Positions 1 through 64,000 of a stretch of DNA of 64,000 bases are shown in pieces. The translations under genes and the position numbers were made by a program. Position 1 is the first letter of the stretch. Every line of letters starts with the position of its first letter. Under the pieces are notes generated by a model, which ran no database searches, had not been told where the DNA came from, and worked only from the letters and a program-made list of their open reading frames with translations. The stretch covers positions 4,576,001 through 4,640,000 of the forward strand of contig OZ244960.1 of the NCBI GenBank assembly GCA_965222605.1, in the 5' to 3' direction. The DNA comes from Candidatus Latescibacterota bacterium. GTDB taxonomy: Bacteria; Latescibacterota; UBA2968.

Positions 1-2
1 GA

Positions 3-1001
3 CGGCGAGCGTTCGATGATATGCGGGAGTCAGCACGCGGTTGGGAAGGGCGAGTGGCGGCTTTTAAGACGAGTGATACATCGCCCATTTTAGAAAAGGA
101 CCGCAAGGTGACGGCGGAGTGCAGTGCGTTTTTGCAGGATCGGTCGGCGGATGATAAGCCGTTCTTTTTGCTGGCCGGTTATCTGGCGCCGCATTTTCCA
201 TTGACTATTCCAGAAGCGTATTACGCGCCTTACAAAGACAAGGTGCCCATGCCCGAGATTCCCGAGGATTTTTTGGAGACGTTGCCGACCAATTACAAGC
301 ATTTGCGAGCTGGGTTTGGCGTGACAAAGGCGACGCCCGAGCAGACGAAATTGGGGCGCGAGCTTTACTGGGGCTTTGTGAATTGGCTGGACGATGAGAT
401 CGGCAAGTTGCTTTCCGCACTCAATGATTCCGAAGTGGCGGATAATACAATTGTGATTTACTGCACGGATCACGGCGAGAACAAGGGCGATCATGGGTTG
501 TGGTGGAAGAATAATATGTATGAACACGCTTCGCGGATGCCGCTGATTGTGTCTTATCCAAAACGCTGGGCTGGTGGGCAGCGGCGGACGGGTGTGTGTT
601 CACTGGTGGATCTGGCGCAGACAATAGCGGAGATCGGCGGGGCGGAACGGTCAGATGACTGGGATGGCGAGTCGCTGCTCAATTATCTGGACGATGGGAA
701 TAGCGATTGGCGGGATATTGCGGTGAGCGAATACTATGGCCACAATATTGCGTCGGGCATGGCGATGATTCGGCAGGGGCCATGGAAATACGTGTATCAC
801 ACGCGGTTTGACGAGGTGCATGGACCCGAACGCGAGTTGTACAATTTGGAAGAGGATGCCGGGGAATTTAACAATCTGGCAAATGATCCCGCGCAGGCAG
901 ATCGCATCTCGAAATTGCACGATTTGTTGGCGAAGGAGTTGAGACGCGATCCCGAAGAGGCCGAAGCGCAAAGCCGAGCGGATTTGGCGAAGGGGTATTG
1001 A
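3..1001 (+). CDS. Sulfatase-family hydrolase (choline-sulfatase-like), 5' partial
   Basis: PFFL..GY.APHFP, YCTDHGE..GDHGLW.K..MYE.A.R.PLI and ELYNL..D.GE..NLA motifs; frame is open to the window edge. Confidence 0.85.
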   Translation, partial: RRAFDDMRESARGWEGRVAAFKTSDTSPILEKDRKVTAECSAFLQDRSADDKPFFLLAGYLAPHFPLTIPEAYYAPYKDKVPMPEIPEDFLETLPTNYKHLRAGFGVTKATPEQTKLGRELYWGFVNWLDDEIGKLLSALNDSEVADNTIVIYCTDHGENKGDHGLWWKNNMYEHASRMPLIVSYPKRWAGGQRRTGVCSLVDLAQTIAEIGGAERSDDWDGESLLNYLDDGNSDWRDIAVSEYYGHNIASGMAMIRQGPWKYVYHTRFDEVHGPERELYNLEEDAGEFNNLANDPAQADRISKLHDLLAKELRRDPEEAEAQSRADLAKGY

Positions 1002-3103
1002 TGGACCTATCGCTATATGAAATGATCTGGCTGGTCGGCGCGGCGCTTGCCGCCGGGTTGCTCTGGGGCATTTTTGTCTCGGCGATAAAGCGGAAGGGCA
1101 CGCCGCTTCCGCTTTTGTTGTTGATTTCAGCGGGGGCACTCTGGTACACTGGAGACGCGCTGCGCATTTTGATTGAGCAGGCGGCGCCGGATGCTGGTGC
1201 AGTGAATTATGCGGCGCATGTGGCGCGTTTTGGGCTCGATTTTTTGCCTTCTGCGCTGTTGGCAACGGTGCTGGTTTTTGCAGATGAGCACAAGATGGCG
1301 CGTGGGTTGCGGCGGTATCTCCTGCCTATCACTTTTGTGCCGGGGATAATCATTTTTTTGATTGGCATGTCTCAAGCACCGATCAAGCGCGTGAGTTTTA
1401 GCCTGTATGCCATCGCTATGCTTCTGTTTTCGGCGTATCTCTGCCGGGGATTTGCGATGAGGTCGGAGACAGAGGTGCATAAGGTGTTTTACCGTTTGAT
1501 GGCCTTCGCGCTGACGGGTATCGCGGTTTTGACGGTTTTTGCCTATCCGCTTGGGTTGCTCCAAAGTGCTGTTGTGGGGCCGGTGCTCGCTCTGGTGCTT
1601 TTTCTTTCGCCGATCGTGCCGGCGTATATTCTGGGTTATTTTATTTATCGGTACAGCTTTTTCCAGATTGTTGTGAATCCCGCGTTGTTTTATTCTGCGT
1701 TGACAGGTATTGTGTTGACGGTTTATTTGCTTGTGATTCGGCGCGTTGCAGAGGCATTGGGACGTCTGGACAGTGGGTTCAGGGTAGAGGTGGTTGAGGC
1801 TATTTTGATTTCGCTGTTGATTTTTCTGTTTCAGCCAATTAAGAATCGGTTGCAGGGGATAATCAATCGCCTGTTTTTCAGGGCGCGCTACGAATACCAG
1901 CATTTGCTGGGTACGTTGAGTCAAACGCTGAATGTGCCGCACGCGCTGGAGAGGCGGTTGAAGTCGGTGGTAGATGCGGTTGGAACTGTATTGAAGGTAC
2001 ACGCTGTTTCGCTGGTGGTGTTCGAGTACGAGGAGGGGCGGGTCAGTCAGGTGGAGGTGATCGCAAGCAGTGGTTTGCCAGGGTTTGATCCATCACCCAC
2101 GCCGTTTGAGGGAGAAGACGGGAGGCAGATCGAAGCGGTGGTCGGCTGGCTGTTGGCTCACCGCCGCCCGCTGGATGTAGGCGATTTGCACTATCCGGCA
2201 CTTACTGCAATACTGGCAAAGCAAGGGGTTGAATTGTGTATTCCGGTGTTGCAAGAGGAAAAGCCGGTTGGTTTGCTCTGTCTGAGTGAGAAGAAACGCG
2301 GGGGATCTTTTTCGTCTGAAGAATGGGATTTGCTCGGTACGCTTTGCAATCAGATTGCATTGGCGGTTGAAAATACGCGCCTGGTGGAGCGGCGGTTGCA
2401 ATTGGAGCGGCAGATGTACGAGGCGGAGCGGCTTTCGGCGTTGGGGTTGCTTTCGGCGAGTATTGCGCACGAGGTGAAGAATCCCCTGAGTTCGATCAAG
2501 GCGATTGCGACTGTGTTGCGGGAGGATTTGCAAGATGACCAGACAAAGGTGGGCGATTTGTCTGTGGTGTTGCGCGAGATTGATCGGCTAAACCGCGTGG
2601 TAGATCGCTTGCTCAGATTTGCCCAACCCAAGCAGGACGATGGGTTTCAGGCGTTGGACCTGAAGGCTGTGCTGGAAGATGTGGTGTTGATTTTGTTTCA
2701 CGAGGCGGAGCGACACGGCGTGGAGATCTGTTTTGAGGTGGCGGATGGTCTCGTGGTGAAGGGCGATCCAGAGGATTTAAAGGAAGTGTTTTTCAATTTG
2801 ATTTTGAACGGTATTCAGGCTATGGAAGGCGATTGCACAGAGCGGCGGTTGACGGTGCAGGCGCGGCGGTTGCACGGCGGTGTGGAGGTGCGGGTGTTGG
2901 ATACAGGGTCGGGGATTTCAGAGGAAGGTCAGGCTCGTATTTTTGAGCCGTTTTTCACGACGAAGGCTTCGGGCACGGGCTTGGGGCTTGCGATTGTGAA
3001 GCGCGATGTGGAGCGGATGGGAGGTGCGATTGAGGTGGCAAATGCAGATGGCGCGGGGGCGGTGTTTGCGGTTCAACTTCCCGGGGGGGACGATGCAGTA
3101 TAA
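998..3103 (+). CDS. Membrane sensor histidine kinase (multi-TM N-terminus, GAF, HisKA, HATPase); PrsK-like architecture
   Basis: Hydrophobic N-terminal third; GAF-like segment; SIAHEVKNPL H-box; NLILNGIQA, DTGSGI, FEPFFTTK and GTGLGL boxes. Confidence 0.92.
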   Translation: MMDLSLYEMIWLVGAALAAGLLWGIFVSAIKRKGTPLPLLLLISAGALWYTGDALRILIEQAAPDAGAVNYAAHVARFGLDFLPSALLATVLVFADEHKMARGLRRYLLPITFVPGIIIFLIGMSQAPIKRVSFSLYAIAMLLFSAYLCRGFAMRSETEVHKVFYRLMAFALTGIAVLTVFAYPLGLLQSAVVGPVLALVLFLSPIVPAYILGYFIYRYSFFQIVVNPALFYSALTGIVLTVYLLVIRRVAEALGRLDSGFRVEVVEAILISLLIFLFQPIKNRLQGIINRLFFRARYEYQHLLGTLSQTLNVPHALERRLKSVVDAVGTVLKVHAVSLVVFEYEEGRVSQVEVIASSGLPGFDPSPTPFEGEDGRQIEAVVGWLLAHRRPLDVGDLHYPALTAILAKQGVELCIPVLQEEKPVGLLCLSEKKRGGSFSSEEWDLLGTLCNQIALAVENTRLVERRLQLERQMYEAERLSALGLLSASIAHEVKNPLSSIKAIATVLREDLQDDQTKVGDLSVVLREIDRLNRVVDRLLRFAQPKQDDGFQALDLKAVLEDVVLILFHEAERHGVEICFEVADGLVVKGDPEDLKEVFFNLILNGIQAMEGDCTERRLTVQARRLHGGVEVRVLDTGSGISEEGQARIFEPFFTTKASGTGLGLAIVKRDVERMGGAIEVANADGAGAVFAVQLPGGDDAV

Positions 3104-4484
3104 AATTCTGGTTGTGGATGATGACCCTGCGGCGCGGTATGGGTTGAAGCGGGCACTGGCGGTGCTGGGGTGTGAGATTGTCGAAGCAGAGGATGGGGTG
3201 GCTGCGCTGGCGGCTGTGGCGCAGGGCAATCCCGATTTGTTGATTTGCGATATCCAGATGCCGAAGATGGATGGGTTGACGCTGGTGAAGCGATTGGCTG
3301 ATCAGGGGGATGCGCGACCGGTTATTGTGATTACGGCGTATGGGTCGGAGCGGATTGCGGTGGAGGCGATGAAGGCGGGTGCGTACGATTATTTGAGCAA
3401 GCCCTACGATGTGGATGAGCTTCGCTGTTTGGTGGAGAATGTGCTGGAGACGGTGCGGTTGCGGCGGGAGAATGAGACGCTTCGCAACGCGCTTCGGCAG
3501 CAGTCGGGGTTCGGGTTGTTGATTGGTCGCAGCCGCGCGATGGAGAAGGTTTATGATTTGATCGGCAAGGTGGCTACGACCGATGCAGGGGTGCTGATTA
3601 GCGGGGAGAGTGGTACGGGAAAGGAATTGGTTGCGCGGGCGATTCACGAGCAGAGCGGGCGAAAGGCGTGGCCTTTTGTCGCGGTGAATGCGGCAGCGCT
3701 GCCGACGGAGTTGATCGAGAGCGAGTTGTTCGGGCATGAGAGAGGTGCATTTACCGGGGCGACTGCGCGGCGGCAGGGCAAGTTTGAGCTTGCGGATGGG
3801 GGGACCCTGTTTTTAGACGAGATCGGCGATATGCACGTCGAGACGCAGGCGAAGTTGTTGCGCGTGTTGGAGGAGCAACAATTTGAGCGCCTGGGCGGTT
3901 CGGAGACGGTGACGGTCGATGTGCGGATTATCAGCGCGACGAATAAGGATTTGCCGGTGGAAATTGCGGAAGGACGGTTTCGGGAGGATCTTTTTTATCG
4001 CTTAAAGGTGGTGGATATTTTTTTGCCGCCTTTGCGGGATCGGCGCGAGGATATTCCGTTGCTTGTTCAGCATTTTTTGGCGCGTTTTAATGAACAGCAC
4101 GGCAAGGCGATGGCAGATGTGCCGCCGGATGTGATGAAGATGCTGATGGTGTATGCATGGCCGGGCAATATACGGGAGTTGATGCACGCGGTTGAGCGGG
4201 CGGTTATTTTTTCAGATGGGTCCGAGTTGAGTCGCGATTTGCTTCCTCAGGAGGTTCGGGGCGTTGAGTCTGTGGAGAGCGAGGAGTCTGTCTGGCGAGA
4301 TGGGGTGTTTTTTCAAGATGCAAAGCATGAGGTTGTGCAGTCTTTTGAGGTTGCGTTTATTCGATCCGCCTTAGAATACTACAATGGCAATATCAGCCGT
4401 ACGGCACCGGCTATTGGTATGAAACGGCAGGCGTTGCAACAGAAGTTGAAGGAGCACGGGATCGATCCCGGGATTTATCGGTAA
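3093..4484 (+). CDS. Sigma-54-dependent NtrC-family response regulator
   Basis: Receiver ILVVDDD...DIQMPKMDG; Walker A GESGTGKE; GAFTGA; WPGNIREL; C-terminal Fis-like HTH; ATG at 3093 overlaps the kinase end. Confidence 0.95.
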   Translation: MQYKILVVDDDPAARYGLKRALAVLGCEIVEAEDGVAALAAVAQGNPDLLICDIQMPKMDGLTLVKRLADQGDARPVIVITAYGSERIAVEAMKAGAYDYLSKPYDVDELRCLVENVLETVRLRRENETLRNALRQQSGFGLLIGRSRAMEKVYDLIGKVATTDAGVLISGESGTGKELVARAIHEQSGRKAWPFVAVNAAALPTELIESELFGHERGAFTGATARRQGKFELADGGTLFLDEIGDMHVETQAKLLRVLEEQQFERLGGSETVTVDVRIISATNKDLPVEIAEGRFREDLFYRLKVVDIFLPPLRDRREDIPLLVQHFLARFNEQHGKAMADVPPDVMKMLMVYAWPGNIRELMHAVERAVIFSDGSELSRDLLPQEVRGVESVESEESVWRDGVFFQDAKHEVVQSFEVAFIRSALEYYNGNISRTAPAIGMKRQALQQKLKEHGIDPGIYR

Positions 4485-4509
4485 TAAAATTTTCAATCTG
4501 TTTGACGAG

Positions 4510-4543
4510 TCCGGAGATACACATTGTGTCTCCGGATTTTTTT
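4510..4543 (+). terminator. Rho-independent terminator after the response regulator
   Basis: TCCGGAGATAC-ACATT-GTGTCTCCGGA followed by T7; identical copy at 24372-24405. Confidence 0.8.
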
Positions 4544-4553
4544 GTGTCTGTCA

Positions 4554-4591
4554 TGCAATACGGGGTTTGCAGGTGCAATATAGGATTTGCA
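4554..4591 (+). promoter_or_regulatory. Tandem enhancer (UAS) sites TGCAATA-N5-TTTGCA, copy 1
   Basis: TGCAATACGGGGTTTGCA (4554-4571) and TGCAATATAGGATTTGCA (4574-4591), 20 bp period, upstream of a -24/-12 promoter. Confidence 0.75.
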
Positions 4592-4653
4592 GTATTTGGA
4601 GGATTTTGGGGTGGATAGCAGGGAAAATGGCCTTTTCAGGGGTAAAACGGTTT

Positions 4654-4669
4654 TGGCACAGGATTTGCA
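4654..4669 (+). promoter_or_regulatory. Sigma-54 -24/-12 promoter, copy 1
   Basis: TGGCAC-AGGAT-TTGCA matches the TGGCAC-N5-TTGC consensus. Confidence 0.85.
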
Positions 4670-4693
4670 TATGACGTGTTGTGACCGAGTAGT

Positions 4694-4747
4694 AAGCAGG
4701 CTGATGCGGTTCCGAAAAATGATAGCCTTCAGCAGGTGGAGATATAG
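4694..4747 (+). pseudogene. 3' remnant of the flippase-like gene (paralog of 26219-26272)
   Basis: Encodes KQADAVPKNDSLQQVEI* versus KRADEMPENDSLQQVEI* at the end of 25262-26272. Confidence 0.85.
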
Positions 4748-4763
4748 CAAAATTGCTGCCTGA

Positions 4764-4920
4764 TTCTGTCCAAATTATTGAATGTGACTACTCCCAACGC
4801 TAAAGCGCTCTGCGAGTGGGCTTCTTGGCGGTCAAACCGCCTGACGTTGTAGCCCCAACGTCAATATGTTTATGGCAGCATTGAGGTCTCTGTCTGCTGT
4901 ATAGCCACACTGTTTGCAAT
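4764..4920 (-). ncRNA. Predicted omegaRNA/reRNA of TnpB (5' boundary approximate)
   Basis: Position expected from known TnpB biology: overlaps the tnpB 3' end and right end; guide would be the flank ATTCAATAATTTGGACAGAA. Confidence 0.55.
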
Positions 4921-6160
4921 GATGCACACGATCAGAGAGTTTTTTCTTTTCTCTATGTCCGCATGCCGAGCAATCTTGTGACGTGTATTCAGGCTTGACG
5001 GCCTTGAATCCAATACCAGCCTCTTCCGCTTTGTATTCGAGACAGTGCCGAAACAGGGACCATGCTGCGTCTGCTATTGATTTAGACAATCGCCCGTTCT
5101 TTTGCATCTTTTGAACTTTCAACTTCTCGACGGCTATGAAGCCGTAGCGATTGACCATTTTTCTTGATTCTTGATGGGCAAAGTTATGTCGCTTATTACG
5201 GATACGCTCATGCACTCTGGCAATGACTTTACGTCGCTTTTCTCTTACGGCGTCAGTTTTAGGTCTTTTTTTCACCGCGTCCCATTTGCGCTGTGCTTTG
5301 GCAAGCGTCTTTTCTTCTTTGCGAAAGAATCGCTGGTTGGCTATTGTCTGCCCGTCACTGGTTACAGCAAAGGAATTGAGACCCACGTCAATGCCAACAG
5401 CAGAGTTAGTATCGGTTTTCTTACTTATGTCGCCAATATCACAAGGGATAGATGCATACCATTTACCCGTCGCCGTGCGAGTGATAGTGCAAGACTTTGC
5501 AATGCCGCCGAGAGGTCTATGCTGGACAACGCGAATACAGCCTATTTTGCTCAATCGCAAGCCCTTGCCGTCCAATCGGCAACCGCTGGAAAAATTAGGA
5601 TAGGTAATAGAATCATAGCGATTCTGTCCCTTATATCTGGGAAAGCCAGCTTTCTCGCCAGTCTTTGCCCTCTCTTTGAAGCGACGAAAGAAACCTTTGA
5701 ACGCCAAATCCACTCTTGCTGATACTTGTTGCAATACCTGACTATATACTTGCGTAAATTCAGCATGTTGTTGCTTCAGCAATGGTATCGTATTCGTTTG
5801 GTCATACTTTGACAGGGACTTATTCTCATTTTTCCATGCTTGCTTTCTGGCACAGAGGAGTTGGTTGTAGAGAATGCGACATTCGTCAATATGTGCCAGC
5901 AAGATTTTCTCTTGCTTTTTGGTCGGGCGCAATCTGTATTTAAATGACTTAACCATAAGTAAAATATATATTTATATGCCTTTTCTGTCAAGCAAAACTA
6001 AAGGACTATTCTTGTTGATTCACCGCCCACATTGTCTTGAACAATGTGCCGCCATGCTAAAGCACCAACCCATAGATTCGTAGAGCCACTTGCAAAACAA
6101 CGCTCGCTAACTCGCGTCTGTTTCCCAACGCTAAAGCTGTTGGGTTTTACGGGCTATCCG
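4784..6160 (-). mobile_element. IS200/IS605-family element carrying only tnpB (IS1341-type)
   Basis: tnpB ORF; subterminal CCCAACGCTAAAGC hairpin motif at both ends (4793, 6124); right end ...GGGAGTAGTCAC; left end preceded by TTTAT; no tnpA. Confidence 0.75.
4832..5956 (-). CDS. tnpB: RNA-guided endonuclease TnpB
   Basis: N-terminal FKYRLRPT; RuvC I GIDVG, RuvC II AVEKL, zinc finger CSACG...CKQCG, RuvC III DRDLNAAINI; all catalytic residues present. Confidence 0.95.
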   Translation of the reverse strand: MVKSFKYRLRPTKKQEKILLAHIDECRILYNQLLCARKQAWKNENKSLSKYDQTNTIPLLKQQHAEFTQVYSQVLQQVSARVDLAFKGFFRRFKERAKTGEKAGFPRYKGQNRYDSITYPNFSSGCRLDGKGLRLSKIGCIRVVQHRPLGGIAKSCTITRTATGKWYASIPCDIGDISKKTDTNSAVGIDVGLNSFAVTSDGQTIANQRFFRKEEKTLAKAQRKWDAVKKRPKTDAVREKRRKVIARVHERIRNKRHNFAHQESRKMVNRYGFIAVEKLKVQKMQKNGRLSKSIADAAWSLFRHCLEYKAEEAGIGFKAVKPEYTSQDCSACGHREKKKLSDRVHHCKQCGYTADRDLNAAINILTLGLQRQAV

Positions 6161-6212
6161 ATAAATTATATAAAAAGTATTTGAAAAACCGCGGGAATGA
6201 TATATTTTATTT

Positions 6213-6351
6213 TTGTCAACAGTCAAGCAGGTACCGTTATGTCGGGTATCTGCTGAATACAATAACCGAGTATAGACATGGACTGATCCCCCATGTTTCG
6301 GTAAATAGGTAGGACATTCCCGCATTTCTATTCCTGCGTGACTGTTGACAA
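6213..6351. repeat. 19-bp inverted repeat enclosing hairpins, upstream of a WD40 gene
   Basis: TTGTCAACAGTCAAGCAGG (6213-6231) versus CCTGCGTGACTGTTGACAA (6333-6351), 18/19 complementary. Confidence 0.7.
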
Positions 6352-6410
6352 TGCCCGGCACCCCTTTTTTGGGGTGTCGATGTCAACTCGTTACACTGCG
6401 TCTTGCGTAG

Positions 6411-8516
6411 ATGAGGAACGAAATGCGATTTTTTTGTACGGTACAAAAGCTGATTTTGATTTCTGCACTCCTGTCCATCCCACTTCTGATTTATCCCTCA
6501 TCTCTGACCCTGCGGGCCAACGCCGCGCTACAACCAACCCTGAAATCTGACTTTGATGCAGATGGTAGCGTTGGATTTTCCGACTTTTTGCTATTTGTAG
6601 AATTGTTTGAGGCCAATCGAGGTGATGAGCTATATCAAGCCAGGTACGATCTGGATGATGACGGCACCATTGGGTTTGGCGATTTTTTGATCTTTGTCAA
6701 CGACTTTGGCAAAGTAATATCACCTCGTCCTTATTATCAGACGATGAACCTACCCGATGGCGCAATCGCCCGCTTGGGAAAAGGAGATATTTCTTATTCT
6801 GAAGTCGCGTTCTCGCCCAATGGAGAACAGTTAGCTGTGGCAAGTAACATTGGCATTTGGCTTTACGATGTGGCAACCACCTGTGAAGTCGCGCTACTCA
6901 CTGAACATGAATATACGCCTTGGATCGAGGCTGTCGTATTCTCGCCTGATGGGGCTACGATCGCTTCTACGGAATACCACACAGTCAAACTGCGGGATGC
7001 CAAAACAGGACGACTAACTGCCACGCTTGGACATAACCGTGGTGTATTCACTGTCGCATTCTCGCCTGATGGGGCGACAGTCGCTTCGGCTGGATACGCC
7101 CCGGTTACGCTCTGGGATGCCAAAACAGGACACATGATTGCCACACTTGAAGGACCTGATTCTATCGTCCTCTCTGTTGCGTTCTCACCTGATGGCACCA
7201 CGATCGCTTCGGGGGGACACGACAACACAGTCAGGCTGTGGGATACCAAAACAGGACGCCTGATCTCTACACTCGAAAGACATTGGGATGACGTTACCTC
7301 TGTTGCGTTCTCACCTGATGGCACAACACTCGCCTCGGCGTCACGAGACGACACAGTCAAACTGTGGGATACCAAAACAGGACGCCTGAAGGCTACACTT
7401 GAAGGACATACGTCTGCCGTCCACTCAGTCGCATTCTCACCCGATGGTACCACAATCGCTTCTGGGGCACAAGATTACACAGTCAGGCTGTGGGATGCCG
7501 AAACAGGACGCCTGACCGCCACACTTCAAGGGCATACAGATGGCGTTCACTCTGTCGCATTTTTACCCGATGGCACGATACTCGCCTCGTTGTCACTAGA
7601 CGGCACAGTCAAACTGTGGGATACCAAAACAGGACGCCTGATCTCTACACTCGAAGGACATACGTCTACCGTCCACTCAGTCGCATTCTCACCTGATGGG
7701 ACCACGATCATTTCAGGGTCAGGAGCATCTGATGACATAGCCAGTATTTGGGATGCCGAAACAGGACACCTGAAGGCTACACTTGAAGGACATACGTCCT
7801 GGATCACTTCTGTCGCGTTCTCACCCGATGGTACCACAATCGCTTCTGGAGCACAAGATTACACAGTCAGGCTGTGGGATGCCGAAACAGGACGACTGAC
7901 CGCCACACTTCAAGGGCATACGGGTAGAGTTACCTCTGTGGCATTCTCACCCGATGGTACCACGATCGTTTCGGGGGCAATAGATGGCACTGTTAGACTG
8001 TGGGATGTCGAAACAGGACGACTGACTACCACCCTCGAACATATAGATTGGCTCAACTCTGTGGCATTCTCACCCGATGGCACTACACTCGCTACGGGGG
8101 TAGGTGATGGCACTGTTAGACTGTGGGATGTCGAAACAGGACGACTGACTACCACCCTCGAACATATAGATTGGCTCAACTCTGTTGCGTTCTCACCCGA
8201 TGGTACCACGATCGCTGCAGCGGGAGGGTGGTCTGTTAGTCTCTGGGATGTCGAAACGGGACGCCTGAATGCCACACTCGAACATATACGGGACATTGGC
8301 AACCTCGTCTATGTTGCGTTCTCGCCTGACGGCAAGACTATTGCTTCGGTGGGACAAAAAACGATCAATCTTTGGAATACCGACACAGGACACCTGATCT
8401 CCACATTTGAAGGGCATACATCTAATATCACTTCTGCGTCATTTTCGCCCGATGGGACAATAATCGCGTCAAGTTCATGGGATGGCACGATTCTCCTGTG
8501 GGCATTGCTTAAGTGA
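6411..8516 (+). CDS. Secreted WD40-repeat protein with an N-terminal paired EF-hand/dockerin-like module
   Basis: Signal-like N-terminus; DFDADGSVGFSDF...DLDDDGTIGFGDF (6549-6713); about 14 GH...SVAFSPDG...LWD repeats. Confidence 0.9.
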   Translation: MRNEMRFFCTVQKLILISALLSIPLLIYPSSLTLRANAALQPTLKSDFDADGSVGFSDFLLFVELFEANRGDELYQARYDLDDDGTIGFGDFLIFVNDFGKVISPRPYYQTMNLPDGAIARLGKGDISYSEVAFSPNGEQLAVASNIGIWLYDVATTCEVALLTEHEYTPWIEAVVFSPDGATIASTEYHTVKLRDAKTGRLTATLGHNRGVFTVAFSPDGATVASAGYAPVTLWDAKTGHMIATLEGPDSIVLSVAFSPDGTTIASGGHDNTVRLWDTKTGRLISTLERHWDDVTSVAFSPDGTTLASASRDDTVKLWDTKTGRLKATLEGHTSAVHSVAFSPDGTTIASGAQDYTVRLWDAETGRLTATLQGHTDGVHSVAFLPDGTILASLSLDGTVKLWDTKTGRLISTLEGHTSTVHSVAFSPDGTTIISGSGASDDIASIWDAETGHLKATLEGHTSWITSVAFSPDGTTIASGAQDYTVRLWDAETGRLTATLQGHTGRVTSVAFSPDGTTIVSGAIDGTVRLWDVETGRLTTTLEHIDWLNSVAFSPDGTTLATGVGDGTVRLWDVETGRLTTTLEHIDWLNSVAFSPDGTTIAAAGGWSVSLWDVETGRLNATLEHIRDIGNLVYVAFSPDGKTIASVGQKTINLWNTDTGHLISTFEGHTSNITSASFSPDGTIIASSSWDGTILLWALLK

Positions 8517-8641
8517 CATAGTACAAATATTCTTCGATTCAGATGCCGGCAAAAAAGACCAGGAGATTAGGGAATTACTCCACAAGACATCGGTGATATC
8601 CTGCCCTTGTCAGGGGGCAAGACGAAACGCGAGGTGATGTC

Positions 8642-9194
8642 ATGAGAATAGAATGCAAGATACTCAGGGTAAGCGCGTGCTTTTTTGCGTTGCTCTGTCT
8701 CTCATCTGCTGGATATGTCGCAGTATGTCACACCTGTGGTCTATATGCCCGATGCTAACCTTCGAGTAGTTATTCGAGATGTGCTGGGCAAGTCGCCTTT
8801 TGCACCTATTACTACGACGGATATGGCGAGTTTGACTGCTCTGGATGCGAGCAATCGCAATATCCGCGATTTGGACGGGCTTGAGTTTGCAACCAATCTG
8901 ACCGAGTTGAATCTTGTGGATAATCGGTTGAGTTCGTTGTCTATCAACACGCATATTCCAGCGCTTCAGGACAGAGGTGTTGAGGTCTTGTTTGACAAGA
9001 CGCCAACACCCGATTTCGATGGTGATGGTGTTGTTGGCTTTGCCGATTTTTTGCTTTTTGTGGCGCAGTTCGGGTTCAGTGAGGACGATGAGGGTTATGA
9101 CGTGTGGTTTGATCTGGATGGCGATGGCACAATTGGATTCGGGGATTTTCTGATTTTTGCCAATGCCTTTGGCAAAGCCGTATCGTCAAATTGA
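8642..9194 (+). pseudogene. Internally deleted, frameshifted paralog of the 13202-18046 protein
   Basis: Signal peptide MRIECKILRVSACFFALLCLSSAGY joined out of frame at GGATATG (8711-8717) to the LRR and dockerin-like tail; the signal-peptide frame stops at 8758. Confidence 0.85.
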
Positions 9195-9230
9195 TGGTAT
9201 CGAAAGCATCTTAAAAGATAAAGTGCCAAA

Positions 9231-9266
9231 AAAGGGCTTCGCGCCGCGCTCACGTTTAATTTTTAA
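9231..9266 (+). pseudogene. Remnant 3' end KGLRAALTFNF* (paralog of 28065-28100)
   Basis: 33/36 nt identical; the differences are synonymous or a TAA/TGA swap. Confidence 0.8.
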
Positions 9267-9330
9267 TTGAGGTTGGTAAAAAAAAGCGACTCTAACGGTC
9301 GTCCAAAATAATGCCTCAGTGTCTCGCACT

Positions 9331-9379
9331 TTACACACGCTGTTTGGCGGGCCGTGCGGGTACGCCCATCAACATGCCT
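9331..9379 (-). pseudogene. 3' remnant of a DUF2442 gene
   Basis: Encodes GMLMGVPARPAKQRV*, the same peptide as the end of 33649-33915. Confidence 0.85.
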
Positions 9380-9417
9380 CATTTAAGACTATTTCCACTA
9401 AAAAATAGGAGAACCCC

Positions 9418-10629
9418 ATGTATATGCACACTAAATATGGTTCGTGCAGAACAAAATGTCATTCAAGCCAATTAGGCGTTTGTCCCCCTCTGCACAATGT
9501 CATTAAAACCATCGCCATCTTCGTAACCGCAGCCCTCTTGCTCAACGCGATGGCTCCCACACTCGCGCACGCAGCTACATATCTGCAAGGCACAGAGGTC
9601 AATGCCAATACGCTGATTCGAGATGCGTATGTGCAAGTCACTTATCGCGATAACAGAGGTCAGGAAAAAACGGAGAAGGGGTGGATTGACGCGATTGGCG
9701 AAACCTCGTTCACCATTCGAAGTGGAGGTCTCAAGAGCGAGAAAGCCATTGCCTACGCCAACGTCGTGTCCGTGATCATGAGCGATGAATCAACTGTGCC
9801 AGCGAAGCAGATGAATGAGGTGAATCGATTTATTAGAGAAAACATTAGCGTGCAAGAGGCAGGTCAGATTCGCGCTCAAGTGCTCAAAGGCAGTGGCATA
9901 GATGGCGGTAAAGTTAAGATCGGTACTTTTGTTGAGGTGATTTATGGAAAAGGAGATTGGGATTCCATATCGGGAACGTGGGAGACACGCGCAGTTGCAA
10001 GAGGCTATATCAAGGGCATTGATGCCGAAACCTTGATCGTTGGTGAACGGTTTAGGAAGAAGGAAATCGCATTAGACCGCGTTCAAAAACTGAAACCTAT
10101 CAAAAACCTAAGACAATCACCACTTGAGATCGGCGCAGAAATTCTATCTGTGCGATATGCGATCGATTATTCCGATGATTCCGAGGCACTCGGTGCCTTA
10201 GCCGGGGATACTGGCACACTCATTGGTATGGGAGGAGGCTTGTACGGGAGACTATTGCCGTTAATCTATGTATCTGGCTTTTCTTTTTCAAGATTGGCTT
10301 TTGACCTGGGTGGGGGGCTTACCTCTGCCTACTGGGATGGCGGGAATTTTACCTCTTGGGGAGCACAGGGTGGGGTCGCTTATTTTTTGAGCAAGAAAAC
10401 ATCGAACGCTGTTTATATCAGGTCTTTCGCGACAATATTGACCCGTTCCACAGTTGGTGCGGGAATAGGTATTGGGTATCGCCGCGTTTTCCAGAACAAG
10501 ATGGCGATCAGGATTGAGCCATCATATATGCGATGGTTTTTTAATGGACAAAGACGGAGTAATCTCATGCTCCATCTGAAATATGGCGTCATTTTGGGTG
10601 GAAAGTCTCCGTCCTCAAACTCGAAATGA
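9418..10629 (+). CDS. Secreted protein: Sm/SH3-like modules A+B plus a probable small outer-membrane beta-barrel
   Basis: Signal ending LAHA-A; modules shared with 11653, 26973 and 28153; amphipathic strands at the C-terminus. Confidence 0.65.
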   Translation: MYMHTKYGSCRTKCHSSQLGVCPPLHNVIKTIAIFVTAALLLNAMAPTLAHAATYLQGTEVNANTLIRDAYVQVTYRDNRGQEKTEKGWIDAIGETSFTIRSGGLKSEKAIAYANVVSVIMSDESTVPAKQMNEVNRFIRENISVQEAGQIRAQVLKGSGIDGGKVKIGTFVEVIYGKGDWDSISGTWETRAVARGYIKGIDAETLIVGERFRKKEIALDRVQKLKPIKNLRQSPLEIGAEILSVRYAIDYSDDSEALGALAGDTGTLIGMGGGLYGRLLPLIYVSGFSFSRLAFDLGGGLTSAYWDGGNFTSWGAQGGVAYFLSKKTSNAVYIRSFATILTRSTVGAGIGIGYRRVFQNKMAIRIEPSYMRWFFNGQRRSNLMLHLKYGVILGGKSPSSNSK

Positions 10630-10707
10630 TCTCGCAGGTCTGAGGGATTTTGTATTAATAGGGGTCTATGTCCTGAGTTTGTGACAAAGACCAATCACGA
10701 AAGGTAA

Positions 10708-11619
10708 ATGATTATGAGACAATATATTCTGATCGGGCTAAGCACATTGTGTACCTGGCTCATAGCAGGTGAAGGATTTGCCCAGAGGCATGCTCGCACC
10801 ACTGCTTTGGGTGAGGTTGGTGTGGGATTGATTGGGAGTGGGCAGGCCATTCTGTACAATCCAGCAGGACTGGCTTTTATGGAACGCAGAGAAGCCTATT
10901 TTACCTACATAGACTGGCCATCGGACACGGAGGAACACAACGTGGGGATTTCTGCAAATGTGCTTGGGCAAAGGGCATTTGGCCTTTATGCCGAGCGCGA
11001 TAACTATAGCGAGGATTATGCCATTTTCGGAGGCTATGGACAAAAAATAACGGACAGAATTGCGGTGGGAACGACGTTTAAGCTGATTCATAACAACTAT
11101 CAGATTTATTCTCCAGAACTTAGACAGTTTATTTCACAAACACAAAATAAGGTTGCCTTTGATTTGGGTACGTATGTTATCGGGTTCCGGAATATGGTGA
11201 TGTCAGTAGGTCTGGAAAATGTGAGTTCAGATAGCCTGCTTCAAAAGGATGCGCGGCTGGGGTTGCTCATCGATATGTTCGCCTTGATAAATGCCGGGCC
11301 TTTGCCACACCAACTGGACGTTATGTTAGACATGGAGATACCGATCAATTTTGACAGGGACACAATACTGAGTGCAGCTATCGAATATGGGTACACGCAC
11401 TACGGTGCAAATGGTTCTGTTGGATTCTCGTTGCGTTTAGGTGGATTCTCGCGGGACTTTGGAGATCAAGATTATATCTTTAGGGGGTCGGCTAAATGGG
11501 GAGGTGGGTTGCATTTCCTGACCCAAAAGGGCATGGGTGTAAAGATAGATTACACGCCCTATTTTTTCCCAAGCCAATACGAAAATGGACATATCATCAG
11601 TATTGCTTTTATGTTCTAA
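10708..11619 (+). CDS. PorV/PorQ-family beta-barrel protein
   Basis: ARTTALGE.G......AILYNPAGLA motif, AFDLG, C-terminal ISIAFMF. Confidence 0.75.
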   Translation: MIMRQYILIGLSTLCTWLIAGEGFAQRHARTTALGEVGVGLIGSGQAILYNPAGLAFMERREAYFTYIDWPSDTEEHNVGISANVLGQRAFGLYAERDNYSEDYAIFGGYGQKITDRIAVGTTFKLIHNNYQIYSPELRQFISQTQNKVAFDLGTYVIGFRNMVMSVGLENVSSDSLLQKDARLGLLIDMFALINAGPLPHQLDVMLDMEIPINFDRDTILSAAIEYGYTHYGANGSVGFSLRLGGFSRDFGDQDYIFRGSAKWGGGLHFLTQKGMGVKIDYTPYFFPSQYENGHIISIAFMF

Positions 11620-11652
11620 AGTCAAATTCTCTGTCGCTTTAAGGAGACATTC

Positions 11653-13157
11653 ATGAAAAAATTAACCTCTGTCTGTATAACTGCAGCTCTCCAGCTCAAC
11701 GCGATGGCTCCGACGCTTGCACACGCAGCTATATATCTGCAAGGTGCAGAGATCAATGCCAATACACTGACGCAAGATGCTTATGTTGCAGTCACATATT
11801 ACGATAGCAATGGAGAACAGAAATTGGTAAAGGGATGGATTGATGAGGTTGGTGAAACCACGTTCACCATTCGTAGTGGAGCACTTTTTGGAAAGAAGAC
11901 CATTGCTTATGAAAATGTCCTGTCGGTGATTATGAGCGACGAATCAACTGAGTCAGCGAAGCAGATGAATGAGGTAAATCGGTTTATTCGGAATGTGAAA
12001 GCAAGAGAAATAGAGCGGGCTAAAAAAGAATCAAAGGCAGAAGATCACGTTATACAATGGCTCGATCCGATCAACACGAAGGCTCCCGCTAATAATGGCG
12101 GTGCTAATACGAATGGCAATGTTGCTTATGAGGTGATTGCTGGCGTTAAAAAGTATGTGGGGGAGGATGCGTGGCGAGTGATTGTCGCTAAAGTCGCTAT
12201 GTCGAAGTGACGTACCGCGGGGCGAATGGCAAGACCGAGACAGCGGAGGGGTATGTGCGAGCGATAGATGAAACCGAGTTGACGATTTATCAGGGCGGTT
12301 TACGCAAACGCATCGCACGAGAAAGGATTGAGGTGCTGATGGTCTGTGATCATTCACGCCAACTTCAGGAGATCAAGCGTCTCTTTGCCAGGCAGCAGCA
12401 ATTGTCTGAGTCAAAACCATCCGTTCTTCCCTCAGCGGTGATTGGCGAGGTTGATCAGTACGTTGGGGAAAATGCGCGAAAGGTAGTCGTTGCTAAAGGT
12501 CGCTATGTGGGTTTGACCTACCTCAGAGATGATGGCAAGATTGAGAAAGCAGAGGGGTTTGTCCGCGCGATGAATGAGACTGAACTAACGATTCAACACA
12601 CTTCTCGCGTTGGGAGGAGGATAATTTCTCGGGAGAAGATCACTGTCTTGATGGTCTGCGATTATCCAAGCCAACTTCAGCGTGCCCCCTTTTTTAAAAA
12701 AAAGCCTCCTGGCGTTGGTACCAGGTTGTTAGGTGGTTTGGTAGGTGGACCTATAGGAGTAGTTATGTCGATATCTGCAATGATGCCATTTCTTCCAGAA
12801 GATTATTGTCTTATTGAGATATCGGATGAGGATATGAAGTGCGGAGACTATGAACACTTGGATACTGTCGTATGGTCAGGCATTCTTGTCAGCTATATAA
12901 GTGGCACTATTATCGGCCTGAATCCATACGATTCACTCGGATCTACACTGGTGGGTAGCCTTGTTGGCGGCGGCGTAGGCATCGCCATGACATCTGCCTC
13001 AGAGACGCTCTGGTCTTCCCTGTTTGTCTGCCCAATCGCTGGGGCTTACATTGCATCTAAAATATTACGCAAATCGTCTGAGCCACGCCGGTTCTCAGTC
13101 GGTCTCGCACCTGACCGCGATGGAAATCTGTCCGCGGTTGCCACGTTGCGGTTTTAA
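11653..13157 (+). pseudogene. Single gene split by a 1-nt deletion near 12193: modules A+C+C, Gly-rich region, beta-hairpin tail
   Basis: GCTAAAG-TCGCTAT here versus AAAGGTCGCTAT in paralogous modules (12495, 21464); adding one G fuses ORFs 11653-12210 and 12207-13157. Confidence 0.8.
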
Positions 13158-13201
13158 GTGGTTCAGCAAAATCTCGACTCAAATACAGATGAGGTGATTT
13201 C

Positions 13202-16200
13202 ATGAGAATATACTGCAAGACACTCAGGTTGAGCGCGTGCTTGTTTGCTTTGCTCTGTCTATCGTCTGCTGGATATGCTTCGCCACCATCGACTGATGTG
13301 CATTTCTGTCTGCCGCTCGACCTGAGAGAGCCAGATAGTCTGTATGTTGCCACGAAGCACGCGCTTAATCTGAACGTTGGCGAACCACGCACGGTGCGGA
13401 TGATCTACTTTTTGCCGAATAACCGTCCATTTCGCCAGGAGGTAGTGGATTCGATGAAAGTGACAATTCGCCAGGTTCAGACCTTCTTTGCCGAGCAGAT
13501 GCAGGCGCATGGGTATGAAAAAAACCCCTTCCGCTTTGAGACCGGTGCCCAGGGCGAACCACTGGTGCATCGCATGGAGGGTCAACACCCCAATAGCCAC
13601 TATTTTGATGAGACATTTAAGACTGTGTTCGAAGAGATTGAACAAGCGTTTGATGTGAGAGAGAACATTTACTTCATCGTCATTGATAACGGTACAAATT
13701 CAATTGGTAGTATTGGTCAGAGTGCGAGAGGTGCCGGAAGTCGTATGGGAAAAAATGGTGGCATTGCTTTGTTTCCCGGCGAATTTATCTGGCATGTGGT
13801 AGCACATGAGCTTGGCCATGCTTTTGGATTGCAGCACGATTTCCGCGACAATGCGTACATCATGTCGTATGGTGCAGGACGAAATCGGTTATCTATGTGC
13901 CACGCCGAATTTTTGGCTGTGCATCCGTATTTCAATCCCGATGCCTCAATTGAAGAGGCGCAGTTGCCAAATATAGAACTCATTTCATCACGGGTATATT
14001 CCGCAGGCTCAAAGAGCGTTTCTGTTCAACTTAAAGTCAGCGATTTAGAAGGACTCCATCAAGTACTCTTATTCGTTAGAACGGGAAAACCACACATTGC
14101 CGCTGGATTTCGTGAAGTGAAGACATGTCGTGGCTTGGTAGGTGAAAAAGATACCGTCATTGAATTTGAGTATGACGGCGTCATTCCATCTGTTACGGGA
14201 CCGAGTCTTTCCAATCCTACCATTCATCCAATTTATATCGAAGCAGTTGATACTGATGGAAATGTGGGTAGCGTGTATTTTGAACTGTGGGAAACCCCGC
14301 CAAACTATATCACCACCCTTGAGGGACATACGAGAGCGGTCCGTTCTGTGGTGTTTTCGCCTGACGGTACAATCCTTGCTTCAGGGTCACAGGATAGCAC
14401 AATCAAGCTGTGGGACGTTGAGACAAAAACAAATATTGCTACTCTTTCGGGGCATAACAATGAGGTTAACACTGTATCATTTTCGCCAGATGGTACAATC
14501 CTCGCTTCAGGCTCACAAGATAGAACGATCAGACTATGGGATGTTGCGACGCGAACAGAAATAGCCACCATTGAAGATAGGGATAGGGGCACAATTATTT
14601 CTGTGTCGTTTTCACCCAATGGGACAATGCTCGCTTCTGGGGCTTCTGGTGGAACGGTCAAGCTATGGGATGTTGCGACAGGTACAAGTATCGCCACGCT
14701 TGAGGGACATGAGGATTGGGTTAGTGCTGTGTCGTTTTCACCTGACGGGACAATGCTCGCTTCAGGCTCAGGGGATAGAACAATCAGACTATGGGATGTT
14801 GCGACGCGCACAGAGATAGCCACCATTGAAGGTAAGGATAGAATTCTTTCTGTGTCGTTTTCACCCGATGGGACAATGCTCGCTTCAGGAGCTTTCGATT
14901 ATACGGTTAAATTATGGGACGTTTCGACAAAAGAGAATATTACTACCCTTGAGGGACATACGTTTTTTGTCAATTCTGTTGTATTCTACTCTGATGGGAC
15001 AATACTTGCTTCTGGATCAGAAGATAAAACGGTCAAGCTGTGGGATGTTGCGACGGGCACAAATATCACCACCTTTTCAGGGTATGAGGGTGGTGTCGAA
15101 TCTGTGGCATTTTCGCCAGATGGTACAATCCTCGCTTCCAGTTCATGGGATCATACGGTCAGATTATGGGATATTTCTGAGTGGCAGCTTCCCCGTCCTG
15201 CAATGCTTGTGAAGATTTCAGGCGATAACCAGCGGGGCACGCCGGATTCAGAGTTGGCGAATCCTCTAATTGTTGAGGTGAGAGATCAGTATGGTGCTGT
15301 GTTTGAAGGTGCTACGGTCACGTTTACTGTCACGGAAGGAGACGGTAAGCTCAGTGGGCGGTTCACGGTTGAGAAGGCAATAACCGATGCCAATGGTAGG
15401 GCACAGAGTACGCTGATGCTTGGAGACAATCCGGAGACAAATACTGTTGAAGTATCAGTCGCTGGGGCTAAGGAGATCTTTAATGCCATGGGTGTTGGAA
15501 CATCTACCACATCAATCCCTGACGGTAGTTATCAAACGGGGAGTTTGCCCGACGGTGCGATGTTTCGTCTGGGAAAAGGACGCATTCGGGGAACCGACAG
15601 GGCTGTGGCATATTCGCCGGATGGTCGAAGTCTGGCTGTGGCGAGTAGCATTGGTATCTATCTTTACGATGTGGCGACATATCGTGAACGCGCGCTATTC
15701 ATCGGGCATACGGATTGGATTGATTGTGTGGTGTTTTCACCCGATGGGACAATGTTGGCTTCTGGGGCTGCTGATAGAACGGTTAAACTGTGGGATGTTG
15801 CAACAGGAACAAATATCTCTACCTTTGAAGGACATACAGAGTGGCTGGAATCTGTGTCATTTTCACCCGATGGGACAATGCTGGCTTCTGGGGCTCGGGA
15901 TAATACGATCAAGCTATGGGATGTTGAGACCAGAGAAAATATCGCCACTCTTGAAGGACATACGGATAAGGTCTATTCTGTATCATTTTCGCCCGATGGG
16001 ACAATGCTGGCTTCTGGGTCAGAAGATGACACGATCAAGCTATGGGATGTTGAGACCAGAGAAAATATCGCCACGTTTGAGACGCATACATATAGAGTCT
16101 GGTCTGTGGCGTTTTCGCCCGATGGCACAATACTGGCTGCAGGATCATGGGATGAGGTCAAGCTGTGGGATGTTGCAACCGGGACAAATATCGCTACGTT

Positions 16201-18046
16201 TGAAACACACCGAGCCGAGTCTGTGGCGTTTTCCCCTGACGGTCGAAGCCTGGCTGCGGCAAGTAGCATTGGTATCTATCTTTACGATGTGGTGACTTTT
16301 CGCGAACTTGCGCTATTTACTGGGGATACCTATTGGGTTCAGTCTGTTGCGTTCTCCCCTGATGGCTCAACACTCGCTTCCACCTTACAGAATAACACGG
16401 TCAAGCTGTGGGATGTTGCAACACACAATCACACGATACTAAAGCATACATATCAGGTCGTGTCTGTGGCATTTTCACCTGATGGCACGACGCTCATCTG
16501 GGGAACAAGAGACTACAGAGTCTCGCTGTGGGATGTTGTCAACGAAGAAAATATCACTATGCTCAAAGGAGATGTAGGTTTTGACTCGATCTCACCCGAC
16601 GGAACGACCCTTGCTTTGGGAACTGGGCACGAGATCTGGCTATGGGACCTCGCCACTGGAGAAAATATCGCCATGTTTAAGGGACATAGGTCTCCGGTCA
16701 TTTATGTATCGTTTTCACCTGATGGGACGACCCTCGCTTCCGGGTCATGGAATGGCCCAGTCAAGTTGTGGGATGTCGCGACAGGGGAAAATATCGCTAC
16801 TTTTGAGGGACATACGGCTGGGGTCAATTCTGTTGCATTTTCTCCTGATGGGAAGACCCTTGCTTCTGGGGCTTGGGATGGCTTGGTCAAGTTGTGGGAT
16901 GTCGCGACAGGGGAAAATATCGCTACTTTTGAGGGACATACGGCTGGGGTCAATTCTGTTGCGTATTCGCCCGATGGAACGACCCTCGCCTCGGGGGCAA
17001 CGAATGGCTCGGTTCTGCTGTGGGATGTTGCGACAGAAGAAAATATCGCCACTCTTGAGGCGCGTGATTTAGTCCAGTCTGTTGTGTATTCTCCCGATGG
17101 TGCAATCCTCGCTTCTGGGTCAGCGGATGGCACGATTCTGCTGTGGGATATATCAACCGGACAGTCTGTCGTTACCTTTACAGGGCATACGGAGTCGATC
17201 GGATCTATAGCATTTTCGCCTGAAGGTACAAAGCTTGCGTCAGGCTCTGCTGATGGCACGGCTCTGCTGTGGGATGTGTCGGAGTATGTCACGCCTGTGG
17301 TTTATATGCCCGATGCCAACCTGCGTGCGGTGATCCGGGATGCGCTGGGCAAGTCGCGTTTTGCACCCATTACTACCATTGATATGGCGAGTTTGACTAC
17401 TCTGGATGCGAGCAATCACAATATTCGCGAGTTGGTAGGGCTTGGGTCTGCAACCAATCTGACAGAGTTGAATCTTACGGATAATCCGTTGAGTTCACAA
17501 TCCCTCAATACGCATATTCCAGCTCTTCAGGACAGAGGTGTTGAGGTTCTGTTTGACAGACCTACGACGCTGGTAAAAATCTCAGAGAGTGAACAGGAAG
17601 GCGTGCCCGGTGCAGTGTTGGAGACGCCTCTGGTTGTTGAAGTGCGAGATCTGGATGGGAATGTGCTCGCAGGTGCGCCAGTCGCGTTTGTAGTTACAGC
17701 GGGGGATGGGGCGCTTAGTGTAGAGACCACAGTGACGGATTCGAGCGGTCGAGCATCGAGTGTGTTGACGCTTGGTAACAGTTTGGAGCCAATCGTTGTT
17801 TCGGTCATGGTTATAGGGATTGAGCAGCCGGTGACGTTTTTGATAGAGTCTATGGCTACGCCCGATTTTGATGGGGATGGAACTGTTGATTTTGCCGATT
17901 TTTTGCTTTTTGTAGAGCAGTTCGGGTTCAGTGAGGACGACGCGGGTTATGAAACGCGGTTTGATCTGGATGGGGATGGCATGATTAGATTTGAGGATTT
18001 TCTGATTTTTGCCAATGCCTTTGGCAAAGTCGTATCATCCAATTGA
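13202..18046 (+). CDS. Large secreted multidomain protein: metzincin-type peptidase, WD40 propellers, Ig-like (Big) domains, LRR, dockerin-like tail
   Basis: Signal peptide; HELGHAFGLQH (13805-13837) and Met-turn IMSY; about 21 WD40 repeats; two LVKIS...PL.VEVRD domains; C-terminal DFDGDG pair. Confidence 0.9.
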   Translation: MRIYCKTLRLSACLFALLCLSSAGYASPPSTDVHFCLPLDLREPDSLYVATKHALNLNVGEPRTVRMIYFLPNNRPFRQEVVDSMKVTIRQVQTFFAEQMQAHGYEKNPFRFETGAQGEPLVHRMEGQHPNSHYFDETFKTVFEEIEQAFDVRENIYFIVIDNGTNSIGSIGQSARGAGSRMGKNGGIALFPGEFIWHVVAHELGHAFGLQHDFRDNAYIMSYGAGRNRLSMCHAEFLAVHPYFNPDASIEEAQLPNIELISSRVYSAGSKSVSVQLKVSDLEGLHQVLLFVRTGKPHIAAGFREVKTCRGLVGEKDTVIEFEYDGVIPSVTGPSLSNPTIHPIYIEAVDTDGNVGSVYFELWETPPNYITTLEGHTRAVRSVVFSPDGTILASGSQDSTIKLWDVETKTNIATLSGHNNEVNTVSFSPDGTILASGSQDRTIRLWDVATRTEIATIEDRDRGTIISVSFSPNGTMLASGASGGTVKLWDVATGTSIATLEGHEDWVSAVSFSPDGTMLASGSGDRTIRLWDVATRTEIATIEGKDRILSVSFSPDGTMLASGAFDYTVKLWDVSTKENITTLEGHTFFVNSVVFYSDGTILASGSEDKTVKLWDVATGTNITTFSGYEGGVESVAFSPDGTILASSSWDHTVRLWDISEWQLPRPAMLVKISGDNQRGTPDSELANPLIVEVRDQYGAVFEGATVTFTVTEGDGKLSGRFTVEKAITDANGRAQSTLMLGDNPETNTVEVSVAGAKEIFNAMGVGTSTTSIPDGSYQTGSLPDGAMFRLGKGRIRGTDRAVAYSPDGRSLAVASSIGIYLYDVATYRERALFIGHTDWIDCVVFSPDGTMLASGAADRTVKLWDVATGTNISTFEGHTEWLESVSFSPDGTMLASGARDNTIKLWDVETRENIATLEGHTDKVYSVSFSPDGTMLASGSEDDTIKLWDVETRENIATFETHTYRVWSVAFSPDGTILAAGSWDEVKLWDVATGTNIATFETHRAESVAFSPDGRSLAAASSIGIYLYDVVTFRELALFTGDTYWVQSVAFSPDGSTLASTLQNNTVKLWDVATHNHTILKHTYQVVSVAFSPDGTTLIWGTRDYRVSLWDVVNEENITMLKGDVGFDSISPDGTTLALGTGHEIWLWDLATGENIAMFKGHRSPVIYVSFSPDGTTLASGSWNGPVKLWDVATGENIATFEGHTAGVNSVAFSPDGKTLASGAWDGLVKLWDVATGENIATFEGHTAGVNSVAYSPDGTTLASGATNGSVLLWDVATEENIATLEARDLVQSVVYSPDGAILASGSADGTILLWDISTGQSVVTFTGHTESIGSIAFSPEGTKLASGSADGTALLWDVSEYVTPVVYMPDANLRAVIRDALGKSRFAPITTIDMASLTTLDASNHNIRELVGLGSATNLTELNLTDNPLSSQSLNTHIPALQDRGVEVLFDRPTTLVKISESEQEGVPGAVLETPLVVEVRDLDGNVLAGAPVAFVVTAGDGALSVETTVTDSSGRASSVLTLGNSLEPIVVSVMVIGIEQPVTFLIESMATPDFDGDGTVDFADFLLFVEQFGFSEDDAGYETRFDLDGDGMIRFEDFLIFANAFGKVVSSN

Positions 18047-18067
18047 TTGTACAGATGAGGTGATTTC

Positions 18068-21000
18068 ATGAAGATATTTTGCATAATGCTCAGGATGAGC
18101 GTGTACTTGTTTGCATTGCTCTGTTTTGTATCTGTTGGATATACTGATCAGCCATCCGCAAACCGTATCGCTTCCTTTGAAGGGCATACGGATAAGGTCT
18201 ATTCTGTGTCGTTTTCGCCCGATGGAAAAATGCTCGCTTCCGGGTCAAGAGATAACACCATTAGATTATGGGATATTGCGATGAAGACAAATATCGCCAT
18301 CCTTGAAGGGCACACGAGCTATGTTTATTCTGTATCGTTTTCGCCCGATGGAAAAATGCTCGCTTCCGGGTCACGATCAAGGAATAATTCGATCAAACTA
18401 TGGGATGTTGAGACAAGGCAACATATCGCTGACCTTGATGGACATGATTGGGGGGTCCGTTCAGTATCGTTTTCGCCCGATGGGACGATGCTTGCTTCCG
18501 GGTCAGGGGATAACACGGTTAAGCTGTGGGATGTTGTGTCAAGAGAAAATAACGCTACCTTTGAGGGACATACACATAATGTAAATTCTGTGTCGTTTTC
18601 ACCTGACGGCACAACGCTCGCTTCGGGGTCTTCTGATAATACGGTCAAGCTATGGGATGTTGCGACGAAGACGAATATCACGACTCTTGAAGGACATACA
18701 TATACTGTAAATTCTGTGTCGTTTTCGCCTGATGGTAAAATGCTTGCTTCCGGGTCAGGAGATGACACACTCAAGCTGTGGGATGTTGCTACTGGACGAC
18801 TTATCGCCACCTTTGAAGGACATATTAGTGATGTTGCTTCTGTGTCATTTTCGCCTGATGGAAAGATTCTCGCCTCGGGAGCAGCGAAGGGCACACTCAA
18901 GCTGTGGGATGTTGCTACTGGACGACATATCGCTGACCTTCCGCGCAGTGGTTGGATTCGTTCAGTATCGTTTTCGCCCGATGGTACGATGCTCGTTTTC
19001 AGTTCAGGGGATGGGGATGGCCTGGTCGAACTGTGGGGTACATCTACATGGGTGCAGCTTGAAACACCTACCATATCAATTACTGACGGTAGTTATCAAA
19101 CGTGGGGTTTGCCCAAAGGGGCTAAAGCGCGTCTGGGTAAAGGCGTAATAACCGGTATGACATATTCACCCGATGGCTCTCAACTCGTAGTGGCGAGTGG
19201 CATGGATATAGGTATTTGGATCTATAATGCCCATACTGGTGCCGAAATTGTCCTGCTCAAGGGGCGTTCGATTAGCCCTTTTTCCACGAGATTTTCTTCT
19301 CCGGTGTTTTCCCCGGATGGTAGCACGCTCGCCAGTGGGGGTTTTAGAGGGATTTGGTTGTGGGATGCTGCCACTGGACAACAGAAAGCAATATTTGAAG
19401 GACATAGGAGTTCTGTAGTTTCCGTGGCGTTTTCCCCGGATTGTGGCACGCTTGCCAGTGGGGGTAATGACAGGACGATTCGGTTGTGGGATGTTGCCAC
19501 TGGAGAACATAAGGCGACGCTTGAAGGACATAGGAGTTCTGTGGCTTCTGTGGCGTTTTCCCCGGATGGCGGTACGCTTGCCAGTGGGAGTAGAGACGGG
19601 ACAGTTCGGTTGTGGGATGCTGCCACCGGAGAACATAAGGCGACGCTTACAGATCATACATCACGGGTTTATGCTATTGCATTTTCCCCGGATGGTGGCA
19701 CGCTTGCCAGTGGGAGTAGAGACGGGACAGTTCGATTGTGGGATGCTGCCACCGGGCAACTCAAGCAGACACTTGAGACGCATGAGATTTATGTCTATTC
19801 CCTGGCGTTTTCCCCGGATGGCGACATATTTGTTTGTGGGACTGAAACCGGAGTTGTCCTATTGTGGGATGCCGTTACCTGGCAACGCGAGAAGCTATTT
19901 GATGAGCGTACAACGAGGTTTAGTTCCGTGGCGTTCATAGCGTTTTCCCCGGATGGTAGCACGCTTGCCAGTGGGAGTGATGACGGAGCTGTTCGGTTTT
20001 GGGATGCTGCCACTGGACAACTCAAGCAGACACTTGAGCATTGGAGTTCTGTCAGATCCGTGGCATTTTCTCCGGATGGAGGCACGCTTGCCAGTGGGGA
20101 TAGGGGCAGTACGATTCGAGTATGGGATATTGTTACCGGTCAACTCATAGAGACACTTGGCGACGTGCCTGTAGGCGGAGATGAGATACCTTTTCGTTCC
20201 GTGGCATTTTCCCCAGATGGTAGCACATTAGCCAGTGGGAGCAATGATGGGACAGTACATTTGTGGGATGCCGTTACGTGGCAAAGCAGGGCGACTCATA
20301 GATGGCCTAGATCGGCGATTAGATCGGTGGCGTTTTCCCCGGATGGTAGCACGCTTGCCAGTGGAAGTGGAAGGGGCGCAATTCGGTTTCTGAATGCTAT
20401 CACTGGCCGCGATACGGCGAACCCTATATGGTTTCCATCAGGGGTTAATTCTGTAGCATTTTCCCCGGACGACAGCACGCTTGCCAGTGGGCATGAAGAC
20501 GGGACAATACAATTGTGGGACGTTGTCACTCGCCGACAAAAAAAGACTCTTACAGGACATGAGGACGATGTCGATTCTGTGGTATTTTCCCTCGATGGTG
20601 GCATGCTTGCCAGTGGTAGTGATGACAGAACGATTCGGTTATGGGATGTTGTTACTGGCCAACTCAAAAGGACTCTTAGACATGGTACTTCTGTTAGTAC
20701 CGTAGCGTTTTCACCGGATGGTAGTACTCTTGCCAGTGGAGGTCCTAATTCAGTGGAGATTCGGTTGTGGGATGTTGTCACTGGTCAACCCATAACAACT
20801 CTTGAGGGACATAGCGGTGTTATCAGTTCTGTGATGTTTTCACCGGATGGTAGCACCCTTGCCAGTGGAAGTTGGGACCACACAGTTCTGCTGTGGGATA
20901 TGTCTCCATACATCAAGCCTCAACCACCTACTCCTGATTTTGATGGCGATGGTGCTGTTGGTTTTGCCGATTTTTTGCTATTTGTGTCACAATTCGGATT

Positions 21001-21118
21001 AAGTCGAGACGACGAGGGTTATGACGTGTGGTTTGATCTGGATGGTGATGGCATGATCGGATTCGGAGATTTTCTGATTTTTGCCAATGCCTTTGGCAAA
21101 TCCGTATCGTCAAATTGA
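18068..21118 (+). CDS. Secreted WD40-repeat protein with a C-terminal dockerin-like module
   Basis: Signal peptide paralogous to 13202; about 21 WD40 repeats; DFDGDGAVGFADF...DLDGDGMIGFGDF. Confidence 0.9.
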   Translation: MKIFCIMLRMSVYLFALLCFVSVGYTDQPSANRIASFEGHTDKVYSVSFSPDGKMLASGSRDNTIRLWDIAMKTNIAILEGHTSYVYSVSFSPDGKMLASGSRSRNNSIKLWDVETRQHIADLDGHDWGVRSVSFSPDGTMLASGSGDNTVKLWDVVSRENNATFEGHTHNVNSVSFSPDGTTLASGSSDNTVKLWDVATKTNITTLEGHTYTVNSVSFSPDGKMLASGSGDDTLKLWDVATGRLIATFEGHISDVASVSFSPDGKILASGAAKGTLKLWDVATGRHIADLPRSGWIRSVSFSPDGTMLVFSSGDGDGLVELWGTSTWVQLETPTISITDGSYQTWGLPKGAKARLGKGVITGMTYSPDGSQLVVASGMDIGIWIYNAHTGAEIVLLKGRSISPFSTRFSSPVFSPDGSTLASGGFRGIWLWDAATGQQKAIFEGHRSSVVSVAFSPDCGTLASGGNDRTIRLWDVATGEHKATLEGHRSSVASVAFSPDGGTLASGSRDGTVRLWDAATGEHKATLTDHTSRVYAIAFSPDGGTLASGSRDGTVRLWDAATGQLKQTLETHEIYVYSLAFSPDGDIFVCGTETGVVLLWDAVTWQREKLFDERTTRFSSVAFIAFSPDGSTLASGSDDGAVRFWDAATGQLKQTLEHWSSVRSVAFSPDGGTLASGDRGSTIRVWDIVTGQLIETLGDVPVGGDEIPFRSVAFSPDGSTLASGSNDGTVHLWDAVTWQSRATHRWPRSAIRSVAFSPDGSTLASGSGRGAIRFLNAITGRDTANPIWFPSGVNSVAFSPDDSTLASGHEDGTIQLWDVVTRRQKKTLTGHEDDVDSVVFSLDGGMLASGSDDRTIRLWDVVTGQLKRTLRHGTSVSTVAFSPDGSTLASGGPNSVEIRLWDVVTGQPITTLEGHSGVISSVMFSPDGSTLASGSWDHTVLLWDMSPYIKPQPPTPDFDGDGAVGFADFLLFVSQFGLSRDDEGYDVWFDLDGDGMIGFGDFLIFANAFGKSVSSN

Positions 21119-21223
21119 TGGTATCTAAAGCATCTGAAAAGATAAAGTGCCAATTGTAAATGGTTTGAAAATGCACTTGTTCATAACTGAGATTACGAAT
21201 AAAGGATTCAGGAGGGTACTTTT

Positions 21224-22087
21224 ATGAGGATAGTGTGCATAACGCTCGGTTTACTCGTTGTGGGTTTTTCAGCCGCCGCAGGTGATGATTTTGTGAATTT
21301 TTCGCCGCGCAATCAGCCGCCGTTCTTTCCGTCTAAGGGGTTGTTGTTGGGGAGCAGTTATGCGAACAGTAATAGGGATGGCAATGCGCTCACGGAGGGC
21401 AATGACGGATATGAGGTGGTTGATTGGTATGTTGGTGAGCGCGCGAGTCAAGTGATCGTCCCTAAAGGTCGCTATGTCGAAGTGACGTATCGCGGAGAGT
21501 ATGGAAAGGCTGAGACGGTGGAGGGATTTGTCCGAGAAATGGATGAAACCGAGTTGACGGTTTATCAGGGCGGCTTGAGAAGGCGAATACCGGTGGATAG
21601 GATTGGTATTTTGATGGTCGGTGATGATGCGAGCCAACTTCAGCAGGCCAGACGCGTTATGGATAGGGAATATGAACTGGATACCAGAGATAGTCGGATT
21701 ATCAAAAAGTTATTTGGCGGTGCGCTTGGGGGCGGCCTTCTCGGATTTCTGGGAGGCTTGGTGGGTAGTAGGATGGGTGAAGGTGGATGGGATACCATTG
21801 GAGCTGTTATTTCTGGGGTGGGAATTGGCTATGTTATCGGGGTACCGACCGGAATGAGTTGGATTGATCCATACGATAGTTTCCTCTATACAATGGCCGG
21901 TAGTCTGATAGGAGGTGGAGTAGGTTATGCATTAGCAGATCCCTTCACCTTTTTTACCGGCTCGTTCATCGGGTCTCTAATTATGTCCGAGCTATTCCGA
22001 TATAAAATTAAAGTCCGCCGTTTCTCGGTCGGTCTCGCACCTGACCGCGATGGAAACCTGTCTGCAATTGCTACGTTGCGGTTTTAA
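21224..22087 (+). CDS. Secreted protein: module C, glycine-zipper-like region, conserved beta-hairpin tail
   Basis: KGRYVEVTY...DETELTVYQGGL; GGALGGGLLGFLGG; ends RRFSVGLAPDRDGNLSAIATLRF. Confidence 0.7.
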   Translation: MRIVCITLGLLVVGFSAAAGDDFVNFSPRNQPPFFPSKGLLLGSSYANSNRDGNALTEGNDGYEVVDWYVGERASQVIVPKGRYVEVTYRGEYGKAETVEGFVREMDETELTVYQGGLRRRIPVDRIGILMVGDDASQLQQARRVMDREYELDTRDSRIIKKLFGGALGGGLLGFLGGLVGSRMGEGGWDTIGAVISGVGIGYVIGVPTGMSWIDPYDSFLYTMAGSLIGGGVGYALADPFTFFTGSFIGSLIMSELFRYKIKVRRFSVGLAPDRDGNLSAIATLRF

Positions 22088-22128
22088 ATGGCTCCCAAAA
22101 CCTGCTCAAACAGATGGGGTGGTTTAAG

Positions 22129-22322
22129 CAATACTTCGGACAGTTTTTAGGTGTAGAGGTTCTTTGAAATCAACAGTTTAGATGAGGCCCCCTGTTTTAT
22201 TTGAAACTTAGACCTGTACCCTAAGTTTGATAAAAAAACAGACAATTCTATAACCCATTGTATTATAGATACTTAGGATTTTTGACTAATTGAGGACCGG
22301 TCAAAAAGTGTCCGAACCATTG
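22129..22322. mobile_element. MITE (194 bp)
   Basis: Imperfect 20-bp TIRs CAATACTTCGGACAGTTTTT / AAAAAGTGTCCGAACCATTG; TTAAG direct repeat on both sides (22124-22128, 22323-22327). Confidence 0.8.
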
Positions 22323-22390
22323 TTAAGAATAAATCCACAAAAAAACGACTCTGAGGATCGCCTAAGAATAATGCCTTCGTATCTCGCACT

Positions 22391-22412
22391 TTACACACGC
22401 TTTTTAGCGGGT
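22391..22412 (-). pseudogene. Second DUF2442 3' remnant
   Basis: Encodes PAKKRV*; the adjacent 22341-22390 resembles 9281-9330. Confidence 0.65.
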
Positions 22413-22474
22413 GGTTATTGACAAAATTAATCAATAAAATTGCTCTTTGGATAAAAGTTGACTATATTTTATTC

Positions 22475-22536
22475 AGCGACCAGAATGGGCCGGTCCATAA
22501 CCGACCCTGGGCTTTACGCCCCTGGCCGCTTTTTTT
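22475..22536 (+). ncRNA. Candidate small structured RNA or branched terminator
   Basis: Closing stem AGCGACCAG/CTGGCCGCT, two internal hairpins, T-tract; TTGCTC-17-TATATT upstream. Confidence 0.4.
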
Positions 22537-22569
22537 ATTTTATCCTGTTTGTTCCGCAAATCCCCCACA

Positions 22570-22613
22570 AAAATTATCACGTAGTGCGATTAGATCAACC
22601 GCCGAATTTCATT
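22570..22613 (-). pseudogene. DUF4160-like remnant with an in-frame stop
   Basis: Near-identical to 33927-33970; CAA changed to TAA. Confidence 0.7.
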
Positions 22614-22646
22614 TGGCTCTTCTCAAGACATAGACATTGCCGATGT

Positions 22647-24098
22647 CTAATCCTCCGGTAGGCTGCTCTGAAAAATCGCCATTTTTCCTTTCGCTGTAAG
22701 GCGGTATTTCTGATTTGGGCTCCTCGGCGATTCGGGCTGTGTCATTTCAACAAGGCCTGTTGTCATAACGGGTTGCATATAGTTGTAAAAAAACGTGGGG
22801 CGATGATGTAATCCAAGGGCTTTCATTGTTTCGCGTGCGCTCAAGGGTTCATTTTTTAAGCAGTTCAGAATGCGTTTTGCTTGTTCGGTTACTTGTTCGG
22901 TAGCTTGTTCGGTTACTTGTTCGGTGGCTTGTTCAGGTTCCTTGTGAACCGCGATGTTCTCAAGTAATGGTACGGTAACACGCATCCGCATACCGATTTC
23001 CTCAATACGCAACTCCGACAGCCCCAGTGCTTCAGCCTCGCGAAAGATGCGGGGAATGCCGCTGCCCCATTGTTCAATCAGATTCAGTTCGCGAAAGATG
23101 CGTGCAATGACATGGTTGCGAATTTTAGAGATACCCTGGCGAATATCGTCAAAGGTCAAACCCGGCAGCAATATGCCGGGATTTTCGACCTCTATTCGGT
23201 CATCAAAAAAAGCGACCCGAATGGGTGTTCCCTTTTGTGAATAGTCAGCGTGAACAAGCGCGTTAATGACCACTTCGCGCAAAATTCCAAGGGGAATATT
23301 CCAGGTGTCTTTGCGCCGGACTTCGGAGAAATCAGCACCGCGCATGGCGTGCTTTTTGAGAAATAACATGATGCTTTCCACGGCCAGGGGCAACGGATCG
23401 TGCAGCTCTATATGATCGAAGATATCCGCTTTGTCCCGACCAATGAAACGTCCGCATTGTACCCAGGCATCGGGGAAATGTCTTTCCCGCTCTTTTCCGA
23501 CGAGCAAAATCGCGCCTTTTGTCGGCACCTGTCGCCCCTGCTCATTCGTCAATAGCCTCAGAGTGTGCAATTCCCGTTCGCCAAGGTCGCGCTGATCCTG
23601 AAATAGATTTTCCAGTACCCTCAAGTCCAAATCATCAACCGATAACTCGGGCATCGGGAGTTCATCAAAAGCAATCCCTTCTACCGAGCGGCCCAACTCG
23701 GCGATCAATTCCCTATCTGCCACACGATTGGTGGAGCCTAAACGGACATAGACACCGCGATCAGGGCCTTCGGCTTCCAAATAGTGTGGACGGACTCCAC
23801 TCAGAAAAACTTCTACTACAAGCAGAGTTTTGCCATCAACTGTCGTCATTTCGACATTGGGAACCAAACGCGGTCTGATCAAGTCGGCGATTAAACTACA
23901 AAGCCGTTCCTCTTCATCAAGCGGATTTTCTACCCCCACTAGCAAACGAGATATATCATCCACACCGATGATTACCCGCCCACCCGCCGTATTCGCAAAT
24001 GCCACCAGAGTTTTCAGCAGATTTTTTGGTGAAGACAAGTCCCGCTTAAATTCCAGCGTCTTACCTTCCCCTTGCTTGATATAATCAGCAACCGTCAT
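22647..24098 (-). CDS. AlbA_2/Schlafen-domain protein with RecG-C-like (HATPase_c_4) and winged-helix domains
   Basis: EGKTLEFK...LVAFANTAGGRVIIGVDD; REVVINALVHADY; IEVENPG; EQWGSGI; SPNQKYRLT. Confidence 0.85.
   Translation of the reverse strand: MTVADYIKQGEGKTLEFKRDLSSPKNLLKTLVAFANTAGGRVIIGVDDISRLLVGVENPLDEEERLCSLIADLIRPRLVPNVEMTTVDGKTLLVVEVFLSGVRPHYLEAEGPDRGVYVRLGSTNRVADRELIAELGRSVEGIAFDELPMPELSVDDLDLRVLENLFQDQRDLGERELHTLRLLTNEQGRQVPTKGAILLVGKERERHFPDAWVQCGRFIGRDKADIFDHIELHDPLPLAVESIMLFLKKHAMRGADFSEVRRKDTWNIPLGILREVVINALVHADYSQKGTPIRVAFFDDRIEVENPGILLPGLTFDDIRQGISKIRNHVIARIFRELNLIEQWGSGIPRIFREAEALGLSELRIEEIGMRMRVTVPLLENIAVHKEPEQATEQVTEQATEQVTEQAKRILNCLKNEPLSARETMKALGLHHRPTFFYNYMQPVMTTGLVEMTQPESPRSPNQKYRLTAKGKMAIFQSSLPED
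22879..22934. repeat. 12-bp tandem repeat (about 4.7 copies) encoding a TEQA/TEQV linker
   Basis: (g/a)CTTGTTCGGT(t/a/g) units. Confidence 0.9.
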
Positions 24099-24415
24099 CG
24101 CTTCAGGGCCTCCCAATAAGTTTACAAATCACATCTATCTGTATAATACCGAAAATAGTAATCACGAGTAAATATATCCAAACCCAGTTGCAAAGTAAAC
24201 AACCCATACTTTTGCCCGGATAATAACATTTGACAATATCTCGCGGCATCCTTGCCGCGATCAAGGTCGGGAAGCGGGGTATGAAGGCGAGTAAATCGAG
24301 CATGACTGCGCCAGCAGTTCAAAGGATTCCCTCCTGCGTGATATTTACAAATTTTCAATCTGTTTAACGAGTCCGGAGATACACATTGTGTCTCCGGATT
24401 TTTTTGTGCCTGCTG

Positions 24416-24453
24416 TGCAATACTCAGTTTGCAGGTGCAATATTTAGTTTGCA
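24416..24453 (+). promoter_or_regulatory. Tandem enhancer (UAS) sites, copy 2
   Basis: TGCAATACTCAGTTTGCA and TGCAATATTTAGTTTGCA, 20 bp period. Confidence 0.75.
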
Positions 24454-24517
24454 CTGATTGGGCGATTTTTGGGGTGGATAACAGGGAAAATGGCCTTTTT
24501 TCAGGGTAAAATGGTTT

Positions 24518-24533
24518 TGGCACGGGATTTGCA
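24518..24533 (+). promoter_or_regulatory. Sigma-54 -24/-12 promoter, copy 2
   Basis: TGGCAC-GGGAT-TTGCA, upstream of an AAGGAGG RBS and ATG 24590. Confidence 0.88.
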
Positions 24534-24589
24534 TATGACGTGTTGTGACCGAGTAGTTTGAGATGTGAACCTTTGTGAAGGAGGCTGAG

Positions 24590-25237
24590 ATGTCAACGCT
24601 TACATCGACGTTTGCAACCGCATTTCCAGGTCAGGTTGCCAATTTGATTACCGCGGGCAGAGTGGTGCTTTTGTTTTTGGCGACGGCTTTTGCGGTGTCT
24701 GGAGATGCGACGCTGGCCTGGGTTGCGGTGCCGCTCGCATTTGTCGCGCTGGTGATGGATTGGCTGGATGGGTATCTCGCGCGGCGGTTGGGTTGCGAGA
24801 GCAAGGTCGGGGGGGTGCTGGATATTGTGGGGGATCGGATTGCGGAGAATGTGTGGTGGGTGGTGTTTGCGTGGTTGCATGTCATTCCGCTGTGGGTGCC
24901 GATTGTGGTGCTTAGCAGGGGGTTTGTGACGGATGCGATTCGCAGTTGTGCCCTGACCAGGGGTTTCACGGCGTTTGGCGAGTCAACGATGATGAAGTCG
25001 CGGATTGGGTTCGCGCTGGTTGCCTCGCGCGTGAGCCGGGCGACGTACGGGACTTCCAAGGTGGTCGCGTTTGTGCTGTTGTTCAGTCTGAATGCGGCGC
25101 AACTGATGCCGGGTTTGACACCTGCATTTTTATCGGGTCTTGAGATGTTTGCTTTGATGGCGACGTACCTGACGGCCGCGCTGTGTGTTATTCGGGCGAT
25201 TCCGGTGATTACGGCTGCGAAACGGGTTGTTGTTTAA
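24590..25237 (+). CDS. CDP-alcohol phosphatidyltransferase family protein
   Basis: DWLDGYLAR......GGVLDIVGD signature; hydrophobic. Confidence 0.92.
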   Translation: MSTLTSTFATAFPGQVANLITAGRVVLLFLATAFAVSGDATLAWVAVPLAFVALVMDWLDGYLARRLGCESKVGGVLDIVGDRIAENVWWVVFAWLHVIPLWVPIVVLSRGFVTDAIRSCALTRGFTAFGESTMMKSRIGFALVASRVSRATYGTSKVVAFVLLFSLNAAQLMPGLTPAFLSGLEMFALMATYLTAALCVIRAIPVITAAKRVVV

Positions 25238-25261
25238 GATAGCATTTTTCAGGAGAATGAC

Positions 25262-26272
25262 ATGAAACGGGAAACGCATATTTTGCTCTGTCTGATAGGG
25301 TTTGCTGGCCTGGGTGTGCTTTTGTACCAGCTCAGTACCCCAGAGGTGTGGCAACATGTTTTGATGATGGGCTGGGGCTATGTGCCAGTGATCGGCCTGT
25401 CGCTGGTGGTAGCTGTTCATCATGCGTGGATATGGCGGGCGTGCTTTGATCGCGGGTCGGAAAGGCCGCGTTTGAGGCAGTTGTTGTGGGTGCAGTTGGC
25501 TGGCGAGGCAGTGGGCAATGTGGCGCCGGCATCGCAGGTTGGCAAGGAGGTCGGCAAGGCGATTGTGCTGAGAGATAAGATGTGCGTTTCCAGCGGGGTG
25601 TCGTCTCTGGTGATCAATAAGACGGGTGAGATGATTGGCGGAGTGATTTTTGTGATAGGTGGCGTTGTGCTGGGTTTGCAGCGGTTTTCGTGGCCAGCTG
25701 AGGTGCGAGGCGCTCTGATCGCTGTTCTGGCGTTGTCTGTGCTGGGGGTTGTTTGGACTGTTTTCAGGCAGCGCCGGAGTCCTTTTGCGCGGTTTTTGAA
25801 TTTGATGCTGTGGTTGCGGCTTACGTTTTTGGAGCGGTTCCGCGACCATGCAGTGGAGATTGATGAGAATTTGGCGCAGTTTTATCGGTTGAATAGGTGG
25901 CGTTTGGCGGGGTTGTTGGGTTTGCATCTGTTGGGCTGGAGCATGGGGACGCTGGAGATTTACGCGATTCTTTACGTGCTGGGTGAACCGATGTCGTTTG
26001 TTTCGGTGTATCTGTTCCACGCGCTGATGATCGTGATTAACGCGGCGTTCTTTTTTGTTCCGCTCGGGATGGGCGTTTTTGAAGGCGGGCATGTGTTTCT
26101 GTTTCATTTGATGGGTTTGGATCCAAAGATGGGTTTGGCTGTAGGCATTGTTCGGCGGATTCGGAGGCTTTTCTGGATGCAGGTGGGACTGGCGCTGTTG
26201 CTGATCGGGCCACGGGTCAAGCGGGCTGATGAGATGCCGGAAAATGATAGTCTTCAGCAGGTGGAGATATAG
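25262..26272 (+). CDS. Lysylphosphatidylglycerol-synthase TM / flippase-like membrane protein
   Basis: Multi-TM; GEAVGNVAPA..G.E..K and FVPLGMGVFEG motifs; RRIRRL near the end. Confidence 0.8.
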   Translation: MKRETHILLCLIGFAGLGVLLYQLSTPEVWQHVLMMGWGYVPVIGLSLVVAVHHAWIWRACFDRGSERPRLRQLLWVQLAGEAVGNVAPASQVGKEVGKAIVLRDKMCVSSGVSSLVINKTGEMIGGVIFVIGGVVLGLQRFSWPAEVRGALIAVLALSVLGVVWTVFRQRRSPFARFLNLMLWLRLTFLERFRDHAVEIDENLAQFYRLNRWRLAGLLGLHLLGWSMGTLEIYAILYVLGEPMSFVSVYLFHALMIVINAAFFFVPLGMGVFEGGHVFLFHLMGLDPKMGLAVGIVRRIRRLFWMQVGLALLLIGPRVKRADEMPENDSLQQVEI

Positions 26273-26325
26273 TGCATCAAGCATGACAGACGTTCGTCAA
26301 CGAATATTCAAAAAAGGAAAAAGTA

Positions 26326-26853
26326 ATGACACGCTCGATTTCTTGCCTGATCTGTCTCTTTTTGATTGTAACCTTCAGTTTCCCGGCAGAGGGAAAAAAA
26401 ACAGATCTCACCAAAAGTTATGGTATTGGACTTCAGGGAGCTACACCCACATTTGGTGGCATTAGTTTTCGCTATAACGGACTGGCACCCGTATATCTTC
26501 AAACCGTTGGGCGTTTTATTATCAATGGTCAGGATAGTGACCATATGTTAGGTGCTGGTGTTTCATATGCCATATTTGAGCATCAAGGCAGGTGGAACAT
26601 AGCCCGACTTTATTTCACTTTAGAAGGCGGCTGGCAATACAAAAAAGAGGAGGATCTCCATCAAGAGATTATTAAAACCACGACGCTGGGAACTGGACTC
26701 GCTTTTGGAGGCGATATTGTGTTTTCACTTGGGGGGATTCCTCTTGGCTTGAACGTGGAAATCGGTCAAGGGTTTGGTAGGAAAAAAACCAGCTCTCAAT
26801 CTAAGGGCCTTGCTGGCGTCTATGTAGGCGGGGGAATACATGCCTATTTTTAG
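26326..26853 (+). CDS. Small outer-membrane beta-barrel-like protein
   Basis: Signal peptide, alternating Gly/aromatic strands, terminal IHAYF. Confidence 0.6.
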   Translation: MTRSISCLICLFLIVTFSFPAEGKKTDLTKSYGIGLQGATPTFGGISFRYNGLAPVYLQTVGRFIINGQDSDHMLGAGVSYAIFEHQGRWNIARLYFTLEGGWQYKKEEDLHQEIIKTTTLGTGLAFGGDIVFSLGGIPLGLNVEIGQGFGRKKTSSQSKGLAGVYVGGGIHAYF

Positions 26854-26972
26854 ATCTCCTTTTTTAGATATAGCAACCATCCACACGAGTGGGTCAGGTG
26901 AGCCAGAGCAGTAGGGACTTCCAAAGAATGTCCGTCTGGGGTACTCTACGTCAAAACATGAAGGAGAGATTT

Positions 26973-28100
26973 ATGAAAAAATTAATAGCTGCCTTTGTAA
27001 CCGCGGCCCTCCTGCTCAACGCGATGGCTTCCACACTTGCACACGCAGCCACATACTTGCAAGATGCAGAGGTCAATGCCAATACGCTGATTCGAGATGC
27101 TTATGTGCAAGTCACCTATTACGATAGCAATGGAGAACAGAAATTGGCGAAGGGGTGGATTGACACTATTGGTGAGACCACATTTAAGATTCGAGGCAGG
27201 GCACTTTTCGGAAAGAAGACCATTGCTTACGACATAGTCCTGTCAGTGATCATGAGCGAAGAATCAACAACACGAGGAAAGCAAATCAATGAGGTAGATC
27301 GGTTTATTCGAGACATGAAAAAACGAGAGGCAAGAGCGTTAGAAACAGAGCAAGCCGCTATACAACGGCTCAATCAGGAAGCTGTGACGATCATATCTCG
27401 CGGACAGATTGATTCTTCAAAGATTACGAAGGGATGGTATGCCCATGTCGTCTATACATCGCAAGGTGCCACAGGAACTGCAACCAGCCGAATTGCGGAC
27501 AAGGACTCAAGCCGTATTGCGCTCAAATATGGGTTTGATACCTATAATATAAACTATGATGACATCGATACCCTCGTGGTTGACAAACAGTGGCGCGATA
27601 TCGAAAGGTATCGAGAAATCGGCGCGAAGTACGATGCCAGAGTACGTTTCAAAGCGCCTTCAGTTTCAAGAAGGCGGATAACGGGCAGACTCATCAATGT
27701 GACGCAAGACACTCTTATTATCGAAGCTGGACGTACACTGTATCAGGTACCCGTTTCTTCAATCTCCAATCTTGAAGTCAGCACCTTAAGATATAACAAA
27801 GGCTTTAAAATCGGGCTTGGTGCCGGAGCCGTCATCATTGGATTCACAAGTATATATACATATAGAGAAAAAAAGCGTATTGACCAGAGCAGTGGCGATA
27901 CCAGTCTCGCATATTACACCCTTGGTATCGCAACATTAGTGGGATATTCCGCTGGTGCATTTGTATGTCTTCTCTCCACTCTCATTGGTGCTACAATAAA
28001 ATCCGACAAATGGGTCGAAGTGCCACCACAACGTCTCAACCTGAGCCTTGCGCCCACATCCACAAAAGGGCTTCGCGCTGCGCTTACGTTTAATTTTTGA
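26973..28100 (+). CDS. Secreted protein: modules A+D+E, Gly-rich helices, beta-hairpin tail
   Basis: AAGGAG RBS; signal ending LAHA-A; ends RLNLSLAPTSTKGLRAALTFNF. Confidence 0.7.
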   Translation: MKKLIAAFVTAALLLNAMASTLAHAATYLQDAEVNANTLIRDAYVQVTYYDSNGEQKLAKGWIDTIGETTFKIRGRALFGKKTIAYDIVLSVIMSEESTTRGKQINEVDRFIRDMKKREARALETEQAAIQRLNQEAVTIISRGQIDSSKITKGWYAHVVYTSQGATGTATSRIADKDSSRIALKYGFDTYNINYDDIDTLVVDKQWRDIERYREIGAKYDARVRFKAPSVSRRRITGRLINVTQDTLIIEAGRTLYQVPVSSISNLEVSTLRYNKGFKIGLGAGAVIIGFTSIYTYREKKRIDQSSGDTSLAYYTLGIATLVGYSAGAFVCLLSTLIGATIKSDKWVEVPPQRLNLSLAPTSTKGLRAALTFNF

Positions 28101-28152
28101 CGTCAGGGACCGAGCTAACGGCTGTGTTCACGTATTTTAACAGGAGGAATTT

Positions 28153-29337
28153 ATGGTACGAATAGCAGCAATCGTTTGTATGTTAAGCGTATGTATGCCA
28201 GAGACCTCCCTGGCAAGGGAGACCTTTGAAGCTGGTGAGATTGATAGCAGCACAGTTAAACCAGGTGCTTTTGTCGAGATTATCTATGGGAAGGGCGAGC
28301 GGGATACGGTGTCAGGAGAGTGGGAGGGACTGAATACGGCAAGGGGATATATTCAAGCTATTGATGCGGAGCGGTTGATCATTGGCGAACAGTTTTGGAA
28401 GAAGGAGATCGCATTAGATCGCGTTCAAAAGCTGACGATTTTAGGAGTTGTCCGCGATGTGAAAAAGTCAGCGTTAGAGACAGCGCAAACCGCTATACAA
28501 CGTTTCGATCAGAAGGCCATTGCGATTATGGCACGGGGGGAGATTGACACGTCAAAGATCGCGACGGGATGGTATGCTCAGGTCGTTTATACATCAGACG
28601 GGGATAGAGGAACTGCAATGGGAAAGATTATCGGCAAGAACTCAGATCGTATTGTGATCCAGAGTAGGGATAGTTTTTGGAGAAACTGGAAAATAGCATA
28701 CAGTGATATTGATACACTCGTTGTAGCGAAACGGCAAAGAGACATTGAAGGGCGAAGAGATTCAAGAACAAAGAGCAGGCGCGGTGCAGGATTGAATATT
28801 GAAATTGGCTGGAATGGTGGCGTCAATCCCTATGATATTTACTGGATATCTAACCCCGGAGGAGGTGCGTATGCCGCGGGCTTCGACACACAAACGAGAC
28901 AGCCGTGGTCAGTTTCCTGTTATTTTGGTCGTTTTCTTACGGGTGAGAGGCGTGGGCGATTGGGGATAAAATATATCCGGCAGATAGTAGAAGCAGATAA
29001 AAGGGGTCGTTATCCCGGACGCTATCGCCTCTGGATGTCATCGCTGCTGTTGAATTATCAATTTGTGGTTCTAAGAAGCACGGCAGGTATCGTAGTGGCT
29101 GAGATTGCGATGGGTAGATCGCTCACGAATGACGACTTCAGGTACTGCGATGGGGTCTGTTTTCCCGCATCCAGTACGCACATCTCTTCCGGGCTTGCGT
29201 TCATACTGCCTATCCATCGGAGTATTGGCGTGCAGGCTGTGGTGCGAGCAAATTTATACAAGCCAAAGCCGAACGAATCCATCACGCCTTTTAAGTCGGG
29301 AATATCGTTGGCTATTGGACCGCTTTTAGAGTTTTAG
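28153..29337 (+). CDS. Secreted protein: modules B+D plus a small beta-barrel
   Basis: FEAGEIDSS...GYIQAIDAE; module D shared with 26973; ends SLAIGPLLEF. Confidence 0.7.
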   Translation: MVRIAAIVCMLSVCMPETSLARETFEAGEIDSSTVKPGAFVEIIYGKGERDTVSGEWEGLNTARGYIQAIDAERLIIGEQFWKKEIALDRVQKLTILGVVRDVKKSALETAQTAIQRFDQKAIAIMARGEIDTSKIATGWYAQVVYTSDGDRGTAMGKIIGKNSDRIVIQSRDSFWRNWKIAYSDIDTLVVAKRQRDIEGRRDSRTKSRRGAGLNIEIGWNGGVNPYDIYWISNPGGGAYAAGFDTQTRQPWSVSCYFGRFLTGERRGRLGIKYIRQIVEADKRGRYPGRYRLWMSSLLLNYQFVVLRSTAGIVVAEIAMGRSLTNDDFRYCDGVCFPASSTHISSGLAFILPIHRSIGVQAVVRANLYKPKPNESITPFKSGISLAIGPLLEF

Positions 29338-29382
29338 GAATTGTCCCAGGATGAAATATCACGAGTTCAATTGGAAAAGGTA

Positions 29383-30357
29383 ATGACCATGAGACGATAT
29401 ACGCTACTTGGGCTATGCACTCTGATTGGGTTGATGGCAGGTGAGGGATCAGCCCAGGAGCCTGTCAGTATAAAGAGAACGGGGTTCACTTTTTTGCAGT
29501 TTCCTACCAATGCCCGCACGGCAGCTTTGGGTGAGGCTGGCGTGGGGTTGATCGAGAGTGGGCAGGCTATTTTGTACAATCCAGCGGGACTGGCTTTTAT
29601 GGAAGATCGGGAAGCGTATTTTACGTATATCGATTGGATTTTTAGTACCAAGAATTACGTGGCTGGCGTTTCAGCAAATGTGCTGCGTGTAGGGACATTT
29701 GGACTTTCTGTCTTGAATCACGATGTCGGTCCTATCAGGTTCGAGAATACCACGCAAGAGATCAGCGAGTATGCCATTTCCGTGGCTTATGGGGGCATGA
29801 TTATCAATCGGATTGCGGTGGGAACCACCCTCAAGCTGATTCATCAAGGCTTTCCTGAGTTCACGCAAAATGTCTTTGCCTTTGATTTGGGTACGTATTT
29901 TGCCACGGGATTTCGGAATACGGTGATTGCGATGGGCGTGGAGAACTTGAGCACGAGCGGGTTAGGCGAGCCAGAGCGATGGGGACTTCCGAAGAATGTG
30001 CGGCTGGGTGTGCTCCTTGATTTGATTGCGCTGATAGATTTCGGTCCCCTGCCCCACGCTCTGGACCTGGTCGTAGATGTGAATAATCCAAATGATTCTG
30101 AGGATGGCTTCTACACGGATATAGGTGTCGAATATACATATATGTATCATACCGCCATAGGCGACAAGTTGGGATTTTCGCTGCGAGGAGGGAAAAGAAA
30201 AAGGCCCCGTAGTCTAATAGATCCCTATACCCTGGGTATTGGGGTGCAGTTTAAGACCGGTGGTTTAGGTTTGAAGGTGGATTACGCGAGCAAGTCCTTT
30301 GACGCCTTTTACGATGGTGAACGGGTGCATATTCTCAGCGTTGCGTTTGATTTTTAG
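29383..30357 (+). CDS. PorV/PorQ-family beta-barrel protein
   Basis: FTFLQFPTNARTAALGEAG...YNPAGLA; AFDLGTYF.TGFR; ends SVAFDF. Confidence 0.82.
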   Translation: MTMRRYTLLGLCTLIGLMAGEGSAQEPVSIKRTGFTFLQFPTNARTAALGEAGVGLIESGQAILYNPAGLAFMEDREAYFTYIDWIFSTKNYVAGVSANVLRVGTFGLSVLNHDVGPIRFENTTQEISEYAISVAYGGMIINRIAVGTTLKLIHQGFPEFTQNVFAFDLGTYFATGFRNTVIAMGVENLSTSGLGEPERWGLPKNVRLGVLLDLIALIDFGPLPHALDLVVDVNNPNDSEDGFYTDIGVEYTYMYHTAIGDKLGFSLRGGKRKRPRSLIDPYTLGIGVQFKTGGLGLKVDYASKSFDAFYDGERVHILSVAFDF

Positions 30358-30389
30358 AACAAGGATTAATGATTCGAAAAGGGGAACTC

Positions 30390-31619
30390 ATGGCACGAAT
30401 AGCTACAATCGTTTTGATGCTGGGCATGTGTCTGCCTGAGACCTTGCTGGCAGGGGTGGTCTTTGAAGCCGGTGAGATTGATAGCAGCACAGTTAAACCC
30501 GGTGCCTATGTCGAGATCATCTATGGGAAAAGAGAGCGGGATCCAGTATCAGGAGAGTGGGAGAAATTGGATACTGTAAAAGGATATATCAAAGCCATTG
30601 ATGCGGAGACTTTGACTATTGGTGAACGGTTTTGGAAAAAGAAAATAGAGTTAGAGCGCATCCAAAAGCTGACGATTCCAGATGCTGATGGCGAGATGGA
30701 CAGGCTCAGGGGGATTGACTTGCCTTTCGGATCACGGACATTGCAGACGAAGATCATTTTAGAAGCGGGTGAGATTGATAGCAGCAGGGTTGCAGTCGGT
30801 GCTTATGTCGAGGTCATCTATGGGAAGGGGAAGCGGGATGCGGTGTCAGGTGAGTGGGAAGGAGAAAAGAAAGTAAAAGGATATGTCAAAGCTGTTGATG
30901 CAGAATATTTGATTATTGGCGAACGGTTTTTGGAAGAGCAGATCGCATTGGAGCGCGTTCAAAAGCTGATCATTTTAGACGCTGCTGACCGGGAGATGGA
31001 CAAGCTCAGACAGCCAACAGATTCGCTTTCAGTGAGAACAAAGAACGGGCATGGGATAAGGCTGTTATTTGAAACTGGCTATTTTACGGGCGTTAGAACA
31101 GAATTTCTGGATCTCTACTTCGGTGGATCGATAGGTAAAAAAGGACTGCCCTGGTCTGTGTCTCTTTTATTTGCTGATGCGAGACGTTGGAGACTTGCTC
31201 TGAGAGGTGCCTATCGGAAAATTCAGGTATTCGGAAGATATACCCAGGCCGAACTCGCGGAGCGATTTCCCCTTGCTCCCAGGAGCGAATCCATTCGGCA
31301 TAGAGATGGCGTCACCTACCGGTTGGTTTCGGTGTTGCTGGCCTACCAACGTGTTATTCATAGAAGCACGCGAAGTGTCGTGCTGGCGGATCTTGCAGGC
31401 GGAATAGCGTATAGGAGTTCTTTTTTTAATAATGGGGGGGAGCCGGTGGAATCTTCCAGAAATTTTTTATGCTGGTCTGCGGGAGTTGCTTTTCTGATGC
31501 CTGTCCATTCGCGCGTCAGTCTGCAAGCCAGTGTGCGGAAAGATTTTTTGGTGGGGTATTTCCCAGATCCTTTTATTTCGGGGATGTCGTTGACTATTGG
31601 ACCGCTTTTAGAGTTTTAG
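30390..31619 (+). CDS. Secreted protein: modules B+B plus a small beta-barrel
   Basis: Two EAGEIDSS repeats; ends SLTIGPLLEF. Confidence 0.7.
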   Translation: MARIATIVLMLGMCLPETLLAGVVFEAGEIDSSTVKPGAYVEIIYGKRERDPVSGEWEKLDTVKGYIKAIDAETLTIGERFWKKKIELERIQKLTIPDADGEMDRLRGIDLPFGSRTLQTKIILEAGEIDSSRVAVGAYVEVIYGKGKRDAVSGEWEGEKKVKGYVKAVDAEYLIIGERFLEEQIALERVQKLIILDAADREMDKLRQPTDSLSVRTKNGHGIRLLFETGYFTGVRTEFLDLYFGGSIGKKGLPWSVSLLFADARRWRLALRGAYRKIQVFGRYTQAELAERFPLAPRSESIRHRDGVTYRLVSVLLAYQRVIHRSTRSVVLADLAGGIAYRSSFFNNGGEPVESSRNFLCWSAGVAFLMPVHSRVSLQASVRKDFLVGYFPDPFISGMSLTIGPLLEF

Positions 31620-31669
31620 GGATTGTCCCAGGATAAATACTACCATTTCAATCAGGGGAATATTCGATT

Positions 31670-32662
31670 ATGAGACGATATACTCTAATTGGGCTATGCA
31701 CACTGTGTATATGGCTCATAGCGGGTGAGGGGTTTGCTCAGACGGTTATCAGGTCAACGGGGTACGACGTTTTATTTCGTCCCAACAGTGGCCGCACCGC
31801 TGCTTTGAGTGAGGCGGGTGGGGGGTTGATCGGAAGCGGGCAAGCTATTTTTTATAATTCCGCAGGACTGGCTTTTATGGAAGGTCGGGAAGCGTATTTC
31901 ACTTACGTAGATTGGATTAGTGGTTCCAAGAACTACGTAGCTGGCCTTGCAGCAAATGTGTCAGGCAAAGGGACATTCGGGATTTCTGCGGTGAATCTCG
32001 ATAACAATGATGAGAATGAGAGCGAATATGCTATTTCTGGGGCTTATGCGTTCAATATTACCCGTCGGATTGCGGCGGGAGCCACCGTCAAGCTGGTACA
32101 TCGTGACTATTTCAAATATGTTCGGGATGGTTTTTTTGATGAATATCCTGACACAACTGAAAAATATATTCACAATTTTTTTGTTTTTGATGTGGGCGCG
32201 TATTCCGTGGGGGTTCAGAATCTGGTTATGGCACTGAGCGTGCATAACTTGAGTTCGGGTGGGTTAGGCAAGCCAGAGGAGTTGGAGCTTCCAAAGATTA
32301 TCCGTCTGGGGGTGCTCATTGATGTGATTTCGCTGACGGGTATGAGGCCCTTGCCACATATGCTGGACCTGGTCCTGGATGTGAATACAGAGATCAATTT
32401 CGACGAGGCTGTTGAACTGAATATGGGCATGGAATATACGTATTTGTACCGGGCTGCGAGCTATTCCTTAGGCGTCTCGCTGCGAGGAGGACGAAGATCC
32501 AGAGGGTCCTGGAGTTCTGCAAATCCCATTACCTGGGGAGGTGGATTGCAGTTTAAGACCAACGGAGGTCGAGGTGTAAAGGTGGATTACGCAAGAAAGT
32601 CCTTTAATTATCGTATCGAGGATCCGCAAGTGCATATCTTCAGCGTTGCTTTCAATTTTTAG
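31670..32662 (+). CDS. PorV/PorQ-family beta-barrel protein
   Basis: GRTAALSEAG...FYNSAGLAF; ends SVAFNF. Confidence 0.78.
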   Translation: MRRYTLIGLCTLCIWLIAGEGFAQTVIRSTGYDVLFRPNSGRTAALSEAGGGLIGSGQAIFYNSAGLAFMEGREAYFTYVDWISGSKNYVAGLAANVSGKGTFGISAVNLDNNDENESEYAISGAYAFNITRRIAAGATVKLVHRDYFKYVRDGFFDEYPDTTEKYIHNFFVFDVGAYSVGVQNLVMALSVHNLSSGGLGKPEELELPKIIRLGVLIDVISLTGMRPLPHMLDLVLDVNTEINFDEAVELNMGMEYTYLYRAASYSLGVSLRGGRRSRGSWSSANPITWGGGLQFKTNGGRGVKVDYARKSFNYRIEDPQVHIFSVAFNF

Positions 32663-32695
32663 AGCGTGGTTCACTGATTCGGAAGGGGGGAACTC

Positions 32696-33631
32696 ATGGT
32701 GCGAATAGCTGCAATCGTTTTGGTGCTAAGCGTGTCCTTGCCACAGGTACTGTTGGCAGGGGTAGTCCTTAAATCCGGTGAGATTGACAGCAGAAAGGTT
32801 GAAGTCGGAGCCTATGCCGAAGTCATCTATGGGACGGGTGAGCGGCATCTACTCTCAGGAGAGTGGAAGAAACTGGAGACTGTAAGAGGATACATTAAAG
32901 CCGTTGATGCGGAGACTTTGACCATTGGACGCGGTTTTTGGAAGGGGCAGATAGCCTTTGATAGCATACAAAAGCTGATCCTTGCAGAGTCTGACCGCGA
33001 AATAGACAGGCTTAAAGAGACGACTGATTCGCTTTCTGTAAGGAAAGAGAACAGGCGTGGAACTGGGCTAATGTTTGAAGTCGGCTGGAACCAGGGAATC
33101 AACACATCCTCTCGAAACATCTTCTCAGGATATCCTTCCTACCTTGACCGCAGACAGAAATCACAAGAAGGACTACCCTGGTCTTTATCTTTTTATCTTG
33201 GCCGTATGATTTCGAGTGAGAGATCTTCGCGATTTGGACTGAAATATACTCGTCAAGTAGTGCAGATATTACCAATAAATCCCAATGGCTTTCCCCCTGA
33301 GCCCAGAGATGGCAAAACATATAAGTCATTATCGCTGTTGCTGGTTTACCAACGTGTCGTTAAACGTAGCCCGCGTGTTGTCATGCTCGCAGATTTTGCA
33401 GTAGGTATAGCATTGATAAACAACTATTTCAATAGCGACAGCCCCTGTAACTACTTGTGGGACTGCATTCCTGAAATCGGTTCACGCTACTCTGCCGGGA
33501 TGGCATTTCTACTGCCCAGTAACGCACATATCGGTCTGCAAGCCACTGTGCGAGCAGACTTACTGAGGGTAAAACATAAGTATCCTTTCACTTCGGGAAT
33601 GTCAGTGGCATTTGGACTCCTGTGGGAGTAG
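32696..33631 (+). CDS. Secreted protein: module B plus a small beta-barrel
   Basis: SGEIDS...GYIKAVDAE; barrel paralogous to 28153 and 30390. Confidence 0.7.
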   Translation: MVRIAAIVLVLSVSLPQVLLAGVVLKSGEIDSRKVEVGAYAEVIYGTGERHLLSGEWKKLETVRGYIKAVDAETLTIGRGFWKGQIAFDSIQKLILAESDREIDRLKETTDSLSVRKENRRGTGLMFEVGWNQGINTSSRNIFSGYPSYLDRRQKSQEGLPWSLSFYLGRMISSERSSRFGLKYTRQVVQILPINPNGFPPEPRDGKTYKSLSLLLVYQRVVKRSPRVVMLADFAVGIALINNYFNSDSPCNYLWDCIPEIGSRYSAGMAFLLPSNAHIGLQATVRADLLRVKHKYPFTSGMSVAFGLLWE

Positions 33632-33648
33632 AGATATTATCCCACATT

Positions 33649-33915
33649 TTACACACGCTGTTTGGCTGGCCGCGCTGGCACGCCCATCAACATGCCTTCT
33701 GCGCTGATGTCTTCATCAATATCCGGCCAATGAACGCCCTGACCGTCGCCGATAAATTCATAGTTTGCACGTTGAGCAGGTGTTGCGTCTGCAAGTCGCC
33801 AGGACCAAACGAGCGGTACGCTGATTGTTCGACCATCCACCAAATCCGCGATGATCAATTCCTCAGTGATCTTGATGGCTTTGATGCGAGGTTCCGTATT
33901 ATTCACAGTGTTCAC
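33649..33915 (-). CDS. DUF2442-family protein (putative antitoxin)
   Basis: L.DGRTISVPL.WS.RL..AT..QR.NYE..GDG.GVHWPDIDEDIS. Confidence 0.88.
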   Translation of the reverse strand: MNTVNNTEPRIKAIKITEELIIADLVDGRTISVPLVWSWRLADATPAQRANYEFIGDGQGVHWPDIDEDISAEGMLMGVPARPAKQRV

Positions 33916-33976
33916 GCCATGCCTCCAAAATTATCACGTAGTGCGATTGGATCAACCGCCGGATTTCATTCAATTT
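33899..33976 (-). pseudogene. C-terminal fragment of a DUF4160-like partner gene
   Basis: KLNEIRRLIQSHYVIILEAWREHCE* overlaps the DUF2442 start; the 5' part is missing and the modA stop abuts it. Confidence 0.7.
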
Positions 33977-33977
33977 T

Positions 33978-34745
33978 TTAAAATCCCAAAGCCAACACTC
34001 GGAATCCATACCGCTGAAAGATCGCAGCCGCTGTGTCTGATTGAAAAAAGCGCATGGCGGTATCGACTGCTGGTGTGTGTCGTCCTTTTACAATGGCGAT
34101 GGGATATACAATGGGCGTGCTCAATAGGGAATCGGGGAGTGTGGCAATTACCGCGACGCCATCGCTGATTGTCGCGTCTGTGGCATAGACAATGCCGGCT
34201 GCACATTCTCCGCGGGCGACCAGCGTGAGTGCGCCGCGCACATCCATTGCCGGGGCGATGCGGTTTTTGAGCAATGCCCACCAGCCCAATTTTTTCAGGG
34301 CTTCTACGGCGTAGATACCCGCAGGCACATGAGACGGATCGCCCAGTGCCAATTGTCCTTCGAATGCGCTGGAGAAGTCAAAGTCCGCCTGGATTTTGAC
34401 TTCGAATTTTTCATCCTCTGGTGCGATAATTACCAGGGCGTTGCCCAGCAGGTTGATTCGGGTATCGGGTTCGAGCAATTTTTCTCTCGCTAAAAAATCC
34501 ATCCATTTTATATTTGCCGATAGATATATATCCGCAGGCGCGCCCTGGGCTATCTGTTTGGCGAGGATCGAAGAACCGGCAAAAGACAGTCGCAGGGATA
34601 TGCCCTGTTTTTCTGCGGTTTTGGAGAGGTCTTGCAAAGCACTTGTCAAACTGGCCGCAGCATATACGGTCACGGGTTCGGCAAGGGCGATTCCGCGCGT
34701 TGAGAGGCAGGTTGTGATGAAGATGTAGATGAATAGGTGTTTCAT
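33978..34745 (-). CDS. modA: Molybdate ABC transporter substrate-binding protein
   Basis: YAAASL, GSS.LA.QI..GAPAD, GDPSHVPAG.YA, GIVYATDA, IVYP. Confidence 0.93.
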   Translation of the reverse strand: MKHLFIYIFITTCLSTRGIALAEPVTVYAAASLTSALQDLSKTAEKQGISLRLSFAGSSILAKQIAQGAPADIYLSANIKWMDFLAREKLLEPDTRINLLGNALVIIAPEDEKFEVKIQADFDFSSAFEGQLALGDPSHVPAGIYAVEALKKLGWWALLKNRIAPAMDVRGALTLVARGECAAGIVYATDATISDGVAVIATLPDSLLSTPIVYPIAIVKGRHTPAVDTAMRFFQSDTAAAIFQRYGFRVLALGF

Positions 34746-34822
34746 ATGATATTCCGGTTGGAGATTGGGAGTTGAGTGGGCGGGCTGACCGCTGACTGCT
34801 GACCGCTTACAAGGAGAATAGA

Positions 34823-35470
34823 ATGTCCGATTTTTGGATTCAAGATAGCGAGACGATGTTGCTTATTGGCGATAGTATTACGGATTGTGGCCGGCGGGCG
34901 GCTGAGGCACCGCTGGGCAGTGGGTATGTGCGGGCGTTTACAGAAATGGTGACCGCGCAGTTTCCCGAGCGAAATATCGAATATATCAATAAGGGTATTG
35001 GCGGCAATCGCGTGACGCATTTGCACGAGCGCTGGCGAGAAGACGTGATTGATCACGCGCCGGATAAGTTGTCGATTAAGATCGGGATCAATGATTTGCA
35101 CAGCCTTTTGCGACAGGCGGAAAATGCGGTTCCGCCCGCGCGATTTGAAGCGTTGTACGATGCTATTCTGGATACGACACAACGGGAGATCGGATGTCCA
35201 ATCGTGCTGATTACGCCGTTTTATATTTCGACAGATACATCTGGTCAGACGTTTCAGAGCGAGGTCATGGCATTGATTCCAGAATATATTGGCATTGTGG
35301 AAAAGATGAGCGAAAAGTACGGGACAAAGCTGTTGCGGTTGCACGATCTCTTCCAGATGCATTTGAAATATAGAGATTCAGAGACTTTCTGTCCAGAGCC
35401 TGTGCATCCCAATCGCGCAGGGCACTTTATCATTGCAGATGCGTTATTTAAGACGCTGTGTGAGGCGTGA
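34823..35470 (+). CDS. SGNH/GDSL hydrolase
   Basis: IGDSITD, NKGIGGN, GIND, EPVHPN..GH. Confidence 0.9.
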   Translation: MSDFWIQDSETMLLIGDSITDCGRRAAEAPLGSGYVRAFTEMVTAQFPERNIEYINKGIGGNRVTHLHERWREDVIDHAPDKLSIKIGINDLHSLLRQAENAVPPARFEALYDAILDTTQREIGCPIVLITPFYISTDTSGQTFQSEVMALIPEYIGIVEKMSEKYGTKLLRLHDLFQMHLKYRDSETFCPEPVHPNRAGHFIIADALFKTLCEA

Positions 35471-35530
35471 GAGGTGAGACTGAGGGGCATACCATATCAG
35501 TTTTTTTTAATTGCCAGAGGAGGCACATCA

Positions 35531-36616
35531 ATGGACAAGCTCAAAATTGCACATATCGGCACAGGGAATCGTGGAACAGGCGTGTACCTTCCGCTCATCG
35601 CCAAGTTGAAGGACGACCTTGAACTCGTCGCCGTTTGCGATGTAAGCGAAGATTCCGTCAAAGCGCAGGGCGCAAAGTATAACGTCGCTGCATACACAGA
35701 CACCGCTGAGATGCTGGAGAAAGAGAAGCCAGATATCTGCTCCATCGTAATTACGCCAGGCAATAATCATATCCCGGGGCTGTTGTGCTCTGAACATGGC
35801 GTGAGTTACTGCACCGAGACGCCGATCGACACAGACCTCGGCTGGTCGGACAAGATGATCGAGTCCGCAAAGCAGCACGGGACGAAGATTGAGGTCAACG
35901 AAAACTATTATCGTGTGCCATCGGAACGGATTAAACGCGAGATGATTCTGGCGGGTGTATTCGGCAAAATCAACGTTGCCTACAACGAATTTCGCGGACA
36001 CGGGTATCACGGGGTCGGCTTGATTCGCAGTTACGTCGGATTTGATAACGAACCCCTTCGCGTGTTCGGTTTGCGAAAGAGCTTCACAGTGCAGGAGCAC
36101 ATCTGGCGGCAAGGTCAGCCGACACGCGACTCAGAGGATTGGCAACAAGGCATCATCGAATTTACCGATGGCGCGGTCGGGGTATTCAATTTCAGCAGTT
36201 TGTCTTACGGTTCGCCGCTTCGCGGTTTCAACGGCACGAAGTTCTATGCCGAGCGTGGGATGTGCTTCCGCGATGAAGCGGTCATTCTGAACGACTCCGC
36301 CGATGGGCAACGCAAAATCACGGTCGCCCGCAAAACCAACGATGTTGATGGGTTTGAGACCCTCGCCGCACTCGTGGCGGATACAACGCCGGAAGTGGTG
36401 TGGGAAAATCCGTTGCAAAATTATCCGCTCAGTGATGGCGAAATTACCGTTGCGTCAGAACTGATGAGTATCGCAAATGCCGTTCGCAACGACACCGAGC
36501 CCGAATATGGGGCTTACAATGGTCGTAAGGACCGGGAGATTGACGTGGCGATGGCGAAATCGTGGGCAAACGATGGTGAACCTGTGACGTTCCCACTTGA
36601 ATACGAGCGGCGATAA
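35531..36616 (+). CDS. Gfo/Idh/MocA-family oxidoreductase
   Basis: IGTGNRG, LVAVCD, ETP motif. Confidence 0.85.
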   Translation: MDKLKIAHIGTGNRGTGVYLPLIAKLKDDLELVAVCDVSEDSVKAQGAKYNVAAYTDTAEMLEKEKPDICSIVITPGNNHIPGLLCSEHGVSYCTETPIDTDLGWSDKMIESAKQHGTKIEVNENYYRVPSERIKREMILAGVFGKINVAYNEFRGHGYHGVGLIRSYVGFDNEPLRVFGLRKSFTVQEHIWRQGQPTRDSEDWQQGIIEFTDGAVGVFNFSSLSYGSPLRGFNGTKFYAERGMCFRDEAVILNDSADGQRKITVARKTNDVDGFETLAALVADTTPEVVWENPLQNYPLSDGEITVASELMSIANAVRNDTEPEYGAYNGRKDREIDVAMAKSWANDGEPVTFPLEYERR

Positions 36617-36618
36617 AG

Positions 36619-37914
36619 TTAGCTCAGCTTTTTTAGCCGTTCTGCTGCTTCGCTCAGGCTGTTGAGGGTGCGGCAGAAGGCAAATCGCAAATACCGGTCG
36701 CCTTCGTTGCCCGTTGCGTAGAAGTTGTCGCCGGGTACAGGGGTGACACCGATTTCCCGGGTCATGTACAGGGCTGCATCGGTTGGGTTCATGTCGCATA
36801 AGGTGGGGACGGAGCGGTAATCGGCAAAGAGGTAGTAGGAGCCGTCGGGTGGGGTGATTTTGAAACCGGTGGATCGGAGCGCGTTGAGGAGCAGGTTCCG
36901 TTTTTGCAAGAATGGTTTGTAAATATTTTTGAAGATGGCGTCGGGCAACCGCAACAGGTGCTCGGCGCCTTTTTGCAATGGGGTGGGGGCTTGTACGACG
37001 AGGGTATCGTGTATGGCGCGAATTCGCGGGGTGTGTTGTTCGGACGATATGACCCAGCCGACGCGCCAGCCGCTGGCGTTGGCGGTTTTGGTGATGGCGT
37101 TAATGACAAAGGTGCGTTCGGCCATGCCGGCGAGCGTTGCGGGGCAGATGTGGATGCTATCGCCGTAGAGGATGTGTTCGTAGATTTCGTCGGTGATTAA
37201 AAACAGGTCGCGTTTGCAGCAGAGGTCTGCGATGAAGGCGAGTTCTGCTTCGGAAAAGACTTTGCCCGTGGGATTGTGTGGTGTGTTGAGGATGAGGGCG
37301 CGCGCGCGTTTTGCCGCGGTAGTCCATTCGTCTTTGTCGATTGCCCATCCATCGCGATTTTCGCGCAGGGTGACATATTCGCAACGCAGCCCAAAAAGGC
37401 TGGCCTGGTTGGGATACATTTCGTGAAAGGGCTGTAAGACGATGACGCTATCGCCTGGATTGCACAGGGCGCGAAGTGTTGAGGATAGTCCTTCGGTCGC
37501 GCCTGCTGTGACGGTTATTTGCGTTTCGGGATTGGGGCGAAAGGCATAGAATCGCCGGGTGTAGTCTGCAATGGCTTCCCGAAGTTCGGGCAATCCGTAG
37601 GGAAAGGAATACTGGTTGTAGCGGTCGTGCTCGGGTTGGAGGATGGCACAGAGGTCTTTGAGAGAACGGTTATCGTTCCCCTGGTTGTGCGAGAGGAGGT
37701 CGCGGAGGGTGAGAGATTGCAATTGCTCGGTGCCCTCATCGGAGCCACCCAGAATGGCGGCGATGCCCGCCCAGGCGAGGTCGTAGAGCACGGGTTCGTC
37801 TGTGATCCCCTGCGAGAGATTTACGGCATTGTGCTCAAGGGATAGGCGGGTCATGCGCCGGATAACGGATTCTTGCGGGGAAGAACCTCTTATCCCAGCA
37901 ATTTCTGTTCCCAT
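36619..37914 (-). CDS. PLP-dependent aminotransferase class I/II
   Basis: NLSQG, NTPHNPTG, DEIYEH, TKTANASGWRVG, LRFAFC. Confidence 0.9.
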   Translation of the reverse strand: MGTEIAGIRGSSPQESVIRRMTRLSLEHNAVNLSQGITDEPVLYDLAWAGIAAILGGSDEGTEQLQSLTLRDLLSHNQGNDNRSLKDLCAILQPEHDRYNQYSFPYGLPELREAIADYTRRFYAFRPNPETQITVTAGATEGLSSTLRALCNPGDSVIVLQPFHEMYPNQASLFGLRCEYVTLRENRDGWAIDKDEWTTAAKRARALILNTPHNPTGKVFSEAELAFIADLCCKRDLFLITDEIYEHILYGDSIHICPATLAGMAERTFVINAITKTANASGWRVGWVISSEQHTPRIRAIHDTLVVQAPTPLQKGAEHLLRLPDAIFKNIYKPFLQKRNLLLNALRSTGFKITPPDGSYYLFADYRSVPTLCDMNPTDAALYMTREIGVTPVPGDNFYATGNEGDRYLRFAFCRTLNSLSEAAERLKKLS

Positions 37915-39251
37915 ATTTTTATGTATTCTTCGGGCGATAGCTGGTCGTCCATTCCTTTCTGATGTTTGGCGTACATGTCTTCTGCTTGTGCTGCGATGAC
38001 CGCCGCATCTTCGGGAATTTCACCCTGGTCGCCATAGGTTTCAATCCAGTTGTCGAGGCGTGTGCTAAGGTCGTTGAGTACGTTTTGATGATCTTCTGAC
38101 TCTGCGAGGTTTTCGACTTCGTGGGGATCGGCTTGCAGGTCGTAGAGTTCTTCGTAAGGGCGATAGGGCGCGAGGAATTTTGCCTGTGCTTCGGTGAGTT
38201 TGCCTTCTTTGTCGAGTAGAGGCAGAAGTGTCCAGAGGGGGTATTGCTGGTATTTGTAGCGGTTGAATTGCATGTAGGGGCGATCGGGGTGGTAGTTGCG
38301 TATGTATTTGTAATTTTTGGTGCGTACGCAGCGGATGCGATCTACTGTGCCGTCACAGCGGTCGCGTGCAGAGAAGATTTCGTTGCGGGATTTGGCATCG
38401 GGACCGAGGAAGATGTTGCCCTCCATTTCTGGGGGGATGTCTAAACCCGCGAGCGAGAGCGAGGTGGGGGCAAAGTCTATGCCGCTGACGAGTTCATCGC
38501 TGACGACGCCTGCGTCAATGTGTCCGGGCCAGCGCACAATGCAGGGTATGCCAATGCCGCCGTCGTAGAGGAATTGTTTGTCGCGTATATGCGCGCGTCC
38601 GTGATCCGCAATGATGAAGACAATGGTGTTGTCGGCTAAGCCTTCGTCTTCAAGACGCTGGAGCACCTGTCCGACTTTGCGGTCGAAGACCTGAACGCTT
38701 TCGAGATACATGGCCCAGTCTTTTCTGATGAGGGGATGATCGGGATAATAAGGCGGTATTTCTACGGCATCGGGATCGACGGGGTTTTGCGGGTCGGGCG
38801 TGAAGTTGCGATGGGTGTCTGTGATGTTGTTCTGGGCGTAAAAGGGTTGGCCTTCGGCGCGTTGGGTCCAGTCGATGCCGTCAAAGACGCCATTGCGCTG
38901 GAAGTTGAAGTCGGTTTTGCCGGATTTGTCGAAGGGCGGTCCCGGGCTGTTGCAGGTGTAATAGCCCGCATCGCGGAAGTAGTCGGTGATGAGTCGAATG
39001 TGTTCGGGCAATGGGGTGTCGCGTTTGCTGCGATGATTGTGCGCGCCAAAGCTGGTTTGATGGCGGCCGGTGATGATGGCCGATCTGCTTGGGGAACACA
39101 CCGGACAGGTGACAAACGCATTTGTAAATAGCGTGCCTTCCGAAGCGAATTTGTCGATGTTGGGTGTTTGCACGACTGGCGTGCCATAACAGGCGAGGTT
39201 GGGATAGAGGTCTTCGCCATAGATCCAGAGGATATTGGGTTTATTGGGCAT
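37890..39251 (-). CDS. Sulfatase
   Basis: PNILW; CSPSRSAIITG (CxPxR); start ATG 39251. Confidence 0.93.
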   Translation of the reverse strand: MPNKPNILWIYGEDLYPNLACYGTPVVQTPNIDKFASEGTLFTNAFVTCPVCSPSRSAIITGRHQTSFGAHNHRSKRDTPLPEHIRLITDYFRDAGYYTCNSPGPPFDKSGKTDFNFQRNGVFDGIDWTQRAEGQPFYAQNNITDTHRNFTPDPQNPVDPDAVEIPPYYPDHPLIRKDWAMYLESVQVFDRKVGQVLQRLEDEGLADNTIVFIIADHGRAHIRDKQFLYDGGIGIPCIVRWPGHIDAGVVSDELVSGIDFAPTSLSLAGLDIPPEMEGNIFLGPDAKSRNEIFSARDRCDGTVDRIRCVRTKNYKYIRNYHPDRPYMQFNRYKYQQYPLWTLLPLLDKEGKLTEAQAKFLAPYRPYEELYDLQADPHEVENLAESEDHQNVLNDLSTRLDNWIETYGDQGEIPEDAAVIAAQAEDMYAKHQKGMDDQLSPEEYIKIWEQKLLG

Positions 39252-39295
39252 TGTGAGAGATCCATTCGTAAATGTGGTTCTGGTGATCGGATAAT

Positions 39296-39323
39296 GTAGG
39301 GGCAGGTCCCTGTGCCTGCCCGT
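39296..39323 (+). repeat. GTAG-type REP-like palindrome
   Basis: GTAG-GGGCAGGTCCCTGTGCCTGCCC; similar copy at 46247. Confidence 0.65.
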
Positions 39324-39337
39324 CAGGTAGCTGAAGG

Positions 39338-40141
39338 TTATCGCGCGTCGCACGCTTGTAGCGATGCCTGCATGTGCCCGCGGGTTTCCGCACCGATGAT
39401 GCAGCACTGTTCCAGGCTGTATCCCTTGGCTTTGGTGCCGATGACTTCGAGGTTGACGGGTCCGTCGTAACCGTTTTCGTGCAGGACGCGGATATAACCG
39501 ACGAGGTCGATGTCGCCGCGGCCGTTGGCCTGGTTTTCGGGGTCGCCAGGGCCGCGTTCGCGCCCTTTGCAGTCGCGGATGTGGACGTGTTTGACGCGCG
39601 AGACGACGGCTGCGATAGCTTCTACTGGATTTTCGTTTGCGCGGTGGATGTGCGAGGGGTCCATGTCAATGCCAAAGGCGGGGGATGAGATGGCTTCCAT
39701 TGCCCGCAGGGTGGTTGGGGTGTTGTAGATGGCGGCACCCACATGGGCTTTGACGCAGAGGGTTACGCCGTATTTTTCGGCCATGTCGGCGAGGCTGCCG
39801 AGGGAATCGATGCTTTGTTGGAAGGTTTCTTCGTCATCTGATTTTCCACCCGGACCGCAATTGACGACGGGAATGCCGGCTTCGTTTGCCGCTTGAAATG
39901 CTTTTTCCATTGTGTCGGGGTCTTGCCTGGGTTGCTCCATGGCGAGGAGTTCGAGGCCGTATTCACGTCCCAGACGCCTGGCTTCCCGGGCTGTTTCGCG
40001 CCAGTTGTCGAGAACGAGGTGCTGGCTCATGCCGCCAATTGCCGCGACTTCTATGCCGTCGTATCCGGCCATGGCGGTGTACTTAAAAGCGGTTTCCATG
40101 TCCCACGCGCCAAAAAGAACAGAGTTGAGTCCGAGTTTCAT
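39338..40141 (-). CDS. Sugar phosphate isomerase/epimerase (TIM barrel)
   Basis: GYDGIE, DMDPSH, HVHIRD, GYDG.VNLE. Confidence 0.85.
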   Translation of the reverse strand: MKLGLNSVLFGAWDMETAFKYTAMAGYDGIEVAAIGGMSQHLVLDNWRETAREARRLGREYGLELLAMEQPRQDPDTMEKAFQAANEAGIPVVNCGPGGKSDDEETFQQSIDSLGSLADMAEKYGVTLCVKAHVGAAIYNTPTTLRAMEAISSPAFGIDMDPSHIHRANENPVEAIAAVVSRVKHVHIRDCKGRERGPGDPENQANGRGDIDLVGYIRVLHENGYDGPVNLEVIGTKAKGYSLEQCCIIGAETRGHMQASLQACDAR

Positions 40142-40179
40142 GTTTCCTCCTGTAAGGGGTTTGGTGCTGTAACTGATTA

Positions 40180-41232
40180 TTATGACTGCATCGCCGGCAA
40201 GTCTGTTCGCGATCCTCGTACGTCTATCGCTGCTCTGGAGAGCCGAGCCTGGGGTGCTTCGCCATTTAAGATCCGCTCAAAATCATCGCCGATTACTATG
40301 GCGACCTGTAAGTTCGCATCTCGCGTGCGTCCGGCAATATGGGGTGTGTGGACGACATTGACCCGATTGCGCAATAGATCGTCAGTAGGTACTGGCTCGT
40401 TGTCATATACGTCAAATGCGCCAGCGAGTTCATTGGCGATAATGCGTTCCCGCAATGCGTCCATATCGACGGCATGTGCGCGCGTGGTGATTACGACCAG
40501 GCTGCCTTTACGCAACCGATAAATGCGTTCTCGCGATAGGATTTTTGTTGCCGATGGTGTTGGCGGTATGGTGACAACGACTATCTCGCATTCATCTATG
40601 AGGGTGTCCATCTCTACGCCTTCCACGCCCAGTTCATCCAACCGCGATTTTGGAATAAATGGATCGTAGCCCAGCACGCGCGCGCCGAGCGCATTGCACC
40701 ACGACGCCATCCGACCGCCGATTTGTCCCAGTCCCATGACGCCGACTGTTTTGGTTCCCAATGTGCCGTTGACGAAATCTGGGTTGTCGCAAAATTGCGC
40801 GTATTCAAAATTCCACAGGCGTTCTCCCGATGCCATGCGTTTGTGCCACTGTGGTATCATGCGCAGCGCATTTAATGTTAGCGCGAGTGTGATTTCTGCG
40901 ACAGATGCCGCCCACGCGCGCGTGCCATCAATGATGGGGATATCGCGTTCAAACATGCCATCGACTGGAAGAGAGCGATGGCCCCAATTATCCAGCACCC
41001 CTCCCACAGCTTTTAATTCGGGCGCGCGTGCCAAACACGCTTCTGTCAACTTCCCGCCGAATAGCGCGATGGCAGATACATGCGATAAGTCCGTCACTTC
41101 CCCAAGTGGCACGCCGCGTTCCACCTGTACCACGCGCACTTCATCCAATTCATTTAGTCGCGCCATCATTGCCTCTGGCACAAACGGCCACGATCGTTCC
41201 AAATTTTTTGTCCGAGCAAACAAAATCGCCAT
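40180..41232 (-). CDS. D-isomer 2-hydroxyacid dehydrogenase family
   Basis: GVMGLGQIG, DVYDNEP, TPHIAG. Confidence 0.88.
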   Translation of the reverse strand: MAILFARTKNLERSWPFVPEAMMARLNELDEVRVVQVERGVPLGEVTDLSHVSAIALFGGKLTEACLARAPELKAVGGVLDNWGHRSLPVDGMFERDIPIIDGTRAWAASVAEITLALTLNALRMIPQWHKRMASGERLWNFEYAQFCDNPDFVNGTLGTKTVGVMGLGQIGGRMASWCNALGARVLGYDPFIPKSRLDELGVEGVEMDTLIDECEIVVVTIPPTPSATKILSRERIYRLRKGSLVVITTRAHAVDMDALRERIIANELAGAFDVYDNEPVPTDDLLRNRVNVVHTPHIAGRTRDANLQVAIVIGDDFERILNGEAPQARLSRAAIDVRGSRTDLPAMQS

Positions 41233-41383
41233 TGTCCATCCTTTCTATTGATTATCAAAAATAACGTCATTATTGTTTTTTATAAATAGCAAGATAATGC
41301 GTCTTGCCTGGACAAACAAGACCCAAAAAATGCGGATGCATTGTATGTGTGGAGGGGGGAAACCAACTGCGCTGAGCCTGCAA

Positions 41384-41413
41384 ACGGGTTCGCTCGGAGT
41401 TGGGCGAACCCGT
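41384..41413. terminator. Hairpin downstream of the YWTD gene (possible terminator)
   Basis: ACGGGTTCGCTC...GGGCGAACCCGT. Confidence 0.55.
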
Positions 41414-41425
41414 GGTTTTCATAGC

Positions 41426-42628
41426 CTATGGCGCGAGCATCAGGGCGATGCCTTGTGGATTAACCAATCCAGAGATGACGAGGGCTTCGGGGCTGGAGCC
41501 ATCGAGGTTGGCACGCCAGATTGTACCATCATTGACGTTGGCCGTGCCGGCATCTGCCCAGTACATCTTTGGGGGGTCGCTTGTCAGGTCCAGAGCAATG
41601 TCGCGCGGGGTGGTGGCTGGGCCTGCGAGTGATTGTTCGGCGATTGTTCTGGTGTTGAGGATATCTTCTGGTTCAGTGCCATCGAGGTTGGCTCGCCGTA
41701 TTCTATCCCTGACGATGTCTGTCCAGTACATTTTTCCCGCGGCCACATCCAGGGCAATGCCTCTTGGAACCCGCAAGAAGTTGTCGTAAGTGAGGAGGGT
41801 TTCAACATTGGAGCCATCGAGGTTGGCACGCTGGATTTTATCGTCCTGTAGAGCGTTGGGGCCACCCGTGCCGGAGTCTGTCCAGTACATTTTGCCTCCG
41901 GCCACATCCAGGGCGATGCTCTGTGGATTAACCAATCCAGAGGTGACGAGGGCTTCGGGACTGGAGCCGTCGAGATTGGCGCGCCAGATTTTACCTTCTT
42001 CGATGTTGAGTGTGCCGGCATCTACCCAGTACATCTTTTGGGGATCGCTTACCAGGTCCAGAGCAACGTCGCGCGGGGTGGTGGCCGGGCCACCGAGTGA
42101 CTGCCCGGCGATTGTTCTGGTAATGATGACATCTTCTACGTTAGAACCATCCAAATCGGCACGCCGGATTCTATCTCTGGTGGCGTCCGTCCAGTATATT
42201 TTGCCCCCCGCCGCATCCATGCCCATTGGAAGTCGCAAAAAGTTTTGGAAGGTGAAGAGGGTTTCGACGTTGGAGCCGTCGAGGTTGGCGCGCTGGATTT
42301 TATCATCCTGCATGGGCGTGGGGTTACCCGTGCCGGAGTCTGTCCAGTATATCTTGCCCATAGCCTTAGGCGCTTCTTTGCCAAAGCTCCCGGCGAATAT
42401 CAGAAAATCTCCAAACCCGACTTCGCCGTCGCCATCCAGATCGAATCGGGCTTCATACCTCTCATCGCCCTGACGCGCCCCGAAATTGCCCACAAACTGC
42501 AAAAAGTCGGGAAAATCGACAACGCCGCTTCCATCAAAGTCTGGATTACCTGACTGTAACTCAACCCTGGCTTGAAGCGGTTGAGTCAAAAGACCGATGG
42601 ATAGGATTGCAAAAATTAATAGACGCAT
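41426..42628 (-). CDS. Secreted dockerin-like plus LDL-receptor class B (YWTD) six-bladed propeller protein
   Basis: Signal peptide from ATG 42628; DFDGSGVVDFPDF...DLDGDGEVGFGDF; six K(I/M)YW(T/V/A)D...RA(N/D)LDG repeats. Confidence 0.9.
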   Translation of the reverse strand: MRLLIFAILSIGLLTQPLQARVELQSGNPDFDGSGVVDFPDFLQFVGNFGARQGDERYEARFDLDGDGEVGFGDFLIFAGSFGKEAPKAMGKIYWTDSGTGNPTPMQDDKIQRANLDGSNVETLFTFQNFLRLPMGMDAAGGKIYWTDATRDRIRRADLDGSNVEDVIITRTIAGQSLGGPATTPRDVALDLVSDPQKMYWVDAGTLNIEEGKIWRANLDGSSPEALVTSGLVNPQSIALDVAGGKMYWTDSGTGGPNALQDDKIQRANLDGSNVETLLTYDNFLRVPRGIALDVAAGKMYWTDIVRDRIRRANLDGTEPEDILNTRTIAEQSLAGPATTPRDIALDLTSDPPKMYWADAGTANVNDGTIWRANLDGSSPEALVISGLVNPQGIALMLAP

Positions 42629-42850
42629 GGTTCTCCTCCCTCTTGTTAGAGTTTTAGCGTTTTTATTAGCTCTCATAAGGCATGATAACATGACTGTCAG
42701 GGATTTGCCAACTAAAAATTGATGATGCCCGAACTTGAGAAGCTGTTTTAGAATCCTCAGGAGTCTGGCTGTACAGAATTTTTTTGACTTATGCGTTCTA
42801 CATGTTATCATGCGTCAGATATAAACCACAACCTATCAGGAGATTTGACT

Positions 42851-43603
42851 ATGAGTAGCAAAGTTGCAATCGTCACTGGCGCGGGCAGCGGGATTGGGAA
42901 ACATACCACGCTTGCCTTTTTGGACGCGGGATATTCAGTTGCCCTGGCAGGACGACGCGAAGATCCCTTGAAAGCCACGGTGTGTGAAGCGGGTGTAGAT
43001 GATTCAAAAACGCTCGTTGTACCCACAGATGTTGGCGATCCTGCGTCTGTGGAAAATCTTTTTGCACAGACAAAAGAGAAATTTGGACGCCTGGATGTGC
43101 TTTTTAACAACGCGGGCGTGGGCGCACCTGGCATCAATCTCGAGGATTTGGCTTTTGAGCAATGGCAAACTGTGGTCAATACCAATTTAACGGGTGTCTT
43201 TCTGTGTATTCAAGAGGCATTTAAAATTATGAAAGACCAGACGCCCCGGGGCGGGAGGATCATCAATAATGGGTCGATATCGGCGCATGTTCCCCGTCCA
43301 AATTCTGCGCCTTATACGGCGACCAAACACGCGGTGTCTGGTCTGACCAAATCCGCTTCGCTCGATGGGCGCAAATACGATATCGCCTGCGGGCAAATTG
43401 ATATTGGCAATGCGGCGACCGATATGACCGAGCGCATGAAAAACGGTGTTCCGCAAGCCAATGGGACTACTCTGGTAGAACCCACGATGGACGTCAAAGG
43501 CGTCGCGCAAGCCGTGCTCCATATGGCGAGCCTTCCGTTAGATGCAAATGTTCAGTTTCTGACGATTATGGCGACCAAGATGCCTTATATTGGTCGCGGG
43601 TGA
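42851..43603 (+). CDS. Short-chain dehydrogenase/reductase
   Basis: [17 protein letters not shown]. Confidence 0.93.
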
Positions 43604-43626
43604 CAGAAGAATATATCCCTAAAAAC

Positions 43627-43656
43627 AAAAGACCGGACGTTTTGTCCGGTCTTTTT
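43627..43656. terminator. Bidirectional terminator between convergent genes
   Basis: AAAAGACCGGAC-GTTTT-GTCCGGTCTTTTT. Confidence 0.85.
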
Positions 43657-43678
43657 GGTTTGTACTATGGGAGAGGGG

Positions 43679-46165
43679 TTACATCCCCAGCATGTATGAG
43701 ATTTTTACGAGAACGGCTCGGTTTCTTTCGTTCCATTCGCGCAGGATATCCCGGTTATCCAGATCGTGGTCGTAAGTCACATCAAAGCCCTGGTCGTAAA
43801 CAAAGTAAATATCGCTGCCGGGGCGGAAGCGGTAATTCAGCAATACGTTCACGCTGGCCTGTTCGCTGTCATTGTTCCACTGGGCGAATAGTTTGACATA
43901 AAAGTCCGTGGAAAATGAATAGATCAAGCGGTTGCTCAATACCTGAATATTGAAGTTGCCCTGTGGCAAGCGCAGCCAGTTGACTTCGTAATCCGTTTCA
44001 ATCGAAAGTTTGCCCGAAGGTCTGTAGCTGTTTTCGAGTGAAAGTTTATATCGCTTGCCGGTATAATAGTTGCCGATTTCAATATCGAACTCGGGGCGGA
44101 CTTTCCGCGAGCGACTTGGATAGGGACCGGTTCTGAATTTCGTAAAATTGTATGTGCCGTGTGGGATTATTATATCTGGTCGTTTTTTTGAAGGCTTGAA
44201 CGTGCGCTCGACCACGTCGTGCGTTCGCGTAAATTCGACGCGATACCAGTCCCCGGCATTGAATCGCGTATAAGTAGATACCTGCAAATCCCAGAATTTG
44301 ACTTTATTTATTGGGTCACCTGGATCTGTAATGAGCCGAAATCGCGGTCCCGTGGAAATATAGCGAGTGAGATGCGTTCTGGCGGGTATTCGCGCCCTGA
44401 ATCGTGCCTCGTATCGCCGAAGCCTCTCCAATCCAGCGCGGCGGTTGACAAATCCGGCTTTGGGTTGAAAATGCTCCCCTATATCGACATATTTTAGCGT
44501 GCTGGAATAAATACCCCCCGAATAGGTACCCTGTAAAAATCCCGCAGCCCCTGTTTGCGTGCCTTCAGCAGAATCCCAGGTTTGCGCGTAAAATCCCTGA
44601 AAATTGAGGGCATTGGATGGAGAAAAACTGAAATCAATTCCGGCAGCGCGGTTGTATTGATCCCAACCCGAGTCCGGAACAGGGGTTTGTTTGTTCACAA
44701 CAATCGCACCGATATTTGATCGCCCCAGCACATCGTGCTTCAGGCGCAACACCGAGAAATTGCTGCGCTGAACAACTGTATCATCCTGAAGCGTTTTGGA
44801 ATCTGTCAATACATTTAATGCACCAATACTCGTCTTGCCAGCTTTGCCCGCCAGTTTGCTGCCCAAAAGAATTGGTACAGGCTCCCCGGATTCCAGGCCG
44901 ATTCGGCGGCTGTAAAACAAGATCGTAGGTGGCCGGCTGTCTCCGCCGCGTCTCGTGGCGGCTTCGCCAAAGTCAAAGAGATTGGATCCTTCCAGGAAGA
45001 ATTCGCGCTTTTCGGGAAAGAATTGTGAGAATTGCGTCAGGTTCACTTGCTCTTGATCCCCTTCAACCTGGGCAAAATCTGTATTATAAGACAGGTCCAG
45101 CACCATATTGGGTGTGAGGCCATATCGCATATCCACACCCGCTTCAAAAGACTTTTGCACAGATGGATCGTCTGCCTGCAAATCCTTCAGGGCACCGGGC
45201 AACACATAGGGTTTGAACTGAAATACCCGCTTGGTCTTTAAGGACTTCAGCCCTCTGAGTTCTGCGAGATCTGTCGTGCGATAGCGCTGCGTTGGGGATG
45301 TCGATCTTTGCCCCACCATCAATGCTGTCGATTCGGTCTTGCGGGCAATAAATCGCGCCAGGTTAATACCCCATACTGCATCCTCTTTGTCCTTAAATCG
45401 CAATTGATCGAATGGAATCGCCACCTCAACCGACCATCCTTTGTCGTGCCGGTGTCCTTTGGCTTCCCAAATACAATCCCAATCTTCGTTATAGGTGCGG
45501 CCTTCCCGCGATAGGATCAAATCGCGTTTTGCACCCAGGGAGTTGACAAAAAAGAATGCCCCGGTTTGACGGTCGTTATAAGTGTCCAAAAGAATTTGCA
45601 CATTGTCATCGCCCCACAATTCGGAATCGCGTCGCATGTTATTTGCCACGATTTTTTGTGGTTCAGAATCAAAACATTCAAACCCGAAATAAATTTTTGC
45701 CCGGTCATAAATAATACGGGCTGTTGTGCGTTCGGTGCTCGGCACCCAGTATCCCGGATCGCGCTGTACAAATCCCTCAATGGGTTTTGCATTCTGCCAC
45801 GCAGCATCGTCCAAACGCCCGTCCATTTTGGGACCTTTATCCACGCGGACGGCGTAAACAGCGCGCGAGGCATCGTCAGAAGCGCGTGTGGTGACAATGC
45901 GAATGCGATCCGATACCTTTACGGGCGAGCCGTTTTCTTCGACTACGCGAGCTACGAGCACGTCGTCGTCGAGTTTTTTGATGACCTGAAGCGTCGATCC
46001 ATTATCCACCTGCAATTGACTGCCCAGAGTCGCGGCTCCATTGAGTCCAGATACATAAGCGAGATCGCCCGTGATTTCTTTCACAACGCCGGCTGTATCT
46101 TCACCCTCAGCTGGCTGCGCGCAAATCGCTATACAGATAAGCCCAAGCAAGCACGCTCTGATCAT
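43679..46165 (-). CDS. Outer-membrane protein with CBM9-like and DUF5916 domains
   Basis: P.MDGRLDD.AW, GWSVEVAIPF, NTDFAQVE.D, FFPEKREFFLEG, FYSRRIG. Confidence 0.85.
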   Translation of the reverse strand: MIRACLLGLICIAICAQPAEGEDTAGVVKEITGDLAYVSGLNGAATLGSQLQVDNGSTLQVIKKLDDDVLVARVVEENGSPVKVSDRIRIVTTRASDDASRAVYAVRVDKGPKMDGRLDDAAWQNAKPIEGFVQRDPGYWVPSTERTTARIIYDRAKIYFGFECFDSEPQKIVANNMRRDSELWGDDNVQILLDTYNDRQTGAFFFVNSLGAKRDLILSREGRTYNEDWDCIWEAKGHRHDKGWSVEVAIPFDQLRFKDKEDAVWGINLARFIARKTESTALMVGQRSTSPTQRYRTTDLAELRGLKSLKTKRVFQFKPYVLPGALKDLQADDPSVQKSFEAGVDMRYGLTPNMVLDLSYNTDFAQVEGDQEQVNLTQFSQFFPEKREFFLEGSNLFDFGEAATRRGGDSRPPTILFYSRRIGLESGEPVPILLGSKLAGKAGKTSIGALNVLTDSKTLQDDTVVQRSNFSVLRLKHDVLGRSNIGAIVVNKQTPVPDSGWDQYNRAAGIDFSFSPSNALNFQGFYAQTWDSAEGTQTGAAGFLQGTYSGGIYSSTLKYVDIGEHFQPKAGFVNRRAGLERLRRYEARFRARIPARTHLTRYISTGPRFRLITDPGDPINKVKFWDLQVSTYTRFNAGDWYRVEFTRTHDVVERTFKPSKKRPDIIIPHGTYNFTKFRTGPYPSRSRKVRPEFDIEIGNYYTGKRYKLSLENSYRPSGKLSIETDYEVNWLRLPQGNFNIQVLSNRLIYSFSTDFYVKLFAQWNNDSEQASVNVLLNYRFRPGSDIYFVYDQGFDVTYDHDLDNRDILREWNERNRAVLVKISYMLGM

Positions 46166-46246
46166 ATTTTTGCTCCTGAGGAAGTTGTTGGAAGTTATTA
46201 CCCGATGCTTCGCTACGGGAATAAAAATAAAAGAAACGTATGGTAT

Positions 46247-46275
46247 GTAGGGGCGGTGCCCCTGTGCCCGCCCGT
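46247..46275 (+). repeat. GTAG-type REP-like palindrome
   Basis: GTAG-GGGCGGTGCCCCTGTGCCCGCCC. Confidence 0.65.
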
Positions 46276-46374
46276 GCTGAAGCATCTGACCACAAGTAAG
46301 AACTTACTTACTTATACCTAATGTAATAAAAAATAAAAATTCCGCATCTTTTTTTGTAGGAGAGCAGAGAGGAT

Positions 46375-47817
46375 TCAGTACATATTGTCTTTTGTCGTGA
46401 TTGGGCACCAGCGGGAATTGAATAGGGTGTGGAACAAAATATCTCGCGCAGCAGGTGTGCCGATCTGCTGCAATACATAAGCAGCGTAAAAGCGGTTGTA
46501 GCGATTTTCGTCTTCGAGCATTGGTGCCAATGCTTCAATCGCAATATCGCTCAATTCCCCGCATTTCGCCAGGGTGAGGGCTGCATTGCGGCGCACGCGA
46601 TAGTCTTCATCGCCAAGTGCCTGTGTCAGATCAGAGATTAGTTCTGGAAAAAAATCACCGATTGCGCCCAAAGCCTCGATCGCATTGCGACGCACCCACC
46701 AGTGATGGTCATTTATCGCGGTTCTCAAAGCGGGTTGAGATGCTATTGCGCCCGCGCCTATCCGTCCCAATATATTGGCAGCAACCGCCCGCACCCACCA
46801 GTGATTGTCTGATAATGTTTCTGTCAGAGCTGCTACCGCGGGTTTTCCTGTGGACGCGAGGGATAGAGCTGCGCATCCGCTCGTGGGATTTGTTCCATGG
46901 GCATTGTCCGGTGTTTTGGCTTCTGTTTCCTCAATTGTTGCGAGTGTTTCTTCTCCCATGGCGGCGATGAGTTCAGGTACGGCTTTTTCGCCACACTCAG
47001 CGAGTTTATATGCCGCTTCCAACCGTTCACTTTCCGACCCGTCCTTCAGGACGCGAATCAAATTTTTCAGATTGTTCTCTGGCGTGTCGCATTCTTTCTG
47101 TGTATTTCCGCACATCCAGTCCCATACGTCTTTTGATATGGCCGGATGCCGATCTTCAATGCCCGGCGACCACGCGCGACTCTGGTGGTCCCAGGTGGGT
47201 TTTTGCGGTTCTTGGGTGCGTGCAAATTGAAATTTCAACATATACCGATTTTTATTGCTGATATTTTCGGTTGCGCGGTGCCAGGAATCGAAGTGAATAA
47301 GTGCTATAGTGCCCGCAGGTCCGCAAAATGCGTGCGCTTTTTCTTGTGTTTGTGTGGGATCTACATCGCTAATGGTTTTATATATTTGCATGCCGGGCAA
47401 TACGCCCGAAGGCCCCATGTCTTCAGTCGTATCCTGTGGATAATAAAAAGCGAGCACCCAGTAGAATCTTGGGTGCCGCAAATTGTGATCATATACATAA
47501 CAGTCTTTATGCCATCGCTGTCCGTTTCGTCCCGGGGGATTCAGGTGACAGTGTCGATGAGGGTTCAAAATGTATCCCGGTCCCAGTAAGCTGGTGAGTG
47601 CCCCTTTTACGTTGGGGTGTTCAAAGACCTGTCCGATTTGCGGTATCCGGGGCAAGATGTTGTTGCCGGGATTGCCCTCTTGTTGAAAGACTGTCTCTAT
47701 CTGGTCGTAGATATTCGCGTGGAATGAGGATGGATAATCCGCGTGAACTGTCATGCATCCATCTACGATAAATCGCTGTACCTCTTCATCGCTCAACAAC
47801 CGCATTGAATCAGCCAT
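46375..47817 (-). CDS. PhyH-like dioxygenase fused to HEAT repeats
   Basis: WHKD, SWHRA; VR..AA..LG HEAT repeats. Confidence 0.85.
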   Translation of the reverse strand: MADSMRLLSDEEVQRFIVDGCMTVHADYPSSFHANIYDQIETVFQQEGNPGNNILPRIPQIGQVFEHPNVKGALTSLLGPGYILNPHRHCHLNPPGRNGQRWHKDCYVYDHNLRHPRFYWVLAFYYPQDTTEDMGPSGVLPGMQIYKTISDVDPTQTQEKAHAFCGPAGTIALIHFDSWHRATENISNKNRYMLKFQFARTQEPQKPTWDHQSRAWSPGIEDRHPAISKDVWDWMCGNTQKECDTPENNLKNLIRVLKDGSESERLEAAYKLAECGEKAVPELIAAMGEETLATIEETEAKTPDNAHGTNPTSGCAALSLASTGKPAVAALTETLSDNHWWVRAVAANILGRIGAGAIASQPALRTAINDHHWWVRRNAIEALGAIGDFFPELISDLTQALGDEDYRVRRNAALTLAKCGELSDIAIEALAPMLEDENRYNRFYAAYVLQQIGTPAARDILFHTLFNSRWCPITTKDNMY

Positions 47818-47828
47818 GGTGGGCCTCC

Positions 47829-48689
47829 TCAACCAAAAATTTCCAAAAATTTTGCAACGCTCGCTCTGAACCCGTCTTCAAAAGTGCCGCCTTCGGGGCG
47901 ATAGACGCTTTCGTAAGAAATCGCGCCCGCATATCTATCGCGTTTGAGCGCGTTTGCAATGGGTTCCAGATATGGTCCCACATCGCCTTCACCCAGGGGA
48001 TAGAATCCAACAGTCGCGCGCGCAATATCGGCTTTTGCATCTTTGATGTGAATATGGCCGATATAATCGCGAATTTCATTGTAGGCATCGGGGAAGGGGA
48101 CGTCTGTACAATACATCGTATTGGGAATATCCCATAGTAGCTTGAGGTGAGAACTACCCAATTCGTCGATCAACTTTCGCGCCAGAAATCCCGATGTAAT
48201 CATGGCATTATTACCCGTTTCAACGACGAGTGTCACGCCTTCTTCTTCGGCAATTTGAACGGGTACAGCCATCAGTTTTACCAGTTTATCCCAGGCACCA
48301 GCCGTTACAATCCAATCCTCTGCGCCGTTGTACCCAAAAAGTATCATCTCTTTTTTACAACCCATAATTCTGACAATATTTGTCCCGAGGGTTTTGGCAA
48401 GGGCGATGCACCGCCGCAATCCCGATACATGATCTTCAAATGCGGCATCTCCCACCTCGGTCTGCAATACGGGCAAGCCGCCAAAAATGTGTCGCGAAAT
48501 GCACGAGACTTCCATGTCGTGCTGATCCAGTAGTGCCTTCATGCGCGCCACTTGCTCGGCGTCGTGGTCCCCTACTTCCCGATCCCATACAAACTGGAGT
48601 TCTGGATATCTCAGTCCGTATTCCGCCATGACATTCAAAGCGCGTTCAAAATCTCTGCTGATTCCATCTGTAATTACACCGAGTTTCAC
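47829..48689 (-). CDS. Sugar phosphate isomerase/epimerase (TIM barrel)
   Basis: LVVETG, WDIPN, HIHIKD, ISYE. Confidence 0.85.
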   Translation of the reverse strand: MKLGVITDGISRDFERALNVMAEYGLRYPELQFVWDREVGDHDAEQVARMKALLDQHDMEVSCISRHIFGGLPVLQTEVGDAAFEDHVSGLRRCIALAKTLGTNIVRIMGCKKEMILFGYNGAEDWIVTAGAWDKLVKLMAVPVQIAEEEGVTLVVETGNNAMITSGFLARKLIDELGSSHLKLLWDIPNTMYCTDVPFPDAYNEIRDYIGHIHIKDAKADIARATVGFYPLGEGDVGPYLEPIANALKRDRYAGAISYESVYRPEGGTFEDGFRASVAKFLEIFG

Positions 48690-48707
48690 AAGTGATCTCC
48701 TTACGCC

Positions 48708-49592
48708 TCACCGCTTTTTCACTTCAATACCTAACATCTTTTCAAAAATTTTGATAATCGCCCAGTTCGCTTCTTCGGGGTTCACGCTGATACCGGCTTG
48801 AAACCACTCCGCAGCCGATGAGAGGGTGAACAGGGGTACACCGCATTCGCGTCCCAGTGTTTTAGCAATTCCGAGGTCTTTGTACATTGTGCCAATGCGG
48901 CTTTGGCCCGCAAAATTTCTTTCCATGATGTTTTGCGTTGTGTCCCGAAATAAAAAGCTGCCGACTACACTTGTGTTGATGACTTCGTAGAGGGTCTCGG
49001 GTTTTACGCCGGCTTTTACACCCAGTGCCAGGGTTTCGAAAATGCCCGCATAGGTTACGCCCGTCAAGACGGCCAGACACGCTTTCACGGTTTGTCCCGC
49101 TCCGATCTCTTCGCCAACGTGGTAGATATTTTCTCCGACTGCGTTGAGAACTTCTTTGGCTTCCTCAAAAACATCCTGTTGCGCTGCGACCATCATTGTC
49201 AGTGTGCCAGCCGCTGCGCCGGGTGCGCCACCGCTTACCGGGGCGTCTATGACGCGGATACCCTTTTCCTCCAGCGATTGCGAGACTTCGATTAACTCTG
49301 AACGCAAGATGGTTGCGGTGCAGATAAATGTCGATCCCGGTTTCATGCTGTCCAACAAGCCACCGTTTAAGATCGCCTTAATTTGGTCGCCGTTCATGAC
49401 CATGACGAATACAAAGTCTGATCGCGCGCCCACTTCGCCCAAATTTTTGGCCGCATAAGCTCCCCGATCGACAAATGGTTCCAATTGTTCGGGTCGCAAA
49501 TCATATACGACAAGCTCATGTCCGTTCTTCAAGATATTTTCAGCCATCCCACTGCCCATATCCCCGATACCGATCAACCCAACACGCGCCAT
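48708..49592 (-). CDS. Beta-hydroxyacid dehydrogenase family NAD(P)-dependent oxidoreductase
   Basis: GLIGIGDMG, DAPVSGG, KDL. Confidence 0.9.
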   Translation of the reverse strand: MARVGLIGIGDMGSGMAENILKNGHELVVYDLRPEQLEPFVDRGAYAAKNLGEVGARSDFVFVMVMNGDQIKAILNGGLLDSMKPGSTFICTATILRSELIEVSQSLEEKGIRVIDAPVSGGAPGAAAGTLTMMVAAQQDVFEEAKEVLNAVGENIYHVGEEIGAGQTVKACLAVLTGVTYAGIFETLALGVKAGVKPETLYEVINTSVVGSFLFRDTTQNIMERNFAGQSRIGTMYKDLGIAKTLGRECGVPLFTLSSAAEWFQAGISVNPEEANWAIIKIFEKMLGIEVKKR

Positions 49593-50147
49593 GTTTTTTC
49601 CTTTCCCTTTTAAATTTAGCTTGCTAACAAAAAATAAGACACTAAACTTCGTTGGTCAAACTTACACTTCAGGAGATTTACAATGGACAATATACATCTG
49701 AGATGGTGGGGGTGTGGTGCTTTCGATATTCTCGCAGGCGATACCAATATCGCCATTGATCCGTATCTTTTCGGTGATAATCTAAAAAATGCCGAGCCCA
49801 TTTACGATTATATTTTTATCAGCCACGAACATTTTGACCACTGTCACCCTAAGACCCTGACGAAATTGTGTCAGGGAGATCGCTTCAAAAAACTCTTTGT
49901 CAATATCGGTTGTATGACTCCAAACGAACCTGTTGACGAAAATTATGGCGACGCGGCTTTTTCTCGGGATTTGCCCATCAGCAAGCATATACCCGAAGAA
50001 AAAATCCAGGTGCTCTATCCCAAATATCGCACCGATGACGCGCGCACTTTTCCCGGACCCTTTGCGTGCGACCTGGGCGCTGTGCACGTAGAAGCTGTTG
50101 AAAGTGGTGAAAATGCGCGGCCCGATTTACCCACCTGCGGTTACTTA

Positions 50148-51048
50148 ACCTTTGGTGCTAGTAGATAAGAAGTTGTAAGTCGCCAGAAGTTTACCTATGC
50201 TGAATGAGTTAGCACCTCATTCATTCACAGCAGGGAGGTAAACTTCATGACGACTGAAATGCTGATCATTGACCTGTTCTGTCGGGTAGATGATCAAACG
50301 CAAGACCTTGAGAAACATCCTCAAGCCAAGCTCTATCCCAGCGAAGTCATCACGTTGGCCTTGCTTTTTGCGATTAAAGGGGTGGGCAATCGCGCCTATT
50401 ATGATTGGCTGATAAACGATTGGCAGCACCTGTTTCCTAACTTACCTCATCGCACGCGCTTGTTTCGCCTCTTTTTAAGGCATCAACACGCCACAAGCCG
50501 ATTTTTAGCCGAAAAGAGCGTGTTGGGCATCATTGATAGCTATGGCATTGAGTTGATTCATCCGATCCGAGAAGGCAGAAGTCCTGCTCAGATCGGGAAG
50601 AAAGGCAAATCGAATTATCGCTGGATTGTCGGTGGCAAGCTCTGTCTGTTGATCAATCAATGGGGTCTCATCGTGGATTGGGACTGTCAGACAGCTAATG
50701 TTCACGATACCACCTTCCACCATCTCATCAAGCAGGTGCAATCAGACATGGTCGTCTTTGCCGATGTCGGCTTTCAAAAAGCGCAAGACAACCCAGAAAA
50801 CTTAAAAATCTGTCCGCGTGGCACTTGGAATGAGCGCATGGTGGTTGAAACCATCTTATCTATGATGACGCTCGTGTGGCATTTTAAGAAAGTCATGCAT
50901 CGGGTCTGGAGCTATTTTGCAATGCGATTGGCTTTTACCATGGCCGCCTTCAATATCTTGGTACAATGGCAGGGCTTTAAACCCGATGAAGATGGGTTCA
51001 TTAACCTTGCCATCGCACACTTCAGAATATAACACTAGCACCAAAGGT
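50148..51048 (+). mobile_element. IS982-like insertion sequence (901 bp)
   Basis: Perfect 15-bp IRs ACCTTTGGTGCTAGT; TACTTA target duplication (an 8-bp TTACTTAA duplication with 14-bp IRs also fits). Confidence 0.9.
50247..51032 (+). CDS. DDE transposase, IS982-like
   Basis: L.PSEVITL, IIDS, ANVHD, ADVGF, R..VET. Confidence 0.88.
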   Translation: MTTEMLIIDLFCRVDDQTQDLEKHPQAKLYPSEVITLALLFAIKGVGNRAYYDWLINDWQHLFPNLPHRTRLFRLFLRHQHATSRFLAEKSVLGIIDSYGIELIHPIREGRSPAQIGKKGKSNYRWIVGGKLCLLINQWGLIVDWDCQTANVHDTTFHHLIKQVQSDMVVFADVGFQKAQDNPENLKICPRGTWNERMVVETILSMMTLVWHFKKVMHRVWSYFAMRLAFTMAAFNILVQWQGFKPDEDGFINLAIAHFRI

Positions 51049-51478
51049 TACTTAATCACATATATCGAGAAAGATATCTCGTTCTACCATACCGGGGATC
51101 TTCACGCGACCTACCCCGCGCTGGGCAATCTGAAAGGCCGCGTGGATTATCTCATCCACATGAAAACTGGGCTGAAGAACTGGCCTGTTTTTGCACATCT
51201 GCTCGATCTGGTCCAGCCTCGTTTTTTGATCCCAACTCATTATCGAACAGATCGCAAAACCGATCCTATTCCAGAAGGACATTGGCCTCCCGATGTTACG
51301 GATGTGAATGCTTTTATCGAGAGCATCCGCGAACACGCCAGTGACCGAACCCAAATTTTGCCCTTTACTGCCGGCGTCCAGTACGAGATTGAATTGCCCG
51401 ATAAAAAAGTTGTGTGGGCGTGGGATTGGCACAATACATGGACTGTGCCCCCGTGGCGAGAGGGATAGGGCTCTGGTT

Positions 51479-52231
51479 TTACATGCGATCTTTCAACTGA
51501 TATGCAATCGCGTAAAATGCCATTGTTTTACCCGTTCGATTTGGCTCGCTTCGGTGCCAGGTATAATTTGTGAAGAAGAGGCCATCACCCGGTTTCATCT
51601 CGACCAGGACTTCATTGGTATAATCGATCTGGTCCAGGGGGATGCGGTGGCGCTTAAAGGGTTCATAAGTTACACGAGATTTTCTGAACATTGGCGGATC
51701 GTCGTAATAAGATTCGTGTGGCACGAGTCCCCAACCAATATGGCTGCGCGGCATGACCGATAATGCGATGGCGTCTTTTCCGACTTCTTGCATGGGGATC
51801 CAGCAATTGCAGCCCAATTCCGGATCGATTTTCCAGTACCACGAATCCTGGTGGAAATAACTGCGTCCACCCTGCTCAGTATCAATCCATCCGTGTTTAA
51901 CCCCAATCTGATCTGTAAAGAGTTCCACAGCGCCGCCCAAAACTCCCGCCATTGCATTTGCCATATTGTTGTGTTCTGCAACAATGGCAAATACCGCCTC
52001 TTCCAGGCCCGGACGTTGAATGCCTTTGGGCAATGGATCGCCTGAAGCGGCGCGATATATTTCGGGATTGAGAACTTGAAATCTGCCTTTTTTCCAATCT
52101 GGCGGATGATCTATTATTTTTCGTACTCGCGCCCAGGCGTTCGCCATGAGATCAGCAGGGATCAATCCCTTCACATGGCAGTATCCTTCTTCTTTATACT
52201 GTTGGATATGTTGTTCGGTGACAGTGCTCAT
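51479..52231 (-). CDS. Phytanoyl-CoA dioxygenase (PhyH) family
   Basis: FHQD, CWIP, GD.LFF...WHRS.PN. Confidence 0.9.
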   Translation of the reverse strand: MSTVTEQHIQQYKEEGYCHVKGLIPADLMANAWARVRKIIDHPPDWKKGRFQVLNPEIYRAASGDPLPKGIQRPGLEEAVFAIVAEHNNMANAMAGVLGGAVELFTDQIGVKHGWIDTEQGGRSYFHQDSWYWKIDPELGCNCWIPMQEVGKDAIALSVMPRSHIGWGLVPHESYYDDPPMFRKSRVTYEPFKRHRIPLDQIDYTNEVLVEMKPGDGLFFTNYTWHRSEPNRTGKTMAFYAIAYQLKDRM

Positions 52232-52241
52232 CCTTTCCCTT

Positions 52242-53042
52242 TCAGTCGCTTACCCAGTGTCGGAACAGGGGTTTCACGTTTTCTGGCAATTCCTCGTAAA
52301 CTCGGCGCGGTACGAGTTCTTGATCGTTTTCGGTCAAGCCGGTCTCATCCACCATCATTTTTCGCTCTTCAGACCCCGGCAGTAATACGCGCGTGTTCAA
52401 CCACCATGGAGCATAGCGAACGACAACAGACACGCGATCCTTTTGCGATTGATTGGGGGCGGTTGCGTGCCATATCCGACTGTCCAGCACGAGGACGCTT
52501 CCGGCAGGACCCGTTGCATTTATCTCGGTTAGATAAGGCGCGAGGGGATTCACATCTACATTTCCGGTTGGATTATCCGCCCATCGGTGACTGCTCGGCA
52601 CGATCAAGGTGCCGCCATTCTCACGGGTAAAGGGCGATAACATCCACAGGGTTGTGATATGCATTACTGCATCTGGATAGGGTGCAGGCACATGCGCGGC
52701 GTTTATCTGATTAAACGGCCAGTCTGCATGCCACCTGCCCCGCGGGTTGCCCGGCCGGTTGATGGTCGCTGTTGTAAAAGACACTTTAATAAACGAACCC
52801 AAAAGTGCTTCAAGAAGAGCCATTAACCTTGCATCGACGAGATAGGGCGCAAGGGATTGGTCGTAGCGTATAAATCCTGGCACATGTCCGATTCCCTGTT
52901 CTGCGGCCTGCGCTCTGCTGTGTATTTCGGTCGAATGCGATACATGATCGCGTATTGCATCTACCTCATCTTCTGGGATCACGCCTTCTACCACACACCA
53001 GCCGTCTCTGCGGATTCGGTTCAGATTGGTATTTAGACTCAT
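52242..53042 (-). CDS. Phytanoyl-CoA dioxygenase (PhyH) family
   Basis: WHAD, FTRENGGT..VP.SH, WHA..PN. Confidence 0.9.
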   Translation of the reverse strand: MSLNTNLNRIRRDGWCVVEGVIPEDEVDAIRDHVSHSTEIHSRAQAAEQGIGHVPGFIRYDQSLAPYLVDARLMALLEALLGSFIKVSFTTATINRPGNPRGRWHADWPFNQINAAHVPAPYPDAVMHITTLWMLSPFTRENGGTLIVPSSHRWADNPTGNVDVNPLAPYLTEINATGPAGSVLVLDSRIWHATAPNQSQKDRVSVVVRYAPWWLNTRVLLPGSEERKMMVDETGLTENDQELVPRRVYEELPENVKPLFRHWVSD

Positions 53043-53057
53043 GGCACATCCATTTTT

Positions 53058-54149
53058 TTATACGTCAAACATGATGATCTGCCGCGCGACTTCGCCTGAG
53101 AGCAGGGCATTGAATGCATTGTCAATATCATCTAAGGAAATATTGTGTGAGATCATTTCGTCGAGTTTGAGATTGCCCCTGAGATACATATCCACATACC
53201 GCGGCATATCCACGCGAAAGCGATTGGATCCCATGCTCGATCCCTGAATTTTGCGCTCACGCAAGAAGTTTTTCCCCGTCAGCTCAATTTTAACGCCTTC
53301 GGGAATCATGCCAATAATCGTGGCGGTGCCGCCTTCTTCAAGCATATAAAAACACTGTTCCGCGGTCTGTTTCAATCCCACCGCTTCAAAAGAGTACGCT
53401 ACGCCTTTTCCGCCGGTCAGATCCATTATTTGCTCAACGGGGTCGCCGTCATTCGCATTGACCAGGTCTGTCGCGCCCAATTCCCGGGCGAGTTGCAGCT
53501 TGGAAGAAACTGTATCTACTGCAATAATACGCCCTGCGCCACCTATTCGCGCACCCTGCACAGCACTCAGTCCAATGCCACCACATCCGACAACGGCTAC
53601 TGTGCTGCCCGCCTCTACTTTGGCGGTATTGAGCGCGGCGCCAACACCGGTTGTCACACCACATCCGATCAGGGCTGCTTTGTCCAGTGGCATGTCTTCG
53701 CGCACTTTGCATACTGCATTTTCGTGTACCAGCAACTGTTCTGCATAAGAGGCGAGGTTCGCAAACTGAAAGAACGCTTGTCCATCTTGGGACAGGCGCG
53801 GTTTATCTGTCTCTTTGCGCTGGGTCGATTCTCTGTCTTCACATAGATTTGGGCGTCCAGTTGTACAGTAGCGACAATGCCCACAAAAAACCGACAGACA
53901 CGTAATCACATGGTCGCCGGGTTTTGTGTATGTCACATCTGGGCCAACAGCCTCTACAATACCCGCCGACTCATGGCCGAGCACCACGGGCATCGGACAG
54001 GTATAAAGCCCCTGCTGAAAATGAACATCGCTGTGACAAACTCCCGCCGCGGCGGTGCGAATTAAAACCTCGCGCCCGATTGGATCGGCAATTTCGACAT
54101 CTTCTACACTTATTGGCTGATGTGCTTCGCGCAAAACAGCAGCTTTCAT
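53058..54149 (-). CDS. Zn-dependent alcohol dehydrogenase
   Basis: CHSD, GHESAG, CGHC.YC, GCGGIG. Confidence 0.93.
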
Positions 54150-54169
54150 GGTAAACCTCCCGTTGTTAT

Positions 54170-55699
54170 TTATCGGCTTTCTTCTTCCCAGCGGCGAATC
54201 ACAATTTTGGGATCGAAATAGGTGTTGTTCGGATAGAAATCGGGTAGCGATGTGCGATCCCCTTGTCTTGCACCTTCCAGATGTAATAGTGCGAGTGGTA
54301 GCGCGGTATCGATATTTGATTCTCCTTCCCGACTATCTGAAACAATCAAGCCATTTACCTGATATTGCCGCAGCAATCGCTCTCCAAGAGAGGTGGCAGA
54401 CTGCAATATCGCATCATCACCCGTTACCGAGTGGAGTTCTAATAAACCAAATAACGCGCATGCATCGTTCTGTCCTTTGTTTACCCACGCTTCATCACTT
54501 GCAGGTGAACCGCCAGATCCAAAATCCACAGGCGTGTTTAAGTCGCCCCACCCCATTCCCTGTGCTAAAGAAAACGCCATCTCTCGAAAACGCGCAATGC
54601 CGGTCAGGTGGTATGCCCGCGCGTAAGACAAGAACATCAGTCCATTCGCAGGTACTTTTCTCAGCTTTGTGGGCGGACAATAGCCGACCCCTTTATTGCT
54701 GTTTTCGGGATAGAGGCGGGTGCCGTCATTGATTGCGGGATAAAAGCTGTGGTCGTTGATATTATAACAGTGAGTTGCCAGTGCCTCTAAATCCGCGGTT
54801 ACCACATCGAGAAATGCTTTGCCTTTTTTTTCGCCCAGGACCCTCGCCGCATTGAGGAAGGTGACAGCGGCTCTCCCGTATCGAACTTGAATCACGCCAT
54901 TGGTGATAATTGTTACTTCGTTGACATCTGTTCGTTCGCTAAACGGCGGTTTGAACGACTCCCGCACCCGACAGGGATCGCGGTGATTAAATTGATACCC
55001 CGCTAACCCCGCTTCGGGATGTCGGATTTGATCGTAGCGCGAGAGTAGATGGTTTGCCCATCTCAAAGGCGTTTTATCGCCCGAAAGCGCGTGTAGCATT
55101 GCCCCGTTCAAGATTAAATCGCTTCCCGTATTGACAAAAGAAAGCGCGGTGTTCTCCACAATTGGCAACGGGCCTCCTTCAAATTCTGCATCCCATTTCT
55201 CTACCCATGTCTCGTAAATTCCGTGTCTATTAAAGAGCAAGGTGGGCCAATCCCAGATATGCGCGTGCCAGACCGCCTTGACAAAGCGACGCATGCGCTC
55301 GGGATGAACTTTATAGAGATACGCATAATGCGGATAGACGCACTTCATTTCGTGATTGCCCAGCACTGGCGCATCTGTCAACAGATCGTAACTCGTATGT
55401 CCGCCCCAGTAGAACAGGTCGGATTCTGGGTCGTGAATTTTATCCAGCGCAGAGCTAATCCAGTCATTCGCTTGATTGTGGTATTTGTCGTTTCCTGTCA
55501 GTGTTCCCAATGCATCCAGTGCCCGCAAAAAATTCTGCTGACACGCGAGGTTGGAAAGCATATTTCCTTCCCAAATTAGCGGCTGTGTGGTCGATAGATC
55601 GAGTCCATCTGCGAGCAGTGCACCGTTTTTGTGTGTACAGCGCGCAAATACCTCCTGTACGTGTTTATCTACCGCATCGATAAATTTTGACGATTCCAT
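54170..55699 (-). CDS. Polysaccharide lyase family 2 (PelW-like), no signal peptide
   Basis: LLADG, SNLA.QQN.LR.L, YWGGH, HE.K...P.Y, FNRHG, LSFVN.G.DL. Confidence 0.75.
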   Translation of the reverse strand: MESSKFIDAVDKHVQEVFARCTHKNGALLADGLDLSTTQPLIWEGNMLSNLACQQNFLRALDALGTLTGNDKYHNQANDWISSALDKIHDPESDLFYWGGHTSYDLLTDAPVLGNHEMKCVYPHYAYLYKVHPERMRRFVKAVWHAHIWDWPTLLFNRHGIYETWVEKWDAEFEGGPLPIVENTALSFVNTGSDLILNGAMLHALSGDKTPLRWANHLLSRYDQIRHPEAGLAGYQFNHRDPCRVRESFKPPFSERTDVNEVTIITNGVIQVRYGRAAVTFLNAARVLGEKKGKAFLDVVTADLEALATHCYNINDHSFYPAINDGTRLYPENSNKGVGYCPPTKLRKVPANGLMFLSYARAYHLTGIARFREMAFSLAQGMGWGDLNTPVDFGSGGSPASDEAWVNKGQNDACALFGLLELHSVTGDDAILQSATSLGERLLRQYQVNGLIVSDSREGESNIDTALPLALLHLEGARQGDRTSLPDFYPNNTYFDPKIVIRRWEEESR

Positions 55700-55863
55700 G
55701 ATCGATCTCCTTGTGTTGGTCAAAACAATTATAGCTCCAACAGACCAAATATCAAAGTGCTCTTACATCCGCTCAACAATCGACTTGACATTGTTTGCCA
55801 CAGCAAGCATAAATGGAATAGTGGCTTTTGCCTTTTTTTATTTACTACTTTTGGAGGAATCAT

Positions 55864-56814
55864 ATGTTAAAAGCCGGATTTATTGGAGCTGGGGGTCGCA
55901 GTCAGGGCGCGCATTATCCAAATGTTCATCGCCTGGAGCAAGATGTCGAGATGTGCGCGGTTTGCGAGCTCGATGAAGAACGCCTGAATCAGGTAGCAAC
56001 AAAATACGAGTTTCCGCAAGTATATACAGACCACAGAAAGATGCTCGGCGAAGCCGACCTCGATGTCATCTATTGCGTTATGAATGAGAAATGGATCTTG
56101 CAAACCGCTATTGATTGCATGAATGCGGGCAAACACATTTTTATTGAAAAGCCACCCGGCGCCAATCTCGAAGAGACCGAGCAATTGCTCGAAGCAGCCG
56201 TGTCCAATAATGTGTTCGCTATGGTCGGGTTCCAGCGTCGCTACACAGCGGTCACGCGCGAAGCCATGCGCCTTGTGGCAGAAAAAGGCCCTGTCTCATC
56301 TATCGTGACGACATTCAATAAGCAAATGCTCGGTGGCGATGGCAAAGAATTTACCTCTACACTGTGGAATGATGTCTGCCATATTGTCGATCTCACGCGC
56401 TATATGGCGGGGAGTGAACCCGTGGAAGTGACCGCGTATCAGGACAAATTTGGCGGGGAAAGCTATAATAATTACACGGCTCTCATACACTTTGAAAATA
56501 ACGCTACCGGCGTCATTTTGGGCAATCGCGCTTCTGGTGGGCGCGTGCTGCGCTCAGAACTGCACGGCGTAGGGATTGGATGTTATATGAAAATTCCCCA
56601 GGAGATCGAGATTCACGAAGACAACCGGGTGCGTACCCTGGGGGGATGGGAAATCGATGGGGGGGAGGAGGAAGATGTCGCCAGTTACGAGGGTGTCTTG
56701 ACGATGCACCAGCATTTTGTCGATTGCATCAACAACAACGAAGTGCCTCATAATGACTTGCGAGATGTTATCCACTCCATCCGCCTGGTGGATCAACTCG
56801 AAGCCAAAGAGTAA
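55864..56814 (+). CDS. Gfo/Idh/MocA-family oxidoreductase
   Basis: IGAGG, GKHIFIEKP, VGFQRRY. Confidence 0.9.
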   Translation: MLKAGFIGAGGRSQGAHYPNVHRLEQDVEMCAVCELDEERLNQVATKYEFPQVYTDHRKMLGEADLDVIYCVMNEKWILQTAIDCMNAGKHIFIEKPPGANLEETEQLLEAAVSNNVFAMVGFQRRYTAVTREAMRLVAEKGPVSSIVTTFNKQMLGGDGKEFTSTLWNDVCHIVDLTRYMAGSEPVEVTAYQDKFGGESYNNYTALIHFENNATGVILGNRASGGRVLRSELHGVGIGCYMKIPQEIEIHEDNRVRTLGGWEIDGGEEEDVASYEGVLTMHQHFVDCINNNEVPHNDLRDVIHSIRLVDQLEAKE

Positions 56815-57803
56815 ATGCGCCTCGTCTCGGGCGAACTCATTAGTTCGCTCGCTGCTTCTAAAACTTCGACCCCCGCATCCATTTTGTACGCATTTTCGCT
56901 GATATATCGCCGCCAGGTTTTTGCACCCGGCAGGCCGGCAAATAGTCCTATGAGATGCCGCGCAATATGGTGCAATCGCGTACCGCGTTCGAGTTGATCG
57001 GAAATGTATGGCAAATACGCCTGCAAAATCTCATGCCGAGACGGTATTGGACGCACCTCCCCGAAAAATCGGTGGTCGGCATCGGATAAAAAATAGGGGT
57101 TTGAATAGGCTTCCCGTCCGATCATCACACCATCGACATGCGTCAAATGCCCAGCGGCTTCGTCGAGTGATGTAATCCCCCCATTGATCACCACTTCCAA
57201 ATCTGAGAAATCGCGTTTGATGCGATAGACTATGTCGTAAGACAATGGCGGGACTTCTCTGTTTTTTTTGGGACTCAGTCCCTGAAGCCAGGCTTTGCGC
57301 GCGTGAAACGCAAAGATGTGGCATCCCGATTCGGCAACGGTCTGGACAAAGTGTACCAGTTCCTCATAAGAATCGCGGTCGTCAACGCCAATTCGCGTTT
57401 TTACAGTCACGGGAATATTCACCGTGTCGCGCATTGCGCCTACACAATCGCGCACCCGTTCGGGCTCTTTCATCAAACACGCCCCAAAAAGCCCTGATTG
57501 CACGCGGTCGCTCGGGCATCCCACATTCAGATTGATCTCATCATATCCCCAGTCTTCCCCCACTTTGGCGCACAGCGCGAGATCGGCGGGATCGCTTCCG
57601 CCCACTTGTAGTGCTATGGGATGTTCAATCGGATGAAATCCCAATAAACGCACGCGGTCGCCGTGTATGATTGCGCCGGTGGTAACCATTTCGGTGTATA
57701 GCAAAACCCGTCGAGAGATCAGGCGCAAAAAATACCGCTCGTGCCGATCTGTACAATCCATCATGGGCGCGATTGAAAATCGCCTGCTGCATCCGATAGC
57801 CAT
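56793..57803 (-). CDS. dusA: tRNA-dihydrouridine(20/20a) synthase
   Basis: SIAPMMD.TDRH, NLNVGCPSDRVQ, HARKAWLQGLSPKKNR. Confidence 0.95.
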   Translation of the reverse strand: MAIGCSRRFSIAPMMDCTDRHERYFLRLISRRVLLYTEMVTTGAIIHGDRVRLLGFHPIEHPIALQVGGSDPADLALCAKVGEDWGYDEINLNVGCPSDRVQSGLFGACLMKEPERVRDCVGAMRDTVNIPVTVKTRIGVDDRDSYEELVHFVQTVAESGCHIFAFHARKAWLQGLSPKKNREVPPLSYDIVYRIKRDFSDLEVVINGGITSLDEAAGHLTHVDGVMIGREAYSNPYFLSDADHRFFGEVRPIPSRHEILQAYLPYISDQLERGTRLHHIARHLIGLFAGLPGAKTWRRYISENAYKMDAGVEVLEAASELMSSPETRRIYSLASS

Positions 57804-57816
57804 ATAAAAACTCAAT

Positions 57817-57855
57817 AAAAAAACGAGTCAATCACATGGGCAACCGACTCGTTTT
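57817..57855 (-). terminator. Probable terminator after the hydroxypyruvate reductase gene
   Basis: AAAACGAGTC...GACTCGTTTT with an A-run on the + strand. Confidence 0.55.
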
Positions 57856-57874
57856 GGATTAATACCAGTGTTTA

Positions 57875-59020
57875 TCACGCATAGGCGGAAAGCCCGACTT
57901 CACTCGCATTGACAATACTGGGGGCTGCCTGTGGCGGGTTGTCGCCGAGGAAGGACAAGACATCATCCGGATCTTGCCACGCGCTATATCCATTCAAAAT
58001 GCCAGCCACATTCGAGGCCGCCAAGGTGGCCATCCCCGAACGGGTCCAGATAGTCGCCGATGCGATATGCGGTACAATGACCACATTGGGCAACTCTTTC
58101 AGTCCGGGTTTCATCAGGGGTTCGTCTTCAAACACATCGAGGCCGACTTTGAAATCGGGATGGGTTTTGCAGTGTTCGACCAGGGCGACTTCGTCGATGA
58201 CCGGGCCGCGGCTGGCGTTGATCAAAATGGCATTGTCCTTCATCAGTGATAGACGCTCGGTATTCATCAAATGGAAGGTGGTGTCATCCAGCAGTGGGTG
58301 CAAGCTCACCACATCGGCGACCTTCAACACGTCTTCGACCGAGTCCAACCGCCGACACGTCACGGAGTCATCGCCTTGAGACTTTAAGAACTCGCCATAA
58401 GCCGCGATATAATTTTCCATATATTCATTTGGATATGGGTCAAAATAAACCACGTTCATCTTGAACCCTTCAATCATCATCTTGGCATAAGCACAGCCGA
58501 TGCGACCAGCACCAATCACCCCCACGGTTTTCCCTTTCATCAGCTCACCCAGATAAAGCGTGGGCAACCAGCCGTGATATTTTTCAGCGCGCATAAAAGC
58601 ATCGGCTTCGACCACCCGACGCGCCGCCGAAAAGGTCAGCGAGACGGCCATTTCTGCCGTGGTATCGGTCAATACGCCCGGCGTATTGCCCACTGGAATG
58701 CCGTATTTTGTCGCCAAGCCCACATCCACATTATTGTATCCCACGGCATAGTTGGCATAGGCTTTTCCACCTGCATTTTTGAGGGCAGAAAAGAGTTCTT
58801 CGCCCCATTTTTCGGTCAACTGCCCGATTACCGCGTCGCACTGATCGCCGATTTTGTCTTTGATTTCTTCGACACTCAAAATTTCTGTCGATGTGCCAAT
58901 CTCTACGCGGCAATCAGCAGCCGTGAGAATCTCAAGCCAGCGGTCGCCGGGCAATTCTTTGGTTACGACGACGCGCTTGCTGCCCGATTCGTTGTGTGTT
59001 CTCCAGTCATTGGTGCTCAA
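57875..59020 (-). CDS. Glycerate dehydrogenase / hydroxypyruvate reductase, plant HPR1-like
   Basis: GQLTE.WG..LFSAL..AGG, AVGYNNVDV, GNTPGVLT, PHIASA, PSIVN. Confidence 0.9.
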   Translation of the reverse strand: MSTNDWRTHNESGSKRVVVTKELPGDRWLEILTAADCRVEIGTSTEILSVEEIKDKIGDQCDAVIGQLTEKWGEELFSALKNAGGKAYANYAVGYNNVDVGLATKYGIPVGNTPGVLTDTTAEMAVSLTFSAARRVVEADAFMRAEKYHGWLPTLYLGELMKGKTVGVIGAGRIGCAYAKMMIEGFKMNVVYFDPYPNEYMENYIAAYGEFLKSQGDDSVTCRRLDSVEDVLKVADVVSLHPLLDDTTFHLMNTERLSLMKDNAILINASRGPVIDEVALVEHCKTHPDFKVGLDVFEDEPLMKPGLKELPNVVIVPHIASATIWTRSGMATLAASNVAGILNGYSAWQDPDDVLSFLGDNPPQAAPSIVNASEVGLSAYA

Positions 59021-59142
59021 AATACATCCTCCTTTAAGTATGCGTTCTATTCAGAAAATTTCGAATGTGGAATATAAACAACCAAAGCGGTTGTTTCAAG
59101 TAAATCTCGTTTTGCGTTAGAAGCTGGGGGGTGGCAGATAGT

Positions 59143-62100
59143 CTAAGCATTTTCAACCACAGGCTCGATATCGAGGACCTTGCGGTCGAGCTTGGGGGGC
59201 GTTCCTTTGCCATTGAGCCAGTAGTTAGCCATTTTTTTGGCTGCCGCCATCTTGGGCCAGATCACTTCTCGGTAGCCCCGCACGTCATCGGGCAATCGCA
59301 GTGCTTTTACATAAGTATCGTATCGCTCTGTACTGTCAAAATCAAAACCATCTACCAGGTCGATATACCAATCTCGATAGTCTTTTTCTTCGCGATGCCA
59401 GGCTGGTAGCTTGCGTAAAAAACGCGCGCGTTTCATGATATTGAGCATCCAGTCGCGGGTTTGAATATCGAATTTGATGTCCAGACCCAGCACAGTGAAA
59501 TGCGGACGGGTTAAATGCTTGTAAGAAATCCGATCGCCGCGATCTGGATCGACATCATAACGCGCACGATCGCGGCGGTATTTTTCTTCGCTTGTCAATA
59601 GATGGGCAACATAGATTTCGTCTTTATAAGCCATCACGCGGGCGAGAAAGCGCACCATAGTATCGGTTGCGCGATACTGATATTGGGCATCATCGCGGTC
59701 GTAAATCCTTTTTACGCGGTCGATATAAGACTGCGCGTATTCGATGCCGCTCCATTGGATTAGATCGTAAACGCCGAGGGCAAATTGCAATTTTGTCGCG
59801 TCAGAAAGTGACCAGTTGGCGACTGTCTCTGAGAGGGTGCGATAGGTCTCGGCCAATTTGTTGCCCCGCGTATTCGCCAAAATTTTCGCTTTATCGTCTA
59901 TAAGTCCACTGTATGTGGTTACGAGTTCGGGTTTGAAAAACGCATCGGGATCCAGTGCGGCTTTGCGCCCCATCTCAAATGCTTTGAGGTTGGCTTCGAG
60001 TTCATTCGATTTGATATTTTGCTTCATCGCCCACCGGATATTTTCCAGTGTTAGGGGCAATGCACCCCGTTGAAATGCCGCGCCCAACAAAATGCTATTG
60101 GCATAGATTTTATTGCCCAAATACCGTTCGGATATTTCGCCGAGCTCCATCCCAAAATACGTGTCGGCATTGGTATAACGCCGCAAAATATCCTCCAGAT
60201 AATCTGTATCAAAATCATCTCGTCCAATCATCGACAAAATGGTCTCGCGCTTGCCGGTTTCCACAACGGCTGTGGTGCGTTGCGGGCTACCTACGCGGCC
60301 GGTTCCATTTGGATCTAACCCGCGTACAGCCTCCAAAATATCCAATCCCAATAGCAAGTCTGCATGCCCGTAGGGCGTCAATTGTGAAATCACCCGCTCG
60401 TCTTTGGTAAAACTGACGTGCGAATACACTCCGCCGTTGCGAATAGCCAACCCTTTTTTATTTGTAAATCGCACGGTATATCCCTGCTTCGCGCCTGCAA
60501 CGGCAATAATCGCAGAAATGGTATTGATGCCCATGCCACCTACGCCAGCCACATAAGCATACCACGCCGTATCAAAGTCGCGGGATTCAGGTTCGGGAAT
60601 ATCCAATAGATCAATTGATTCGGTTTGCACCTCGGGCGCGCGTGATCGGCGAATTGTCAGGCTTTCAAAAGAAGGACATGTTTTATCGCCATTGGCAACT
60701 TCGACTTTTGTACACGCCCCATCTGCAACGCACAAAGACAGATCGGTCGCGACCTTTGACCCGTGAAGGGTTTCTTCTACGGTCAAGCCGCTGCATCCAG
60801 TTGCCTGTGTGCATTCCAGACAATATTCGCAGACTTCTGGCGTGATGTTGATATGGGTTTCTTTTTCCAGAAATCCCTTTTCCCGAACGGTCTGAATCTG
60901 CTCTGCGCGCACGCGACGGTGATATGTGATGCCACACTCTTTGTCGGCAATGACAATTTTGACGCCGTCTTTTAGCAGTGCTTGTTCCAGGACATCGCGA
61001 TACGCCTCCCGATTTGCCGGGTTCATGCGGGCGACCATCACCGGGCCATTTGTGCCGCCTCCCAAACCGCGCACGATCTGTTCGATATCCTGGGCAAAGG
61101 TCGGGCGACCCATCAGGTCAATATCTACTCCCGGTGTGGGCTGGTGCCCCGTCATCGCCGTGGTCTTATTGTCTAAAATGACATAGGTAATATCTTGCGC
61201 GTGTTTAATCGAATCGGAAATCGCCGCCATTCCACTGTGGAAAAATGTCGAATCGCCCATGAACACGAGTTGTTTGTTGTCGATAAAGGGATCGATACCC
61301 GCACCCGTGCCACCACCGAGTCCCATTCCCGACAAATTGTGCATCAGCCGGTTAAATGGCTCGTATTTCAACAGGGAATAACATCCGATATCTCCGTGAA
61401 AAATCAGATCCATCGGATCTGTGCCGTGCTTGCGCTGCATATAATTGCCATCTTGAAAATCATCGATCATCTTGTCCAGCACGCTGGCAGAATCGCGGTG
61501 CGGACAGCCCGGGCAAAACGAGGGCGTGCGAACCGATGCGTTCAGGTCAAATGTTTCTGTCTGAGCCATCAAGGCGACAACGGCATCAATGCGCTCGGCA
61601 TCTACGGGTATTGTGGGATCGTCGAGCGATTTTAACACTGGGGCCAGCACATTGAGTGTGATGCTCGGATTCAGGCCACAACTGTCGGGAAAACCTCGTC
61701 CATCGGGAAAGCGTTTGCCCCATATCCTGAACGCATTTGTTTTGCCGGCCTGATACATGTTTTGCAAAGCAGCGGCAATTTGTTCTTCCAGAAAACCGCG
61801 TTTTTCTTCTACCACGTAAATTTCATCGACCATATTTGTAAATTTGCGCAAAATTTCCGAATCAATTGGATAGGTAATACCGTATTTCAAAATGGGAATA
61901 CTACCCCCCAATCCAACCATATTGAGCGCGTGTTCCAAATAACAATAGGCCAAACTGCTGGTGACAAAGCCGATCCGCTTTTTGCCAGAGTCTGGCCGAT
62001 ATAAGATTCGATTCAGTCCGTATTCTTTTGCGAGGGTGAGCAGCTTTGGAAAACGCTGCTCGAGTACCTCCTTTTCCTTTATCACTGTATGTGGCGGAAT

Positions 62101-62748
62101 AATTACTCGATCATCTGGGGAAATCGTCAGCGGATCCAGGCGGATGGGCTGGTTAAATGTTTTTTCGGGAAACTGGTTTGCGTGTACTTTGACCGTACCT
62201 CCGCCATCTGCCTGATTGGACGTCACGAGGTAGGCGATATAAAGCCGGGTTTTTTCCGACAATTCAAAGGCGACTTTGATCCAGTCTTTCATTTCCTGAA
62301 AGGTGCTGGGTTCGAACAAGGGCATGTATAGATGTTTGGCGATAAAGCGAGAATCAGCGGGCACTTGTGTGCCTTCGGACCACGTATCATCGCCAAATAC
62401 AGCAACCGCAGCAGCACCCTCACCCGTTCCGGCCATATTGCCCAGTGCCAGCGCGTCTGAAGCGACGTGTGCGCCCACGCTTTTCATCACCGCGATGGCG
62501 CGAATAGATTCCATCTGCGCCCCATTGAGACGCGCAGCTCCCAGGGCTTCGTTGTTGGCAATTTGCACCACTATGCCTTTTTCTACCAACAACTCGCGGA
62601 TGCGCTCTGCTGCATCAAATACTTCTGCCACGGGTGAGCCGGGGTATCCTGTCATCAACCCCATGCCGCCTTCGAGGCAACCCTTGACGATCAATTCATT
62701 GCCCGTAAAAATGCCCGGGCCTTTTTCTATAGTAAATCGAGGATCCAT
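59143..62748 (-). CDS. Indolepyruvate:ferredoxin oxidoreductase family protein, fused subunits
   Basis: GYPGSP, R.PSFCPGCPH, GDSTFFHSG TPP motif, DN.TTAMTG.QP, Cys cluster, MAYKDE.YVA. Confidence 0.9.
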   Translation of the reverse strand: MDPRFTIEKGPGIFTGNELIVKGCLEGGMGLMTGYPGSPVAEVFDAAERIRELLVEKGIVVQIANNEALGAARLNGAQMESIRAIAVMKSVGAHVASDALALGNMAGTGEGAAAVAVFGDDTWSEGTQVPADSRFIAKHLYMPLFEPSTFQEMKDWIKVAFELSEKTRLYIAYLVTSNQADGGGTVKVHANQFPEKTFNQPIRLDPLTISPDDRVIIPPHTVIKEKEVLEQRFPKLLTLAKEYGLNRILYRPDSGKKRIGFVTSSLAYCYLEHALNMVGLGGSIPILKYGITYPIDSEILRKFTNMVDEIYVVEEKRGFLEEQIAAALQNMYQAGKTNAFRIWGKRFPDGRGFPDSCGLNPSITLNVLAPVLKSLDDPTIPVDAERIDAVVALMAQTETFDLNASVRTPSFCPGCPHRDSASVLDKMIDDFQDGNYMQRKHGTDPMDLIFHGDIGCYSLLKYEPFNRLMHNLSGMGLGGGTGAGIDPFIDNKQLVFMGDSTFFHSGMAAISDSIKHAQDITYVILDNKTTAMTGHQPTPGVDIDLMGRPTFAQDIEQIVRGLGGGTNGPVMVARMNPANREAYRDVLEQALLKDGVKIVIADKECGITYHRRVRAEQIQTVREKGFLEKETHINITPEVCEYCLECTQATGCSGLTVEETLHGSKVATDLSLCVADGACTKVEVANGDKTCPSFESLTIRRSRAPEVQTESIDLLDIPEPESRDFDTAWYAYVAGVGGMGINTISAIIAVAGAKQGYTVRFTNKKGLAIRNGGVYSHVSFTKDERVISQLTPYGHADLLLGLDILEAVRGLDPNGTGRVGSPQRTTAVVETGKRETILSMIGRDDFDTDYLEDILRRYTNADTYFGMELGEISERYLGNKIYANSILLGAAFQRGALPLTLENIRWAMKQNIKSNELEANLKAFEMGRKAALDPDAFFKPELVTTYSGLIDDKAKILANTRGNKLAETYRTLSETVANWSLSDATKLQFALGVYDLIQWSGIEYAQSYIDRVKRIYDRDDAQYQYRATDTMVRFLARVMAYKDEIYVAHLLTSEEKYRRDRARYDVDPDRGDRISYKHLTRPHFTVLGLDIKFDIQTRDWMLNIMKRARFLRKLPAWHREEKDYRDWYIDLVDGFDFDSTERYDTYVKALRLPDDVRGYREVIWPKMAAAKKMANYWLNGKGTPPKLDRKVLDIEPVVENA

Positions 62749-62756
62749 AATACCCT

Positions 62757-63998
62757 TTAGAATGCCGTGCTTTGCCAATCGGGATTGTAGATTTCACCCG
62801 ACATGGTCGAATGTACCAATTCGTAAACGCCGGTTCCTCGGCGATCAAAAAATATAAAAATATATCGTCCCGACTTTTCGTAAGTCCAGGTATCTATGGC
62901 TTTGCCTATAGCAGCCGATGTGGTGTAGTCTCGCTCGCTGGGCGGCCCGTATTTGACATAAACACGTCCTTTGTCTGTATCTGACCCCTGTTTACCCGGT
63001 TGTGACGTAAACGTATCGTCGGAGTATTTCATGCGATGTATATGATCTCGAAGCCGTTCATTTAAGGGCGTGTTTGAGGTCGGATCCAGTTTTTTCCAAA
63101 ATGCCCGAAGGAATTTCATTTTTGACGCCTGTGTTGGCAAAGACTCGTAGATAGAGAGATCTTTTTCAGATGCAATGTGATGAATGGTTTGAAAATATCT
63201 CAATTGCTCCTGTTGTGCTTCTGTCAATTCTGGATTTTCGTTTTCATCTGAAAGGAGAAAGACTTTGCGTTTGTGGCGAAGATGTTCGCGCGTGCCGCGG
63301 TCAAATAACTCGATCTGCAAATCGTACGCGCCGCCCGATAATCCTTCTGTTTCCAGGGTTTCTGTTTTTACTACGCTTTCGCCGGGCTTGATCAATCGCT
63401 TTGCCGGATACGATTTGACAACGACATCGGCGGTGTCGAGCAGACTGTATCCCAGGACAAATGAATCATTGGGATTGTTGGGCATGACCTTAAAATTGTA
63501 AACCTCAAAGTAGATCTGAATCGGCTTGCCCGCGCGGAAAAACCGCGTGGTATTGGGCACGACGCGCCATCCATTTTTGACAAAACGCCCGGCAGATTCG
63601 GCTTTTTTCAATTCCGAAGCGAAAACCAAATCGCTCACGACCAGCTCTGTGCCCTCAAAACGACGCACGCGCATATTCCCTTCACAAGTGCCTGAAATAT
63701 CTCCATAAATATCTTCGGCTTTCAGCGTCATTTTGTAGGGGGCCGGCGCGATATCAAGTGCGATGATATCGCGCACCAGCGCGCCATCCTGTTTCAATTC
63801 TCGGATATTTGCCACCGAAACATTTCGCGTCCACAACTCTTGCACCATGGGATTTCCCGCGGAATCTTGCAGAGAAAGCTCAAAGTCAATTTGCGAAATG
63901 TATTTGCCGTCTTCGGGTACAAACTGCAATTGTCGCGCATCGATTAATGTATAGACTTCCAGACGCGTGAGATTTTGAGGCCCCCGAAATGAGGCAGT
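62757..63998 (-). CDS. GWxTD-domain protein, 5' partial
   Basis: FWKKLDP....LNE, TDKGRVYVKYGPP, WTY, FIFFD..G.G.Y.L; frame is open to the window edge. Confidence 0.85.
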   Translation of the reverse strand, partial: TASFRGPQNLTRLEVYTLIDARQLQFVPEDGKYISQIDFELSLQDSAGNPMVQELWTRNVSVANIRELKQDGALVRDIIALDIAPAPYKMTLKAEDIYGDISGTCEGNMRVRRFEGTELVVSDLVFASELKKAESAGRFVKNGWRVVPNTTRFFRAGKPIQIYFEVYNFKVMPNNPNDSFVLGYSLLDTADVVVKSYPAKRLIKPGESVVKTETLETEGLSGGAYDLQIELFDRGTREHLRHKRKVFLLSDENENPELTEAQQEQLRYFQTIHHIASEKDLSIYESLPTQASKMKFLRAFWKKLDPTSNTPLNERLRDHIHRMKYSDDTFTSQPGKQGSDTDKGRVYVKYGPPSERDYTTSAAIGKAIDTWTYEKSGRYIFIFFDRRGTGVYELVHSTMSGEIYNPDWQSTAF

Positions 63999-64000
63999 TT

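Follow-up and report, generated by a model that had tools for sequence, protein, structure and literature searches.

Analysis of a 64,000-nucleotide stretch of Candidatus Latescibacterota DNA (the window) and 16 related Latescibacterota loci (L-numbers), all retrieved by anchor searches, revealed that genes for proteins ending in a dockerin-like module are coupled, by adjacency, to genes for predicted membrane anchors. The anchor gene was located directly 3' of the dockerin-ending ORF in 17 of the 19 assessable cases, a count that, because every locus was retrieved through an anchor, is silent on the share of a genome's dockerin genes without one. The spacing between the two ranged from overlap up to 224 bp, and in one further case another dockerin gene lay between the dockerin ORF and the anchor gene. 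We propose a lineage-specific Latescibacterota envelope system of two nested units, a cargo–anchor cassette and a regulated core, and give this reading a probability of about 0.4. The elements named in the original prediction, namely five gene families, a kinase/activator pair and a duplicated sigma-54 promoter, were all found in the window (Table 1), with the five families on the plus strand; domain scans of the window covered 51 ORFs. The families were modular and polymorphic as proposed, since core genes were 85–98% identical between relatives and the first anchor after the core 45–72%. The accompanying view of a surface-display system held with respect to regulation, variability and the coupling of dockerin genes to anchor genes, but not with respect to a single obligate unit of five families: the cargo–anchor pairs in L005, L006 and L016 stand among unrelated genes, distant from regulator, lipid and PorV-like genes.

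Anchors with module D occurred only after WD40-type dockerins (4/4) and those with module E only after Ig-type dockerins (6/6), a match that can be explained by whole-pair duplication, as related copies share labels. Some relatives (P0199) have a cargo-type LRR domain fused straight to an anchor. The cassettes are in flux, because many cargo copies are 5'-truncated. The cargo remnants without a signal peptide included three ORFs of 80–85 aa and others of 253–331 aa, and because such remnants are many, part of the 17/19 adjacency consists of decayed cassettes. Anchors without any Sm module were found 3' of dockerin fragments (L001 6523–7095, L001 7923–8531 and L016 4682–5293). In the window pseudogene, the 5' part ran into a stop after 38 codons and the 3' part formed ORF 8685–9194; identity to two stretches of the 13202 protein was 80% and 72%.

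The dockerin tag is otherwise familiar from Gram-positive cellulosomes, where dockerins bind cohesins in a calcium-dependent manner. Against PF00404, the window modules scored 21.2, 18.8, 18.7 and 16.4 bits, under the gathering cutoff of 22.9. Of 12 cargo ORFs scanned from related loci, 10 matched this family, eight of them reaching the cutoff and two more scoring 22.0 bits. Two tandem calcium-binding loop-helix segments with DxDxDG loops (DFDGDG...DF and DLDGDG...DF) were invariant in all 21 aligned modules, and, judged by these sequence features, the tag in the relatives' cargo is a real dockerin. Full-length cargo carried signal peptides. The tag was present in 377 clusters of proteins of 558–1778 aa; the 120 clusters listed were mostly WD40 proteins and also included Peptidase_M4, Beta-lactamase and LRR-only proteins. 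The cargo encoded in related loci likewise included adhesin-like proteins with Ig repeats, M4 proteases and proteins of the beta-lactamase fold. No cohesin (PF00963) match was obtained among the 51 ORFs scanned in the window, nor among 97 proteins of the anchor family.

Table 1. Features of the window discussed in the text.
Position	Strand	Feature	Basis
998-3103	+	Sensor histidine kinase, PrsK-like architecture (multi-TM N-terminus, GAF, HisKA, HATPase_c)	Pfam
3006-4484	+	NtrC-type sigma-54 enhancer-binding response regulator	Response_reg, Sigma54_activat (243.6 bits), HTH_8
4485-4697	+	Promoter block, copy 1	Hairpin 4507-4539 + T-run; TGCAA/TTGCA dyads 4554-4591; -24/-12 element 4654-4668
4832-5956	-	IS605-family OrfB/TnpB gene, outside the system	OrfB_IS605, Cas12f1-like_TNB, HTH_OrfB_IS605
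6411-8516	+	WD40 cargo: signal peptide, dockerin-like module near N-terminus (aa 41-105)	
8642-9194	+	Cargo pseudogene: 5' end coding for a signal peptide, fused out of frame with LRR + dockerin 3' end	
9418-10629	+	Anchor: two Sm-like modules, beta-rich C-terminal domain of second type	Paralogy
10708-11619	+	PorV/PorQ-family-like barrel 1	NF033709 59.5 bits, E 4e-16, below cutoff 90
11653-13157	+	Anchor: Sm modules, Gly-rich helices, hairpin tail; gene split by one-base frameshift near 12193	
13202-18046	+	Cargo: signal peptide, metzincin motif HELGHAFGLQHD (aa 202), WD40 propellers, LRR, Big_1, C-terminal dockerin-like module	
18068-21118	+	Cargo: signal peptide, WD40 propellers, C-terminal dockerin-like module	
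21224-22087	+	Anchor with signal peptide; Sm-like barrel at aa 69-133; four Gly-rich helices at aa 155-257; beta-hairpin at C-terminus, last residues RF	AF2, Foldseek, alignment
24345-24557	+	Promoter block, copy 2	Hairpin 24369-24401; dyads 24416-24453; -24/-12 element 24518-24532
24575-25237	+	CDP-alcohol phosphatidyltransferase, PgsA-like	PF01066 (CDP-OH_P_transf) 59 bits; TIGR00560 59 bits, below its cutoff
25262-26272	+	Flippase-like membrane protein (LPG_synthase_TM / HpnL-like)	PF03706 92 bits; TIGR00374 59.3 bits, above cutoff 43.2
26326-26853	+	Small conserved exported protein, 175 aa, C-terminal YF	Conservation
26889-28100	+	Anchor with three Sm-like modules, a pair of hydrophobic segments and a hairpin tail (C-terminal FNF); likely start Met 29	
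28153-29337	+	Anchor: two Sm-like modules, 8-stranded-barrel-type C-terminus	
29341-30357	+	PorV/PorQ-family barrel 2	NF033709 113.9 bits, above cutoff 90
30369-31619	+	Anchor: two Sm-like modules, 8-stranded barrel	
31670-32662	+	PorV/PorQ-family-like barrel 3	NF033709 67.6 bits, E 1.4e-18, below cutoff 90
32696-33631	+	Anchor: one Sm-like module (aa 40-97), 8-stranded barrel (aa 123-310)	AF2 model

In the predicted folds of the anchors, between one and three Sm/SH3-like modules were joined to a membrane part of one of two kinds: an 8-stranded barrel like that of OmpA, or a set of four Gly-rich helices with a beta-hairpin at the C-terminus. Of the window anchors, four (9418–10629, 28153–29337, 30369–31619 and 32696–33631) were assigned to the barrel kind and three (11653–13157, 21224–22087 and 26889–28100) to the Gly-rich/hairpin kind. 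The AF2 model of the 32696–33631 product (mean pLDDT 70) revealed a small N-terminal barrel and a helix followed by eight strands. Foldseek matched this model to the OmpA transmembrane domain (E 7.6e-5 to 4.8e-4) and to NspA (TM 0.71 on the target), and the barrel also resembled OprF-N, Ail and OmpX; its C-terminal part is thus predicted to be an 8-stranded outer membrane beta-barrel of the OmpA/OmpX type. In the model of the 21224–22087 product, an anchor of the Gly-rich/hairpin kind, the Sm-like segment (aa 69–133) had a pLDDT of about 88, and Foldseek gave weak matches to Hfq, Tudor and SH3-like barrels (E 0.015–0.09). The frameshifted stretch of the split anchor was read through in P0134, an intact 495-aa relative. 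The family with Sm modules, a Gly-zipper and a hairpin counted 798 cluster representatives at 50% identity, and 93 of its 97 scanned members had no match in Pfam. Known 8-stranded barrels have both ends of the chain on the periplasmic side, and a domain ahead of the barrel is periplasmic by default. By analogy, the Sm modules of the barrel anchors would lie in the periplasm, and any cargo retained in that compartment would not be on display.

The three PorV-like proteins scored far under the cutoffs of the equivalog models for PorV (NF033710) and PorQ (NF033711). Barrel 1 shared 45% identity with its two paralogs, and the sole PDB sequence match of barrel 2 was PorV (6h3i_F, E 6.4e-4). In 11 of 15 cases, the PorV-like gene was located directly 3' of an anchor gene whose product has a beta-rich C-terminal domain. 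Of these, seven were of the window barrel types by HMM and four were of a third type. No T9SS core genes (SprA/Sov, PorK-N, PorU) were found in the window.

The proposed regulated core includes the kinase and the activator. The kinase was 93% identical in L002 and L003 and aligned over its full length (aa 15–695) with the PrsK model TIGR02916 at 138.1 bits against a cutoff of 300, and the activator reached 403.2 bits with TIGR02915, below the cutoff of 502.6. With both proteins under their equivalog cutoffs, the labels PrsK and PrsR used in the original prediction were not retained, and the window contained no PEP-CTERM or exosortase genes. The start of the activator is probably near 3099, as its receiver domain begins at residue 34 of the ORF listed from 3006. 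The motif TGGCAC-N5-TTGC occurred exactly at only two sites in the window, both continuing as TGGCAC-N5-TTGCA and both held by a duplicated block whose copies were identical in 188 of 218 aligned columns. When up to one mismatch was allowed, 12 matches were found against 5.9 expected; the ten with a mismatch were mostly inside kinase or WD40 coding sequence. The -24/-12 elements, their spacing, the TGCAA/TTGCA dyads 60–100 bp upstream and the conservation in relatives are together those of a sigma-54 promoter at the sequence level. The block, with terminator hairpin, dyads and TGGCAC-N5-TTGCA, was found upstream of the lipid-synthase gene in all five related loci holding that gene (L002, L003, L008, L010 and L011), and directly upstream of it lay the kinase/activator genes in three of them (L002, L003 and L011). 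This conservation supports the proposal that a sigma-54 promoter drives the lipid/anchor/PorV-like operon. A similar role for copy 1 in expressing the WD40 block was not upheld, because the tnpB gene on the minus strand intervenes before the first WD40 gene. The promoter was absent at the dispersed cargo–anchor pairs of related loci.

Genes in the run from 24575 to 33631 were separated by 3–53 bp, with no strong terminator detected between the two ends. The product of its first gene was 93–98% identical in relatives, whose start corresponds to Met at residue 6. The small exported protein was 85–87% identical across all five related core loci, had no match in Pfam, NCBIfam or PDB sequences, and is probably a small outer membrane protein.

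In the reading that we favor, the first unit would consist of a Sec-exported dockerin cargo encoded directly upstream of its own anchor, in which the Sm/SH3-like modules are joined to an OmpA-like barrel or to Gly-rich helices and an amphipathic beta-hairpin whose last residue is aromatic. The dockerin may serve as a calcium-dependent targeting or retention tag. The protein encoded by the next gene would recognize this tag, most probably through its Sm-like modules, and so keep the cargo at the outer membrane; PorV/PorP-like barrels would in turn partner those anchors whose C-terminal domains are beta-rich. In the second unit, the kinase and the sigma-54 activator, presumably acting at the TGCAA/TTGCA dyads, would fire the -24/-12 promoter, and the transcript would encode the phospholipid synthase, the flippase-like protein, the small exported protein and the variable run of anchors and PorV-like proteins.

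It is somewhat unlikely that the anchors form a periplasmic scaffold instead, with OmpA/Pal-like proteins whose periplasmic Sm/SH3-like modules bind peptidoglycan or partners, an operon that alters the envelope by supplying a new lipid and a new set of outer membrane proteins, and dockerin proteins that are periplasmic clients or only loosely related to the anchors. The small barrel ahead of the OmpA-like barrel in the 32696–33631 model would lie on the periplasmic side as in known barrels, the operon opens with lipid synthase and flippase-like genes, and some anchors are solitary beside housekeeping genes (L012 and L013), all of which suits such a scaffold. However, strong divergence of the anchors next to a highly conserved core would be unusual for a structural tether, the adhesin-like and M4 protease cargo of relatives is of usually extracellular kinds, and the adjacency in 17 of 19 cases would be left to be explained. 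That tight linkage of cargo and outer membrane protein genes would be expected if the anchor, with a PorV/PorP-like barrel where present, served to carry the cognate cargo through or along the outer membrane and the dockerin acted in export or targeting and not in retention. We consider this quite unlikely, although PF19572 (PorV) and PF11751 (PorP_SprF) were both found on relatives at 41–48% identity to the PorV-like proteins, and a parallel exists in T9SS type B substrates, which, according to PMC12618676 and PMC9143113, are often genetically linked to and dependent on PorP/SprF-like shuttle genes. No T9SS C-terminal domain family was found in the five cargo pieces scanned (NCBIfam, E ≤ 0.01), most cargo–anchor pairs outside the core lacked an adjoining PorV-like gene, and the dockerin was near the N-terminus in one window cargo, its L009 orthologue and a propeller protein in L007. 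An 8-stranded barrel or helical bundle is also too small to form a channel by itself.

The truncated cargo without signal peptides, the module-less anchors, the split genes, the window pseudogene and the IS elements inside or near clusters could also be read as recombination debris, in which conserved dockerin 3' ends and anchor 5' ends recombine and the adjacency reflects duplication and decay of one ancestral pair, with no present functional link. This appears very unlikely, as intact full-length pairs persist at 47–87% protein identity in L002, L009, L005 and L015, the anchor family is large, and the pairing is consistent over two dockerin classes and three anchor types.

Fixation of proteins to the envelope is well described in only a few model systems, such as T9SS, autotransporters and lipoprotein sorting, and the arrangement of tagged cargo and cognate anchor looks, from gene content and predicted folds, like a previously undescribed form. 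Cellulosomes share the duplicated calcium-loop dockerin on varied exported proteins and the logic of a tag and a cell-bound receptor. In contrast, no cohesin was found in the window ORFs scanned, the organism is a diderm with outer membrane anchors, the cargo is made up of proteases and of proteins with WD40, LRR or Ig repeats in place of carbohydrate-active enzymes, and each cargo has its own downstream anchor instead of a shared scaffoldin. As in the control of PEP-CTERM genes by PrsK/PrsR, a PrsK-like kinase, an NtrC-type activator and a sigma-54 promoter precede genes for exported envelope proteins, although the regulators fall short of the equivalog models and the PEP-CTERM tail and exosortase are missing from the window. 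The barrel anchors are similar to OmpA-type proteins in their predicted C-terminal domain (matching OmpA, NspA, OprF-N, Ail and OmpX) but differ in the reversed domain order, with the soluble domain N-terminal and Sm/SH3-like instead of OmpA_C, and in having no sequence-level Pfam match. The T9SS type B/PorP-SprF systems of Bacteroidota, as described in PMC9143113 and PMC12618676, likewise have Sec cargo, a C-terminal tag, an adjacent cognate outer membrane protein and many cargo-specific pairs per genome, and PorV/PorP-like barrels are also present in the window. Here, however, the tag is a dockerin and not the T9SS C-terminal domain, the partner is an Sm-module protein (8-stranded barrel or Gly-zipper/hairpin) and not a PorP/SprF barrel, and the PorV-like genes come after anchors and not after cargo.

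A large unannotated anchor family tied genetically to a dockerin tag in an uncultured phylum would represent a different solution to envelope fixation. If the binding is real, the anchor would be a cohesin-independent dockerin receptor, the cassette would be a route for placing WD40, LRR and Ig-repeat proteins and proteases on or under the outer membrane, and the compact tag/anchor pair might be of use for surface display. A more elaborate and unlikely version holds that the non-cohesin receptor, formed by the Sm-like modules or by an oligomeric pore of the anchors' C-terminal hairpins, is combined with a silent store of 5'-truncated cassettes (dockerin 3' end plus anchor); recombination with this store would change the pairing of cargo and anchor, giving a switchable surface coat under sigma-54 control.

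An HMM built from the four dockerin-like modules of the window identified 23 ORFs in the window and in 16 related loci (L001-L016), which a genome scan had found in 11 assemblies, all titled Latescibacteria or Latescibacterota MAGs. The module was C-terminal in 20 of these ORFs, one of which runs off its locus, leaving 19 assessable. An anchor gene, encoding Sm/SH3-like modules and a membrane part, directly followed the dockerin ORF in 17 of the 19 cases, one truncated and one split anchor included, with spacings from overlapping to 224 bp apart. In the other two cases, a second dockerin gene lay between the largest WD40 gene of the window and the next anchor gene, and a truncated fragment had no anchor. 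The pairs in L005, L006 and L016 had unrelated neighbours, and no regulator, lipid or PorV-like gene was present in these loci. We propose, at a probability of roughly 40%, a system of tagged cargo and cognate anchors. In it, the dockerin tag would serve for targeting or retention and be recognised by the protein that the downstream gene encodes, and lipid, anchors, PorV/PorP-like barrels and a small exported protein would come from the regulated core.

Positions of features in the window and, where a locus is named, in related loci
Position (strand)	Feature	Remark
3-1001; 37890-39407; 51479-53042	two sulfatases, two or three PhyH-type dioxygenases	locus flanks
998-3103	kinase	GAF, HisKA, HATPase_c
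3006-4484	activator	receiver, Sigma54_activat, HTH_8
4654	promoter copy 1	ancestral place, after activator gene
4832-5956 (-)	tnpB-only IS605-family element	OrfB_IS605, Cas12f1-like TNB domain; between promoter copy 1 and first WD40 gene
6411-8516	WD40 cargo	
8642-9194	pseudogene	
10708-11619	PorV-like	
11653-13157	Gly-rich anchor	split by one-base frameshift
13202-18046	WD40 cargo, largest	
18068-21118	WD40 cargo	
21224-22087	Gly-rich anchor	
22647-24116 (-)	Schlafen AlbA_2 / HATPase_c_4 / Fic-like_C gene	shortly ahead of promoter copy 2
24122-24523	rejected ORF	probably no gene; overlaps promoter block
24518	promoter copy 2	
24575-25237	lipid synthase	
25262-26272	flippase-like	
26326-26853	175-aa protein	
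29341-30357; 31670-32662	PorV-like	
32696-33631	anchor	8-stranded barrel predicted
33622-33981	rejected ORF	end coordinate of the original prediction; antisense to real DUF2442 gene
33649-33915 (-)	DUF2442 gene	small; 67.7 bits
41426-42811 (-)	LDL-receptor class B (YWTD) repeats	154 bits
43679-46285	CBM9/DUF5916 protein	
46375-47832	HEAT repeat protein	
50247-51032 (+)	DDE transposase fragment	DDE_Tnp_1_3
54170-55723	periplasmic pectate lyase	
L001 6239-6490, 9716-9958; L004 9710-9967	80-85-aa ORFs	Ig-domain end + dockerin
L008 217-1710; L009 9953-11074; L010 10001-11077; L011 5999-7147	anchors	third beta-rich domain; all precede PorV-like genes

The paralogous families named in the original prediction were recovered when 27 ORFs of the window were compared all-against-all by BLASTP. 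PorV-like proteins number three, as do Gly-rich anchors; four anchors have C-terminal domains rich in beta structure; and three WD40 proteins and one fragment have a dockerin-like module of ~65 residues in common. The AlphaFold2 model of Gly-rich anchor 21224-22087 (38-row alignment, mean pLDDT 70) revealed a signal peptide, a disordered linker, a small beta-barrel (residues 69-133, pLDDT ~88), a helix, four Gly-rich helices (155-257, pLDDT 85-91) and a low-confidence C-terminal hairpin; its closest structures, all weak matches (E 0.015-0.09), were Hfq, Tudor and SH3-like barrels. In the model of anchor 32696-33631 (13 rows, pLDDT 70), this small barrel and helix recur and lead into eight strands; the model matched the OmpA transmembrane domain, NspA, OprF-N, Ail and OmpX (best E 7.6e-5). 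The Sm/SH3-like modules, small barrels and beta-hairpin tail that had been described from the DNA thus fit the predicted models.

With the latter anchor as query, 119 protein clusters were found, none with a Pfam domain and named only as hypothetical proteins of Gemmatimonadetes/Gemmatimonadota MAGs. Because ~90 of the 119 matched in the N-terminal module alone (~70% identity, residues 1-120), continuing as a Gly-rich region with a tail of the type RRxSxGLxPxxxGxxSAxATLRF, the Sm-like modules are shuffled between the two kinds of membrane part. The Gly-rich anchor profile gave 798 representatives at E <= 1e-3, 412 at <= 1e-10 and 131 at <= 1e-30; a Pfam scan of 97 of the best 150 left 93 without match and reported one weak Gly-zipper_YMGG, one LRR and one RVT_N. 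All matches were unnamed in a protein atlas look-up of the anchor (best score 0.85), and a cluster look-up of 10 distant relatives returned one name, a hypothetical protein of a Gemmatimonadetes MAG. The frameshifted window anchor is read through in its intact 495-aa relative, P0134. In P0199 (462 aa), an LRR domain is fused directly ahead of the Sm module. We also observed a cargo-like N-terminal region ahead of the Sm module in P0173 (436 aa), with an LRR-like start and no Pfam match, and a third beta-rich C-terminal domain of ~150 aa, ending ...ALEFRISA[IV]R, in place of the 8-stranded barrel in anchors of L008, L009, L010 and L011.

The dockerin modules of the window scored 16.4-21.2 bits on PF00404 (Dockerin_1), under the cutoff of 22.9; in cargo of relatives, this domain was reported in 10 of the 12 ORFs scanned and reached the cutoff in 8. 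Full-length cargo had signal peptides, and cargo outside the core comprised He_PIG/PKD/SprB-repeat/fn3 proteins (8/12 ORFs scanned). A search with the WD40-type module gave 377 clusters of 558-1778 aa, of which the best 120 were mostly WD40, many also with PF12044 and Big_1; four contained Peptidase_M4, two Beta-lactamase, and several LRR or Big_1 alone. The largest WD40 protein of the window carries a complete metzincin zinc motif (HELGHAFGLQHD, residue 202), with a Reprolysin_5 match above cutoff. The motif makes it a probable protease that also carries propellers, LRR, Big_1 and dockerin, and not simply a repeat protein.

Between ~1 kb and 33.6 kb of the window, all elements of the original prediction were found, and the domains of its kinase/enhancer-binding pair were called. 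The kinase aligned over its whole length with the PrsK model TIGR02916 at 138 bits, below the cutoff of 300, and the activator scored 403 bits against TIGR02915, under the cutoff of 502.6. The duplicated sigma-54 promoter was likewise present: TGGCAC-N5-TTGC occurred exactly twice in 64 kb, both times inside a duplicated block (identity in 188 of 218 aligned columns) consisting of a strong hairpin with a T-run, three overlapping TGCAA/TTGCA dyads and the -24/-12 element. An Rfam search of the whole window gave no match. Promoter copy 1 now faces the opposite-strand tnpB, with the WD40 block 1.7 kb on, and this element may have uncoupled the block from sigma-54 control. Downstream of copy 2, the run 24575-33631 has intergenic gaps of 3-53 bp and no strong terminator-like site within, and is most simply read as one sigma-54 operon.

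Hairpin, dyads and -24/-12 element were kept in five of five related loci with the lipid-synthase gene (L002, L003, L008, L010, L011). The order in L002, L003 and L011 was sulfatase, kinase, activator, promoter block, CDP-alcohol phosphatidyltransferase, flippase-like protein, 175-aa protein (no match in a PDB sequence search) and anchors. Core proteins of relatives were 85-98% identical to those of the window and the first anchor after the core 45-72%; each core locus had its own number and order of anchor and PorV-like genes. A Schlafen/AlbA_2 gene lay on the other strand ahead of the promoter block in the window, L008 and L010, directly upstream as a gene or fragment in the latter two; in L011 it was at the far cluster end.

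Module alignment distinguished a WD40 and an Ig class of dockerins. Module-D anchors followed the WD40 class only (4/4), module-E anchors the Ig class only (6/6) and 26889-type anchors both (one WD40, three Ig), a class pairing that is no proof of co-evolution because pairs duplicate as units. Complex prediction of the dockerin alignment with mature anchor 21224-22087 (aa 61-287) and two Ca, run without controls, scored 0.00 ("no answer") and neither supports nor opposes binding. In the usual topology of 8-stranded barrels, the N-terminal modules would face the periplasm; that the components form a periplasmic scaffold is an unlikely but serious explanation. Recombination debris is a very doubtful one. 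Some anchors behind dockerin fragments were without any Sm module, and three ORFs of 80-85 aa and several of 253-331 aa start inside an Ig domain without signal peptide, suggesting remnants like the window pseudogene. The latter was confirmed: its 5' end encodes a signal peptide and has homology to the starts of the two large WD40 genes, and an LRR and dockerin 3' end follows in another reading frame. Each of the 80-85-aa ORFs has an anchor gene immediately downstream; these ORFs may represent silent cassettes or products of decay.

That the neighbours are dedicated export pairs we regard as improbable. Among described systems, T9SS type B substrates come closest in logic to the cargo-anchor pairs; according to two reports, they bind or depend on PorP/SprF-like proteins from adjoining genes (PMC9143113, PMC12618676). 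Unlike these, the proposed tagged-cargo system has another tag, another anchor family and another position of the PorV-like gene, and no T9SS tail was detectable in the cargo pieces by NCBIfam scan, which reported only weak sub-cutoff NF041540 dockerin_GC matches. One of the three PorV-like proteins of the window passed the NF033709 cutoff, and its sole PDB sequence match was PorV (6h3i_F, E 6.4e-4). Relatives at 41-48% identity had both PF19572 (PorV) and PF11751 (PorP_SprF), one being named PorV/PorQ family protein. Of 15 assessable PorV-like genes, 11 lay directly behind an anchor whose C-terminal domain is beta-rich. By HMM, seven of these anchors matched the two barrel types of the window, and four had the third beta-rich domain. 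The main text of a Latescibacterota MAG paper mentions WD40 and LRR proteins, and dockerin, cohesin, T9SS and sigma-54 are absent from that text (PMC12993501). Literature searches found nothing relevant on Latescibacteria with dockerin and, for non-cellulosomal dockerins and the Gram-negative outer membrane, no natural system of this kind among the matches listed.

Beyond the last anchor, the DUF2442 DNA was also kept in L003 and twice in L009, where L003 and one L009 copy had ~200 bp of extra conserved sequence absent from the window. Repeat proteins recurred further along the window, including one of the LDL-receptor class B (YWTD) type, which is mostly eukaryotic, and the DDE transposase fragment is its second mobile-element gene.
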